Shown in pieces: positions 1-64,000 of a stretch of 64,000 nt of DNA (positions are counted from its first letter, which is position 1; each line of letters opens with the position of its first letter). Source of the stretch: Leucoraja ocellata (Eukaryota); NCBI GenBank assembly GCA_036785375.1, contig JAWMAR010000136.1:1550001-1614000 (forward strand), written 5' to 3'. The notes below the pieces were generated by a model. It did no database searches. It had not been told where the DNA came from and saw only the letters and a program-made list of their open reading frames with translations. The translations under genes and the position numbers were made by a program.

Positions 1-883
1 TAAAAGCTAACGATACATACAATTTAAAATATTAAAGATAAACAACTAAATAAATATCACAAACAAAGCACGCATACACACCCAACCCTCCATCCTTCTG
101 TCGATTCCACAGTTACCACAGTCCCTTAGTCTGTATCGCCCCTGCGTTCCTTGGCGGCTACATTTAGTGCAAGGTAATACATAATATTGTGAGATCAATG
201 AAGTTGGGGAGGTTCCTGCTGAAAATCTAGCAATCCCAATTTTAGTGCCTCTTTGTGACTGGATTTAAGTTGGTTGCAGTACTTTTTTAGGTCATTTAAT
301 TATGATTGCTAAACTCTTACTGTTTTAATCACACAAATCAGGTACAATCCAATTTCTAGTCATTCAACCTTTAGTGCAATCTCATAAGTTTAAAGGAAGT
401 TTATTGTTTCCAATGCTCTCCATGTCATGAACATTCAGAAACATTCAGAGTGCTCAACTTTGACAGCCAGTAAAGCCTCAGGACACGGCTTAGCCAGCTA
501 GTTCCTTTCAGCCATTTCGACAGTGCAGGCTTACTGATGCCCAATGCTCCATTCCCAGTGCTTTTGGAGCAGAGCAATATCTACCAGTAAGTCAACAAAT
601 GAAAGTGCGCTCATACATTACTCTACGTTAGTGGATAGAGTGAGTGGGTGATGCACTAGTGTTTCAACATTAACATCAAACACTTACCCAGTGTTGAATA
701 ATGGAACATTTGCAAAGGTTGACAAAACTATTAACGTTTAAAGTCAGCCTAATTTTCATATAGATTTTAGATTACAGTTTATATGTGAACTAACATAAGG
801 ATTCAGGATTCAATATATCTGAATGTTTAAAGTTTTGTATTTAAGCTGAGCATTTGTTTCATCTTTGATGTACTCTGATGTAG

Positions 884-952
884 GTCAAAATTTCTTAGTG
901 ACAATTGGATGGAAAAGAAAGGATTTCCATATCTGGAGAATAACCAAAAAAG
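884..952 (+). CDS. CBS: CBS-like gene, internal exon (end of catalytic core/linker): (M)SKFLSDNWMEKKGFPYLENNQK(S); upstream exons lie outside the window
   Basis: tgtag|G...AAAAG|gtatgg; 69 nt, phase 2->2; matches human CBS MTKFLSDRWMLQKGF. Confidence 0.9.
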
Positions 953-1140
953 GTATGGCTTCAAAGTTTTCTGAGATCTTAATTAATAACAGGATTCTGT
1001 GTAATGAATGTGATAGTTGTATGTCAGATGTCTGCTCTTGTGCGGGAAATCTACAACTAGTTTGGTTTAGTTTATTATTATCATGTGTACTGAGGTACAG
1101 AAGGATGCTTATTCTGAATTTATACTCTCTTGTTATGGAC

Positions 1141-1405
1141 TTTAGAAATACAGTGTGGAAACAGGCCCTTTGGCCCACCAAATCAATCCTTGTACACTAG
1201 GGACAATTTACAATTTTACTGAGACCATTAACCTACAAGCCTGCACGTCTTTGGAGTGTGGGAGGAAACCGGAGATCCCAGAGAAAACCCTATGCGGTCA
1301 CAGGGAGAACTTACAAAATTCATACAGACAGCACCCTTGGTCAGGATTGAACCCGGGTCTCTGACAGCGTTGGGTAGCAACTCTACCACTGCACCACTAT
1401 GCTGT
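1141..1405 (-). mobile_element. HE1-like tRNA-derived SINE
   Basis: tRNA-like head (ccgggttcaatcctgac on - strand), ctccggtttcctcccacactccaaagacgt core, tail gggcctgtttccacactgtatttctaaa; related copies elsewhere in the window. Confidence 0.75.
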
Positions 1406-1992
1406 CTTAATACAAAATATACAAAAGAGATGAGAAGGAATCTCAGATGGAGAAAGTTTGGATCTATCCTTGAGTGTGGAAATTCAATCTGTGACATTCA
1501 AGAACAAGTTAAGCAGAACATTGGCCTATAAGGGGATCAAGGGTTATAGAGAACCTCGAGGAAACTGGAGCTGAGGGCAAGATCATGTCAGTCATCAGAT
1601 TATTGAATGGTGCCATGGGCTGCAGGGAAGAACAATCTTTTTTTTTTGTTTGTATGCAATACTCCTTCGAATGTTACACCAACGCGTTAAAAGGTGCAGA
1701 AATTATTAAAATAATGAGTCTGGAAAGCAAGAGATGGCTATGGGATATATACCTTGGGTTTCTGGAAGTCAATTCTACTGGTGTGAAAATCCGAATGTTA
1801 AGAGTAATAATGGAGGCTAGACATTGGGAATAGGGTCATATTTGGTTCCTAGAAAGGCAATGAAGATTCGTATGACCACAATGAAAAACGTTACCATGCA
1901 CCATAGCAATCACTAAAATAGCAAGCTCAAGGTATCAGGAAGAACTTCATCTAATGTTTTGATTATTGATTCATTTATTTTATCCTTTGTAG

Positions 1993-2127
1993 TTGGTGGG
2001 ATACACCAATAAATCAGCTTAAGCTTCCCACAGTTCAGACTGTCGCCTCCACTGTTTCCTGCGAGGATGTTATCCAGACGCTTAAACTGAAGAGCGCGGC
2101 CAATGCAGTAGTCGTTGACTCCTGTGG
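1993..2127 (+). CDS. CBS: CBS-like gene exon, CBS1 motif: WWDTPINQLKLPTVQTVASTVSCEDVIQTLKLKSAANAVVVDSCG
   Basis: tttgtag|T...TGTGG|gtacgt; 135 nt, phase 2->2; gapless alignment to human [46 protein letters not shown] (about 16/46 identical). Confidence 0.88.
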
Positions 2128-3703
2128 GTACGTATGTTTGGTTTCAAATGTTGATTTGGTGAAAGCAGCATCTCTAAAACATTGAACATTAATATTTTGG
2201 CTTCTGGCCACATAATATGGTTGTTTATTAGACGTACGTATGTACCATCACCTTCATGTCTAAAACAAAGCATTTGTTTTTCCTATTACCTTTCATTGGT
2301 CCAAGCTGTTTAAAACTGGAGACCTGATAAAATTGTTCATCTTCTTTGTAGCATGTGGGCAACAATATATTTTTCAGCAAAAATCACACAGTTGGAGGAA
2401 CACAATGGGCCAGGAAAGATCTATGGAGGGAAAACCTCAAGGAAAATATGTGATCATTATTTAGAGGTCAGAAGTGGAACAGGAGAACCAGCATAAATTT
2501 GGTTGAAACACATTTCATTTGACAACACTGACTGGATTTCTTCTTAAGCTCTTCTTCCTGCGAATGAAACATAAGCCAAAGGAATAGTTAGATCTCAAGC
2601 CGGGTGTTGAGCAGCCAGGCTGTTGTTCTTAAGCTAATAGATAGGGTTGATGAGGGTAATGGAGTTTTCTTAAGGTGTTTAATAATATCCAAGATATAAT
2701 ATCAGTCAACAATATAGAAACCTGTAAAATAAAATGGGCTGCGAAGGAAGACAGGCTAAGAACTTATTGGAAGAAGTAAAAGACCTGTGCAATCGAAATG
2801 AAAAAAAATGAGTTGCTGGAAATGTCAGGCAGCATCAGCAAAAAGAGATGTAGTTCTAATGAAGGATCGTGGAGATGAAATGTAAACCGTTTCTCTTTCC
2901 ATAGATGCTGCCTGACGTGTTCAGTGTTTCCAACATTTTCTGTTTATATTTCTGATATCCATCATCGCCCGTTTTTACATTTCAGACCTATTAAAATGTT
3001 ACTTTTTAGATTGGAGAGATGGTGACAGTATTATTTCCCCATATGTATTTTATAAGGCATAGGAGGGCAACGTACAATTCCCAGATTTTCTCGTTGTACA
3101 AGTGTAGAAAACATGGCACAGAGTGAGAATGATGGCAGTGGACAAAAAGGCTGGTGAAAGGACAACCATGAAGCATTTGGGTCTGAAGAAGTGTCTCGAC
3201 CCGAAATGTCACCAATTCCTTTTCTCCAGAGATGCTGTCTGACCCGCTGAGTTACTCCAGCACTTTGTGTCTATCTTGAGCATATGAACCTTTGGGCTCC
3301 ATAAATAAAACCAACCATTCCCAAACACAGAGCTTATGTGCTTCACAAAACTGACTGTGTTGCAACTGGGGTGTAAGGCATGGAGTGGGAGCAAGTAAAA
3401 AACTAGAATGGTTCTATGATTTAATTCCTCCATCCAGTCATGTACAAATGATTCTATGACACATGCCCAGTGGGTGACAGTGCAAGAAGTTTCAATGGAC
3501 TTCATTTGATGACTTGATGTTTTGGCAGCTTTAAGCTTCTACTTCCACCCACAAAGCGCGTTAGACACAATTTGAAACCTCCTTTACCCCTTTAAATAAA
3601 TCTGAAGTGCCAATGGATAATTGCTGGAGCACAAGCTGGTAAACTGACTACCATGATATTTTGATATGTAAGAGAATAAATATTCTATCTGATTTATATG
3701 CAG

Positions 3704-3812
3704 CATGATACAAGGTATAGTCACATTAGGGAACATGGAGTCTTTAATTCACGATGGGAAGCTGCAGCTCACTGACCCTGTTATGAAAACTATTTACAAC
3801 CGCTTCAGTAAG
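3704..3812 (+). CDS. CBS: CBS-like gene exon: MIQGIVTLGNMESLIHDGKLQLTDPVMKTIYNRFSK
   Basis: atgcag|C...AAG|gtaaga; 109 nt, phase 2->0; matches human [36 protein letters not shown]. Confidence 0.92.
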
Positions 3813-3850
3813 GTAAGACCATTTCCTCTTGTGCATTCTGTAAGCTTGAC

Positions 3851-4160
3851 TTTAGACTTTAGAGGTACAGCGCGGAAACAGGCCACTCGGCCCCCCGAGT
3901 CCGTGCCACCCAGCAATCACCCTATACACTAGCACTATCCTACACACTAGTGTGTAAAAATTTACAATTTTGCCGAAGCCAATTAACCTACAAACCTGTA
4001 CATCTTTGGAGTGTAGGAAGAAACCAGAACACCAGGAGAAAACCCAAGCGGTCACAACGAGAACATACGAATCCTGTATAGACAGCACCTGTAGTCAGGA
4101 TCAAACCGAGTCTCTGGGGCAGTAAGGCAGCATCTTTGCTGCTGTGCCACTATGCTGCCT
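3851..4160 (-). mobile_element. HE1-like SINE
   Basis: same head/core/tail organisation as 1141-1405. Confidence 0.75.
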
Positions 4161-4171
4161 CACAATGAACT

Positions 4172-4174
<3 letters not shown>

Positions 4175-4234
<60 letters not shown>
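4175..4234. repeat. (AT)30 microsatellite
   Basis: uninterrupted AT dinucleotide run. Confidence 0.97.
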
Positions 4235-4237
<3 letters not shown>

Positions 4238-4244
4238 AAGTAAA

Positions 4245-4338
4245 AAAAATATTTGATGATTATTTTAAAAGGTCTATAGATTCTTAAATATATATATAAG
4301 AATCTATAGACCTTTTAAAATAATCATCAAATATTTTT
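4245..4338. repeat. 94-bp AT-rich palindrome (42-bp perfect arms)
   Basis: aaaaatatttgatgattattttaaaaggtctatagattctta ... taagaatctatagaccttttaaaataatcatcaaatattttt. Confidence 0.95.
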
Positions 4339-4975
4339 GAGTAATAATTTACCTATCATTGATAGCATTTAGGAAAGGAAATTAGGATGTAAAACCTAGT
4401 ATATTAAAAAACTCAAGGTAGAAGTAAATTAAATATCTTAATTGAATGGAAAGCAGGATTAAAAAGATTAATTGAGTGAAACTTTAGCATAAAATGTCTT
4501 CATTATTTTTGGCCTTATAGTGATTACAGTGGATTACAGATTTGCATTTTTGAAATAATTCTACACAAAGTCAAATTTACTTTAGAGGGCTAAGCGATTT
4601 CTTGAATGTCGTTTCACATTGTGTTGTGAATGCAACACCTTCCTGTTTCATACTTTAACACAACAGCATCAGTACCATGTTTGCATTGTTAAATCATTTC
4701 TGTTGTTATACCACCAGGTGGAGTTTATAAACAGGGGTTGGGAATTCAGTGACACTACATACAGTGAGATGCTTTGTTTTGCATTCAATCTAGTGGAAAT
4801 CATGTTGCAGACCTCACTTCGGCAGTACACAAATCTCGCCACGTTTTGGCTCTGACAAAGTTACACCAAAAATTCCATCCTTGGTCCTCATTTTAATTTT
4901 GATAATGTGGTCCAAACAAGATATGTTAAATGTCAATATACAGTCACTTTATCAACTTTTCTATTCCCTCAATAG

Positions 4976-5060
4976 GTGAGTTTAAATGACACCCTTGGAA
5001 AAATCACCCAGGCACTGGCACTGAATCACTTTGTGTTAATCATTCACAAACAAATTCACG
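4976..5060 (+). CDS. CBS: CBS-like gene exon, CBS2 motif: VSLNDTLGKITQALALNHFVLIIHKQIH
   Basis: ccctcaatag|GTG...CACG|gtaagt; 85 nt, phase 0->1; matches human [28 protein letters not shown]. Confidence 0.9.
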
Positions 5061-5494
5061 GTAAGTCAAGCTTGGTTTCATTGTTTTCTTTGCAAATTGA
5101 AGTGTAGGGGATATTACATAACTGAAGGCCTGAAGTTTACGGAATTCAGGCCATTTGTTTTTGGCATATCTGTGCCATCCAGGTGGCCATTTTTCATGAT
5201 GGTAATTGTCCATTGTTTAAAAATTCACCAACCTGCTGGGTTGTGATAATGGGTTGGAGCAAACACATTTGAAACGGCAGAGTGATTAATGGATGCATTG
5301 CTCACAATTCTGTTTCTCTCACTGCATTCCCACATATCTCCTGTCTCCATCCTTCCCTTTCTCTTTCACTTGTTCTTCCTACTGTCATTCATCCTTGTCC
5401 TCCTTAGAATCTTGCTGCCTCATCCTCGCTACCACTCTCTCTCTTATTATTTATTTTCCTCTCTGACAACTATCATTGTTGAGTAATCATGTTG

Positions 5495-5780
5495 TAGGAA
5501 CTGCAGATGCTGGCTTAAACCGAAGATATACACAGATCTGGAGTAACAGTGTGTCAGGCAGCATCTCTGCAGAGTAGGAATGGGTGATGCTTCAGGTAGA
5601 GACCCTTCTTCAAACTGGTGCATGTCTGGAGAAAGGGAATAGGTGGCGTTTCAGGTCGAGACCCTTCTTCATTCTGAGCCTTGACTTTCAGTCTGAGGAA
5701 GGGTCTCGACCGGAAACGTCACCTATTCCTTTTCTCCAAAGACGCTGTCTGACACGCTGAGTTACTCCAGCTTTTTGCAT
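5495..5780. mobile_element. Penelope-derived palindromic non-autonomous element with hammerhead-like motifs in both orientations
   Basis: inverted copies of ctgaagaagggtctcgacccgaaacgtcacc...gctgagttactccagc; the same unit forms the 3' end of the Penelope element at 17720-19170. Confidence 0.65.
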
Positions 5781-5877
5781 CTCTCATTGTTGAGTGATCT
5801 TGGGTTCATCGCTACCGACATCGTCACTAGTCTCCTGGAGCATGCTAACCTCTCCTCTTTTGTGGTTTTTGTTTTAG

Positions 5878-5963
5878 ATAAAGCCAGCGATGAATGTGGA
5901 AGGAGAGAAGAGGTGCACAGCGTTGTCACGTTTATGGATGTGATAACCCAAATCACAGCCTAA
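5878..5963 (+). CDS. CBS: CBS-like gene, terminal coding exon: DKASDECGRREEVHSVVTFMDVITQITA*
   Basis: strong pyrimidine tract ttttgttttag|AT; phase 1; matches human ...QRQMVFGVVTAIDLLNFVA; TAA at 5961-5963. Confidence 0.87.
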
Positions 5964-7014
5964 TCGGCGGAAGAAAAGCAAGGCACAGGCTAAAGACACA
6001 AAACAACAAAGCATTGTTAATATCGTTTGTTTGTAGTTGATGATATCTGGGTTGGGGTGGGTTGATGTGGGCAGGTCAGGGCAGGGCATTGTGTGACCAT
6101 ATGCCAAGACTATGGAGAGTGCCGCAAGAGCTAAACTCAGCGACCGTCCCTCCCCCCATCAATTAAAGTCACACAGACTCCCGTGCTTTCCTCTTCCCCT
6201 GATGCAAGTGAAGTTAGCTGCTTCAGAACCTGCAATTGTATTAATATGTACATAGCAGTACCTAAAATTGTGGTAACACATGTTCTCCTGAGACGTGACA
6301 AGCTCTACAAAATCCAGGAGATGCCCCCTACACTAACAATTCCATTCCTTAATTTTATCGACAAGGTCTGAGTTAATAGCTTTCTTGTTATTTCTCTTCT
6401 TATTTTCTATAGATATTATTGAAAAAAAGAATGAGGTTAACAGGTTGACTTGTTGGCTCACAGTGAGGATGTGCTGATGATTTTGAGGTTAGCAAGGTGA
6501 CCACCTTCACTAACCAACACCTTTAATGTGACACATCTGCCTGGTTTTGAGATAAGCATCAATTTCCATAGTGTGAATCTCTAATAGAAAGAATTTTCTT
6601 TCAATTTCACAAATGGCCAATAGTAGATTAATAAAAAACAAGTTAAATGTTTACAATGCAACATACTGCGTTGGATAGTCACAACTAATATATAACTTGC
6701 ATCTTGTATCATTCCATTTGATCATCAGTGAAGTTTCAATCATTGACTACAACAGTCCTAGCAATTATTCCTGGTTGCTGAAAGGTGACAGGTTAGAAAT
6801 ATTCTTGCAGGCAGACACAACTTCCATAGAATCTAGACAAAAGCTGTAGGTGCAAGATTCGTCCATAAAACTCAGTCAAGTTAGGAGCCAAATTTCTCAA
6901 GTGGCTGGGATCAAAATCTAAAACTTCAATGACACAACTGTACTTTCATTTCTCAAATATTCCTGGGAGATTGTCACGTGAAGTGTGGCACTTTGGTCTC
7001 AGTGTGCCTATCAC

Positions 7015-7880
7015 AAGACATAGGAGCAGAATTAGGCCATTCGTCCCATTGAGTCTGCTCTGCCATTCCATCATGGCTGATATATCTCTCCCTCTCAACC
7101 CCATTCTATTTCTCCCCTTAATCTTTGATGTTCTTATTCATCAACAACCCCTTGTTTGAAAATACCCAATGACTTGGCCTCCACAGCCATCAGTGCCAAT
7201 GAATTCCACAGATTCATCATCCTCGGACTAAATTAATTCCACCTCATCTCCTTCTTCTTCTTCTTGCGTATGGTGTGCACAGCCTAAAGTTGTAGGACAA
7301 CTTGTTGTATTTGATTGTGTGCGCCGGGTTGATTGCATTCGTCGATACAGGGCGGGCCACGTGATGGTTGCAATCTTCCACCCCCTCCTCATCTCCTTTC
7401 TAATGGTACATCCTTTTGTTCTAAGGCTGTGTTCTCTAGTCCTAGACTCTCCCATTACTGGAAACATCCTTTCCATGTCCACTTCATTATCTAGTAGGTT
7501 TCATTGAAATCCTCCTCTTTCTTCTAAACGCCAGTGAGTACAGGCCCAGAGCCATCAAACACTCTTCGTATATTAACTCAATCATCCCCAGGATCATTCA
7601 CATAAACCTCTTCTGGGCCCTCTTCAGCACCAGCCCATCCCTCCTCAGATATGGGATTCGAAATTGCTCACAAAATTGAAAATGTGTTCTGACCAGCACC
7701 TTACAAAGCCTCAGCATTACTTCCATTCTTTCATATTCCTGTCCTCTTTAAATGAATGCTAACATCATTTTTGTTTTCTTTACTACTGATTCAACTTGCA
7801 AATTAATCTTTTGGGGATCCTGCACCAGCACTCCCAAATCCCTTTGCACCTTCGATTTCTCAATCCCCCCCCCCTATTTA
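7015..7880 (-). mobile_element. degenerate CR1/HER1-type LINE 3' fragment with an internal insertion
   Basis: RMFPVMGESRTREHSLRTKG C-terminal motif; typical 3' UTR aatggcctaattctgctcctatgtc. Confidence 0.75.
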
Positions 7881-8859
7881 GAAAATAGCCTATGCCTTTA
7901 TTCCTTCTCCTAACATGAATGATTGTATACTTTGCTGTGCTGTATTCTAGTTGGAAATAAAGAAAACTTGAGAAACAACAATAATAATGGAAAGAACTTG
8001 CCAAGATGAAACAGGAGCCTGTAAAGCCACAGAAAGGATGGATATGACCAACAAGATCCACAACATGCTTTTGTTTACATTAAGTGCTCTGACAAACAAG
8101 GGAAGGAGTTTGGGTAGTGTTTGAGATGCCCACATGGGCTGCATTACAAGTCAAACAGAAGAAAACTCCCAAGTGTATGCTGAAGGGATCTGATGCACAT
8201 CACCACATATACCGTATTGGGCATAGCGACAATTCACCTCTCCTCTCGCTTTTCCACTGTTCACATCTTTGTATCCCTCTCATTAACGCATCTTCACCAG
8301 CCAACAATGGGCTATTATGGCCTCCACCCTTAGTGAGGTCATCTGTTGTCAGTCCTGATTTGTTCTGGCATTTTCTAGCCTCCAGTTTACCCCTTCCATT
8401 ATACAGTCTGAAGAAGGATCCTGACCAAAAACATCACCCATTCCTTTTCTCCAGAAATGCCCCCTAATCCACTGAGTTACTGCAGCTTTTCGTGTCTACC
8501 TTCAGTATAAACCAGCATCTGCAGTTCTTCCCTAAACAAAACATTTATCAAATTCTTGACACCATAGCTGGAGACTTGCTATTCCCTTGGTTTCCAAATG
8601 GCTACTTTTCAAACACTTTAGTCTGAGCCTCTCACTTGCTGTGTTGTGCTTAATATCTGAACTAGGGCAATGGGAGGAGGTTACTGTTGACTTGATCATG
8701 AACATAACATTGTAGGTTTCTGTGCTGTAAGCTCAGGGGTTGGGATTTGGTATCAATTGCGCATCTACCTGGCTATAAATTCATTATACATATTGAAAAA
8801 ATAAAAAAAAGGTGGATGGCAGAGCTGGTAGATCTGTTGCCCCACAGCACCAGAGACCC

Positions 8860-9270
8860 GGGCTATGCTTCATCTCACCAATGTATAGGAAGCCACATTG
8901 GGAACACCAAATGCAGTAAATAAAGTTGATCTCTGTCTCATCTAGAAGGAATGTTAGGGTCCCTGGATGGATGTGAGGGAGGAGGTAGTGACACAGATTC
9001 AACTCAGGCACATAGGAACATCTCCTGCAGTTGAATGGGAAAGTACCTGGGGAGGGGATGCTTTGAGTGGGAAGTGATTAGTGAGCCAAGGAGATGCAAG
9101 AAGGAGTGGTCTCTGTGGAAGGCAGGAGAGGGAATGGGAACATGTGACTAGTGGCTGGATCAGGTTGCAGGTAGTGTAAATGTCAGAGAATGATATGTTG
9201 GATGTGGAGACTGCTGGGGTGAAAGGGGACGACTAGGGGAAGTCTATACTTGGATTTGGGGGTAGGGGGA
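8860..9270 (-). mobile_element. Penelope-like GIY-YIG endonuclease relic
   Basis: IYCIWCSQCGFLYIGEMKH motif; homologous to 18400-18800. Confidence 0.7.
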
Positions 9271-10244
9271 GCAACAGCAGAACTAATAAGGACGAGTCGC
9301 AACCAGACCACTCCTTCTTCTCCCCTCTCCCGTCAAGCAAAAGGTATAGAAGTGTGAAAACACATGCCACCAGATTCAGGGACAGTTTCATCCCAGCTGT
9401 TATCAGGTCATCCTACCACAACCAGAGAGCAGTGCTGAACTATCTACCACTTTGATTACCTTCTGACTATCCTTGACTGGGCTTTGCTGTCTTTTCCTTG
9501 CCCTGGTGTTAAGGATAGCCTTAATGAGTTGTGCAAATTAATATCTGCATGGGTGCCTGTACGGACTGACATGAACCATGCAAGGGTGAGAAACATACAG
9601 GCAAATAATTGCAATCTCACAGTTCGGGGTGCACATTAGTTTCACATGTGATACTGGCTTCAAAATAAATGGTTTACTTATAGAAAATACCCACTTATTG
9701 AAGCCAAGTTTCCAAAATATGTGAAAAATCATGATGACACCTTTCACTAGGTGTCAGATTTATTTTCTTGACAACGCCAACTTCAGTTGATGTATGATTT
9801 CTCACTGTTTCTAAATAAGACTTAGACACCTGTCAATTTTTCAGAGACCAGCCTTGAATGGCATTAATTTTATGTAAGTTTTATAATGCATGATTGCATA
9901 TCCACTTCTGTGACCAGCCCACAAAGAGTCGACAGGCTTGGACGTTATCTTGGATCCTTTTCCTCAAGTCTTTCCTGCACCATTGACTGCAATTACAGAT
10001 TTAGTTACCTGGATTCAATCCTAATCTTGTGCGCAGTCTGTGCAGAGTTTGAGGATTTGCTGGAAACAAGTACAATAGCAACATTTGCAGGACAGTTGGA
10101 CAGATACTTGGATAGGACAGGATTAGAGAGATATGGGCCAAAAACAGGCAAATGGGATTAGCCTAAATAAGCAGGTTGGAGAGGACAGATAAATTGTTGA
10201 AAGGGCTGTTTCAATGCTGTATAATGCTATGCTTAGTAGTCTAT

Positions 10245-10472
10245 GATAGACACAAAGGCCTGGAGTAACTCAGTGGGTCAGGTAACATCTCTGGAGAAAA
10301 AGGATATGTGACGTTTCAGGTTGGGACCCTTCTTCAGATGCTGAAGTCTGAAGACGGAGTCTGAAGAATGGGCCTAACCCGAAACATCACCTATCCTTTT
10401 TCTCCAAAGATGCTGCCTGTCCTGCTGAGTTGCTCCAGCATCTTTGTAATAAACCAACAGCTGCAGCTACAT
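10245..10472. mobile_element. Penelope-derived palindromic element; intact hammerhead core on - strand at about 10310-10337
   Basis: - strand CTGAAGA-A-GGGT-CCCA-ACCT-GAAAC-GTC; inverted arms ctggagtaactcag / ctgagttgctccag. Confidence 0.65.
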
Positions 10473-13400
10473 CTTAATCTAGATTCCCCGTGATACTGCA
10501 CAGGTTTTCTCCCACACACCAAAGATCTGCGGGTTTGTGGATTAATTGACATTTGTGATTTGCCCCCAAGTTGAAGTGATTGTGGAAGTATTGATAATTG
10601 CTCATTTCTACGCTTCCGCCCAGTCTAGTTTCAGTAAAAAAAACTGAATCAAGCATATGAAACTACTAAATTTTATCTTACCAAAAGCGCGTCACAGATC
10701 ACACACTGTACCTATCCCACCGCGGGTTCAATCATCATGACTGCCTGTTCAAGCCCTCTAGGCCTCGCTCAGACAGAGGCACTCCAGATGTTTACACGGT
10801 CCTGAGCGCTCTCCCAGAAGATCGACGCCGAGCCTCGTGACCGCGGACGTTTGTATGTCCCGGGACCTCGAGGGGTCGAACCACATGGGGGTGGTCTCTT
10901 AATCACCCAATTACAGATATCAAATAACCCCATACATAACAGGCATTTCCCTAACCCAATGATACAACAGTTCAATACATTGTATTCACAACTGACTTCG
11001 AGAGGAAGTCAACTTGGAAACATTTACCCTGATTAACAGAAAACTCAGACAAGACTCAACACCTCATCCAATCAACACTTAGCAAAGTCAAACTCTGCAA
11101 CATTATTTACAACTATTTACAAGGTGTATGTCTGGTTTACAGCCATTCAATCCGTTCTATGCATTTTGCACCAGATTGACAGGGTTTGCAGAATCTCCCA
11201 TTCTTTGCTTGCAAGTTGTACCTAAGCTCCAGACACACTGGTACCTCTCCGCAGCTTGTCCCCGCTCTGCAGAGAAAAATTCCAATTTGACCAAATCTCC
11301 CAGTATCCCTGAAACTTAACCCCATTTTGAAGTCCCAGCTGGTGCAATTTAGCCAGGTTAACGGTATCGGGGGTTGTTCGTTGTTGAAAGTAAGTCAACT
11401 GATGGGAATCCTCTGTCAGCCCACACATTGGGCCAGTTGGCCTCCTTCTATGCCACATAAAAGTATGAAATAAGAGAGTACTGCACTCTCACAATGAGTA
11501 GCACCAACTAACTGAGCAGAATACAGGAAACCGACCTGTGTTATACAAGGGGGAGCATCCAGTTAAGGGCTGAACCATCATGTGATTCAGTAGAGCATAT
11601 TGCAAACTGAAGAAAGACTCAAGTTATTTGCTGCACAGTTGACAGTTCTCATGTAATACAAACATTCTATCATCGGCTCAGCTGAGCACGGATACAGAAT
11701 ATTTTAAATTCCAGGTGGTGCCATCCGGTCAAGGCACAATTCATAATGTAGTTACTTGTGCTTCGGAATAACCAACATTTCCTGCATCTGTACCATTGCA
11801 CCACATCCTGTGTTCTGGATTACACGTTACTTATAGTATCTGCTTCATCACAATGTGTTCATTGATCGCTCATGCAGGAAACTGAGTGAATTGAAAGCTT
11901 TTCATTGCGATGATTTTATATTTTACATTGAAAAGCAGGGTTCAAATTTGGTAGCAAACTTGTTGAATTGCAAACCTACTACAATGTAAATAATTTCACA
12001 GATGGCCTCCAGTCAGGTTCTTGTATATACTGATAGCGGCAGATCCGCTTCTAAATCGCATTCATTGGGTTACTTGTTTATGCCTTCACCTTGAAGTTAT
12101 CAATCCACACCAACACAAGAGGCTCTCGTGAGATTTTTAGATTTCCATTGGCCTTTGAGAAGAAAATTACATTGCTCTTCCTCGTTCAATCCTTGTAGCG
12201 AATTGAGACCACCTAAGAGCACAATTTTCTGCAATACCATTTATGGTGATAGAAATGTTTGCAAGTAATAAGAGAGAGATAAGATCTAAACTAAACTTTA
12301 TAGAATCAACAAGTTTTAAAGTGTGTCTTCTGCGGAACTATTGAAACTAGTTTATAAAATATTCTCTTAAAGGTCAGAAATTCTGACGGGGTTTTAATGC
12401 CTGACATTTGACAATGAAGACATGAATCATAAAATAATATGAACTAAACAACATTTGCATACTGATAATGATCAAGCCAGTGGGCTGAAACTTATCTGTA
12501 GCAAAGTATCAAATCGAGCAGAGAGCAAGAGACTGCTTGCTGGATAAATTTATGCTGATGTTAAACTAGGTCTTTGCCAACGGCAAAGATCAAAAGCAAG
12601 TAGAGACTAAGGGGAATTTACCGTAACGTCTTTATTTCACGCAAATTTGATACAAACTGGTCACCGTTGTTATTTTCATTTATAATATAAAAGTTATTTT
12701 TCAGGCAGCAGGCAATATAACGTGACTCCTGCAAATTCTTTGACGGTCTCAAAAAAATATAAATAAAAATGAATATGAACAAAAGTAACACTAAAATGAG
12801 GAAGCAAAATTCAGGCTCTGACAACAGTTGTCATTTCATTTATGTGTTGCTACTGGGAGGCAATGTCTGAGAGATGATTGTCAGTTTCCAAACAAATTAT
12901 TTTGATTTTGAGCTCCAATTCACCAACATCTCTTCTGACCTTGCTACTGTTTCCAAGCTCTTAAACCTCCTGGTCTCTAGCACTGAATGGACAGAAATGT
13001 CTACAACTATTGAATAATAGACATTGTCTTGCCATAAACAATGTTTCCTATCTATTGATTCAATTTGTTTCCTGAACCAAAGACCTAAACCAAATTAGGC
13101 CACATGTAACCTTGTGGTGATATTTGACCACAGGTTAAGATTAGGATTGTATCCATTTTTTTTAATGACAATAGATCATTTTGACCTCAATAGTGGATAA
13201 AAGGACGCTGAGGGATGACATGATAGAAGTAGATAAAATAATACGTACCACAGGTAGACAATGAATGTTTCCCATGGTAAATGTGTCTAAAATTGAAAAG
13301 GTTTTAGTTTAGTTTTTAGCATAGTTGAAGGGGGTCAAGGCAAGAGCGTTCATGTCGCGGTCCTGTTTTCACCAATCTTTCCACCACCACACACAAGAAG

Positions 13401-13581
13401 CACAAGAAACGCAAAACAGACACCATTATATGCAGATGCCGAGAAGTGTGATCAGCTCTGGCTGAACAACTTTTAATCTTGCGTGTGAACTCGATAAGAA
13501 GAAGAAGTATAGTAGATTTTTGTCACGTATACCAAGGTACAGCAAAAAGCTTTGGTTTGCGTGCTATCCAGTTAAAGATAA

Positions 13582-13763
13582 AGGGCCTGTCCCACTTGGA
13601 CGTCATTTGCGCATCATTTACGCAACATTATTTATGCATCATGATGCATGACACGTGTGTCGTGATGTGCGCATTGCGAGCATTATGCGCGCATGGCGTG
13701 TGGTGAGGCGCGGTGGTGTAGGCAGTGACGCGCGGTCACGCACGGCGCCCCAGGACAGGCCCT
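13582..13763. mobile_element. PIF/Harbinger-type MITE
   Basis: TIR AGGGCCTGTCC...GGACAGGCCCT flanked by TAA on both sides (13579-13581, 13764-13766). Confidence 0.8.
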
Positions 13764-14063
13764 TAAGTCTATATATGATTACAATCAAGACGACCACAGT
13801 GCACAGAGAAAGGATAAAAGATACAATATTTAAGGTGAGAGGGAAGAGACTCGAAGGGGTTCTGAGGGGTAAATGCTCACATAAGGCCTTGTTGGTATCT
13901 GAAATGAGCTACCAGGGAAGGTGGTGGAGGTTGGAACCGTTGCAATATTTAAGAGGCATCTGTTTAGGTACTTCACAGAGAGATGCGGAATCAGTGTAGG
14001 CATCATGGCCAGCATAGACCTGGTTGGCCACAGTGCCTGTTTCTATGCTGTACAACTCTATTA

Positions 14064-15161
14064 ATCTTATGAAGACAAAGGCGGAATCAGCTAATTTAAT
14101 ATCGTATCTATATAATATCATTTTAAACATAGAAATACCCACAACAGATGGAATTAGAAGAGATTGGGAACAAGAATTAGCTATAAAAATCTCAAAAGAG
14201 AGCTGGGATAATCATTTACTACAGGTGCATAAATGTTCGATCAACGTACGACATACGCTCATCCAATTTAAAACATTCCATAGATTATATTATTCAAAAA
14301 CTAAATTAAATAAAATCTTCCCTAATGTTTCACCAATCTGTGATAAATGCCTGTGTCAAGAAGCTACCATAGCGCACTCTTTTGTTTTTTGTACAAAAAT
14401 CCAAAAATTCTGGTATGAAATATTTGATATTTTTTCAAAATTAGTCAAAATAAAACTGGTACCAAAACCAGAATGGATTATCTTTGGAATATCGGAAGGT
14501 AACCCTGAACTAAACGTGTTTCAGAAGAATTTATTTAATTACGGGCTAATAATGGGAAAAAAGCTTATACTTAAATTCTGGAAAAATGCGCCCACACCAA
14601 CAATAAAAATGTGGATATCAAATATGTTTGAAACATTACATCTGGAAGAGATGAGATTCCTCTTAGCAGGTAAAGCAGACCAATTCCAAAAGACGTGGTC
14701 TATGTTTCTGGACCTATTACAAGTATGAGGTGCAATAGTAATTTAAATAAATAAATAAATGGTATCAGGACCTGGTAACGGGAGGTAAAACAACAAAAAC
14801 AGACTTGGTTGGTAGTCCCCTTTCTGCGGAGTTTAATGTTATAATAGAGCGATTGTTCCTATTTTCTTTTTCTTTCTTTTCTAGGGTCTATTTTCTCACT
14901 TTACTTCCTTCTCTAACTTCTTTTCTAAGGGGCTTTCTTTTCCCAACACTCTTGCACTTCACGACTCTTGCGCACTTTCTTTACTTGCCTTACTACTATC
15001 TTTTTCTTAAAGCTAAAAAAAAATGAAGCGGTACAAAAAAATGTATTAAGATATATGTGTTGTGTAGTATTGTAATTTACCGTACTTCTAATAAAAATAA
15101 AATAAAAAAAAAAAAATAATAATAAAAAAAAAGAAGTTCTAGTAAGACAAAAAAAACAAAA
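14064..15161 (+). mobile_element. 5'-truncated L1-clade LINE: ORF2 C-terminus (zf-RVT cysteine cluster), 3' UTR and poly(A)
   Basis: open frame to 14728 containing CDKCLCQEATIAHSFVFC; AATAAA and A-tail at about 15090-15132; TSD AACTCTATTA at 14054-14063 and 15162-15171. Confidence 0.88.
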
Positions 15162-16531
15162 AACTCTATTACTCTTTGAATCGAATATTGCCCACTCTGT
15201 TTGTCGCAATCAAATGCATTGAAACACTGTCCTGCATTTGTATTATCTTAAGATTTGACCAAGATACTCTTTATTGGCCTCCCTTGTTTAGACTTGGACA
15301 CACAAGGAAGTACAGATGCTGCTATACTAAAAAAAGGACTAGGCACTGTGGTAAATGAGCAGGTCAGGCAGCATCTCGGGAGGACAGGGATAGGTGACAT
15401 TTTGGGTCAGTACCACAAAATACTCTCCCACTGTTACTGGATGAATGCAGATATCTGGGAGAGATTTATGGGGCTGAATGGGTTGAATTTGTCTCTGGAT
15501 ACAACTCAAGATCAGTCCTTTCAGCCTTAAAAAATCTTTCCTATTGCAATTCACCCAATAACAATGGGAGATGATGTTTGCAGCAATGAGCACGGTTAGC
15601 ATAATAGTGGAAACGATGAAAGATGAAACAGAGGCTGTAACTGCAAACTGAGTGATAGCAAATTGCACTCAGCTGAGATGTTTCAGTAAAATGTTCAGAT
15701 ACTTGAAGGTAAATTATAATGAGAGGATTGGGAGACCTTCAGGAAAGTGATAAAAATCAAAACAGGATGCACGCGTTCCCGTAAGATTGCCTGCAATCTC
15801 CTTGGACAATAAAAAAACGGTAAGATAAGGCAAAAAGGAAAGCTTATGACAGACATCATGAACTCGAGATCAGTGAGACAGGACATCTAATATAGAATGA
15901 ATGGATCTGGGCAAGGCCACACTTGGTATTGGTCACAATAGCAAGTGCCATGGGTTATGGGGAGAAGGCAGGAGAATGGGGTTGCGAGGGAAAGGTTGAA
16001 TGGCAGAACAGACTGATTGGCCGAATGGCCTAATTCTGCTCCCACAACTTATGAACAATAAAAACATCTAAGAGAGAGCTCCAGCTTGGATAGGCTGGAT
16101 TTGTGCTCTTTTGTAGTGTGAGGGGAGATTTATATGAGGTGTATGCAATTACAAGGTACCTGGACAGCAAATAGGATGAGCTACGGTATTTCTGTTCGTA
16201 CAAGTGTCAAACATTTGGGGCATAAAATTGAAGAAATTGATATAAGGTTTGGAGTTCACTATTCCATGGCGTGATTAAGCCAACAATCACAATTAAAGAG
16301 GACATGGATGTGCACTGGAAGATAGATCCTAGGGGCAATGGTCCAAATACTGGAAAATGGATTAAGCCAATAGCTCTTTTTCAACCAACATGAACATAGT
16401 GTAAAGGACTAAACAATCTCCTTCTGTTAAAATATTTTGCATGAGTTTATCTCATTTCTAATCCTGACTTCTTCAGCATCTCAATTTTAATTCCTCTACT
16501 TCCTTTCTTCAAACAAGACTTTACCTCTCAT

Positions 16532-16931
16532 CAGTGGCGGACTGGGTCTGAAAATATTGGTTGCCAGGAGCAGGGACGGAAAACCCGGGGGGGCCAGAGG
16601 GGACATGTCCCCCCCATGTTTTGAGAGGTGGGGCACATCCCCCCCAAGTTTTTGTGATCCCGATTTAAAAATCGCAGTTTTTAGCGCTGGATTGAGCCTC
16701 CGAAGCCTCGCACATGTGTGTGAGTGTGTGGGTGCGTGCATGGCCGCCAAACATTTGTGTCCCCCGTCCCCTCCATGTTTTGAAAGTGAGTTCCGTTCAG
16801 GGCCAGGAGACAAAGTGGGCCTACGTCATCAGGGGCCCACTTGATATAGAGAGCCCACTTCATCAGGGGCCCACTTCATCAGGGGCCCACTTGCCATCGG
16901 GCAAGCTGACACCCTGGCCAGTCCTCCACTG
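16532..16931. mobile_element. hAT-type MITE (host of a nested MITE)
   Basis: TIR CAGTGGCGGACTGG...CCAGTCCTCCACTG; 8-bp TSD CCTCTCAT at 16524-16531 and 16932-16939; internal catcaggggcccactt x3. Confidence 0.88.
16571..16801. mobile_element. second hAT-type MITE nested inside the first
   Basis: 8-bp TSD GCCAGGAG at 16563-16570 and 16802-16809; imperfect TIR CAGGGACGGAA...TTCCGTTCAGG. Confidence 0.75.
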
Positions 16932-17719
16932 CCTCTCATACCTCCTTAAGATTGTTCCTGATCTCCTACCTCTTTGAGCAAAGTTTTGGCTATCCATTGT
17001 GATATCTACAAATGTAGTTTCATGCAGAAACAAAGAACTGAGGATGCTGGTTAATACATGAAAGGACCCGTAGTGCTGGAGTCTGAAGATGGGTCTCGAC
17101 CCGAAACATCACCTATCCATGTTATCCAGGGATGCTGCCTGACACGTTGAGTTACTCCAACATTTTGTATCCTTTAATGTAGTTTCATATTTGGCAACAC
17201 ACCTATGAAAGGCTTGGAAATGTTTGACTATGTTATAACTCTATTTTTCTCTGGTATAATTCACTGTTATAATTCTATGCCTATAATTTTATATCATTAA
17301 ATGTGTTACTTTACCAATTTTTTAAAAGAGTTATGGAATGTAAATGTGTTCTGATTTTAATTTTATCTCCTTTCTACTGGGGCCGTTAAAATCTTAAAAT
17401 CTATTCTAACATGATAAAAGCATGGAACAACTTTCATCTGAATGCAAGTTCATGCGTCTGATTATAGAACCAGTTGATATCTTAAATTTGAGTGCTCAAT
17501 CTCATTTCTAAAACTGGAAGTAACAGCACATTTTATTTCAAATGCCCGATATATAACATTTATCAGCAGTTTCCATGTTCTATATTTAAACTAGAAGCTG
17601 GTTTGTAGCATAAAGTCTTAGGTTCTAATTTCACAACCAAACTAGCTGAGGATTTACGTGGTTCAAAGGAAATGGAAACAAATGTTAATGTTGGGTTGGG
17701 AGGCTGTGGCAGGTACATG

Positions 17720-19170
17720 ACCTAGGGCTTGCTATTGGGCTCCTGCTCTGCACATTCTGTCCTTTGATTTACCCTCAACAACTTCTCCTTTGACTCCCAT
17801 TTCCTCCAAATCCGAGGTGTAGCTATGGGCACTCGCATTGGCCCTAGCCATGCCTGCCTCTTTGTAGGGTACGTCGAACAATCCCTGTTCCAGGCGTACA
17901 CTGGCCCTATCCCCAAACTCTACCTCCGCTACATTGACAATTGCAATGGTGCTACCTCCTGAACCCATACAGAACTCAGTGCCTTCATCAACTTCACCAC
18001 TAATTTCCATCCGGTATTCAAATTCACTTGGACCATCTCCAACATACCCCTACCGTTTCTAGATCTCGCCATCTCCATCACAGGAAACAGACTATTGACT
18101 AACATCTACGACAAACCTACCGACTCATTTAGCTATCTTGACTACACTTCTTCCCACCCTGCTTCCTGTAAAGACTCTATCCCCTTCTCCCAATTACTCC
18201 ATCTATGCCGCATCTGCATCCAGGCTGAGGTGTTCCACACCAGGGCATCGGAGATGTCCTCATTCTTTAAGAAATGGGGGTTCCCCACTTCCATTATAGA
18301 TGAGGCTCTCACTAGGGTCTCCTCGATATCCTGCAGTTCCGCTCTTACTACACCTTCCCCCATTCATAACAAGGACAGAGTCCCCCTTGTCCTCACCTTC
18401 CACCCCATCATCGCATACAGCATATAATCCTCCAATATTTTTGCCACCTCCAACGGGATCCCTTTACTGGCCACATCTTCCCATCTCCACCCCTTTCTGC
18501 TTTCCACAGTGACTGTTCCCTCCGAAACTCCCTGGTCAACTTGTCCCTTCCCACCCAAACCACCCCTCCCCGGGTACTTTCCCCTGCAACCGCAGGAGAT
18601 ACAACACCTGTCCATTTACCTCCCCCCGCGACTCCATCCATAAACCCAAACAGTCTTTCCAGGTGAGGCAGAGGTTCACCTGCATCTACTGTAGGGTCAT
18701 CTACTGTATCCGCTGTTCCAGGTGTCAACTGCTCTACATCAGTGAGACCAAGCACAGACTCGGCGATTGTTTCGCTGAACACCTCCGCACAGTCCGCTTT
18801 AACCTACCTGATCTCCCTGTGGCTCAGCACTTCAACTTCCCCTCCTATTCCCAATCTGTCCTTTCTGTCCTGGGCCTCCTCCATTATCAGAGTGAGGCCC
18901 AATGCAAATTGAAGGAACAGCACCTTGTCACTTGGGCAATTTACACCATAGCGGTATGAACATTGACTTCTCTAACCAGATAGCCCTTGTTTTCTCTCTC
19001 CATCCCCTTCCCCTTCCCAGTTCTCCAACTAGTCTTACTGCCTCCACCTACTTTCTATCTTTGTCACGCCCTCTCACCTGACATCAGTCTGAAGAAGGGT
19101 CTCGACCCGAAACGACGCCCATTCCTTCCGCCAGATATGCTGCCTCACCCGCTGAGTTACTCTAGCATTT
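17720..19170 (+). mobile_element. Penelope-like retroelement, 5'-truncated and frameshifted (RT C-half, GIY-YIG, terminal repeat with hammerhead motif)
   Basis: QIRGVAMG, YLRYID, PFLD, KPTD..YLDYTSSHP..CKDSIPFSQ RT motifs; VIYCIRCSRCQLLYISETKHRL GIY-YIG; ctgaagaagggtctcgacccgaaac at 19089. Confidence 0.88.
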
Positions 19171-20223
19171 CTACATTCTATCTTTTCTTTGGATGAAGCT
19201 GTCAGATGTAATGGAGCCAGACTTCTGGATGGAAGTGTGTGTTGTGAGAAAATTGTCCATCTGAGCTAGTTCAATTTACCCGTGTTAAGCACACATCCCT
19301 CTAGTCTCATTATTTCCCAGCCATATATCCATTCAAACTTCCTCAACCCCTTTCTCTGGCAGCTTGATCCATATATATGCCACCTTCTGTGTAAAGAGGT
19401 TGCTCCTCAAGTCTCTCTCATCTTAATCCTATGCTCATTTGTTTTTGATTCCCCTTCCTTGGGGGAAAAAAACTGTGTGCGCTCAACTTATCTATGACCC
19501 TCTTGATTTTATGTGCCTCTATAAGGTCTCCACTCAGTCTCCTATGGTAGGACAATTTTAAATCCAATTTTAATTGGGGCAGTATTACAAAATTCAGTCT
19601 GATTTCATAACAGCAATGCAGCAAAAAAAAAAGAATTTTCACAGTGCACTCTACATAGAATTCAAGTTTCTGTTCACAATTTTAATGTATAGATTTGTAC
19701 ATTCAGCAGAAGAATATATGCAAATAATTTTACTGTTCACTACAGCAGCTTGGCTGTGTTAATCAGCTCAATGATATTTCAGTGTGAGCTCAGAGTCCAG
19801 CCTGGAGCTGAAGTATAAGGATTGCAGTAGTCCTGTACTGATCTCTGCAGGATGGGAGGTCAGCAACTGTTGTTTTTGTGCCCAGGCCTGGACTGCATGC
19901 AAACGTCAGATGAATGTCCAATACCTCTTCATGTAAACGCCACATGTGATGGGCAAAGACAGTTTACAGTTGTCTCCGGTCAATGGAACATCCCGATTTA
20001 AGCACCAGAGAAATTGCATTTTTAGACCCTTGAGAAAATGGTCAACTTATTGAGTTACTCCTGGAGCTGCCAGCTCCTAAAGAAGTTCAGCCACCAAATA
20101 ATTTTGTCTTTTGCAAGAGAAAAACAAAACTGGGACTAAAATATGCCTGACAAAACGTTTGACTCCTTAAGGATATCTAACACCTAATAAAAGTGAACAA
20201 TTAACTCTTGTCCATAGGAAGAA

Positions 20224-20342
20224 TTATAAAGCGATGACGTCTATTGCTGAGCACGGTAGTCTTGGTGTTGGCCACTCAGTTCCCAGAGGCTCGTCCTCCA
20301 TGTCGCTCTGTGAAACCACTTGTGAGTAGTTCATTCCTGAGT
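20224..20342 (-). CDS. IgSF receptor, predicted terminal coding exon: (D)SGMNYSQVVSQSDMEDEPLGTEWPTPRLPCSAIDVIAL*
   Basis: ctactttgtag| acceptor, phase 1 matches the preceding exon; ITIM-like MNYSQV. Confidence 0.6.
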
Positions 20343-20581
20343 CTACAAAGTAGCTGAGAACTAATTTCAAGGTCACACAGTCCTCAAGTCTTGACGTGAA
20401 ACTCGCACCACAGAATATTCAGATGTATCATCAACATGATGGCGAGGAGATGAGCTGTAAACATACGGTAACGGTTTTTTGGCATTTTTCTCCATTGCGT
20501 CGCAAATTTGCTGAATGAACATAAAAAAGAAGAATAATCACTATCACGTGCCAAGGGCAAGTGGAATAAAACCAAGATTAC

Positions 20582-20606
20582 CGGAAATGTTTAGGTCGGG
20601 CAGTAA
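20582..20606 (-). CDS. IgSF receptor, predicted cytoplasmic micro-exon LLPDLNIS
   Basis: tttcctctatccacag|...TCCG|gtaatc; 25 nt bridges phase 0->1 exactly as required. Confidence 0.6.
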
Positions 20607-23600
20607 CTGTGGATAGAGGAAACTAACAAAATGTACCTTGTGGAATGGAAATTGAATTATCCACTCATTTGAGCCAACTAGTACTGGTTTAAATCAAAGC
20701 AGCAATTTTATATTTATGTACAATTAATATTATATTATATTTAGATTTGTGAAAAACACAGTGGTTGGCACATGAGCACAGAACTTTCCATATTATCCGT
20801 GATATTTCTGATGATTCACACATTACCTGCAAATGTCTATAAATAATGCCTGCGTGGATGTTAGCAAAGGCTATCAGAGTAATAGAAGGGTCATCTTATA
20901 ATATTTTGAAAAAGTCTTACTATTTTACAATATTTTCTAGTTTAAAAAATGATAGTAGTTGAGGGATATTTTTCAATTTTTCGGGGGTGAATGGCATTGA
21001 AAATGACTTGGATGAGAAAGTAATAAAAATGAACTGCAGATGCTGGTTTGTAACAAAGATAGACACAGAATGCTGGAGGGACTCAGCATGTCAGGCAGCA
21101 TCTCTGGAGAAAATGGATGTGATGTTTCAGGTCAGGATCCTTCTTCAGACTGATTGTATGGGGGTGGTGGGGGTGGGGAGAGCAGGAAGCAAGAAAAGAC
21201 TAAAAGACAAATCAGGGCCAGCAACAGATGACCTCGGGCAGGATGGTTCCTGATAGACCAATTGTTGGCTTGGGACAGAGTGATCCCAAAAGATGTTGCT
21301 TGATCCACCAAGTTACCCCAGCATTTTGTGGGTATCTTTAAATGAGAAAGTAGGTGGACTGATTAGTAAACTTGTTGACGACACAAAAATTAATGGAATA
21401 ATAGATAGTGACGAGGGTTGTGAAAGAAACCAGAACAACATTGATTAGTTCAAAAATTGGGCAGAGGAGTGGAAGATGGGTTTAATACAGACGGGTATTA
21501 ATGTATTTTGGAATGCCAAATACTACCAGGACATATCCGGTAAATGGCATGGAGACTATCTAATTTACTTTCAGTTAAAAATAAACAGATTTTTATTCAA
21601 ATCAGTTAAATTTGAACTGTTAGGAATGTTACGATGATTTAAGATCATTATGTGGAGAACTATATACAGGTTCTCTATTAGAAACTAGAATTAAATATGT
21701 TAGCGGCATTTAGCAGATACAATAGTCGCAGTTAGATAGGCACATGGTTTTGCATGGAATTGAGAGATATGGATGATGTGCCGGCAAGGGAGATTTGATA
21801 AACTTAACATCGTGCTTGGCAAGTACTTTGTGGGCCGACGCGCCTGTCCCTGAGCAGTACTGTTCTATGTACAAATGGAAAAATATGATCAAAATGTCGA
21901 TACTTGACTGAAGGCACTGACATCCGTTTCCACTTCAGCTCAAAACTAAATTTGGAGCATCAAAGATAAATGATGGGAAATATTCTGTGTATTCTGTAAA
22001 CCTTTACGTTAGGATGGCATAGTGGCACTGTAGTCAGTACAGCTGTCTCACAGCTCCAATGATCTGGTTCAAATCTGAACTGTGGTCTTTGACTGGGTGG
22101 AATCTGTTAATACTCCATGTGACCATGAGGATTCCTACATCTGCTCTGGTTTCTTCCCGCATCCTAAAGATATAATGTTATTGGATCCTGTGCCGTGCAT
22201 CTGACACAGTTGTGAGGTGAGTGGAGGGGGGGGGGGGGGGGGGTTAATTTACCAGAGAATAGGTTGCAGAAATTGAATGGGGTAGTGAATGATTGGATTA
22301 TGCTGAGAGCTGGCAGAGACATGATGGGTTGAATGGCCTTCATCTTTGTTTTAAGAAAATATGAAAACATTTTTTGAAGTTTGAAGGATCAGGTGCTATC
22401 TGCCAGGGAATGTGTTTAAGATCAGTACATCGATGAATATGAATATATCCGAGTCCAAGCCCAGCCATGTCTCTAACCACACAGCAAACACTCTGGACTG
22501 ACTATTTACACTTCTGTTTGTATTGTCCAACATGGCCTGTGCCTCAGTTCATCTGTTACCGATGCTTTACCACCATAGGCACTCAGGTCTCATCTCCCAC
22601 AATCTCATCCCTGTATGCCCAAAACAACTCGCTACTGAAACTCACATTTTAACTTGCACCAATTGCTGTTCAGCCATTATACACATTCTTGCTGCATACC
22701 AATAACTCTTGGTTAAGCAACGGCTGAATTTTTAAATAGTCACCTTTGTTTTGAAGCCACACCCTCTCCTCAAAGCCTCAACCTGCCCTATTCCTTTCCA
22801 TCTCTGCCAGCCCTGCAGACCACAGAGGTAGTAAAAAAAACTGCAAATGCTGGAAAACTAAAGTAAAAACAGGAACTGTGTGAGGAGGAACTGCGGATGC
22901 TAGTTCAGACCGACGATAGACACAAAAAGCTGGAGTAATTCAGTTGGACAGGCAGCATCTCTGGAGAGAAGGAATGGGTGACGTTTCGGGTCGAGACCCT
23001 TCCGTCAGTCGGTCAGGCAACATTTGAGAAAATGGAAACTGTTCTGCTTGAAAACTTTCCAATGACCCACTTTGAGGCATTTTACTGGGCTAAGGGAGCT
23101 TTGTAAAGTTGTTCTGTGGGTTACGAAGCGGGATGGTGGTGCTGCTAAAGTAATGCTACTAGTAATCAATCTTACAACCGTTCTGACATGAGGTCTCTGA
23201 CCTGAAACTTTGACGGTTTCTCTTTCCGCAGATGCTGCATGTTCTGCTGAGTATTTCCAGCATTATCTGTTTTGAACCCACATCACTATCTGCTCACATC
23301 TAACGTTTATCTAGGTTATTTTTTTCCATTAATGCCTGCTGTATTTTTCAGCTGATTAAACCGTAAGAACAATTATCCACTCACTAAATAGACAATAGAC
23401 AATAGATGCAGGAGTAGGCCATTTGGCGCTTCGAGTCAGCACCGCCATTCAATGTGATCATGGCAATCTTTTTATTTTTTATTTTTATATAAATCTTTTT
23501 GTTTTCCTACTTCACCTTCCTTAATCCGACTTCTTTGACCAAATTTGGTGATCTGTTTTAACATTATTTTGGTGTTCAGTGGAAAATCCTGTTTGATAAT

Positions 23601-24040
23601 GAACCACCTTGGAACATTTTATTATGCTAAAGGAGCTTTCTAAAGTTGTAATGTCGATTATGAGGTAGGACAGTGCTGTCACTAAAACAAGGCAATGGGA
23701 TTCAATCAACGTTTTTTACATCTATGCCGAAAGCAAAAGGATTTAGTTTAGTTTAGAGATATAGTGTGGAAACAGGCCCTTCGGCATATCGAGTCTCTGC
23801 TGACCTATGATGCATCGTACACTAGTTCTATCAAACACACGAAGGACAATTTTGCAGAAGCCATTTAACCTACAAACCTGAAACAAACCTGAAACCCTAT
23901 GCGGCCACAGGGAAATGTGTACTTAGTTGGATATCATTCCTCTCTGGGGATATAGCTATGTGTCCTGCAATTGCTGATGTATTTAAGATACATCAAGGAT
24001 AAATAAACAAGGAGACTTTCTCTGATGCAATTATCAATAC

Positions 24041-24138
24041 CTTGGCTTTTTGGTTGTAGCGTTGTTTTGGACTGTGGATAACAATGTCCGCATAGGAGAC
24101 TTCTTCTTCACTGTTCCCTTCATTAACAAAGGCAACTT
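24041..24138 (-). CDS. IgSF receptor, cytoplasmic exon with ITIM: (E)VAFVNEGNSEEEVSYADIVIHSPKQRYNQKAK
   Basis: cttttccccacag| acceptor; VSYADI ITIM after an acidic run; AAG|gtattg donor; phase 1->0. Confidence 0.8.
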
Positions 24139-24216
24139 CTGTGGGGAAAAGAACAAACATGTGAAGCATTTATTGTAATATATGGAAGAAACTTAAGTCC
24201 CTGAATTTTATCTTAC

Positions 24217-24276
24217 CGGTTGAATACGGTCTGCTGATTGGTGGGCCATTCTTCCTGACCACTGCATATATTGTAT
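24217..24276 (-). CDS. IgSF receptor, cytoplasmic exon with ITSM: TIYAVVRKNGPPISRPYST
   Basis: tttggcag|AT...ACCG|gtaaga; 60 nt, phase 1->1; TxYxxV. Confidence 0.8.
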
Positions 24277-24773
24277 CTGCCAAATAAATCAGAATGCATG
24301 AATATCAGAAGTAGTAATAAATTCATCTAGCATCTGGATAGTTTAGTTAAGGATGGGAGGAGCTAAGTATGAGGAATAAATACCAGCAAAGATCGGTAAG
24401 GCTCTTTCAGTGCTTTAAACTTTACGCAGGGGTTACGCTCCTGAAATGGAGCATGTAATTCAAAGATACATAAATTAAATAAATACATTTATACATGTGT
24501 AACTTTGAGCGCAATATTTCAAAAATACAGCGCATAAATTTGATATTTGGTAATTAATTAAACACGTGCGTTATTTCCAAAACACATGTCAAACATGCAT
24601 AAAACGTGAGGTGCCTGTACTTCTATAATCAGTTTTGATTGCTACCAACTGAAACAATATGACTACCATTAATATTCCCTGGCACAAGTTCACACAGTAC
24701 AAGTTGATCAGTCTCAGCCATGCTTGGATATTGGCCGATGCTGTTCTAGTTTTGACCCAGTACCTGAACTTAC

Positions 24774-24835
24774 TGCCAATGGTTCTCACCTCTAGATACA
24801 TTTTAGAGGACATTTCAAGCTGATTCTCAATGCCC
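24774..24835 (-). CDS. IgSF receptor, predicted cytoplasmic exon (R)GIENQLEMSSKMYLEVRTIG
   Basis: cttttcatgttctcag| acceptor; only phase 2 is open; GCA|gtaagt donor gives phase 1 (an alternative donor GAG|gtgaga lies at 24790). Confidence 0.55.
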
Positions 24836-25117
24836 CTGAGAACATGAAAAGCAGCTTGAAAAGGTTTCAAACATTTTTTTAAATATAACAATTATTTAAA
24901 GTAGAAGATAAAATTAATTAAAAGCTCCTTGATGTTTTAGACATGGTAAATAAAGAAAAATAAGTGAACCACATACTAGCAATTTCATTTATATTTCATT
25001 CAGTGGCGGTGACCTCATTAATATGAATGTGGATGCTTTAGTAACAACAGTCAAGCATTTCACCACCAGTTGATTAGTCCATTGTGGAAAGGAGGTTTAA
25101 ATGTTTTGGTATCTGAC

Positions 25118-25145
25118 CTCTGATTTGCTTCTGAGATCAGCTGAA
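25118..25145 (-). CDS. IgSF receptor, predicted micro-exon (V)QLISEANQ
   Basis: cttccttatag|...GAG|gtcaga; 28 nt, phase 1->2, keeps the frame; weak donor. Confidence 0.45.
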
Positions 25146-26616
25146 CTATAAGGAAGTTGTCTTTGGAAGTTTTCTACCAAACTACAAAAAAAACAGAGCG
25201 TGGTTTGGCTCAAAGTTTTGTCGTGGTAATACTTTCATATGTACAATTTTGACATGTTTTGTGGCTTTGTTCCTGATTCCACCTTACTTTCGTTAACATC
25301 TTTTGTTTTTATTCCGAATAAAAATACGGATTGAATGCGAGCAAATGGGGCTAAGTATAGACAAGTACAATGGTCTGAATGGTCTGTGCAGGCAAAAAGC
25401 CTGTTTCTGTGCTATATAATTCTATAAATATTTAGTAGTTAGGATCATAAGTACTGAGTATTTCATTTTTTCCCTCTTGACCATAGCTGTAGTAAGTTGA
25501 TCCACACTCTGCCAGCCCCTATAACCAAATAACAATTACAGCACGGAAACAGGCCATCTCGGCCCTTCTAGTCCATGCCAAACACTTACTCTCACCTAGT
25601 CCCATCTACCTGCATTCAGACCGTAAGAACTATCAGCATCAAGCACAGAGCTTCATTGTCATATCCTCCCCTTGACCTAAAATTGCAGCATCACATGCTT
25701 TTTTAACCACAAATGATATACAGAATTGAATGTAGCTCTGCCACCACTACTGGGATGTAGTAATAACCGTTGTGCCTTAACGTTTGTTAGCGTGCCTCAA
25801 GGCTTATCTTACTGATTCTCTGAATAAAGTCTCAACGGTGCTGTTTACATTGGTTTATGGCTGGCATTAGAAAAAAGCAGGTGGTTGCATATGTGGTGCC
25901 TTGTAATGCATACTTAGAAATGTAAGTAACTACTTCACTATAAAGCATGCTGTAGTGTTCTCAGTAAAGAGATTCTGGCAACTCATTTAATAAACTGTTC
26001 TGTGAAAAATACAAGGCCGAGCAGCTTTGTAGCCTCAACACGTGCAAGATAGACTTGTACACGTGTTGCAGATGTGAATATTCTATTGCTGATGATGCTG
26101 AATGTGCAAATAGGAACCCTCTTGAAAATATGTTGCAAAGAAGGGATGAGCAAACTTTTGGGGGGATTTTAATGATTTTAATCTGGTCGCAGGCTTCACC
26201 ATGTCATTCATCCCACTCTGCCTTTGCAGGAAGCACAGAGCTGCAGCAGCTTTTATCCTTGTGATTATTTGAGCTTCCCAGCGAGGACTTTCACTGCACT
26301 CACTTTGCTCAGAGATGCAAATTCAAGATAAATCAAGATGGAATAGACAGGGTAGATGCACAGAATTTATTTTTACCCAAGAAGTAGGGGAATCAAGAAC
26401 CAGAGGACATAGATTGAAGGTGAGAGGGAAAGATTTAATAGGAATCTGAGGGGCAATGTTTTCACACAGAGGCTGGTGAGTAAATGGAACAAGCTGCCAG
26501 AGAAGGTAGTTGAGGCAGATACAACAACAACATTTAAGAGACATACATAGTTACATAGAAAATAGGTGCAGGTGTAGGCCATTTGGCCCTTCGAGTCAGC
26601 ACTGCCATTCAATGTG

Positions 26617-27058
26617 ATAGAAACATAGAAACATAGAAATTAGGTGCAGGAGTAGGCCATTCGGCCCTTCGAGCCTGCACCGCCATTCAATATGATCATG
26701 GCTGATCATCCAACTCAGTATCCCGTACCTGCCTTCTCTCCATACCCCCTGATCCCCTTAGCCACAAGGGCCACATCTAACTCCCTCTTAAATATAGCCA
26801 ATGAACTGGCCTCAACTACCCTCTGTGGCAGAGAGTTCCAGAGATTCACCACTCTCTGTGTGAAAAAAGTTCTTCTCATCTCGGTTTTAAAGGATTTCCC
26901 CCTTATCCTTAAGCTGTGACCCCTTGTCCTGGACTTCCCTAACATCGGGAACAATCTTCCTGCATCTAGCCTGTCCAACCCCTTAAGAATTTTGTAAGTT
27001 TCTATAAGATCCCCTCTCAATCTTCTAAATTCTAGAGAGTATAAACCAAGTCTATCAA
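26617..27058 (-). mobile_element. CR1/HER1-type LINE 3' end
   Basis: RGDLIETYKILKGLD...SRTRGHSL...FFTQRVVNLWNSLP; (tttctatg)n tail. Confidence 0.88.
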
Positions 27059-27061
27059 GTA

Positions 27062-27930
27062 TGATCGCGGCTGATCATCCACATTCAGTACCCCATTCCT
27101 GCCTTCTCCCCATATCCCTTGATTCCGCTAGCCCTAAGAGTTCTATCTAACTCTCTTTTGAATGCATCCAGTGAGTCGGCTTCCACTGCCTTCTGAGGCA
27201 GAGAATTCCACAAATTCACAACTCTCTGGTTGAAAACGTTTTTCCTCATCTCAGTTCTAAATGGCCCACCCCTTCTTAAACTGTAGCCCCTGGTTCTGGA
27301 CTCCCCCAACATCGGGACCATGTTGCCTGCATCTAGCGTGCCCAATCCCTTAATAATTTTATATGTTTCTATAAGATCACCTCTCACCCTAAATTCCAGT
27401 GAATACAAGCCCAGTCGTTCCATTCTTTCATCATATGACAGTCCTGCCATCCGTGTGAATTTACGCTGCACTTCCTCAATAGCAAGAATGTCCTTCCTCA
27501 AAATTGTAGACCAAAACTGTACGCAATACTTCAGGTGTGGTCTCACCAGGGCCCTATACAACTGCAGAAGTACCTCTTTGCTCATATACTCAAATCCTCT
27601 CATTATGAAGGTCAACATGCCATTCACATTCTTCACTGCCTGCTACAACTGAATGCTTACTTTCATTGACTGATGAACAAGGACACCCAGGTCTCATTGC
27701 ACTTCCCCTTTACCTAATCTGACACCATTCAGATAATGATCTGCCTTCTTGTTCTTGCCACCAAAGTGGATATCCTCACATGTATCCACATTATACTGCA
27801 TCTGCCCACTCACCCAACCTATCCAAGTCATCCTGCATCCTCATAGCATCCTCTTCACAGTCACACTGCCACCCAGCTTTGTGTCATCTGCAAATTTGCT
27901 AATGCTACTTTTAATTCCTTCATCTAAATC
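27062..27930 (-). mobile_element. CR1/HER1-type LINE 3' fragment (RT C-terminus), degenerate
   Basis: ISKFADDTKLGG, LYRALVRPHLKYCVQFW, RGDLIETYK motifs. Confidence 0.88.
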
Positions 27931-28491
27931 ATGAATAGGTATTTGAACTTGTACATGGACAGGGAAGGTAGAGGTATATGGGGCAAATGCCGGCAGGTGG
28001 GACTAGTGTAGCTGGGGCACTTCAGTTGTCATGGGCAAGTAGGGTCAAAGGGTAGTTACCATGCTATATGTCACTGTGACTATATTTCAGACCACATAGT
28101 AGATCACATTTATGCATCCACCTACTGCGAAAAAACCCCAAAATCAATGAACGTGCATCTGCTTAATACCTATCTTCCCCATACGTGTTCAAGTACTCCT
28201 CTGCAGCTCTCCCCAGTGTCCACAGTGTGATGGTTTTTAATTTAGTTTTAGTTTTCGGGATGCAGCATGCAAACAGGCCCTTTGGCCCACCGAGGCCAGG
28301 CTGATTATTGCTCTCCCATTCCCACTAGTTCTAGGTTATCTCACTCTCTTCCTCGCTCTTTAAACATTTTGGGCAATTTACAGAAGTCACCTAGCCTACA
28401 AACCTGCATGTCTCTGGGATGTGGGAGGAAACCTACATGCTTCCAATTGAAGGGAATCCCATTTTCCTGAAGGACCCTCAGGGTTAGCCCT

Positions 28492-28720
28492 TGTGGTATT
28501 ATGCAATAATAGTGTAAGGCTGAGCAGAGGGGCACTAGGACCCTGTGTGCCAGAAGCCAGGCTCCAGTAACTGGATGTGTCTGGAACCCAGGGTGTGGGC
28601 AGTTAGAGAGAGTTGCCTGGGCTTACACGAGGCTGTTGCAGTTGCTGCTGTTATTGTACAGATTAAAGATATACTCTGTTTACGTCGTGGTACGAGCCTT
28701 ATTACAAGCATAACTCGACA
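28492..28720 (+). repeat. 5' LTR
   Basis: direct repeat of 33016-33244 with one mismatch (T28572 vs C33096). Confidence 0.96.
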
Positions 28721-28817
28721 TGGTGCCAGAACTGGGAGACTTGTAAGCAAGAAAATAATTAAAGAAGAAGAGGACGGTGTATCGTTTTGGCGGGAAATAG
28801 GAGACGATCTGGCAGAT

Positions 28818-31800
28818 ATGGCGCAACTTACACCCACTGCTACGTTCACAATACAACCTCCAGAGCCATTCGATTTTACCAAGCCTCAAGAATGGGAGCG
28901 TTGGATCAGGAGATTCGACCGCTTCAGGCTTGCAAGCAATTTAAACGCGACGTCGGCAGAAAACCAGGTGAACACGTTAGTGTATTGCATGGGCGATGAA
29001 GCAGAAGATGTGCTAAAGGGGCTAACGCTAACTGCAGATGAGAGGAGGGTGTACACGGATGTCAAGGCAGGCTTTGATGCATTTTTTGTGCCTAAAAAGA
29101 ATGTGATCTATGAAAGAGCCAAGTTCAATCAGCGTGTGCAACTGCCAGGAGAAACGGTGGATTCCTTCATCACTGCTCTATACGGATTAGCCGAACACTG
29201 CAACTATGGACAGTTACAGAACGAGCTGATCCGCGACAGGTTAGTGGTTGGGCTGAGAAACGTCTCATTGTCCGAAAAGCTACAGCTAGACAGAGACCTA
29301 ACCCTTGAAACTGCTATAACAAAGACAAGGCAGTCTGAAGAAGTTAGACGACAGCGGTTTGACTTAAGAGGAGAAAATAGCGGTGCTAGCACGTGCTCAA
29401 ATGTTGATGCTGTGCATGCTAAAAGCTACAGAAAACCCAAATTTCCCTCAAAGCCTCAGCCACAAGCACAAACACCAGGCAAAAATAAATTTGATACACA
29501 GCCACAGCCAGGTTCAAAGGCCTGCTATAGATGTGGAAAAATGCCCTCGCATGGAAAATTGGAATGCCCTGCTAAAGATGCTGCGTGTCACAACTGTGGC
29601 AAAAAGGGACATTATGGCAAAGTGTGCAGAAACGGTGCTAAATCTCTCAATGCTGTCACTACAGAGGAAGAAGAGAGCTTTTTCCTGGGATCCGTGGATG
29701 CTGGAAAAGACCCGTGGACGGTGCAGCTACAAGTGAGACAAAAAAAAGTGTGCTTTAAAATAGATACTGGTGCTGATGTCACCGCCATGCCAGCGGAGGT
29801 GTACCATGACATTACAGGGGGGCATGATGTGAAGTGCCTGGCAGTGTCGACACGCCCATTGTTTGGGCCAGGGGGCAATGCACTCTCTGTCCTGGGCGTA
29901 GCCAGAGAAACACTGCGCAGAGGCAACAAGACAGCCATAGAGGACATTTATGTAGTAAAAGACCTCCACACTGCACTGTTGGGAAGACCTGCCATAGAAA
30001 GGCTTCAGCTTGTGTGCAGGGTTGACGGCATCACCTTGGAATCTGTGAGACAACAATATCCGAAGCTGTGTAGCGGCTTGGGTCTTGTTCGGAGGCCATA
30101 CTCAATTAAATTGAAGCCAGAGGCTGTGCCCTTCTCTCTCCACACGCCATGCAGAGTCCCTCTGCCGCTTATGGGAAAAGTGAAGGAGAAGATAGACCGT
30201 ATGGAAAAGATGGGCGTAATCACCAAGATTGAGGAGCCGACTGATTGGTGTGCCGGGATGGTGGTGGTGCCGAAAAAAACAGGTGATGTTCGCATTTGTG
30301 TGGACTTCACAATGATGAATGGATCAGTATGCAGAGAAAAGTTTATCCTACCTTCTGTCGAGCACACTCTGGGCATGCTAGCTGGGGCAACAGTGTTCAG
30401 CAAATTAGATGCCAACATGGGCTTTTGGCAAGTACCATTGACAAAAGAGTCTGCCAAATACACCACCTTCATCACGCCTTTTGGGCGCTACTATTTTAAC
30501 CGTCTACCCTTTGGCATAGCATCAGCCCCCGAGCACTTTCAAAGGATGATGATGACAGAAGTGACCGGTGGCCTGGAGGGGGTACTGTGTCATATGGATG
30601 ACATCCTGGTCTGGGGACAGACGCAGGAGGAGCATGATGTGCGGCTACATGCGGTGCTAGAGAAGGCACAAAAGGCCGGCATTACGCTCAACATGGACAA
30701 ATGTGAGCTCACACGCCACACAGTCAGATTCCTGGGTCATGTAATTTCAGCAGATGGAGTGAAGCCAGATCCAGAGAAGACGAGAGCAGTACAAGAGATG
30801 GATGCACCCAAAAATGTCAGCGAACTCAGGAGTTTTCTGGGCATGGTCAATCAGCTGGGCCGCTTCTTGCCAAACCTGGCTGAAAAAGACAAAGTGCTAC
30901 GAGACCTGCTGTCCAAGAAGAACCACTGGTACTGGGGGACAGAGCAGCAGGCCGCCTTTGATCAGTTAAAAACAGAGCTGTCATCCACACCAGTGCTCAC
31001 ATTATATAACCCAAACAGTGCTCTAAAGATCTCTGCTGATGCCTCTTCCTTTGGCCTGGGGGCAGTCCTGCTGCAGAAGAGCGATGCCATGTGGTCACCT
31101 GTGGCATATGCGTCCAGGGCAATGACACCAACAGAGCAGCGCTATGCTCAAGTAGAAAAGGAGGCATTGGCTGCGACGTGGGCATGTGAAAGGTTCAGCT
31201 GTTTCATCCTGGGAAGACCATTCGAGCTGGAAACTGACCACAAGCCGTTGGTGAGTCTGCTGGGAGGGAAAGCTTTGGATGACCTCCCACCAAGAATCCA
31301 AAGATTTAGGATGAGACTCATGAGGTACAGCTATACAGTAGATCATGTCCCTGGCAAAAGCCTGTGGACAGCCGACACCTTATCTCGTGCTCCTCTGAGA
31401 GCCGCAAGAACACACACAGACACAAGCCTACTAGAGGACACCAACATCTATGTAGACTCTGTCATCAGCAACATTCCTGTCAGTGGAGATTATCTGAGCA
31501 GCCTACGGGAGCACCTACAGGCAGACAGCACATGCTCTGCACTGATGGAGTACTGCACAGACGGCTGGCCCGACAAAAGCCAACTGCAGGGAGTGCTGAG
31601 ACATTACTGGGCTGATAGAGCAGTGCTGACTGTGCACGATGGGCTGCTGCTGCGGGGCACGAGGCTCGTCATCCCATCAGCCTTACAAGGTGATGTGCTG
31701 CAGAGACTACACGAAGGACACCTGGGGGTGACAAAGTGCAGGGGCCGGGCCAAACAGACGGTATGGTGGCCAGGACTCAGCAGCCAGCTGAATGACATGG

Positions 31801-32768
31801 TGCTGAAATGTAGAACCTGCATCCAAGAGCGAAGGAACGTCAAAGAGCCACTGATGCCAACGGAGATGCCAGACAGGCCTTGGCAAACCTTGGGAGCTGA
31901 CCTATTCACGCTGAAAAACAAGACTTATCTATTAGTCGTAGATTATTTCTCAAGATATGTGGAAGTTGCGCTACTATCACCCACAAGGTCCACAGATGTG
32001 GTGGTGCACCTGAAATCCATATTTGCTCGTCATGGAATTTGTGAATTTCTTAAAAGTGACAATGGGCCCCAGTTCTCAGGTAGCCACTTTAAATCCTTTG
32101 CAGCAGAGTATGGCTTTATGCACATCACGAGCAGCCGCAGGTTTCCTCAGAGCAATGGGGAGGCGGAACGCGCTGTACAAACCGTGAAAAACCTGCTAAC
32201 AAAGGCGTCAGACCCATATCTTGCATTGCTGGCCTACAGAGCAACCCCTCTACGGAACGGCTATAGCCCGGCTGAGCTGTTGATGGGGCGCCGCCTCCGC
32301 ACTACAGTTCCTGCCCTTCCAACCCTGCTGAATCCAGTTTTGCCTGACTACAACGCGCTGGGGGCCAAAGAAAGGGAGAAGAGGTGGAACGACGCAAGAT
32401 CCTTTGACAAGAGGCACGGAGCGAGAAATCTGGAGCCACTGATACCTGGGGAGGATGTGTGGATCACCGATGCACGAGTCCAGGGCAAAGTGCTATCTAC
32501 ACACAATGCACCTCGCTCTTATATCGTCCAGGTGCCTCAGGGCACACTGAGGAGGAACCGGCAGCACTTGGTGCCGCTGCAGACCAACAGTGAGGTAGTC
32601 GACGCGGATGAGCCACCGGTGGGAGAAGAGCCAGCTCCAACAGAGCCAGCTCCACCAGACCCAGCTCCACCAGTGACAGCATCTCCCAGCGGAGAGGGCC
32701 CCACCACAGAGACTGTGCGGACAAGGTGTGGGAGAGAGGTTAGAAAGCCGAAGAGACTTGATTTGTGA
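28818..32768 (+). CDS. single-ORF Gag-Pol polyprotein (~1316 aa): Gag with two Cys/His knuckles, protease (DTG), RT (HMDD), RNase H, integrase (HHCC, DDE)
   Basis: uninterrupted ORF; first in-frame ATG after the PBS (MAQLTPT); CHNCGKKGHYGKVC, KIDTGA, RLPFGIASAPEHFQ, CHMDDIL, ADAS, HEGHLG...CRTC, SDNGPQF; PR-RT-RH-IN order. Confidence 0.95.
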   Translation: MAQLTPTATFTIQPPEPFDFTKPQEWERWIRRFDRFRLASNLNATSAENQVNTLVYCMGDEAEDVLKGLTLTADERRVYTDVKAGFDAFFVPKKNVIYERAKFNQRVQLPGETVDSFITALYGLAEHCNYGQLQNELIRDRLVVGLRNVSLSEKLQLDRDLTLETAITKTRQSEEVRRQRFDLRGENSGASTCSNVDAVHAKSYRKPKFPSKPQPQAQTPGKNKFDTQPQPGSKACYRCGKMPSHGKLECPAKDAACHNCGKKGHYGKVCRNGAKSLNAVTTEEEESFFLGSVDAGKDPWTVQLQVRQKKVCFKIDTGADVTAMPAEVYHDITGGHDVKCLAVSTRPLFGPGGNALSVLGVARETLRRGNKTAIEDIYVVKDLHTALLGRPAIERLQLVCRVDGITLESVRQQYPKLCSGLGLVRRPYSIKLKPEAVPFSLHTPCRVPLPLMGKVKEKIDRMEKMGVITKIEEPTDWCAGMVVVPKKTGDVRICVDFTMMNGSVCREKFILPSVEHTLGMLAGATVFSKLDANMGFWQVPLTKESAKYTTFITPFGRYYFNRLPFGIASAPEHFQRMMMTEVTGGLEGVLCHMDDILVWGQTQEEHDVRLHAVLEKAQKAGITLNMDKCELTRHTVRFLGHVISADGVKPDPEKTRAVQEMDAPKNVSELRSFLGMVNQLGRFLPNLAEKDKVLRDLLSKKNHWYWGTEQQAAFDQLKTELSSTPVLTLYNPNSALKISADASSFGLGAVLLQKSDAMWSPVAYASRAMTPTEQRYAQVEKEALAATWACERFSCFILGRPFELETDHKPLVSLLGGKALDDLPPRIQRFRMRLMRYSYTVDHVPGKSLWTADTLSRAPLRAARTHTDTSLLEDTNIYVDSVISNIPVSGDYLSSLREHLQADSTCSALMEYCTDGWPDKSQLQGVLRHYWADRAVLTVHDGLLLRGTRLVIPSALQGDVLQRLHEGHLGVTKCRGRAKQTVWWPGLSSQLNDMVLKCRTCIQERRNVKEPLMPTEMPDRPWQTLGADLFTLKNKTYLLVVDYFSRYVEVALLSPTRSTDVVVHLKSIFARHGICEFLKSDNGPQFSGSHFKSFAAEYGFMHITSSRRFPQSNGEAERAVQTVKNLLTKASDPYLALLAYRATPLRNGYSPAELLMGRRLRTTVPALPTLLNPVLPDYNALGAKEREKRWNDARSFDKRHGARNLEPLIPGEDVWITDARVQGKVLSTHNAPRSYIVQVPQGTLRRNRQHLVPLQTNSEVVDADEPPVGEEPAPTEPAPPDPAPPVTASPSGEGPTTETVRTRCGREVRKPKRLDL

Positions 32769-33015
32769 TTTATTGATCTGTTTTCTACAATAAAGAAAAA
32801 GAGAGAGTGAAATGTGATGTGAAAATGTTCTGTAAACCTGTTACATTTACCTGAAACCTGAAAGAATAGTTCACAGTATGGTAACGTGTAAGTTATTTTA
32901 TTTCTATTTTGCATGCTTAGATCAGGGACAGGTCTTCCAGCAAAAGGGCAGAATAAACCCCTTAAGACCTGCAGAGACAAAGGTAGTCCACCCTTTGTTC
33001 TCAAAGAAAGGGAGA

Positions 33016-33244
33016 TGTGGTATTATGCAATAATAGTGTAAGGCTGAGCAGAGGGGCACTAGGACCCTGTGTGCCAGAAGCCAGGCTCCAGTAACCGGAT
33101 GTGTCTGGAACCCAGGGTGTGGGCAGTTAGAGAGAGTTGCCTGGGCTTACACGAGGCTGTTGCAGTTGCTGCTGTTATTGTACAGATTAAAGATATACTC
33201 TGTTTACGTCGTGGTACGAGCCTTATTACAAGCATAACTCGACA
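33016..33244 (+). repeat. 3' LTR
   Basis: direct repeat of 28492-28720. Confidence 0.96.
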
Positions 33245-34017
33245 GCCCTTACTAGCTGTTACACACCAGCTTCTCAGGAAGATAAGCATTGCCAGGAGGT
33301 ATAAGACCAAGGTCCACCTTATTAGCCTTTTACCAATCTGTAAACTGCCTCATACAATGCTGTTGACTGATCAGAGAAATACATTCCAATTACAAGTCAA
33401 GAAATGTTTTGAGGAAAATTATTGAAATGTAGGAGAGCCAAATGTCAAAAGTCACCCGCATTGTCTGAAGCATGCTACACTTACCACATAGAACGCAGGA
33501 CAGCACAAGAACAGGCCTTGTGGCCCATGATGTCTGTGCCGACATGATGGCAGACCATCTCTTCTCTACCTCCATGTAATCCATATCTCTCCATTCCCTA
33601 TTGTTTTGCCTAGTAACTTGCATAATAACCACAATCTTCCATCAGTTTAATGCTTGTATTATGTTATCTACCAATGTCACATTTTACTGTAATTTATGTC
33701 CTGTTTCATATTATCTGCCAGGCTGTTGTTTTAGATGGGTGGTGGTGCTAGGACGGGGTAGGAGTCGAGGCTCTGGGCTGATGATCAGGATTGAGGTGGG
33801 ATGGTTTTGAGGAAAGCTGGGCATGGGGGTTGAGATAATGGACAATGACTAATGCTTGGACTCTCAGATACTGGTCCAAATAAAGTTGTATCCTTTAGAA
33901 CTGCTGAAGAAGCGTTAACCCGCTGATTACATTTTAGTTCAATGCTCTTTTGGTCTCACATGTACAGTTGAACTTTTCACAATTGACATTGAATAGTTAG
34001 TGTACTCTGTCTGATAC

Positions 34018-34284
34018 AACACCAGACACACTGGTTCGATCCTGACCACGGGTGCTGTCTGTATGGAGTTTGGACATTCACCCTGTGACCACTTTGGTTA
34101 CCTCCAGTTGCTCCGGTTTCCTCACACATTCCAAAGACGTGCAGGTTTGTAGGTTAATTGGCTTCTGTAAATTGTCCTTCATGTGCAGGGTAGAACTTGT
34201 GTACAGGTGTTTGTTGGTCTGTGCAGGCTCAGTGGGCCTAAGGGCCTGTTTCCATGCTGTATCTCTAAACTAAACTAAACTAAA
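34018..34284 (+). mobile_element. HE1-like SINE with (CTAAA)n tail
   Basis: ggttcgatcctgac B-box-like motif, conserved core, ctaaactaaactaaac tail. Confidence 0.75.
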
Positions 34285-34308
34285 CACAGTTGCATATAAT
34301 ATACATAC

Positions 34309-34352
34309 CTAACTCCTTGTTGCAGTTTTCATCCCTGTGCATGTTTTCAGGA
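34309..34352 (-). CDS. IgSF receptor, predicted cytoplasmic exon (H)PENMHRDENCNKEL
   Basis: tcttttttatttctatctgttcaag|...TAG|gtatgt; 44 nt, phase 2->1. Confidence 0.6.
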
Positions 34353-35533
34353 CTTGAACAGATAGAAATAAAAAAGACAAAATCAATACAGGGTAGAAAG
34401 AATTTTAAAAGAGAATATTATTAGCCTTATTTCATTCTTCTATTGTCTAATGACATTGTATACGTGGTAAAAAAGTGACAGTCTTATGCATTTTAATAAC
34501 TTGCACAATTCCCACAACCATGTATCGCTTTATGGCTTGAACGATGTTACCAGCCAATGTCATAATGCACAGTCTGTCACCTTTGTCCAGACTTCCTTTC
34601 CATACAGAGTAATTCATCATCTTTTTACTATGTATTCAATTACATCCAAAGCACTTACCATGGTTATGTCACCCATTTGAAATGAGTAAATGGTGTTTAA
34701 TGTAAAGCCATTGAAGAATAACATTTATTAATGGGGATGGGACATAAGGATTTTCCTCTCTTGAAAGTATTAAATCCCATCATTTGACCAAATTAGTGTT
34801 GTTAAAATTAGCAACAAATAAAAAAACTACAAGTTGCTGATGAGCTGACTGAATGTTCGAGGGGAATTACTGATCGTCCAACAAAAACCTTGACCAGGCA
34901 CAGTTTAGAGTCATCATCGGGTAGTGCAGCCAACAGTGATAGCAGTTGTGACATTTCTAATCATTGTTCATCTTAGGTATTTTGGGCTCTGGTGCAACAG
35001 GGGTTGAGAGAATGAAAAAATACACTAAGCCTGAAAGACACCTAATGCTTGGACTCTCAGATGGGAAATATTCTCAGGGATTAAAGTGTAGTAAGATGTT
35101 TGGAAGAAAACTGTTGGACACCTCAGTAATGCATACAGAGTTGCATATGGAGACTGGTGATAGCGAAAGTGAAATATTCTGAGCTACCAGTGTTTTGTCA
35201 GTGCAATTAATGCCTTTACATTGTCTTTAGTTCTTCCTCTAATTCCAATTGAAAGCATTAATTCTATCACCCACTGGGAAACACCCATCTCATTGTCACG
35301 CATTTTGGTTAGGCGTTGTTCCCTTTGGAGGTTTTCAATTACATTTTCTTATATTTTCTGTAGATAACAAACATAAGAATTGGGCGTGTAGAATAAACAT
35401 GGACAAATGAAGCTTTTCATAGACCCCTACACTGATTTATGTTGTTATACATCAACTTTTACTTCTGAAATATGTTAAATCATGAAGGTTTGCAGTAATT
35501 TTCTGACACTGTTAGCATCAACTTCTCATTTAC

Positions 35534-35557
35534 TGCATTTCAGTAGAATTTGGGGTT
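35534..35557 (-). CDS. IgSF receptor, predicted micro-exon (R)TPNSTEM
   Basis: atcattcccag|...GCA|gtaaat; 24 nt, phase 2->2. Confidence 0.5.
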
Positions 35558-35686
35558 CTGGGAATGATATAAATTAGTACTTGAGTGATCTGGTGGAATG
35601 TGAAATAATTAAACAAACTGTACAATATTATAAATATATTAATCAAATGTTTTCACATAATGTTAAAATTAAATCAAAGTTCTTAC

Positions 35687-35714
35687 CTCAGCTCAATGGT
35701 TACATTGACTGGAT
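35687..35714 (-). CDS. IgSF receptor, first cytoplasmic micro-exon (D)PVNVTIEL
   Basis: ttttctttccctttccccag|...GAG|gtaaga; very strong sites; 28 nt, phase 1->2. Confidence 0.75.
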
Positions 35715-38327
35715 CTGGGGAAAGGGAAAGAAAACATGTATTTGACAATCGAATGCTAATTTCAACACATAGCTTGTCAGTTGTGATTATTAGATCAGTC
35801 ACCCTGAGGTATCATTAGCATTGGCTTTTTGCTCCCTCAGTAGAAAGCATCACTTTGGTAACACTTTGTCAGAAGGCTGTGGGCTTGCATCCTACTCTGG
35901 AGACGTTCAACACGAAGGGCAATGTCAACCTGCATCTTCCACAGTTGTAATTAATTCAGTACTAGTTTGCTCACTCGCTTCTCGTTAAAATTGGGAAATC
36001 CAGATTCCATTCTGATAAAGTTACACAGATTCACATCTCAGGATGAATTGTGTATATTATTGACGATGAACAATATTTGTTACTTTAGACTACCAACGTT
36101 GTGCCATGTGATTAACTGCTCTCTGGGCTGTAATGATATCCAGAGTGAATTCCAGAGAGGAATTCCTTGAGAAACCCTTGAATCAAAAGTTTGCACCTTG
36201 GTCTTCTTGTGCACCGAGAGTATTTGTCCGTATATTCTGCAAATGGACTTTGTTGGGCATAAAGAATCAATAACGATCTTGTACGTCGCAGAGGGCAATT
36301 TAGGAGTGTTCCGCAAAACTGCCCATTGTACTTCTGCAGATCAGTCATCAATGCAAGTATATAACTGAGGTATAACTTTCGGATAAGACTGTGGATGGTT
36401 CGATTGTAATCACGTATTGTGTTTCCGCTGACTGGTTAGCAGGCAACATGAGCTTTTCACTGTACCTCGGTACACATGATAATAAACAATAAACTAAGCT
36501 GCTACCTCAATGGCCTCTAGATCTAAAAATCCGTATCCAATAACTTTTTGGATTACTCCTATAACATGATTGAAACAATAGAATGAATACGTAATCCCAA
36601 CTTTCTTGGAGCTTTTCACTGAAGAAAGTTCTCTGTTCTAGGTTATTCAGATCGAAAACAAAGGCTTTATCGTAGTATGCATCGAAAGCCATTTGCCAGT
36701 TTCAAGGTATAATAATCTCCAACACAGGTGCTCATGCAGCTAGGCTGAATATTGGGAACAATCACTAAAACAAAAATGAAGCCAACAAACTGAAAACAAT
36801 ATTCAACCAGACCTATATTTTAAATTATTAAAATATTAGGTTCAAATGTATTTTAATTACCATAGTAATCATATTTTAGCTTTACAGTCCATCTTTTCCA
36901 TCGCTTTTTTTTAAAACGTTCTGTTTATTACCAGAATGCATTTTGTCAATAGAGCATCAATTTGTTACAATTCCTACTAAAGGCTGCTTTAGACCACAAT
37001 AATATAACCATGCTTCTAAAAATAGTCTTCACTGCTATCCTGCTAGACGATTGTGCTTGATAATAGCTTTCGTGTATCATAAAGTATCTGTTCATGAAGC
37101 CCGGGTCTCTTGACTCATTGCTGGGGTCACTGTCTTAACTGACTCAAATCCATGCGTCCTCTCTGTTTGACTGAATATGTAGATGTGGAGCATCACATGG
37201 GTTCAGCAAACACGGAGAAACACTTGCACAGTTGAATTGTCACAAAACGACTCCTACAACTCATTGTAGCTGAGTCTTCGCTGGTTTAAGAGGGAAGTGA
37301 AACCAGGATATGATGGTTGACTACACCCATGAAGGTATTATAAAATTATGAAGACAATAGATAAGATGTAATCAAAAATGAATTAATTTGAAAGTACTTT
37401 TCCCTAGAGACTTATCCGGCCGTCTTTCATGCTTTGGTTGTAACTAGAATAATATACTCGGAGAATTCAGGAGTTTTCATTTAATGAACATGTTAAGAAC
37501 CATAATACTGTGGCCAATTCTCTGACAAACCTATTGCACCCAAACTTGGGAGTGTCATAAACATGTTGTATAGATTATGCAGCAAACAGCTACAATGATT
37601 TAATGTTCTTAATTTAAAGAGATTAAGTAAAGTAAGTATAATTTCACACAGAACAAAATAATGCATGATTATATGTTCTTTAGTCCACCAGAAGGCTGTT
37701 TGACAAGTTATTATTATTTCGATGCACTGCCAGGAAATGGTACGATTATTCATTGTAGTACAAAATGTTGAAAGGCACTTCACAATATCAGTAAGCAATT
37801 AGCCCAACAAGCAGAGGTGATTGCTCAGAGAGTGAGTAATGTTTCTCCCATCTTCAGAACCTAACGCAAACTAGAACAAGTATTCCACCCAAGCAACTTT
37901 GTTAACTACAGTATCTGTTTGTATTGACAGTCACTCAGCTGCCCTCTGCTTCCCACATCAGCCTTTCTACTGTATCTTGGGTCCTTCCAAGTCCAGTCCA
38001 GCAGAATTCTCAGTGTAAAAACAAGGGATTGCAGATGTTGGTTTACACAAAAGGACACAAAGTGCTGGAGTAACTCACAGGAATGCTTAAGACAAACCAA
38101 GACACTCATCCAATAACACTTATGGTGTCAATGATAGTGAACACACAGAACACACAGCAAATATGTACATGGATAGAAAAGGTTTAGAGAGCCAAACATG
38201 GGCAGGTGGGACTTGTGAAGATGGAGCATCTTGGTTAGCATGGGCAAGTTGGGCCGAAGGGTCTGTTTCCATGCTGCATGACTCTTTAACACTTTAAAAT
38301 AGGATTACCAAATCTTTAATGCTGTCT

Positions 38328-38485
38328 GAGCTTGTGGAATGGGCAGGCCAATGGGAGCTTGTGGAATGGGCAGGCCAATGGGAGCTTGTGGAATGGGCAG
38401 GCCAATGGGAGCTTGGGGAATGGGCAGGCCAATGGGAGCTTGTGGAATGGGCAGGCCAATGGGAGCTTGTGGAATGGGCAGGCCA
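38328..38485. repeat. 27-bp minisatellite, ~5.8 copies (gagcttgtggaatgggcaggccaatgg)
   Basis: near-identical tandem units with one substitution. Confidence 0.95.
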
Positions 38486-38957
38486 TTATTTGCGTATTAT
38501 CTTCAGCAATAGCATGTGCACTTCCTTGTTAATTATTTGTGAAGTCATAATTGGCCTGCTTGATAATAGTATCATCCTTATAACACGATGTGAGAAGTCC
38601 TTCTGCAGACCATAGTGCCGCTTGATACTTCAGTGTAACTGCATGCTGCCTTGTTGCCATAAGCAGAGGAAACATTACATAAAGACTTCCTGCTGAGATG
38701 AATTCACAAAACCATGTGGTACAAACTAACTAACAGCAAAAGGTTTTGTTTCCTCATTCAATCATCAGTAGCAAATCAGATTATACAGTCATCCATTGTA
38801 CAATTGAATATATCTTGAAAACTAATTATCATCATGCTTCCATGCTGAACACCAGTGGCAACAATTCAGGATAAAAACCCGACCATTGTAAAAATTTTAT
38901 AAAATACACTGAGAATATCATAGAGGCTTTTCAAATGCTTAATATACCGGGAGTATT

Positions 38958-39225
38958 AGCCCTGTCCCACAGTGCGAGTTCATTTCAAGAGCTCTCCCGA
39001 GTTTAAAAAAAAATCGAACTCGTGGTAAGCATGGAGAATGAACATAGCGGGTATATCGGAGCTTGGGGGCGTCTCTTAGTGCTAACGGCAAGTACTCGGG
39101 AAGACTTCTAACAGCAGGTAAGCATGGGAAGACTTGTGAAGATTTTTCAACATGATGAAAAATGTCCACGAGAGCCCCGAGTACCGACGAGTGGCCATTA
39201 CTATAAATCTCCAAGTTCGAATCAG
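38958..39225. mobile_element. truncated Harbinger-type MITE
   Basis: starts agccctgtcccac, similar to the TIR at 13582; CpG-rich body; second TIR not seen. Confidence 0.5.
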
Positions 39226-39647
39226 GTTACAGGTATAAATTCACCATTTCAGTGAATAAAGTAATTGATAAATTGTGGCATTGCACATAGTAAATTCATC
39301 TTATTTTCAAAGAATAAAAATAAGAAGAGCACTATTCCGTAGCCTTCATACAGTAAATTGTGTCTGTGGTAACTTGTGATGGGTCGCGACAAGAACCTCT
39401 CAAAAAGATTCTTCTCAAAATTTGGAAAATGTTATATCCTGTTTACTTTGAATCCATCCTAATTTATTTTAGATCTTCTTTGAATAATTTTAATAATTCA
39501 TATTAGAATTATCAAGCTTTTTTTTGTCACAAAGCTTTTGTTGCATGATATTTATCTGTGATAATAGGTAACAAATTGAAATGATTCGAAAAAAGGCCAA
39601 GCAACATTTAATATTTAAGTAAAAAATATTATCCCAAATTAATTTGT

Positions 39648-42541
39648 TTAAAATATAAATTGCACACTATGCAAAGGATTTCTCTGATTGTATATCTCAC
39701 TCCAAACCCAAAATGTTATGATATTTTATTTATAGTTGAGATAAAATGATTAAAATTTAAAAATAGACAATTTGTAGTGAACTACTATTTTTTATTGTGG
39801 TCACCAGAGCTATACAAAAGGCACATCCAGCTGCATACCACACAATGCTCTCACTTACAAATGCTGCAGTTAACCACATTGTACAACTGCAGCTCCAAAC
39901 CAGGCCAAGCATAAGAACTGCAAGCGTAAAGCCACTGTCCCTTCCAATCTTTGCAAATTTCCTTTTTACTTTGGCTTCTTGTAACAGTTCACTGCACAAG
40001 CAAGCTGAAATGCGATTTCTTGTATGAAGGCTGCTATTGTTCCATCCACTTTTTATTTCCTCTGTTCTTTGACAAGAACAACTTAGAGCGTAGAACACTG
40101 GGACTTTTCAAATCCTGCCCTATTACACCATTTAATCTCTTTAAGATGGAAGAAATGATGTATCAATGGACCAATGCTATATTTCTGTGATTAAAATCCA
40201 ATTTATTTGCTTCAGTGACTAGCAGGAAAAGCCAAAATCTGAATTAGCAGGATTACTTTAATCATAATTTCAAGATATTTTAAAATTCAAATCAATAACA
40301 AATATTTGTAAATTGTTTTATTCATTTTTTAATTGCTACATAATTTTCTTTTATTTAAAATTTGGGACCTAGAATGCATGTAGGATTTTGATACTCAGCT
40401 ATTTTTTAATAATTGATTTTTCACTGAGTATCATCATTATTGGTGTAGAAATGCGACTTGATTTTTCAGTGCAAAATGGGTAGTATAGCATGAGATCTTC
40501 CCCAAACCAACCAAGATAATCTGGCCAATATTCAGTATATGTGTAGCTGATACATTAGCTCCCTTTTGTTTTGCTATTTCAGTGCAATTTTCTACTTTTG
40601 CATGTAAATAGTGTCAGATTTGCTGATTTAAAACCTGTTGTGGCCATCCACTGGCTGTTAGTCAAATTGCCCTCCAAATAAACAATACAACAAACCATAA
40701 AGGGTGGAACAGATAAGGTCATTGCCAGAGAATACAGGTTTTTACTAAATCCTAGTTGAGTAAGGAAACTCATCCAATGAGGAATGCAGAGCAGAAAGAT
40801 GAAACCCAGTCAAGAAAACCATACCATTTTCAGGGAGAAATGCGAAAAGCCAAAATCTGGACCATCCTGTCAAAGATTGGAAAGTAAACCTGCTTTGATT
40901 TAGAGTAAGGACAATACAATGGCAGGCGATCTTTTGTCTTCTCTGAAGGCATTTATTAAACTCAGTTTATATTCACTTTTTGTAGGTGCAAGATATTGTA
41001 AATTTTAAAAGAAAATACTGCAACTGGATAAGCAGTGCTTGTTCATGTGTTCATAAGTGAAAGGAGCAGAATTAGGCCAGTCTACCATTCAATCATGGCT
41101 GATTCATCTAACCCCATGCTTCCTAACCCCATTCTCCTGCCTTCTTCCAATAACTCCTGACACCCATACTAATCAACAATCTATCTATCTCTGCCTTAAA
41201 AATATCCACTGACCCGGCCTCCACAGTGCTCTGTGGGAATAAATTCCGCAGATTCACCACGCGCTGACAAATGAAATTTCTCCTCATCTCCTTCCTAAAG
41301 GACCATCCTTTAATTCTGAGGCTATAACCTCTAGTCCTAGATTCTCCCACTAGTGGACACCTCCTCTCCACATCCACTCTATCCAGGCCCAAGTCAAACT
41401 TGCAGCTATGAACAGCATTTCCAAAATACATATGCTAAATATTCTCTCTTGCACGTTGCCCAGAATGGATTAGCATCGATAGATTCCTTCCCACATCAAG
41501 GTGGATGTATTTTGGACCCAATTTCCTCTAACCTTGGCCTGGTTTTGTAAAGCAGCATTTCATTTTTTCAGAAATCTGCGTGTTTAAATTTTCAGATCTA
41601 TAGTTGTGGTGAAGTAATACTGTACATTTATGTTGAAACGATCTGGGTGATGAGAAATGTGGAGAACGAGTGGTCAGAACACATCACGCTTTGGTTAACA
41701 AAGGCCTGTACATTGCACTCTAAATGTGCTGCAGTGGAAGGCAAGGCATTCCGCTGTCTTGAGGATTTTTTTTTTGGGTGATTCCAATGCACTCTTGAAC
41801 AGGAAATGCATGGGGGATGGTGTATTTAGCCTTGAGTGAAGCAAGTGAAAAGAAGTAGCAAAGCAGTGACAATAAAGAAACGCCAGTGATAAGTCACAGC
41901 AGGAAAAATATTCCAATGGCATTGATGGCATTCAAGCTTCAATTTCACATATTCATTTAATAAGCTGGGGGACAGATAAACTGTCACGCAGCCTAATATC
42001 GAGAATCATATATAACTTGAAAAAGTCCAATCAAATCCAATCAACCCAATTAAATCAAATTGACTCCACATTATCCAGTCTCACTGTTGTATTATCAGTC
42101 TGAAGAAGGGTCTTGGCCCGAAACGTCGCCTATGCATTCTCTCCATAGATGCTGCCTCACCTGCTGAGTTTCTTCAGCTTTTTTGTCTACCTGCTGTATT
42201 TAAAGGTCTCTTTTTTCCAAACAACTAAATTATTTTCAAAGTCATCATAAACTGTTAATAGCAAACAGAGAATTAGACCTTTTTTTCTAAATTTACTCTC
42301 AATGAATTTCACTTCAAAACTTTCTTGCTGCTCCCCTTGTGAAATGTTATGTCACTCTCTCATAATTCAACTTGCCCTTTCATCCTTTTAACCGTTGCAG
42401 AGTTGACTAAATAAAAGGGCTTTTCCTTTCCAGCCTCTTAATGAACAATTCCACGTCCTGGTGGCTTTGTGGAGAATTCATGCTGCACTTTTTCCAGAAA
42501 TGAATTTCCTCTACAGAATTCCTCCCTAACTTCAGTAGGTC
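39648..42541. repeat. copy 1 of a ~3-kb direct duplication (in the IgSF post-TM intron)
   Basis: colinear similarity with 59602-62883, including a shared CR1 fragment (about 41110-41388 vs 61610-61880). Confidence 0.92.
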
Positions 42542-43020
42542 AAACAAGTTCAAGATCACTGCAGAGAAGTTCAAGATCATTTCCTTTTCTATTATAATGG
42601 TCAATAATTTTGAAAGACTCGTAGAGACTCAAAGAATTGTAGAAACCCCCCCCCCCCATGTCTCTAGAATGCAAAACAGAACATAGTTGCACTACTTGTT
42701 TTTCCACTTTGTAGTGCATCTCTTTATCTTAATTTAAATATTTCCCATAAAAAGTCTTAATTTTTATTTCCAAAAGGTGCTCACTCAAAATGTCTGCACT
42801 ACTCCAACATACTAATCATATTTTAAAAATTTGCCTGTAATGTAGTTCCTGATTCCAATTTTGAAAATGGCTTGCCAAGTTTTGTGTTTGTCTATGAATT
42901 AATAAATAATATTATTTTCAATTAGGACAGCACAGTGGCACAGCCATAGAATTACTGACCAGAGACCCGGGTTTAATCCTGACTACAGGTGCTATCTACA
43001 GTATATAGAGTTTGTACCTT

Positions 43021-43582
43021 ACAGGGACTCGAAAGAGGCAGCACATATCGCCAATTCTGGCCTCCCTCCACTGGCTCCCGGTGCACTTTCGAGTTCATTT
43101 TAAGATACTGTTATTTGTTTTTAAATCTCTGAATGGGCTTGCCCCGCCTTACCTCTCTGAGCTGCTCCACCCATAAGCTCCTGCCCGGTCCCTCAGGTCA
43201 GCTGGTCAGCTGCTCCTGGAGGTACCAAGGTCTAGTCGGAGGCTCAGAGGGGATAGAGCCTTCTCTGTTGCTGATCCGGCACTCTGGAACACCCTGCCGT
43301 TGCACATCAGACAGGCCCCCTCTCTGTCCATCTTCAAATCCAGTGTTAAAACACATTTGTACTCCCTGGCTTTTGACCATGCCTGAGGCTTTGCTTCTGT
43401 GTGTGGTGTTTTTGATGTTTCTTTATTTTACTTGTCTTTTCCTACTATTTCTTTTGATTGTTATTTTTGGTGTATATTAACTTTTTTTGAAAATGATTAG
43501 TGATGTACAGCACTTTGTTGCAGCTATGTTTGTTTTTAAAGTGCTCTATAAATAAAATTATTATTATTATTATTATTATTAT
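43021..43582 (+). mobile_element. L2-clade LINE 3' fragment with (ATT)n tail, inserted into an HE1-like SINE (about 42925-43768)
   Basis: HISPILASLHWLPVHFRVHFKILLFVFKSLNGLAPPYL motif; TSD TACCTT at 43015-43020 and 43583-43588; SINE halves on both sides. Confidence 0.82.
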
Positions 43583-44016
43583 TACCTTCTCCCTGTTACC
43601 GCATGGGTTTTCTCCTGGTGCTCTGGTTTCTTCCCACATGTAATTTCCCCCCAGTGTGTAGGATGCGAAAGTGGGATAACAGAACTAGTGTAAGGGTGAT
43701 CATTGCCCAGTGCTGTCTCGATGGGCTGACGAGCCTGTTTCCACGCTGTATCTCTAAACTAAACTAAATTCATTTTTGAAACCAGTGCATTGCTGCAAAA
43801 TATTGAACAAGATCTTTCATGATCTTCTAACTTGAAATGTAACACTTATTTCACCAAAGAGAGGCTTAGCCATGAAATTAACCCAACAAGCAACACATAG
43901 GATATCAAAACGGATTGTGAAATAACACGATTGATTAAAAACCACATTATTTTTCAGCTGGCTAACGTTGTCGATTTGGTTAACACCTACAACCAACGAT
44001 TTATTTTAAGTTTTAC

Positions 44017-44115
44017 CTTTCCGTTGCCTCTTGCAGTTCAGACAAACATATATTATTGCCAAAATCATGGCAGTAGTTAGGGGGATCAGGACCAGAGCAT
44101 AAAGAAAAGGATAAT
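44017..44115 (-). CDS. IgSF receptor, transmembrane exon (D)YPFLYALVLIPLTTAMILAIIYVCLNCKRQRK
   Basis: ttttctttcacag|...AAAG|gtaaaa; 99 nt, phase 1->1; uncharged TM followed by a basic stop-transfer sequence. Confidence 0.92.
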
Positions 44116-44364
44116 CTGTGAAAGAAAATTCAAGATGTCAACTAAATGTAATGTTTCAGCTCTGAGAGACATTAAAAGGTTTTAAAAAGCACTGCAATCG
44201 TTTTACTTTATTTGACAACAGCGTACATATTTCTTTCAATTCCAGAAGTCACTGCCATTAATAAACAAAAATGCAGCACTCTAATGTTTAATTTTGTTAA
44301 ATCTACAATGGAAAAACACTATAAAATCAAAGCATTTGAAGATGACAACAGTAAATAGTCGTTA

Positions 44365-44950
44365 CATACATAGACATAGAAAATAGGTGCATGAGTAGGC
44401 CATTCAGCCCTTCGAGCCTCCGTCATTCAATATGATCATGGCTGACCATCCAACTCAGTATCCTGTACCTGCCTTCTTCCATACCCCCTGACTCCTTTAG
44501 CCACAAGGGCCACATCTAAGTCCCTCTTAAATATAGCCAATGAACTGGCTTCAACTACATTCTGTGGTAGATAATTCTCGAGATTCACCATTCGCTGTGT
44601 AAAAAATGTTTTTCTCATCTCAGTTCTAAAAGATTTCCCCTTTATCCTTAAACTATGACCCCTTGTTCTGGACTTCCCCAACATCGGGAACAATCTTCCT
44701 GCATCTAGCCTGTCCAACCCCTTAAGAATTTTGTAAGTTTCTATAAGATCCCCCCTCAATCTTCTAAATTCTAGCGAATACAAGCCAAGTCTATCCAGCC
44801 TTTCTTCATATGAAAGTCCTGACATCCCAGGAATCAGTCTGGTGAACCTTCTCTGTACCCCCTCTATGGCAAGAATGTCCTTCCTCAGATTAGGAGACCA
44901 AAACTGTACGCAATACTCCAGGTGTGGTCTCACCAAGACTCTGTACAACT
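44365..44950 (-). mobile_element. CR1/HER1-type LINE 3' fragment
   Basis: LYRVLVRPHLEYCVQFWSP...RGDLIETYKILKG. Confidence 0.9.
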
Positions 44951-45108
44951 TTACTATATATGATTTGTAAAATAAATAAAATATTACAATTGATCAATCA
45001 CTAAGATCAATAAAAAAGACATTGAACTAATTAAGCTGAGGTCTAAGAATGATTCTACCTCAATGAACATTGTTAGCTGTGCACATGTATAATTACATTT
45101 CTATTTAC

Positions 45109-45426
45109 CTTTCCGTTTTGTGTTTATCGAGATACTTCTGTTTCTCCAGCCGTAGTCGTTTTTTGCCATGCACCAATACATTCCTTCATCTTTATGCTGG
45201 AAACGTGTCCATTCTTTTGAACTGTTGAACCCGACTCCAGTTTGCAACGTTACATTATGATTCTCCGTGGCATTTGTCCAGAAAACAGTGGGCACCGGAT
45301 TACTGTCTACGCGACAATTCAGTTCCAGAAATGAATCAGCAGCAACAAAGATGATGCTATCATTGATCAGTCGAAAAGTATCCACTGCTTTCAACCTGTA
45401 TGTTATTAATAGATCTTGTGGTCCAT
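45109..45426 (-). CDS. IgSF receptor, Ig domain 3 (C2/I-set)
   Basis: accgttag|AT...AAAG|gtaaat; 318 nt, phase 1->1; YGP linker, LNCRVDSNP..VFW...DEGMYWCMAKNDYG. Confidence 0.93.
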
Positions 45427-46792
45427 CTAACGGTAAAGATAATGTACACTTTATTGTAGATTAAAGCAATGTGAAAATAATTAACATGCAAGTAGACACA
45501 GAACAGCTATTCACAATCAAACTTTGCACTTCTGAAAGCTAATCATTCTCAAGGGACCTCAGTATAACTCGGACTGCCACTGAAGCCAAGTTGGAAAGAA
45601 TCAGATACGTAACAAAAAGCTAAGCTTGTTCTTGTCTATGGAGAGTGAGGGATTGATGCGGACAGGAAAGTGAATGCTAGAGTGAATGCTAGAGCTTAAT
45701 GAACCATTTGCATGGTGAAAGTTGAGATTCTTCGACATTATGACTGGAGAAATGTAGAATTGTTCGAGGGTTATATAGCTGGTAGTAGAGAAATTAAGTG
45801 TTTGGTAAACGTAGCAAATGGAGGTCCAAATTCCTAGGGAATATTGTTGGTGTGGCCATGAATAGAGGAGTTGATATTGAAAACAAAGTTAATGTAGGAC
45901 AGAGGGCTATGAACTCAAAGACCTAAGGTTAAGACAGGTACATAAGACGGGCATTGAAAATATTGAGAAGAAAATACCACTCATTGCAAAAGCTTGGAGA
46001 GAATAATCAACTTTTGTTGGTAGAGAAAGAGAGATATGAAGTACAAAACAAGCAGAGATGCAAACGGGTGAAGTGTTGCAGGAGATGGTGGTGGTGAAAG
46101 TTTTGGTGAAAGGGAACATAGAACCTCTGTGAGACCGTAGCCAAGAAGTTTGGAGAAGGAGCAATTAGTTATACTTGAAATACTTGAAATACTTTTATCA
46201 ATGCACACACGCACAATGAGGACTTAGATGGCAAAAGTCCAATTCTAAAATAAATAGGATAGAACATGAATATGGAAGGGAGAGGGATGATGAATATTGA
46301 TCCACCCTGTAAGTGTCATAAACTCTGATTGCGAAGGAAGGTTAGCAGGATTAGCTTTTAAGATTGCCTCAGTGGAGATGGGGAGACACACACATAGGAT
46401 TACCAAGAGATATCTATAAATAAGCTTCAAACTGAACTGAGAATGATTCAAATTTGGGAAATAATCATCATAGTTAGAAGACAATTAGGGGCAGATTAAT
46501 TAAAAGCAATTGAGAAAGGTGAATTGAAACTTTGGGTCTGAGTAACAGGACAAGAGAGGAAGGCAAAATAGAAGAAACCAAGAACAATATAAATGAGAGA
46601 AAATGTAAGTGATAAAACTAATGGAACTGGGTCAATGAGCAGGTAAAGTTGTTGCAGAAGATATTCAGTTAGACTGGTATAGATGGTGATGTACAGTGCA
46701 TATCAGTTATAACACAACAATATGCATACTATAAGAATTCAAAAATTAGCAATACAGTGAATACCACTTCAAAAGTTATAGATGATACTTAC

Positions 46793-47083
46793 ACATAATA
46801 TTTAGTTTGATCGTATTTACAGCTGGCCGTCCAAAAACGGAATGATTAATCTGACAACTGCAAACAGTTCCATTGTCTTCCACTCTTGGGACAATCTTGT
46901 AATGACTGGTGGCAACTAGTGTGCCATTCCTGTGTGTTTCAAAAGTTGGTGCAGTGATATTTGTAGAAGTGCATGTCCATGTAAAGGAGATATCCTTGTC
47001 ATACAATCCCTTGCCAGTGCAGGTTAGAGTGGATTCATGACCAGCAACCAAAGTATCACTCCGTATATACATTTCTGGAAGAT
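46793..47083 (-). CDS. IgSF receptor, Ig domain 2 (C1-like / CD80-type C2)
   Basis: cttctctcag|AT...ATGT|gtaagt; 291 nt, phase 1->1; LTCTGKGLYDKDISFTW...NGTL..TS...EDNGTVCSCQINHS. Confidence 0.93.
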
Positions 47084-47459
47084 CTGAGAGAAGATAAAGC
47101 ATAAAGTATTAAACTATATATCACACATTTCAATGTTAGTGAAACTTACTGACACAGTAAGTTGTCCAAAATGCTGCTCTATTTTCATAGAGAATATGTT
47201 AAATTAATGATGTAGAATTATAAAAAAATATAGCCCTTCTTTAGCTGAGACGCATCAAGGATCAAATATATGCTGGACCATTATAATATTATTCCATGGT
47301 CCTGGCAAAATGAGATCATGTATATCCAACAGATTCACAGTCTTTTGGTTAGGATTGGCGGTACTCGTAATGCACAGTAATGCACAGTAAAACATTTCAG
47401 TGAGAGACTAGTGGTAACTTGAGTTAATGATAATCACTGTAGAAATTTATGGTGTAGAA

Positions 47460-47694
47460 TAAGAGATCCCAACCTGGGATACATTTACCCCCAGAGGGTA
47501 AATTTCACCTACCTAGGGGGTAAATTTGTTGAGTCTGGATTTTGTACATATTTTTTCTCATTGACTGGCTATGTTTGGTTCTGGCATACCGGTATCTGTT
47601 CATCATTAGTTGTTCATATATAAGTGAAATAACAATGTTATGTGCTATTAAAGTTGCCAGTGGTAATCGGGACGAAAAAGGTTGAGAACCCCTG
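47460..47694. mobile_element. hAT (Charlie-like) MITE
   Basis: right TIR aggttgagaacccctg, degenerate left TIR ...tcccaacct; flanks gtgtagaa / gtgtagat resemble an 8-bp TSD. Confidence 0.65.
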
Positions 47695-48324
47695 GTGTAG
47701 ATACATGCTGCTCTAAAACATACGTTAAATTTACTCTCACTTCTCAAGTTCAAAGCCCTGTAAGTGATACACTTCAAGTGCTCATTCAGGTACATGAAAT
47801 TTGGTGAAGATTTCTACTTCTTTTACCCATTCTGGTGATGAGTTCCAGTCACTGCCACTGATTAAGTGAATTTATTTGTTTAAGAAGGAATTGCAGATGC
47901 TGAAAAATCGAAGGTACACATAAATGCTGGAGAAACTCAGCGGGTGCAGCAGCATCTAGGAGCGAAGGAAGCTTCATAGATGCTGCTGCACCCACTGAGT
48001 TTCTCCAGCATTTTTGTGTACGTCCGAGTGAATTTATTTGTTCACAACATCAACCCAATTCTTCTACCAGCTAAATTACATCTATGCTTCTAAGTTACTC
48101 CAGGCAACAAGATCCAAGTCCTTTCTGGTTTGTGCGTTGAGACCTCACGTAATTTAATGCACTGCAATTTAATTGCTCCTCAGACTAAATTGTTGCAAAC
48201 AAAGGTGACCAAGGCAGTCATATAATTTCCAACCGCTTAGCACCCTGCTCTACTCTTTTCTCACCCATAGCTATGTGGCTAAGCATAGCTCCAATGCCAT
48301 CTATCAACTCAACCATTGTGGTTA

Positions 48325-48930
48325 GCTGAATTATGGGTGGTGATCAGTCAGTGTGCAAGAGAGAGATGGAACAACTGGTTGAGTGGTGCTGCAACAACAA
48401 ACTCTCACTCAAGGTCAACAAAACAAAGTAGCAAACCATTGACTTTGGAACGGTGAAGTCGGGCGACAACATGCAGTTTTTAAGATTGGGTCAATGGTGG
48501 AATGAGTTAGCAACTTCAAATTCCTGGATGATAACATCTCAGATGACCTCTCTTAAGCAGAGCACATAGCTGTAATCATGAAAAAGATCTGCCACTGCCT
48601 CTACTTTGTTAGAAGTTTAAAAAGATTTGGCAGGTTATGCAACATGCAAAGAAACTTCTACTGATGTACTGTAGGAAGTATTCTGACTGGTTGCATCTTG
48701 GGCTGCTATGGAAATTTCAATGCATAGGAACTCAAGAGGCTAGACTCAGCTCAGGCAATCACAACCACAGGCCTCCCCACCTACATGCCTCAAGATGGTG
48801 GCATCCATTATCTCTCCATCCAAGCCTTGCCCTCTTCACACTGTTACCATATGGCAATGTATAAAAGCCTAGAGTATCACACCACCATGTTCAGAAACCA
48901 CTACTTTCCTACAACTTTTTTGAACCAACC
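48325..48930 (+). mobile_element. old Rex1/Babar-like LINE relic
   Basis: LVEWCCNNKLSLKVNKTK and NFKFL RT C-terminal remnants with many stops. Confidence 0.6.
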
Positions 48931-50050
48931 CACACGACCCCAATCCTCCCACGACAATGGAACACCATGGACTTGTTTGTTTTACTTATTGTGTTTTACA
49001 GTCTTCTTCCATTTTTTAGTCTTGTAGAATTTTATGTGATTAAATGTGATTATGTAATAAATTTACTTATAATTTATGTTTCTGTGTGCAGATTTTTGCT
49101 GCACCTGTACCTCACCGTTCTTGTGCCAATGACAGTAAACAGCTTGACTTGGCTAAGCTCTGTTTCCATTAATTCTTAGTACAAGAAGTGAACTCCCCTT
49201 AAAATGTTCCCTTCCATGCACCATCCCCATCTACCCACCATTGCTCACTCAAGATTCAAGATTCAAGATTCAATTTTAATTGTCATTGTCAGTGTACAGT
49301 ACAGAGACAACGAAATGCATTTAGCATCTCCTTTGAAGAGCGACATAGCAAACTCTGGGAAAGAGCTGCCAATTGCTATCCATTTCAATTCGCTTTTCCA
49401 TTCCCATACTGACCTGTCATCCCTTCCTCATTGGCAGATTGAGATCTATCACAAACTGAATCCTAACTGAATGCAGTCAATTAAACTATCTCAAAGAGTT
49501 ATTTTTTTAACTGTTGTAAAACCAGCTCATCCTTTGGTATGGATAGAATAGAACGTGAAAAGAAAGAAAAATGGAGCAATATTGTCACTGTTGGTATTCA
49601 TATACGATTTAAGATCAAATGAGACAACGCAACAGAATCACAAGCCGTGTATTACTAAAAAAAGCTGGAAACACCAACCTTGAAGTACCTCTGTGAAACA
49701 CAGAACTGCAGATTCTGGTTTACAAAAGAAAGAGTGCTGGAGTAACTCAGCGGGTCAGTCAACGTCTCAGGGGAACATGGTCTGAAGAAGGTCTAGACCA
49801 GATATGTTCTCCTGGAATGCTGCCTGACCCATTGAATTGCTCCAGCCCTTTGTGTGGTCATATGCCTTATTAATTTAGGTTGATCCAAAATGTGTTCATG
49901 TCATCTGATTTCTAATTGGGTCTGCTTGGTATTATGTCTGTTAAAGTATCTGTAAATGGCTTGGTTCAAATGTCACTGCGTTTAACATTATTGATTTCAT
50001 AAACATAAAGTGGCGAGACTGGAGATCATCATAGTATTACAATACTTTAC

Positions 50051-50398
50051 CATAAACCTGTATTCGTGTTCCTTGGCCCTTTTCATGAATTGGAGGGAAG
50101 ACATTTGGTACATTCACCGCACAAATGTAGTCGTAAAAAGAGTGACCAACCGATACATTTTCAATCTTCAGTGATACTGTACAGTTGTTGAAACCACGCC
50201 AGAGTGGGTGAGGAATGCAGAGCAAGTTGTTCGTGTTGCAAGTAACATCAGGCTCTCCAGGCGATGTCCGATACCATGAACCGCGGAGCCAGGCATTCAC
50301 ACTTCCATTATAACTAAACGTACAGTTTAACGTGACGGACTCGCCTCTGCACACCTTGACCAGACGTGGCTGGATCAAATTTGTGATTAGCGGAACTC
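50051..50398 (-). CDS. IgSF receptor, V-set domain with J-like G strand (KGQGTRIQV) and six cysteines
   Basis: ttttccaccag|GA...TATG|gtaaag; 348 nt, phase 1->1; GESVTLNCTF, WY, SLKIENV, YIC. Confidence 0.94.
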
Positions 50399-51154
50399 CT
50401 GGTGGAAAATAAATACATTTGTCAATGATACTCCCGTTAGTAGTTCAATAAACATCCACTTTACACACTGAACGAGGGATTGGGTTTCTAACGGAAACAA
50501 TACTTAAAAGAAACGCATTCAAATCTGACGTTTTCAAACAACGATTCTCGTTTCCATGATGGTTGCAAATGCGTTCTCTCAGCAGATTCGGTGGCAGGTG
50601 GCACCGTGATATTTGGACGCTAGAAAAGACACAAGTGGCTGGAGTAACTCGGCGGGTCAGGAAGCATCTCAGGAGCACATGGATGAGATGATTTTTTAAA
50701 GTCTGGAAAAGGGTCCCGACCCGAAACGCCTCCTATCCATGTTCTCCAGGGATGCTGCCTGCCTGACCCGCTGAGTTGCTCCAGCACTCTGTGTCTTCAC
50801 TTGCAAACCAGAATCTGCTGTTCTTCGTTTCTACACCTTCGTAAGATTCTTGCTTTGTGCTCTCTGATGGAGTTGTAGTGACCGAATTATATCTCAAATG
50901 TTTTAACTATTTGAATCTTTGCAGGCAATCGTAGTCAATGAAGATGCAAAACTTTTATTCCAACATTAAAAATATAGATTAAACGGAGACTAAATATTGT
51001 GAAGGGTTTCTCGGCCTTTGAGCAGAGATATTAATCGACTTGCTGTTTTAATAACAGACTCGGTCCTGAACTACCTATCGATGCAATATGCCACATACTG
51101 AAGATCCTCATCACGGCTCCTTGGTCCACAGATTGTCCGATCAACATAACTTGC

Positions 51155-51203
51155 CTTGTGTTCCTGCATGCAGGATGAAAAGCAGCTTCAGGAGGAGTTG
51201 CAT
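51155..51203 (-). CDS. IgSF receptor, exon 1 signal peptide MQLLLKLLFILHAGTQ(G)
   Basis: hydrophobic leader; AAG|GCAAGT GC-type donor in phase 1, in frame with the V exon. Confidence 0.85.
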
Positions 51204-51361
51204 CTTTACCCGGTTCTGACCGGCCCTGGAAATGTTAAACTCTCCGCCCGCGGTCAGCTCCAATCGTGCAAATGTCAAGTGAGGATGATCCGTCCGCTGT
51301 GAACTCGCATCTCAGACGGAGAATATCAGAGACTGTGAAATGCCAGAGGGTGTACTGAGCA

Positions 51362-51401
51362 GAGGAAGTTACGTTCGAGCCGAAGGAAGTTTTCACTTTC
51401 C
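51362..51401. promoter_or_regulatory. candidate immune promoter module: two ETS/PU.1 sites and an ISRE/IRF-E
   Basis: GAGGAAGT (51362), AAGGAAGT (51383) and TTTCACTTTCC (= GGAAAGTGAAA) 160-200 bp upstream of the ATG. Confidence 0.55.
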
Positions 51402-51789
51402 CTAGATTAATATCACTGCCTTTGTTCAAGCAAACACTGAGGATCTGTGTCAATGAAATCCACAGAGTGCGTGTTGGAAGAGAACGGAATCAAAAACAAT
51501 GTCACAGCATCTAAAACAGCTACCCCAGTCAATGCGCCGTCAGAGGGACTTCAGTGCCTTTTATAATTCGCTGCGGCAAGGTTGTCTTACTTCAAATACG
51601 TTTCTTTCACCCATTGAAGCATTTTGATAAAGTTTAACTCTCACTTCCTGCACTGGCACCACTGAAAAATGTTTTTTCCGCCCTTGTTCAACCTATAGCA
51701 CATAGGTTTAAAGTGAAGGGGGAGTTAATAGGAATCTGACGGGCAACTTTTTTTACACAATGACAAAAATGAGAGAAAAGGGAGCACAG

Positions 51790-52445
51790 GATTACCTGAA
51801 ATTGGAGATATGAACACATGTATGAATCCATTTTTCATTGTTCATAATGAATTGTAGATTACCCAGATGAGATCTGAAGTGCTGTTCTTCCAATCTGGAT
51901 TAGGCCTCACCATGGTCATGCAAAGGCCTAGGACAGACTGGTCAGTGTGAGTAGGAAGGGGAGATGAAAGGTCTGGCAACTGGGAAGACAGAATAGCCAT
52001 TAGGGACAGAGCACTTCCACGAGGCAGCTGCTTGATCTACAGCTGGTCTCGGCGATGTAGAGAAGATCACATCAGGAATACAAATTGAGTAGACAAAGTT
52101 GGAGCAGATTGTGAATCTACATCTGACCTGGAAATACTGTTTAGGTCACTGGATGGTAGTGAGGCCATAGATGTAGGAACAAGTGTAGCATCTCTGACGG
52201 TTGCAGTGGAAAGTGCTAGGGGGCAGGGATAATGTAAGTGGGTGGGAATGTATAAGTGAATTAGTGAGTGGCAGAGGGAAAGCAGGAAGAGATGGGATGG
52301 GGAAGATGTGACTGTTGGTGGGATCCCATCGCAGCTGGTGGAAAGGTAAAGACCAAGGGAATAGTATCTTTGTTAAATGGAGGAAATGTGAACGGGAGGT
52401 CCATCGACCACAGCAGAGGAGAAATCACATTTTGTGGAGGACATT
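51790..52445 (-). mobile_element. old Penelope-like relic (GIY-YIG region)
   Basis: degenerate similarity to the reverse complement of 18300-18980. Confidence 0.55.
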
Positions 52446-53724
52446 TGAGATGTTATAGAGTCATAGGGTCATACAGCATGGAAATAGGCCCATTGGCCCA
52501 ACTTGCTCACACTGGCCAACATGTCCCAGCTACACTAGTCCCTCCTGTCTGCTTTTGGTCCATATCCCACTAAACCTGTCCTATCCATGTACCTGTCTAA
52601 ATGTTTCTTAAACACTGCAAGAGATAGTACCTGCCTCAATTACCTCCTCTGGCAGCTCGTTCCATGCACCCTCCACCCTATCAGGTTCCTATTAAGCCTT
52701 TCCCCTTAAACCTTATTACCTTAAACCTATGATGAAAATAACTTCACCAGAGCCTATGTTCTGGAAAGGAAAGTCTCTTCTTGAGAGTAGATGCAACAGA
52801 AAAGGTGACACTGAGAGAAAGGGAAAGAAAGGTGGACTTACAGCACTTTGGTGCTGGCTCGAAGTACCAAATTACCTCGACTTGCACCTATTTTCTTTGT
52901 TTACAAGCGACCATGTGGGAGGAAGTCTTGTCAAGATCATTGTGCGAGTCAGTTGGACTATGTTAAATGTCAGTAGATTGTTAGTCTCCTGAGACAGTGA
53001 CAGAGAGATACAGAAAAAGGGAGAGATGTAAGAAACGGCCCAACTGAATTTTAGATTCATAGATAGAAGATCATAGTGAAGGTGATAAACAGAGTCATTA
53101 AAGTGTTTACTTGATTTTCACTCTACTCTTCTGTATTATATTCTGTGGTCAGATTGTGAATTAACCTCTTATATGGCATATGTGGAACTGCTCTGCATCT
53201 GTACACGGCCATATCATAACCAGACCTATTGGCACAGTAGATGCCGTTCCTATCTTTTCTACCAGTGCGCCACCTTGTGCATAAATTTAACATAGCAGTT
53301 ACATGCTTAAAATACATTTGGTTTGGTGCATTAAATGTAATATAACATGGGTATAATGATAAAATATAATGTAAGTTGGCACAGATTCGGTGGGTCAAAG
53401 TGTCTGTTTTCACGCTGAATCTCTTCATGACGGTGACTACCTTTTGCACCCTATTTGGTGAAAAATCTAGGCCTTTCCCAGTGGTGATCAGTTGTGAGAA
53501 ATCAATGTACTCAAGTACGATGGCTCATGTGATAAATTGGCCCATTATTTGGTTGTCTTCCCTCACTGCTTTGCAGATGAAGAAGAAAGGCATTTATGTG
53601 GAGAAGCTAGATAGTCAGCAAGGAAGAACAATTCTACTTTGGAAAAATAAGGGTATCAAGCAAGAACCAATTACTTTGTTGAGGTAGCTAAAGTAAATAT
53701 TATTTAAGAATTTAAGAAATAATT

Positions 53725-54320
53725 TAAGAATAAGGGCTAAGCCATTTAGAATGGAGACGACAAAACACTTTTTCTCACAGAGAGTTGTGAGTCTGTGGAA
53801 TTCTCTGCCTCAGAGGGCGGTGGAGGCCGGTTCTCTGGATACTTTCAAGAGAGAGCTAGATAGGGCTCTTAAAGATCAACCAACTTCCAACAATCAACCA
53901 ACTTCCAAATTCCCAAGTGTGTCGGATAATCAGACTTTTACTTAGCTCCATATTTGTAGTTTTCTTACTTTCAGAAAAACTGTTGATACAGTTGCTGCAG
54001 TTATCTGCACTTTGATTTATGTACTGAATCCTAGTGTAGTTCTTGCACCATCTGCTGGTCAAATATAAAACTGGATGGAGTTCAGAGAAGATTTACGAGG
54101 ATGTCTGTGGAATTCTCTGCTTTAGGCAAAGGCTGGTTCTCTGGATGTTTTCAAGAGAGAGCTAGATAGGGCTCTTAAAAATAGTGGAGTCAGGGGATAT
54201 GGGGAGTAGGCAGGAACGTGGTACTGATTGGGGATGATCGGCCATGATCACATTGAATGGCGGTGCTGGCTCGAAGGGCTGAATGGCCTACTCCTGCACC
54301 TATTATCTATTGTCTATTGT
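53725..54320 (+). mobile_element. two CR1/HER1-type 3' fragments
   Basis: FFSQRVVSLWNSLPQRAVEAG; 3' UTR ending ctattgtctattgtc. Confidence 0.75.
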
Positions 54321-55674
54321 CTTGATGTTGCTGGGACTTGAGCTAAAGGGAGAGGCTATTTATTTTTATTTTTTATATGACTGTAAGGGTAAGAAAATGT
54401 CGTTGTCTCTTAATTGAAGACAATGACAATAAATTAAATCAAAATCAAATCAAAACAAGGCTGGACAGGCTGGAACTTTATTCCTTGGAGCGTATGAGGA
54501 TGATGGATGCTGTGATAGATGTATATACGATCATGTGGGGAATAGATAGGGTAAATGGACAGGATATTTTACCCACAGTAGGGGAATCAAGAGCCAGAGG
54601 ACATATGTATAAAGTGAGAGAGAAAAGATTTTAATAGGAACCCGAGAGGCTACTTATTCACACACAGGGTAGTGGGTTTCTGGAAGAAGCTGCCAGAGGA
54701 GGTAGTTGAAGCAGGTACGACAAAAGTATTTGAAAGACATTTGGACAGGTACATGGTTGAAAAGGTTCAGAGGGATATGGGCCAACATGGGCAGGTGGGA
54801 CCAGTAAAGGTGGGTCAACTTGCTCGGCATGGGCCAGTTGAGGTGACGGGCCTGTTTCTGTGCTGTATGACTCCACAGCTCTAGAAATAATGCAAACTTA
54901 GCAAACTCACCCGTTATTGAGTTTAAGTTGAGAAAGAAATAGCCATAAACCTCCTATATGGGCCTGGACTGTTTGTAATGGCAAAATGTTTCTTTAATAA
55001 TGTTGGATTTGAGAAGGTTGTCCAAAGCATTGATAAATAAATTCCTCATTTGTCTTTATTTTATTGCCTCAGAAAATTGGTAACGAAATCAACTGGACAT
55101 ATGCACATGTAAGAGCTCTCCATGTAAGAGCTATCATTGGAAATAATTCTACCTAAATCGGACCCGTACAAATGCATCAGTGATGAAGCCAATGCATGAG
55201 ATGTGCGACTGTGGATTATCTTACTATTCTATCCACGTCTGCTGTGGGAGGCCAACCTCCTGTGCAAATATGGAAATAGGTTTGATTTTGGGTCACCTTC
55301 TTGTCGTCTCGGACAGTTCCAGAGTTGGTGGGCGATGATCTCAGGCAGGGTGTGTGCCTGATGAGAAGCATTTCATTCTTACATCGTAACAATTGGGGCA
55401 ATGGATTCTGCATGATAACTCTAATTTTTTGCTAGATGGAGGGGAACTACAATTCTTTACTCAAGTCCAGCATTTAATTAGAATTTACACATAATATCTG
55501 CAATGGGAACGTAAAAATCAATGATAGCAATACATAATTGCTGGCCAACTACATGATTCAGTCTTTATAAAACCGCGAGCCATTCTACATTTTCCTCATG
55601 GTATCAAAAGTTATTGCTGTGCACGTTTGGCGATATTTTATGTAAACCACATGTAATATTTGAAGAATCACTGG

Positions 55675-57430
55675 ATTCAAGATTCAAGATTCATGATTCA
55701 AGAGAGTTTATTGTCATGTGTTCCTGATAGGACAATGAAATTCTTGCTTTGCTTCAGCACAACAGAACATAGTAGGCATGACTACAGAACAGATCAGTGT
55801 GTCCATATAGAATTATATAAATATATACACACATGAATAAATAAACTGATAATGGGCTATTAATGTTCAGAGTTTTGTCCGAGCCAAGTTTAATAGCCTG
55901 ATGGCTGTGGGGAAGTAGCTATTCCTGAACTTGGTCGTTGCAGTGTTCAGGCTCCTGTACCTTCTACCCAAAGGTAGCGGGGAGATGAGTGTGTGGCCAG
56001 GTTGGTGTGGGTCCTTGATGATACTGCCAGCCTTTTTGAGGCAGCGATTGTGATAGATCCCCTCGATGGAAGGGAGGTCAGAGCCGATGACGGACCGGGC
56101 AGTGCTTACTACTTTTTGTAGTCTTTTCTGCTCCAGGGCGCTCAAGTTGCTGAACCAAGCCATGATGCAACCGGTCAGCATGCTCTCAACTGTGCACCTG
56201 TAGAAGTTAGAGAGAGTCCTCCTTGACAAACCGACTCCCTGTAATCTTCTCAGGAAGTAGAGGTGCTAATGTGCTTTCTTAATAGTTACATCAGTGTTCT
56301 CGGACCAGGAAAGATCTTCAGAGATGTGCACGGTCAGGAATTTGAAGTTCTTGACCCTTTCAACCATCGACCCGTTGATATAAACGGGACTGTGGGTCCC
56401 CATCCTACTTTTTCCAAAGTCCACAATCAGTTCCTTGGTTTTGCTGGTGTTGAGGGCCAGGTTATTGTGCTGGCACCATATGGACAGTCGCTCAATCTCT
56501 CTTCTATACTCTTATTCATCCCCATCAGTGATACGTCCCACAATAATGGTACCATCAGCGAGCTTGATGATGGAGTTCGCACTATGACAGGCTACGCAGT
56601 CATGAGTATAGAGTGAGTACAGCAGGGGGATGATCACGCAGCCTTGAGGTGCTCCGTGCTGATTGTTTTCGAGGCTGACACAATTCCACCAATATGAACA
56701 GACTGTGGTCTGTGAATGAGTAAGTCGAGGATCCAGTTGCAGAGGGATGCGCAGAGACCCAGTTCTGCGAGTTTGGTAACCAGCTTGGAGGGGACGATTG
56801 TATTAAATGCCGAGCTGTAATCAATGAATAACAGCCTGACATATGAGCTTTTGTTGTCCAAGTGGTCCAGAGCAGAGTGGAGGGACAGCGAGATCGCATC
56901 CACCGCTGATCTGTTGTGGCGGTCAGCGAACTGCAGTGGGTCCAGGTTTTTGTCGAGGTAGGACTAGATTTGCGCCATGATCAACCTCTCAAAGCACTTC
57001 ATCACCACAGGCGATAGTGCCGCTGGTCGATAGTCATTGAGGCACGTCACCTTGCTCTTCTTGGGCACTGGTATAATTGATGCCCTTTTAAAGCAGGTGG
57101 GAACCTCAGACCTCAGAAGTGAGAGGTTGAAAATGTCCGTAAAAACTCCAGCCAGTTGGTCCGCAAAGGTTTTTAGAACACGACCGGGTATACCATCAGG
57201 ACCAGGTGCTTTTCGAGGGTTCACCCCTCTGAAGGATTTTCTGACGTCGGCCTCTGTGACTGAGACTGAAATACCATCACAGTGAATGGGGGCTTGGGAA
57301 GGTACATCAGTATTCTCCCCATCAAAGCGTGCATAAAATGCATTGAGCTCGTCAGGGAGTGATGTTTCGCAGACATTCGAGCTGCCTCCTTATTTCGCCT
57401 TGTTGGAGGTGATTGCATTCAGGCCCCGCT
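55675..57430 (-). mobile_element. Rex1/Babar-type LINE, 5'-truncated, RT frameshifted
   Basis: NPRKAPGPDGIPGRVLK...FNLSL...PVPKK...NDYRP..MKCFERL; [16 protein letters not shown]; LSNFYRCTVES; (tcttgaa)n tail. Confidence 0.9.
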
Positions 57431-58265
57431 TGGAAGGTTTTTGTAAGGATGCAGTCTTCCACACATTTCTTTATGAACAGAAACAGGATTCAGTTATCAG
57501 AGTTTGATTCACTAAGTCATTTATTATACTACTAAATAAGGTACATACACTCACGTATCCCCGAATATCCCCGAATGCACATACAGACCCAGAATACACA
57601 GCAGAGCACACCGCAGGGTGTTCAAAATCACCAGACACCGTTCGCGACAAGGTCCAAGGCTGAGGTTCTCTCTCCAAAAGGGCGCCCAACACCAATATTT
57701 ATGGCATTTCCTATCAGAGCAGATCGCGCCATTGCCCCCTCCCTGAGCCAATTATAAGCCCCCCTTGTCTGCAACGTTTCTGCGCCACAAGCGACTGGGG
57801 GCGTGGGTGATCTACCAAACTATGGCAGTTGTGTTTTGTTCGGCAACACCACGCTTTCCCACTACGCTTTCCCCCTCCCACACCCTCCCCCCAGTTAGTC
57901 ACTCCACACCCTCGCTGGGTAACCCCAAGGCCAGTGATCGCTCTCATTGCCATCCGAAGGGGGGCTACAATGGGTGCGGTCGCACCCCCCCTTTTTCCCC
58001 CCAAAAAAAGTCCAGAGTGAAAAAAACGAATTGAGGCGCAATATTTTTTAATTCTACACCAGGCGAGAGGGAGCCTTGCCTTTGGGCTCCTTGGCCCTCT
58101 TGTAGCTGTACAGCAACTGGATAAATCCTGGCATTGCGCTCGAAGACAGAGAGGGCATATGCTTTTTCTTCCCCCAGAGCGGCTCGTCGCCACTATCGCT
58201 GCTGCTCTCTGAGCCTTGGCAGCTCATACTGTTAAGCCTGAGGACAAGGCTTTCGAAGGCGGAAT

Positions 58266-58430
58266 AAGAGAGGGGGGAGAGAAAGAGGGGGGAGAGAGAG
58301 GGGGGGAAGAGAGAGAGAGGGGGGGAGAGAGGGGGAGAAGAGAGAGGGGGGAAGAGAGAGGTGAGGGAGAGAGAGGGGAGGGAGAGAGAGGGGAGGGAGG
58401 GAGGGAGGGGAGAGGGAGAGAGGGGAAGGG
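58266..58430. repeat. GA-rich polypurine low-complexity tract
   Basis: about 165 nt consisting essentially of G and A. Confidence 0.93.
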
Positions 58431-59334
58431 GACAGACCCAAGCCGAGGCGCGAGCGGGTGGGGGAGCGAATGAGCATGGACCAAAGGAGCGCAGGTTGTG
58501 CCGACGCAGTCTTCGGCTATGATCTTTGGTCTTCAGTCGACAGGGCGACTTTTGAACAACGGGGGGAGGAGGGAGTGGTAGTAGGTGATGTCAGTCGCAG
58601 CGCGAGCAGATGGCAGGCAGATCCATTGTCACGTCATCAGCGAAAAACAGGCATTTGATTTCAAAGTTTGATTGGATTTGTGAACATTTTTATTAATAAC
58701 TCAAGAAATAAAGCACAACGTTTTCAGGTAAGTCGAATTTTGACTCCAGGGGGGAAATCTCTACCAGAATATGTACAAAATTTCCCGTTTGCGCGTCATC
58801 TTTTCAAGAAGATGTGAAAACACATAAACAAATAAATAAATACACACATACACACACACATCCAAGATCTGAGTTTTATCGTTATAAGGATATGATAGAA
58901 TCAAAATCAAGAATTATAAATTCACATTTCAAAAATGGTTTCACAATTCAGTAGTACAGTGTACTGATTTTCAGTATTCCATACTGATATTTGTGAAAAC
59001 ATGAGGTTGCATGCAAAATACTCATTTTCAAAAATCCAGTTTTTGCATAGTACTTTCTATTGCATTTATGTGAGAAATACAGATTTCCCCAACAAAATAC
59101 TGCATTTATTCACAATCACATTGTGTTTGGGAATTCAAAATGTGATTTGTGATCTTGTTTGTGAATAAATGGAACTAGGATCTGTTATAATAGTATGAGA
59201 GTAAATAGGTTAGTTTGAAAGTGATCATAGTAATGTAAATGCACCATTTAGTTTGACTTCAATTTTCATGATGGAAATTGAAGCCAAACTAAATGTTGTA
59301 TTCTCATCACCATTCCATGTTAAAATTGAATTTG

Positions 59335-59487
59335 GAGCAGCCTCAGTGTAAGAGTCCCGGGCCGTCGGAGGCGTCGGAAGCATGGTGCCGTTGCCGTGAA
59401 TGTCTCTGCGCCGAATTCGCCCTGGTGACCGGCATGGACCAGGCTGCAGCTCGGTGCATCCTAGAGGACAACCAGTGGCTGCTGGAA
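59335..59487 (+). pseudogene. TDP2: orphan TDP2 exon-1-like fragment (N-terminal UBA-like domain) retaining its splice donor
   Basis: RECLCAEFALVTGMDQAAARCILEDNQWLLE|gtaggt vs human RRLLCVEFASVASCDAAVAQCFLAENDWEME; no native start or downstream exons in the window. Confidence 0.72.
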
Positions 59488-59601
59488 GTAGGTACCAAGC
59501 ACTGAGTAGATGCGGTGGAAGATAGTGGCCTTCAAATGGGGGTGGTTGGAGAAAGCATCCTGCTTGCCTGCTAGATTTTCTGTAACTGCAGGAAAAAGGG
59601 G

Positions 59602-62600
59602 TTAAAAATAACTTGCACGCTGTATGCAAAGGATTTCTCTGATCATACATCTCACTCCAAATACTTCCCAAAATGTTATGACATTTTATCTGTAGTTGAG
59701 ATAAAATGATTAAAATTGAAAAATAGACAATTTGTAGGGGACTACTATTTTTTACTGTGGTCACCAAAGCTATACAAAAGGCACATCCAGCTGCATACCA
59801 CACAATGCTCCACACAAATGCTGCAGTTAACCACATTGTACAAATGTAGCTCCAAACCAAGCCAAGCATAAGAACTGCAAGCGTAAAGCCACTGTCCCTT
59901 CCAATCTTTGCACATTTCCTTTTTACTTTGTCTTCTTGTAACAGTTCATTGTACAAGCAAGCTGAAATGCATGTATGCAGGCTGCTATTATACCATCCAC
60001 TTTTTATTTCCTCTGTTCTTTGAAAAGAACAACTTAGAGCAGAGAACACTGGAACTTTTCAAATCCTGCCTTATTACACCATCTTTGAGATGGAAGAAAT
60101 TATGTATCAGTGGACCAATGTTAAATCCAATTTATTTGCTTCAGTGACTAACAGGAAAAGCCAAAATCTGAAATAGTAGGATTACTTTAATCATAACTTA
60201 AGATGTTTTAAAATTCAAATTATTCATTTTTTAATTGTTATATAATTTTCTAAGTAATTTTAAGTTTGGGACCAAAAGTCCGCGAGCATTGCCACTTTCA
60301 TTTCACTGCACATCTCGTATGTGTATGTGACAAATAAACTTGACTTGACTTGACTTGACTAAAAACCATGTGGGATTTTAATACTCAGCTATTTTTTAAT
60401 GTGATTTTCAATGAGTATCATCATTATTAGTGTAGAAATGAGCCTTGTTTTTTCAGTGCAAAATGGGTAATTGTAAACATAGAAAATAGGTGCAGGAGGA
60501 GGCCATTCGGCCCTTCGAGCCAGCACCGCCATTCATTGTGATCATGGCTGATCATCCCCTATCAATAACCCGTGCCTGCCTTCAACCCATAACCCCTTGA
60601 CTCCACTAGCCCCTAGAGCTCCATCTAACTCTCTCTTAAATCCATCCTGTGGCAGGGAATTCCATAAATTCACAACTCTCTGGGTGAAAATTGTTTTTTC
60701 ACCTCAGTCTTAAATGACCTCCCCTTTATTCTAAGACTGTGGCCCCTGGTTCTGGACTCGCCCAATATTGGGAACTTTTTTCCTGCATCTAGCTTGTCCA
60801 GTCCTTTTATAATTTTATATGTTTCTATAAGAACCCCTTCATCCTTCTAATCTCCAGTGAATACAAGCCTAGTCTTTTCAATCTGTCCTCATATGACAGT
60901 CCCGCCATCCCAGGGATCAATCTCGTGAACCTACTCTGCACTGCCTCAATCACAAGGATGTCCTTCCTCAAATTAGGAGACCAAAACTGTACACAATACT
61001 CCAGATGTGGTCTCACCAGAGCCCTATACAACTGATGCATGAGATCTTCCCCAAACCAACCAAGATAATTCTGGCCAATATTTAGTATATGTGTAGCTGA
61101 TACATTAGCTCCCATTTTTTTTGCCACTTCACTGCAATTGTCTATTTTTGCATTTAAATAGTGTCTGAATTGCTGATTTAAAACCTGTTGTGGCCATTCA
61201 CTAGCTGTTAGTCAATCTGCCCTATAAGCATACAACAAGCCATAAATGTGGAACAGAAAAGGCAATTGCCATATGAATACATGTTTTTACTAAATCTTAG
61301 TGTGGAGTTAGGAAACTCATCCATGAGGAATGCTGAGCAGAAAGATCAAGTCAAATCAAAGCAAATCAAATTCACATTTATTGTCACATGCACCAATTAA
61401 GGTACAGTGATATTTGAGTTACCATGCAGCTATACAATTAAAAGAACACAACACAATTAAAAGAACGATAAAACTTAACATAAACATCCACCACAGTGAT
61501 CACTGTGATGGAAGGCAATAGAGTTCAGTCAGTCTTCCTCCTTTTGTTCATCTGTGTATGGGGCCTTGACCCTCCATAGTCGCCGCTGCCGACGGTTCGA
61601 TCCATCTCTCCTTCCTAACCCCATTCTCCTGCCTTCTTCCAATAATTCCTGACACCTGTACTAATCAGGAATATATTTATTTTTGCCTTAAATATATCCA
61701 CTGACCAGGCCTCCATAGCCCTCTGTGAGAATAAATTCGACAAATTCATCATGTCCTTACAAATGAAATTCCTCCTCATCACCTTCCTAAAGGAACATCC
61801 TTTAATTCTGAGGCTATAACCTCTGGGCCTAGACTCTCCCACTAGTGGAAACATCATCTCCACATCCACTCTATCCAGGCTCGTTAAACTTGGAGCTATG
61901 AACAAAATTCCCAAAATACATATGCTAAATATTCTCTCTTGCACAGAGCTAAGAATGGATTAGCATCGATAGATTCCTTCCTACATCAAGGAGGATGTAT
62001 TTCAGACCCAATTTCCTCGAATCTTGGCCTGGTTTTGTAAAGCAGCATGTCATTTTTTCTGAAATCTGCATGTATAAATTTTCAGGTGTTGATATAGCTC
62101 CATAGTTGTGGTGAAATAATACTATACATTCATGTTGAAAAGGTCTGGGTGATGAGAAATATGGAGATGTAGTGGTCAGAACACATCACGCTTTGGTTAA
62201 CAAAGGCCTGTACATTGCACTAGAAATGCGTTCCGCAGTCTTGAGGTTTTTTTGGGTGATTCCAATGCACTCTTGAACAGGAAATGCATGGGGGATGGTG
62301 TACTTTAGCCTTAAGTGAAGCAATTGAAAAGAAATAGCAAAGCATTGACAATAAAGAAATGCCAGTGATAAGATTCACAGCAGGAAAAATATTCCAATGG
62401 CATTGATGGCATTCAAGCTTCAATTTTACATATTGGTTTATTAAGCTAAGATAAGCTGTCACGCAGCCTAATAGTGAGAATCATATACGACATGGAAAAG
62501 TCCAATCAAATCCAATCAATCCAATTAAATCAAATTGACTCCATATTATCCAGTCTCACTCTGCTGTCTCTTCTTTTTCAAAGCCACCATAAACTGTTAA

Positions 62601-62883
62601 CAGCAAACAGGGAATTAGATTTTTTTTTCAAAATTTACTCTCAGTGAGTTTCATTTCAAAACTTTCTTGCTGCTCCCCTTGTGAAATGTTATGTCACTCT
62701 CTCATTATTCAACTTTCCCTTTCATCCTTTTAACCTTTGCAAAGTTGACTAAATAAAAGGGCTTTTCCTTTCAAGTCTCTTCATGAATAATTCCACGTCT
62801 TGGTGGCTTTGTGGAGAGTTGATGCTGCACTTTTTCCAGAAATGAATTTCCTCTCCAAACTTCCTCCCTAACTTCAGTAGGTC
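59602..62883. repeat. copy 2 of the ~3-kb duplication
   Basis: colinear with 39648-42541; carries copy-specific insertions at about 60277-60360, 60474-61034 and 61348-61610. Confidence 0.92.
60474..61034 (-). mobile_element. CR1/HER1-type LINE 3' fragment specific to duplicate copy 2
   Basis: LYRALVRPHLEYCVQFWSP; absent at the matching site in copy 1 (about 40485). Confidence 0.88.
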
Positions 62884-64000
62884 TATCTATCATCTATATA
62901 TCATCTATATAATTAAAAGTGTCATCTTGACCACTGCCTGTCTGTGCTGTATATTGATTTTAGAAAAAAACGCTGTCATATATCGCTATGATTTTTGGCC
63001 ATCTTACTCACAGTCCTCCTCTGCTGAGCAGGTCCTGAGGATTTTTCCCATCAATGAAAAATGAAAAAGTTATGAGTGTTTAAAAAACCATGAGATACTC
63101 TCGCCTTTCAATCACCGCGATGAAGGTAATGCCCTTTCTGGGGGTGGGGGGGCAGGACTATAAAACCCCGGATGCCTGGACGTGACTCAGTCACTCTGCA
63201 AGATCGTGAGGGAGAGAGCATGACTCTCATTCTAAGCTGTGAGTCGGCATTTCTATTGCCATTGCCAACTGAACTGTGAGTCTGCATTGTACTTGCAATA
63301 AATGATTTGTTAGCCCTTAATGAAAATAAAATGAGTTGTTTGGCCTGCCTTGTGCTTGAAACTGCAATGGCAATGGAAGTGAAATGAAAATGCAATGAGT
63401 TGTTTGGCCTGCCCTGTGCTTAAACCTGCAATGGAAATGGAAATGAAATGAAAATGCAATGAGCTGTTTGGCCTGCCCTGTGCTTGAAACTGAAATGGAA
63501 ATGAAATGAAAATACAATGAGCTGTTTGCCCTGCTCTGTTCTTGAAATGGAAATAAAATGAAATGAGTTGTTTGGCCTGCTTGAAACCACTAATTTCAGT
63601 CCACAAGGCCCCTAATAGCCGAGTCACCAGCCGAGATATTCTCTCTCTCTCTCCCCCTCTCTCCCTCTCTCCCTCTCTCCCCCCCTCCCCCCCATGGATT
63701 GGTCTTTTCTCCTGTCACTCTCCGGGATGGTCCGCCACTTCCTGCGCCATCACGTCTTTACTGGAGCTGAGGATGGCCATCGGAGGTCTCCAAACGGACA
63801 ATTTTCGGACGGCCCGGAAGCGGACCGGCCCACCCCAGCCTGGCGCGGAGTCGGAGATGTCGCCAAATGGAGAGCAGGGACTCTGATCCTGGCGGAGGAG
63901 AACAACCATCAACTAGCACCCGCTGTGAATCCCCATCGCACCGCCAGCTCCCTTGCTGGCTCCTGTCCCCCTCACCCGTGATACCCCCTCTTCACCATGG
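62884..64000 (+). mobile_element. putative Helitron-like non-autonomous element, running off the window
   Basis: abruptly ends the duplication homology; 5' TCTATATAATTAAAAGTGTCATCTTG resembles the 58890 terminus; internal tandem repeats. Confidence 0.5.
63318..63588. repeat. ~60-bp tandem repeat, ~5 degenerate copies
   Basis: unit aatgaaatgaaaatgcaatgagttgtttggcctgccctgtgcttgaaactgcaatgg. Confidence 0.88.

What the first reader, a model, noticed from the sequence alone, without database searches (positions are those of the whole stretch)
20224..51203. Unassigned inhibitory IgSF receptor: germline-joined VJ + C1-like + C2, TM, ITSM/ITIM tail
Seen: exons with canonical splice sites and compatible phases give a ~530-aa type I protein. 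The architecture is leader - V (ending GQGTRIQV) - C1-like - C2/I - uncharged TM - ~165-aa tail with TIYAVV, VSYADI and MNYSQV. Known: a GxGT J-like strand fused to V in one exon occurs in non-rearranging relatives of antigen receptors (SIRP, NITR, NKp30); V-C1-C2 ectodomains typify nectin/CADM/CD96; ITIM+ITSM tails recruit SHP-1/2 as in PD-1, BTLA and Siglecs. Inference: this mix fits none of these families cleanly (no Siglec F-strand Arg; third domain is not C1 as in SIRP). It may be a lineage-specific checkpoint receptor of cartilaginous fish, relevant to antigen-receptor origins.
Basis: partly seen in the sequence, partly recalled or inferred. Interest (0 to 1): 0.85.

Follow-up and report, generated by a model that had tools for sequence, protein, structure and literature searches.

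The report
Inhibitory VJ-C1 receptor gene of skates
A real skate gene for a cell-surface immunoglobulin-type receptor with a tail built to switch cells off; it belongs to an old, unstudied fish family that databases label inconsistently, mostly as "Siglec".

Summary
The gene is real and lies on the minus strand. It encodes leader, VJ-type V domain, C1-set domain, I-set/C2 domain, uncharged TM helix and a tyrosine-motif tail.

Three details of the finding are wrong.
- MNYSQV lies in the 3'UTR. The real third motif is SEYSVV, and the protein ends ...RTV.
- The product is about 466-490 aa, not about 530 aa.
- The intron 1 donor is GC, not GT.

This copy has also lost the acceptor of a 24-codon juxtamembrane exon (E5b). 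The tail is kept only if that exon is skipped.

The family is not new to databases. Profile search found 18 proteins from 16 chondrichthyan species, including a chimaera. NCBI auto-names them Siglec-6/8/12/13/14, and other members carry MAG-like or sialoadhesin-like names. Collinear relatives at 26-30% identity exist in paddlefish (named SIRP-alpha-like), arowana and bonefish, so the family is not limited to cartilaginous fish.

It fails the Siglec hallmarks and the SIRP and UrIg third-domain test. It shows no specific sequence link to nectins. Seven paper searches found no description of it.

The most likely function is an SHP-1/2-recruiting inhibitory receptor whose V domain diverges fast among skates.

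The scan also noted a like architecture 20.6 kb beyond this window (s1-900026) and on another piece of this genome (s1-884582). I tested neither.

The parts
51155..51278 (-). Exon 1: 5'UTR (at least 75 nt) and leader MQLLLKLLFILHAGTQ, plus 1 nt. ATG at 51203. GC donor (AAG|GCAAGT), phase 1.
   Evidence: The Logan transcript protein P0053 reads through the same 24 upstream codons and the leader (16 of 16 identical), then joins ...TQ-G-VPLI.
50051..50398 (-). Exon 2: V-set domain with a J-like GQGTRIQVY in the same exon. Canonical Cys...Trp...YxC, an extra conserved Cys pair, and 4 N-glycosylation sequons.
   Evidence: Pfam V-set 4.3e-9. PDB best hits are lambda V domains, with the J motif aligned. 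G124, G126 and T127 are invariant in 13 of 13 family members. Sequons and Cys.
46793..47083 (-). Exon 3: C1-set domain (...VCSCQINHSVF...), phase 1 to 1.
   Evidence: Pfam C1-set 30 bits against a cutoff of 21; C2-set_2 only 15.9 bits. PDB hits are IgA/IgG constant domains, and SIRP-gamma at 2.5e-4.
45109..45426 (-). Exon 4: I-set/C2-type domain. Acceptor TTAG|AT; the split codon gives Tyr before GPQDLLITYRL...
   Evidence: Pfam Ig_3 6e-10 and I-set 9e-7. PDB hits are neurofascin, contactin, Robo and MAG. The orthologue junction ...NIM-Y-GPQ appears.
44017..44115 (-). Exon 5: uncharged TM helix (YPFLYALVLIPLTTAMILAIIYVCLNC) followed by KRQRK, phase 1 to 1.
   Evidence: The hydropathy scan found this as the only uncharged 21-residue stretch scoring at least 2.2 between 20000 and 45110. 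Sequence. It matches P0039 and P0053 in 31 of 32 residues.
34309..34383 (-). Damaged juxtamembrane exon E5b. The 3' part, SPENMHRDENCNKEL plus donor GTATGT, is kept. The 5' part is T-rich and diverged, and TG stands where the phase-1 AG acceptor is expected. The only AG nearby (AAG at 34355-34353) gives a frameshift to a stop at the exon's end.
   Evidence: Orthologues read DPVNVTIELSPENMHRDANCNKEL here.
24217..24276 (-). Exon 6: TIYAVVRKNGPPISRPYST, matching the ITSM consensus TxYxx(V/I). Phase 1 to 1.
   Evidence: It is 19 of 19 identical to P0039, P0051, P0053 and P0054. D393, Y396, A397 and V399 are invariant in 13 of 13. Motif definitions come from PMC12151841 (passages).
24041..24138 (-). 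Exon 7: ...EEEVSYADIVIHSPK..., matching the ITIM consensus (S/I/V/L)xYxx(I/V/L). Phase 1 to 0.
   Evidence: It is 32 of 32 identical to four skate proteins. E424-I433 is invariant in 13 of 13.
19665..20510 (-). Exon 8. The CDS runs 20510-20373 (QICDAMEKNAKKPLPYVYSSSPRHHVDDTSEYSVVRVSRQDLRTV, then the stop) and holds a third ITIM-type motif, SEYSVV. The 3'UTR is about 0.7 kb. The 3' end near 19665 is inferred from ATTAAA at 19686 and from read depth.
   Evidence: for the CDS. for the RNA: depth 2-4 over 19900-20499, about 0.1 in 20500-20699, X1 contigs at 20254-20420 and 19735-19895, and zero depth in 19500-19699.
20317..20334 (-). It is not coding and lies in the 3'UTR, in another frame.
37970..38011 (-). 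Intronic pseudo-exon ENSAGLDLEGPKIQ*. It is homologous to the terminal exon of the short-tailed paralogue P0001 of Rhinoraja. Here CTG stands where a phase-1 acceptor would be.
   Evidence: tblastn hit with 11 of 14 identical. DNA.
28492..33244 (+). LTR retrotransposon inside intron 5, on the opposite strand. It has a 1407-aa gag-pol-type ORF (28545-32768), and its LTRs are 228 of 229 identical.
39648..42541 (.). Stretch of intron 5 that is duplicated at 59602-62883 with 85-92% identity. The copy probably belongs to the neighbouring paralogue.
   Evidence: Scan note s1-885321.

Best explanation
The locus encodes a type I membrane protein of the immunoglobulin superfamily. Its parts are a signal peptide, a V domain with a built-in J-like strand, a C1-set domain, an I-set/C2-type domain, an uncharged transmembrane helix and a cytoplasmic tail. 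The tail carries three conserved tyrosine motifs: TIYAVV (ITSM type), VSYADI (ITIM) and SEYSVV (ITIM type). It ends in ...RTV.

It is the skate member of an old, low-copy family found in sharks, rays and a chimaera, with more distant collinear relatives in early-branching ray-finned fishes.

Inferred mechanism: the membrane-distal V domain binds a ligand, probably a protein. Src-type kinases then phosphorylate the tail tyrosines, and the tandem-SH2 phosphatases SHP-1/SHP-2 dock on the ITSM/ITIM pair and damp activation signals. This is how SIRP-alpha, PD-1, PECAM-1 and inhibitory Siglecs work.

What is shown: gene structure, domain types, motif conservation, and transcripts of near-identical genes that join TM to tail.
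What is inferred: ligand binding, phosphorylation, SHP recruitment and inhibitory output.

In this genome copy the 24-codon exon between the TM exon and the ITSM exon has lost its acceptor. The inhibitory tail is made only if that exon is skipped, which keeps the frame and gives 466 aa.
For: - Exons, phases and splice sites.
- Domain types above Pfam gathering scores.
- V exon search: 38 hits at E<=1e-3 in 1.84 billion representatives, and the six best are full-length family members.
- 13 of 13 hits and 18 of 18 hits are chondrichthyan proteins with the same architecture.
- Logan transcript proteins P0053 (contig 2326 nt) and P0054 join TM, E5b, E6, E7 and E8 in one frame. Outside the V domain they match the window in 95-100% of the residues of each exon, except the 15-residue E5b remnant (13 of 15).
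- The tail tyrosine blocks are invariant or nearly so in 13 sequences and are kept in Callorhinchus.
- The motifs fit the ITIM and ITSM definitions and the SHP-2 SH2 preferences quoted in PMC12151841 (passages).
- RNA reads cover the last exon and 3'UTR, with a drop at about 20510, and give low depth confined to the bins that hold E6 and E7.
- V-domain differences among close skates are enriched over the rest of the protein: 14/115 against 9/360 for P0039, Fisher p=1.3e-4; for P0051 and P0053 p=5.5e-5 and 2e-3.
Against: - I saw no read or contig of this very locus that joins TM to tail. The one read-laying run showed no E6-E7 or E7-E8 joint: depth was about 1, and 457 joints were not listed.
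- E5b cannot be included in frame here. A cryptic AAG acceptor behind a strong pyrimidine tract would instead give a stop codon and a tail-less or NMD-prone product.
- Strand bias in the two stranded libraries is opposite (X9 against X13), so the RNA strand is not assigned.
- The tissue of expression is unknown.
- The order ITSM-ITIM-ITIM is not the usual ITIM-then-ITSM order (the usual order is recalled, not from a call).
- SHP binding, the ligand and the inhibitory effect are untested.
Confidence: 0.7

Rival explanations
1. It is a true Siglec, as NCBI's automatic names say: a sialic-acid-binding lectin of the CD33-related type with an inhibitory tail.
For: - 15 of the 18 hits carry a Siglec name.
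- The family profile matches Siglec-8 (7quh) at 6.6e-19 and MAG at 9.5e-19 over the second half of D2 plus D3.
- The tail has an ITIM plus a distal ITIM-like motif.
Against: - The V domain has the canonical B-F cysteine pair and Trp.
- No Arg is invariant on the F or G strand in 13 sequences. The residues after the F-strand Cys are A/E/V/I, then V/A/L, then K/N/R.
- D2 is C1-set, not C2-set.
- The V and C1 exons give no Siglec among their best 60 PDB hits.
- The Siglec-8 score is no better than those of contactin, Robo or DSCAM.
- Names are inconsistent: MAG-like, sialoadhesin-like, SIRP-alpha-like, VCAM1-like.
- The Siglec hallmarks used here are recalled, not taken from a call.
Confidence: 0.06
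2. It is the fish counterpart (co-orthologue) of the tetrapod SIRP family: a VJ-C1 receptor with a polymorphic V domain and an SHP-recruiting tail, in which the third domain was replaced or diverged.
For: - SIRP-gamma is the only receptor outside the antibodies among the best 60 PDB hits of the window's C1 exon (2.5e-4).
- For the V-C1 part of the paddlefish homologue, SIRP-alpha (2wng) ranks 11th of 7182 at 2.1e-15. It and UrIg2 are the only entries in the best 60 whose names are not antibody or immunoglobulin chains.
- NCBI names the paddlefish protein SIRP-alpha-like.
- An 'SHPS1' cluster is among the structure neighbours, TM 0.58.
- The V domain is the fast-changing part.
Against: - D3 is I-set/Ig_3, not C1.
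- No SIRP appears among the 38 V-exon hits or in the region search.
- The SIRP-gamma hit falls on that protein's third domain, so it is not collinear with the window's D2.
- No synteny test was possible.
- PMC13262535 lists the SIRP family under Tetrapoda (table passage).
- The tail has three motifs, not the four tyrosines I recall for SIRP-alpha.
Confidence: 0.2
3. It is chiefly an adhesion molecule of the nectin/CADM type (V, C1-like, C2/I), anchored to a PDZ scaffold by its C-terminal ...RT(V/A). The tyrosine motifs only modulate this role.
For: - The domain order is the same as in nectins and CADMs.
- Atlas structure neighbours of the V-C1 part are nectin-3-like (TM 0.64), nectin-4 (0.62) and CADM1 (0.60).
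- The C-terminus is conserved...RTV or ...RTA in 9 of the 13 A1 sequences...RTF in one more, and three divergent ends.
Against: - No nectin or CADM appears among the best 60 PDB sequence hits for the V exon, the C1 exon or the whole profile.
- D2 scores as C1-set over the CD80-like C2-set_2 model typical of nectins: 30 against 15.9 bits in the window, 65 against 29.8 bits in paddlefish.
- TM-scores near 0.6 are shared with B7-H6 and SHPS1.
- The most conserved tail blocks are the ITSM and ITIM, not the C-terminus.
Confidence: 0.12
4. This particular copy is a null or decaying allele or paralogue. The lost E5b acceptor leads to use of the cryptic AAG site, then a frameshift and a stop, so no inhibitory tail is made from this locus.
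For: - TG stands where the AG is expected, the 5' third of the exon has diverged, and no phase-1 AG lies in the open frame.
- The cryptic acceptor follows a long pyrimidine tract.
- One V-domain Cys (in ...DVTC...) is absent from the five other skate V domains aligned.
- RNA depth is low.
Against: - All eight other exons keep open frames and good splice sites.
- Tail exons are 96 of 96 identical to P0053 and P0054 at the protein level. That is unexpected for a long-dead tail.
- Skipping E5b keeps the frame.
- Reads do cover E6, E7 and E8.
Confidence: 0.25

Closest known systems
SIRP family (SIRP-alpha/SHPS-1, beta, gamma)
   Same: Both have a non-rearranging V domain with a J-like strand followed by a C1-set domain. 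Both have a type I TM and a tail with several ITIM-type tyrosines that recruit SHP-1/2 (the SIRP side is recalled). The V domain is the variable part. SIRP is the best-ranking solved cell-surface receptor for the family's C1 and V-C1.
   Different: The third domain is I-set/C2-type, not C1. The tail has three motifs in the order ITSM-ITIM-ITIM. There is no detectable V-domain similarity. The family is found in cartilaginous and early ray-finned fish, whereas PMC13262535 places SIRPs at Tetrapoda.
CD33-related Siglecs, CD22 and MAG (the label NCBI gives)
   Same: The membrane-proximal I/C2-type domain scores like those of Siglec-8 and MAG. The tail has an ITIM plus a distal ITIM-like motif.
   Different: The V domain has the canonical disulfide, no conserved F-strand Arg and a J-like GxGT motif. 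D2 is C1-set.
Nectin, PVR and CADM adhesion receptors
   Same: Both have the three-domain order V, C1-like, C2/I. They are the nearest predicted-structure neighbours of the V-C1 part, at TM 0.60-0.64.
   Different: No sequence-level hit appears in the best 60 for any domain. The tail is built of ITSM and ITIM motifs. The C-terminus is ...RT(V/A), not the afadin or 4.1/PDZ motifs that I recall for nectins and CADMs.
UrIg and UrIg2, the non-rearranging VJ genes of elasmobranchs (Flajnik et al. 2025, PMC12227049; abstract and section 7 read)
   Same: Both have a single-exon VJ domain followed by a C1 domain, do not rearrange and occur in elasmobranchs. UrIg2 (9dmx) is the 4th best PDB hit for the V-C1 part of the paddlefish homologue, at 8.1e-19.
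   Different: UrIg2 has nine C1-type domains after the VJ domain, and the number and types of its C domains vary between sharks and batoids. The paper holds no occurrence of ITIM, SIRP, Siglec or nectin. This family has one C1, then an I-set domain and an ITSM/ITIM tail. 9dmx is absent from the best 60 hits of the window's own V and C1 exons.
NITRs of bony fish (recalled, no call)
   Same: Both have a germline-joined VJ-type V domain on a TM receptor, often with ITIMs.
   Different: NITRs have V or V+I ectodomains without a C1 domain, and they form large multigene clusters. This family has 1-2 genes per species in the lists.

Membership tests
Siglec | N-terminal V-set domain with an essential, conserved Arg on the F strand (definition recalled) | tested here: not met
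   In alignment A1 (13 sequences), no invariant or nearly invariant Arg lies between Y107/C109 and G124. The residue right after the F-strand Cys is A, E, V or I.
Siglec | Unusual V-set disulfides: an intrasheet pair and a link to domain 2 instead of the canonical B-F pair (definition recalled) | tested here: not met
   The canonical C42...W58...Y107-x-C109 is invariant in 13 of 13, and so is an extra pair, C77/C89.
Siglec | All domains after the V domain are C2-set | tested here: not met
   D2 hits Pfam C1-set above its gathering score: window 30 bits, P0039 25 bits, paddlefish P0056 65 bits.
Siglec | Tail with an ITIM and a distal ITIM-like motif | tested here: met
   VSYADI and SEYSVV.
SIRP | V (J-like) - C1 - C1 ectodomain | tested here: not met
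   D1 is V-set with GxGT and D2 is C1-set, so both fit. D3 is Ig_3/I-set with no C1-set hit.
SIRP | Specific sequence kinship with SIRP domains | tested here: inconclusive
   SIRP-gamma scores 2.5e-4 with the window's C1 exon. SIRP-alpha ranks 11th of 7182 for the paddlefish V-C1 part. No SIRP appears among the 38 V-exon hits. No phylogeny with reference sequences could be built.
SIRP | Binds CD47; syntenic with the SIRP cluster | not testable with these tools
No annotated vertebrate genome was on hand.
Nectin/CADM | V - C1-like - C2/I ectodomain | tested here: met
   Structure neighbours at TM 0.60-0.64.
Nectin/CADM | Sequence kinship, and the family's C-terminal scaffold-binding motif (motif recalled) | tested here: not met
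   No nectin or CADM appears in the best 60 PDB hits. The C-terminus is ...RTV.
UrIg/UrIg2 | VJ exon followed only by C1-type domains (PMC12227049, section 7) | tested here: not met
   The third domain is I-set. 9dmx is not in the best 60 for the window's exons.
UrIg/UrIg2 | Linkage to the MHC or to the antigen-receptor complex | not tested
   Only 64 kb was on hand. I did not identify the neighbouring genes.
ITIM/ITSM inhibitory receptors (functional class) | Cytoplasmic (S/I/V/L)xYxx(I/V/L) and TxYxx(V/I) motifs (PMC12151841, passages) | tested here: met
   TIYAVV, VSYADI and SEYSVV. Y396 and Y428 are invariant and Y477 is present in at least 90% of 13 sequences. All three motifs are kept in Callorhinchus.
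ITIM/ITSM inhibitory receptors (functional class) | Phosphorylation-dependent SHP-1/SHP-2 recruitment and inhibition | not testable with these tools
   This needs bench work.

The most novel reading that the evidence does not exclude
This is an un-named, ancient gnathostome receptor family: VJ, C1, I-set, then an ITSM/ITIM tail. It is retained in cartilaginous and early ray-finned fishes and lost or unrecognisable in tetrapods. It would be the sister or fish-side counterpart of SIRPs. That would move the origin of the 'VJ-C1 ectodomain plus SHP-recruiting tail' checkpoint design from tetrapods to the root of jawed vertebrates, and add a third non-rearranging VJ-C1 lineage beside UrIg and UrIg2.
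Probability: 0.3. Interest if true: 0.65.

Novelty: new variant of a known kind. Interest (0 to 1): 0.45.

Why it matters
Non-rearranging receptors that keep a joined VJ domain next to a C1 domain are the closest living models of the gene the RAG transposon invaded. Few are known in cartilaginous fish.

This family adds one with a clear signalling tail, conserved from chimaera to skate and present in early ray-finned fish. It also shows that the 'Siglec-12/13/14' labels in at least 16 chondrichthyan genome annotations are probably wrong. That matters for anyone counting Siglecs or SIRPs across vertebrates.

Its fast-changing V domain and its short-tailed neighbour in skates suggest a ligand under selection. 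None of this is very surprising to a comparative immunologist, and the function remains untested.

Tried and rejected
1. My first model put the exon 4 acceptor at a tandem AG pair (45388/45385) and joined TM directly to the TIYAVV exon, giving about 454 aa. I rejected the acceptor once homologues showed the ...NIM-Y-GPQDLL junction at 45427/45426.

2. I looked for paralogous exons inside the window. tblastn of the seven exon peptides found only the exons themselves. The only duplicated part is intronic.

3. The pseudo-exon at 38011-37970 was considered as an alternative short-tail end. It lacks a phase-1 AG here, so I did not include it.

4. RNA support for the joints: the one read-laying run was flooded by repeats at 20900-21299, 22900-23099, 23300-23499 and 23700-23899. 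It listed no joint of the gene.

5. To reach named reference families I ran the search for homologous proteins on P0039 residues 18-229. It returned 6 hits among 117 candidates, all from the family itself. The profile search at E<=1e-15 hid weaker named families, so a looser cut would have been wiser.

6. The Atlas search gave only V-C1 look-alikes at TM 0.5-0.7 from several families. It is not decisive.

7. The search of earlier findings by words was blank.

8. The seven paper searches that ran found no paper on this family. UrIg/UrIg2 (PMC12227049) is a different gene family.

Table S1 and figs S1-S2 of PMC12227049, and the family tables of PMC13262535, may list related VJ genes that I could not see.

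Full report
WHAT IS THERE.
The window has no N. The gene lies on the minus strand. I read eight good exons.
- E1, 51203-51155: ATG, leader MQLLLKLLFILHAGTQ, phase 1.
- E2, 50398-50051: V domain ending in GQGTRIQVY.
- E3, 47083-46793.
- E4, 45426-45109.
- E5, 44115-44017: the TM exon.
- E6, 24276-24217: TIYAVV.
- E7, 24138-24041: VSYADI, ending in phase 0.
- E8, from 20510: phase 0, stop at 20375-20373.

All acceptors are AG. All donors are GT except E1, which has AAG|GCAAGT. E1 to E6 end in phase 1, as is usual for Ig-superfamily genes.

Pfam calls E2 V-set (4.3e-9), E3 C1-set (6.5e-7, 30 bits against a cutoff of 21) and E4 Ig_3/I-set (6e-10 and 9e-7). The TM stretch is the only uncharged 21-residue window with mean hydropathy of at least 2.2 between 20000 and 45110 on that strand.

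CORRECTIONS TO THE FINDING.
- E7 ends in phase 0. The strong acceptor at 20511/20510 is also phase 0 and opens ...KKPLPYVYSSSPRHHVDDTSEYSVVRVSRQDLRTV*.
- Orthologues end the same way.
- A contig of run X1 crosses 20254-20420 without a splice. Depth falls from 3.2 (20300-20499) to about 0.1 (20500-20699) in X9.
- The real third motif is therefore SEYSVV.

HOMOLOGUES AND TRANSCRIPT SUPPORT.
I searched exon by exon and left out the joined step. I built and submitted no spliced protein of this window.
- V exon search. Against 1.84 billion representatives it gave 38 hits at E<=1e-3. The six best (1.6e-50 to 3.4e-23) are proteins of 243-494 aa, and in five of them the match starts 18-20 residues from the N-terminus, just after a leader.
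- Family searches. With P0001 as query, 13 of 13 hits were elasmobranch proteins. A 13-sequence profile (A1) gave 18 hits at E<=1e-15, all chondrichthyan, from 16 species. They include Callorhinchus milii at 37% identity and full coverage.
- The 90% cluster of P0039 holds XP_055516779.1 (Leucoraja erinacea, 490 aa), two Amblyraja radiata models and three Logan products.
- P0053 comes from a 2326-nt contig. It reads through 24 codons upstream of the ATG exactly as the window does. It then joins leader, V, C1, D3, TM, a 24-codon exon (E5b), E6, E7 and E8 in one frame.
- Per exon, the window matches P0053 in 16/16 (leader), 105/115 (V), 95/96, 102/105, 31/32, 19/19, 32/32 and 45/45 residues.
- So transcripts of a near-identical gene do join the TM exon to the ITSM/ITIM exons, and they also support the GC-donor junction. 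I could not show this for the window's own copy.

RNA READS.
One call laid X1 (contigs) and three raw RNA runs on 19300-25299.
- Apart from heavy repeat signal, depth was 2-4 over 19900-20499, about 1 in the two bins that hold E6 and E7, and 0 to 0.2 in the intron bins 24300-25299.
- No joint of the gene was listed, and 457 joints were not shown.
- Strand bias was clear in both stranded libraries but in opposite senses. X9 summed to 10.0 against 1.1 over three bins, first mate on minus. X13 summed to 3.1 against 0, first mate on plus. The strand therefore cannot be assigned from these data.
- X1 contigs differ from the window at 0 of 161 and 1 of 167 positions. That run is therefore of the same or a very close species.

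A LESION IN THIS COPY.
- Orthologues carry E5b between TM and E6. It reads DPVNVTIELSPENMHRDANCNKEL in P0039.
- In the window only SPENMHRDENCNKEL plus the donor is kept (34354-34309).
- Upstream, the frame reads DFVFFISICS, and TG stands where the phase-1 AG should be. No other phase-1 AG lies in the open frame.
- The one AG nearby (AAG, 34355-34353) follows a long pyrimidine tract. With the phase-1 TM exon it would give VLKTCTGMKTATRS and a stop.
- Skipping E5b keeps the frame.
- Which of these happens is the main open point for this locus.

WHAT FAMILY.
- Solved-structure sequences, single exons. The V exon is nearest to lambda light-chain V domains, with its GQGT aligned to the J motif (5.7e-6 and weaker). 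The C1 exon is nearest to IgA/IgG constant domains, and SIRP-gamma is the only receptor outside the antibodies in its best 60 (2.5e-4). D3 is a generic I-set domain, matching neurofascin, contactin, Robo and MAG.
- Family profile. It aligns V-C1 (positions 23-218) end to end with light chains (7.7e-14). It hits Siglec-8 at 6.6e-19 only over late D2 plus D3, no better than contactins.
- Paddlefish homologue. For its V-C1 part, UrIg2 (9dmx) ranks 4th and SIRP-alpha (2wng) 11th of 7182.
- Atlas. Structure neighbours of V-C1 are an unnamed C1-set cluster (TM 0.73), nectin-3/4 (0.62-0.64), CADM1 and B7-H6 (0.60), and SHPS1 (0.58).
- Siglec hallmarks, as I recall them, are not met. The V domain has the canonical Cys-Trp-Cys triad and no conserved F-strand Arg, and D2 is C1-set.
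- SIRP and UrIg fail on the third domain.
- Nectin/CADM matches only in domain order.

DISTRIBUTION, NAMES AND LITERATURE.
- Automatic names disagree. They include Siglec-6/8/12/13/14, MAG-like (Rhincodon, Stegostoma), sialoadhesin-like (Pristiophorus), SIRP-alpha-like and 'HMCN2' (Polyodon), VCAM1-like (Scleropages) and hypothetical (Albula, Chiloscyllium).
- P0039 aligns collinearly with three ray-finned fish proteins. The alignments cover V, C1 and D3 for paddlefish P0056 (30%, 1e-48), V through TM for arowana P0021 (28%, 4e-37), and V into the tail for bonefish P0035 (26%, 2e-32). In the last, DVTYAV and LVYADI fall on the skate motifs.
- Species show one or two genes in these lists. Rhinoraja pairs a ~490-aa form with a shorter, tail-less one on the same contig (P0055/P0001), and Amblyraja pairs a 488-aa form with a shorter model that ends inside the TM (P0051/P0050).
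- Seven full-text searches found no paper on the family.
- PMC12227049 (abstract and section 7 read) describes UrIg/UrIg2, VJ genes followed by C1 domains only. It has no mention of ITIM, SIRP, Siglec or nectin.
- PMC13262535 (passages) lists the SIRP and Siglec families under Tetrapoda.

HOW IT MOST LIKELY WORKS.
- Shown: a glycosylated three-domain ectodomain with 13 sequons, an uncharged TM helix and a tail whose three tyrosine blocks are among its most conserved parts. D393, Y396, A397, V399 and E424-I433 are invariant in 13 of 13, and Y477 is present in at least 90%.
- The motifs fit the ITSM and ITIM definitions and the SHP-2 SH2 preferences quoted in PMC12151841. Y396 and Y428 lie 32 residues apart in P0039.
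- Inferred: ligand binding by the V domain, tyrosine phosphorylation, docking of SHP-1/2 and inhibition.
- Among close skates the V domain carries most of the differences: 14/115 against 9/360 residues for P0039, with p from 5.5e-5 to 2e-3 across the three comparisons. They cluster in the C-C' region, around the F strand and just before the J motif. This fits a ligand-facing surface under selection, but I could not compute dN/dS because I had no homologue DNA.

VERDICT AND LIMITS.
The interpretation 'fits no known family cleanly' holds. 'Unassigned' and 'cartilaginous-fish specific' do not. I rate it a new variant of a known kind: an inhibitory IgSF receptor with a VJ-C1 core.

Structure prediction and the look-up of encoding contigs were closed, so I had no model, no fold search and no synteny. 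Supplements were closed. The Siglec, SIRP, nectin and NITR hallmarks not tied to a call are from my own knowledge.

Noticed in passing
window 28492-33244 (+): An LTR retrotransposon sits inside intron 5, antisense to the gene. It has a 1407-aa uninterrupted gag-pol-type ORF with protease, RT and integrase-like stretches by eye. Its LTRs are 228 of 229 identical, so the insertion looks very recent.
   Followed up: partly
window 39648-42541 and 59602-62883: About 3 kb of intron 5 is duplicated upstream of the gene at 85-92% identity. No copy of any exon lies in 51500-64000. The copy probably belongs to the post-TM intron of a neighbouring paralogue whose TM exon lies beyond the window (scan notes s1-885321, s1-900026).
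   Followed up: partly
window 37970-38011 (-): An intronic stretch reads ENSAGLDLEGPKIQ* and matches the terminal exon of the short-tailed Rhinoraja paralogue P0001 (380 aa). Rhinoraja pairs a long-tailed and a tail-less gene on one contig. The short form has no charged TM residue, so it looks like a decoy rather than a classic activating partner.
   Followed up: partly
window 20376-20384 (-); alignment A1 C-termini: The C-terminus is ...RTV or ...RTA in 9 of the 13 A1 sequences and ...RTF in one more. The pattern fits a class I PDZ-ligand (pattern recalled). No partner is known.
   Followed up: no
window 20145: A 3-nt deletion relative to the window appears in 4 of 4 RNA reads of run X9 in the 3'UTR. 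It is probably a polymorphism.
   Followed up: no
window 38319-38615 (+): A tandem array in intron 5 reads LVEWAGQWE several times in one frame, so its unit is about 27 nt. I saw it only in the ORF list.
   Followed up: no
window 26711-27038, 41119-41388, 44478-44950, 60834-61033, 61611-61880: Copies of one interspersed repeat (its ORFs read ...RGDLIETYKILKGLDRLD...) are scattered through the introns. Several other repeats (20900-21299, 22900-23099, 23300-23499, 23700-23899) are very abundant in all four RNA runs.
   Followed up: no
protein P0040 (Hemiscyllium ocellatum, 610 aa): This family member has two consecutive, near-identical VJ domains before the C1 domain, so the V exon was duplicated in the epaulette shark.
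   Followed up: no
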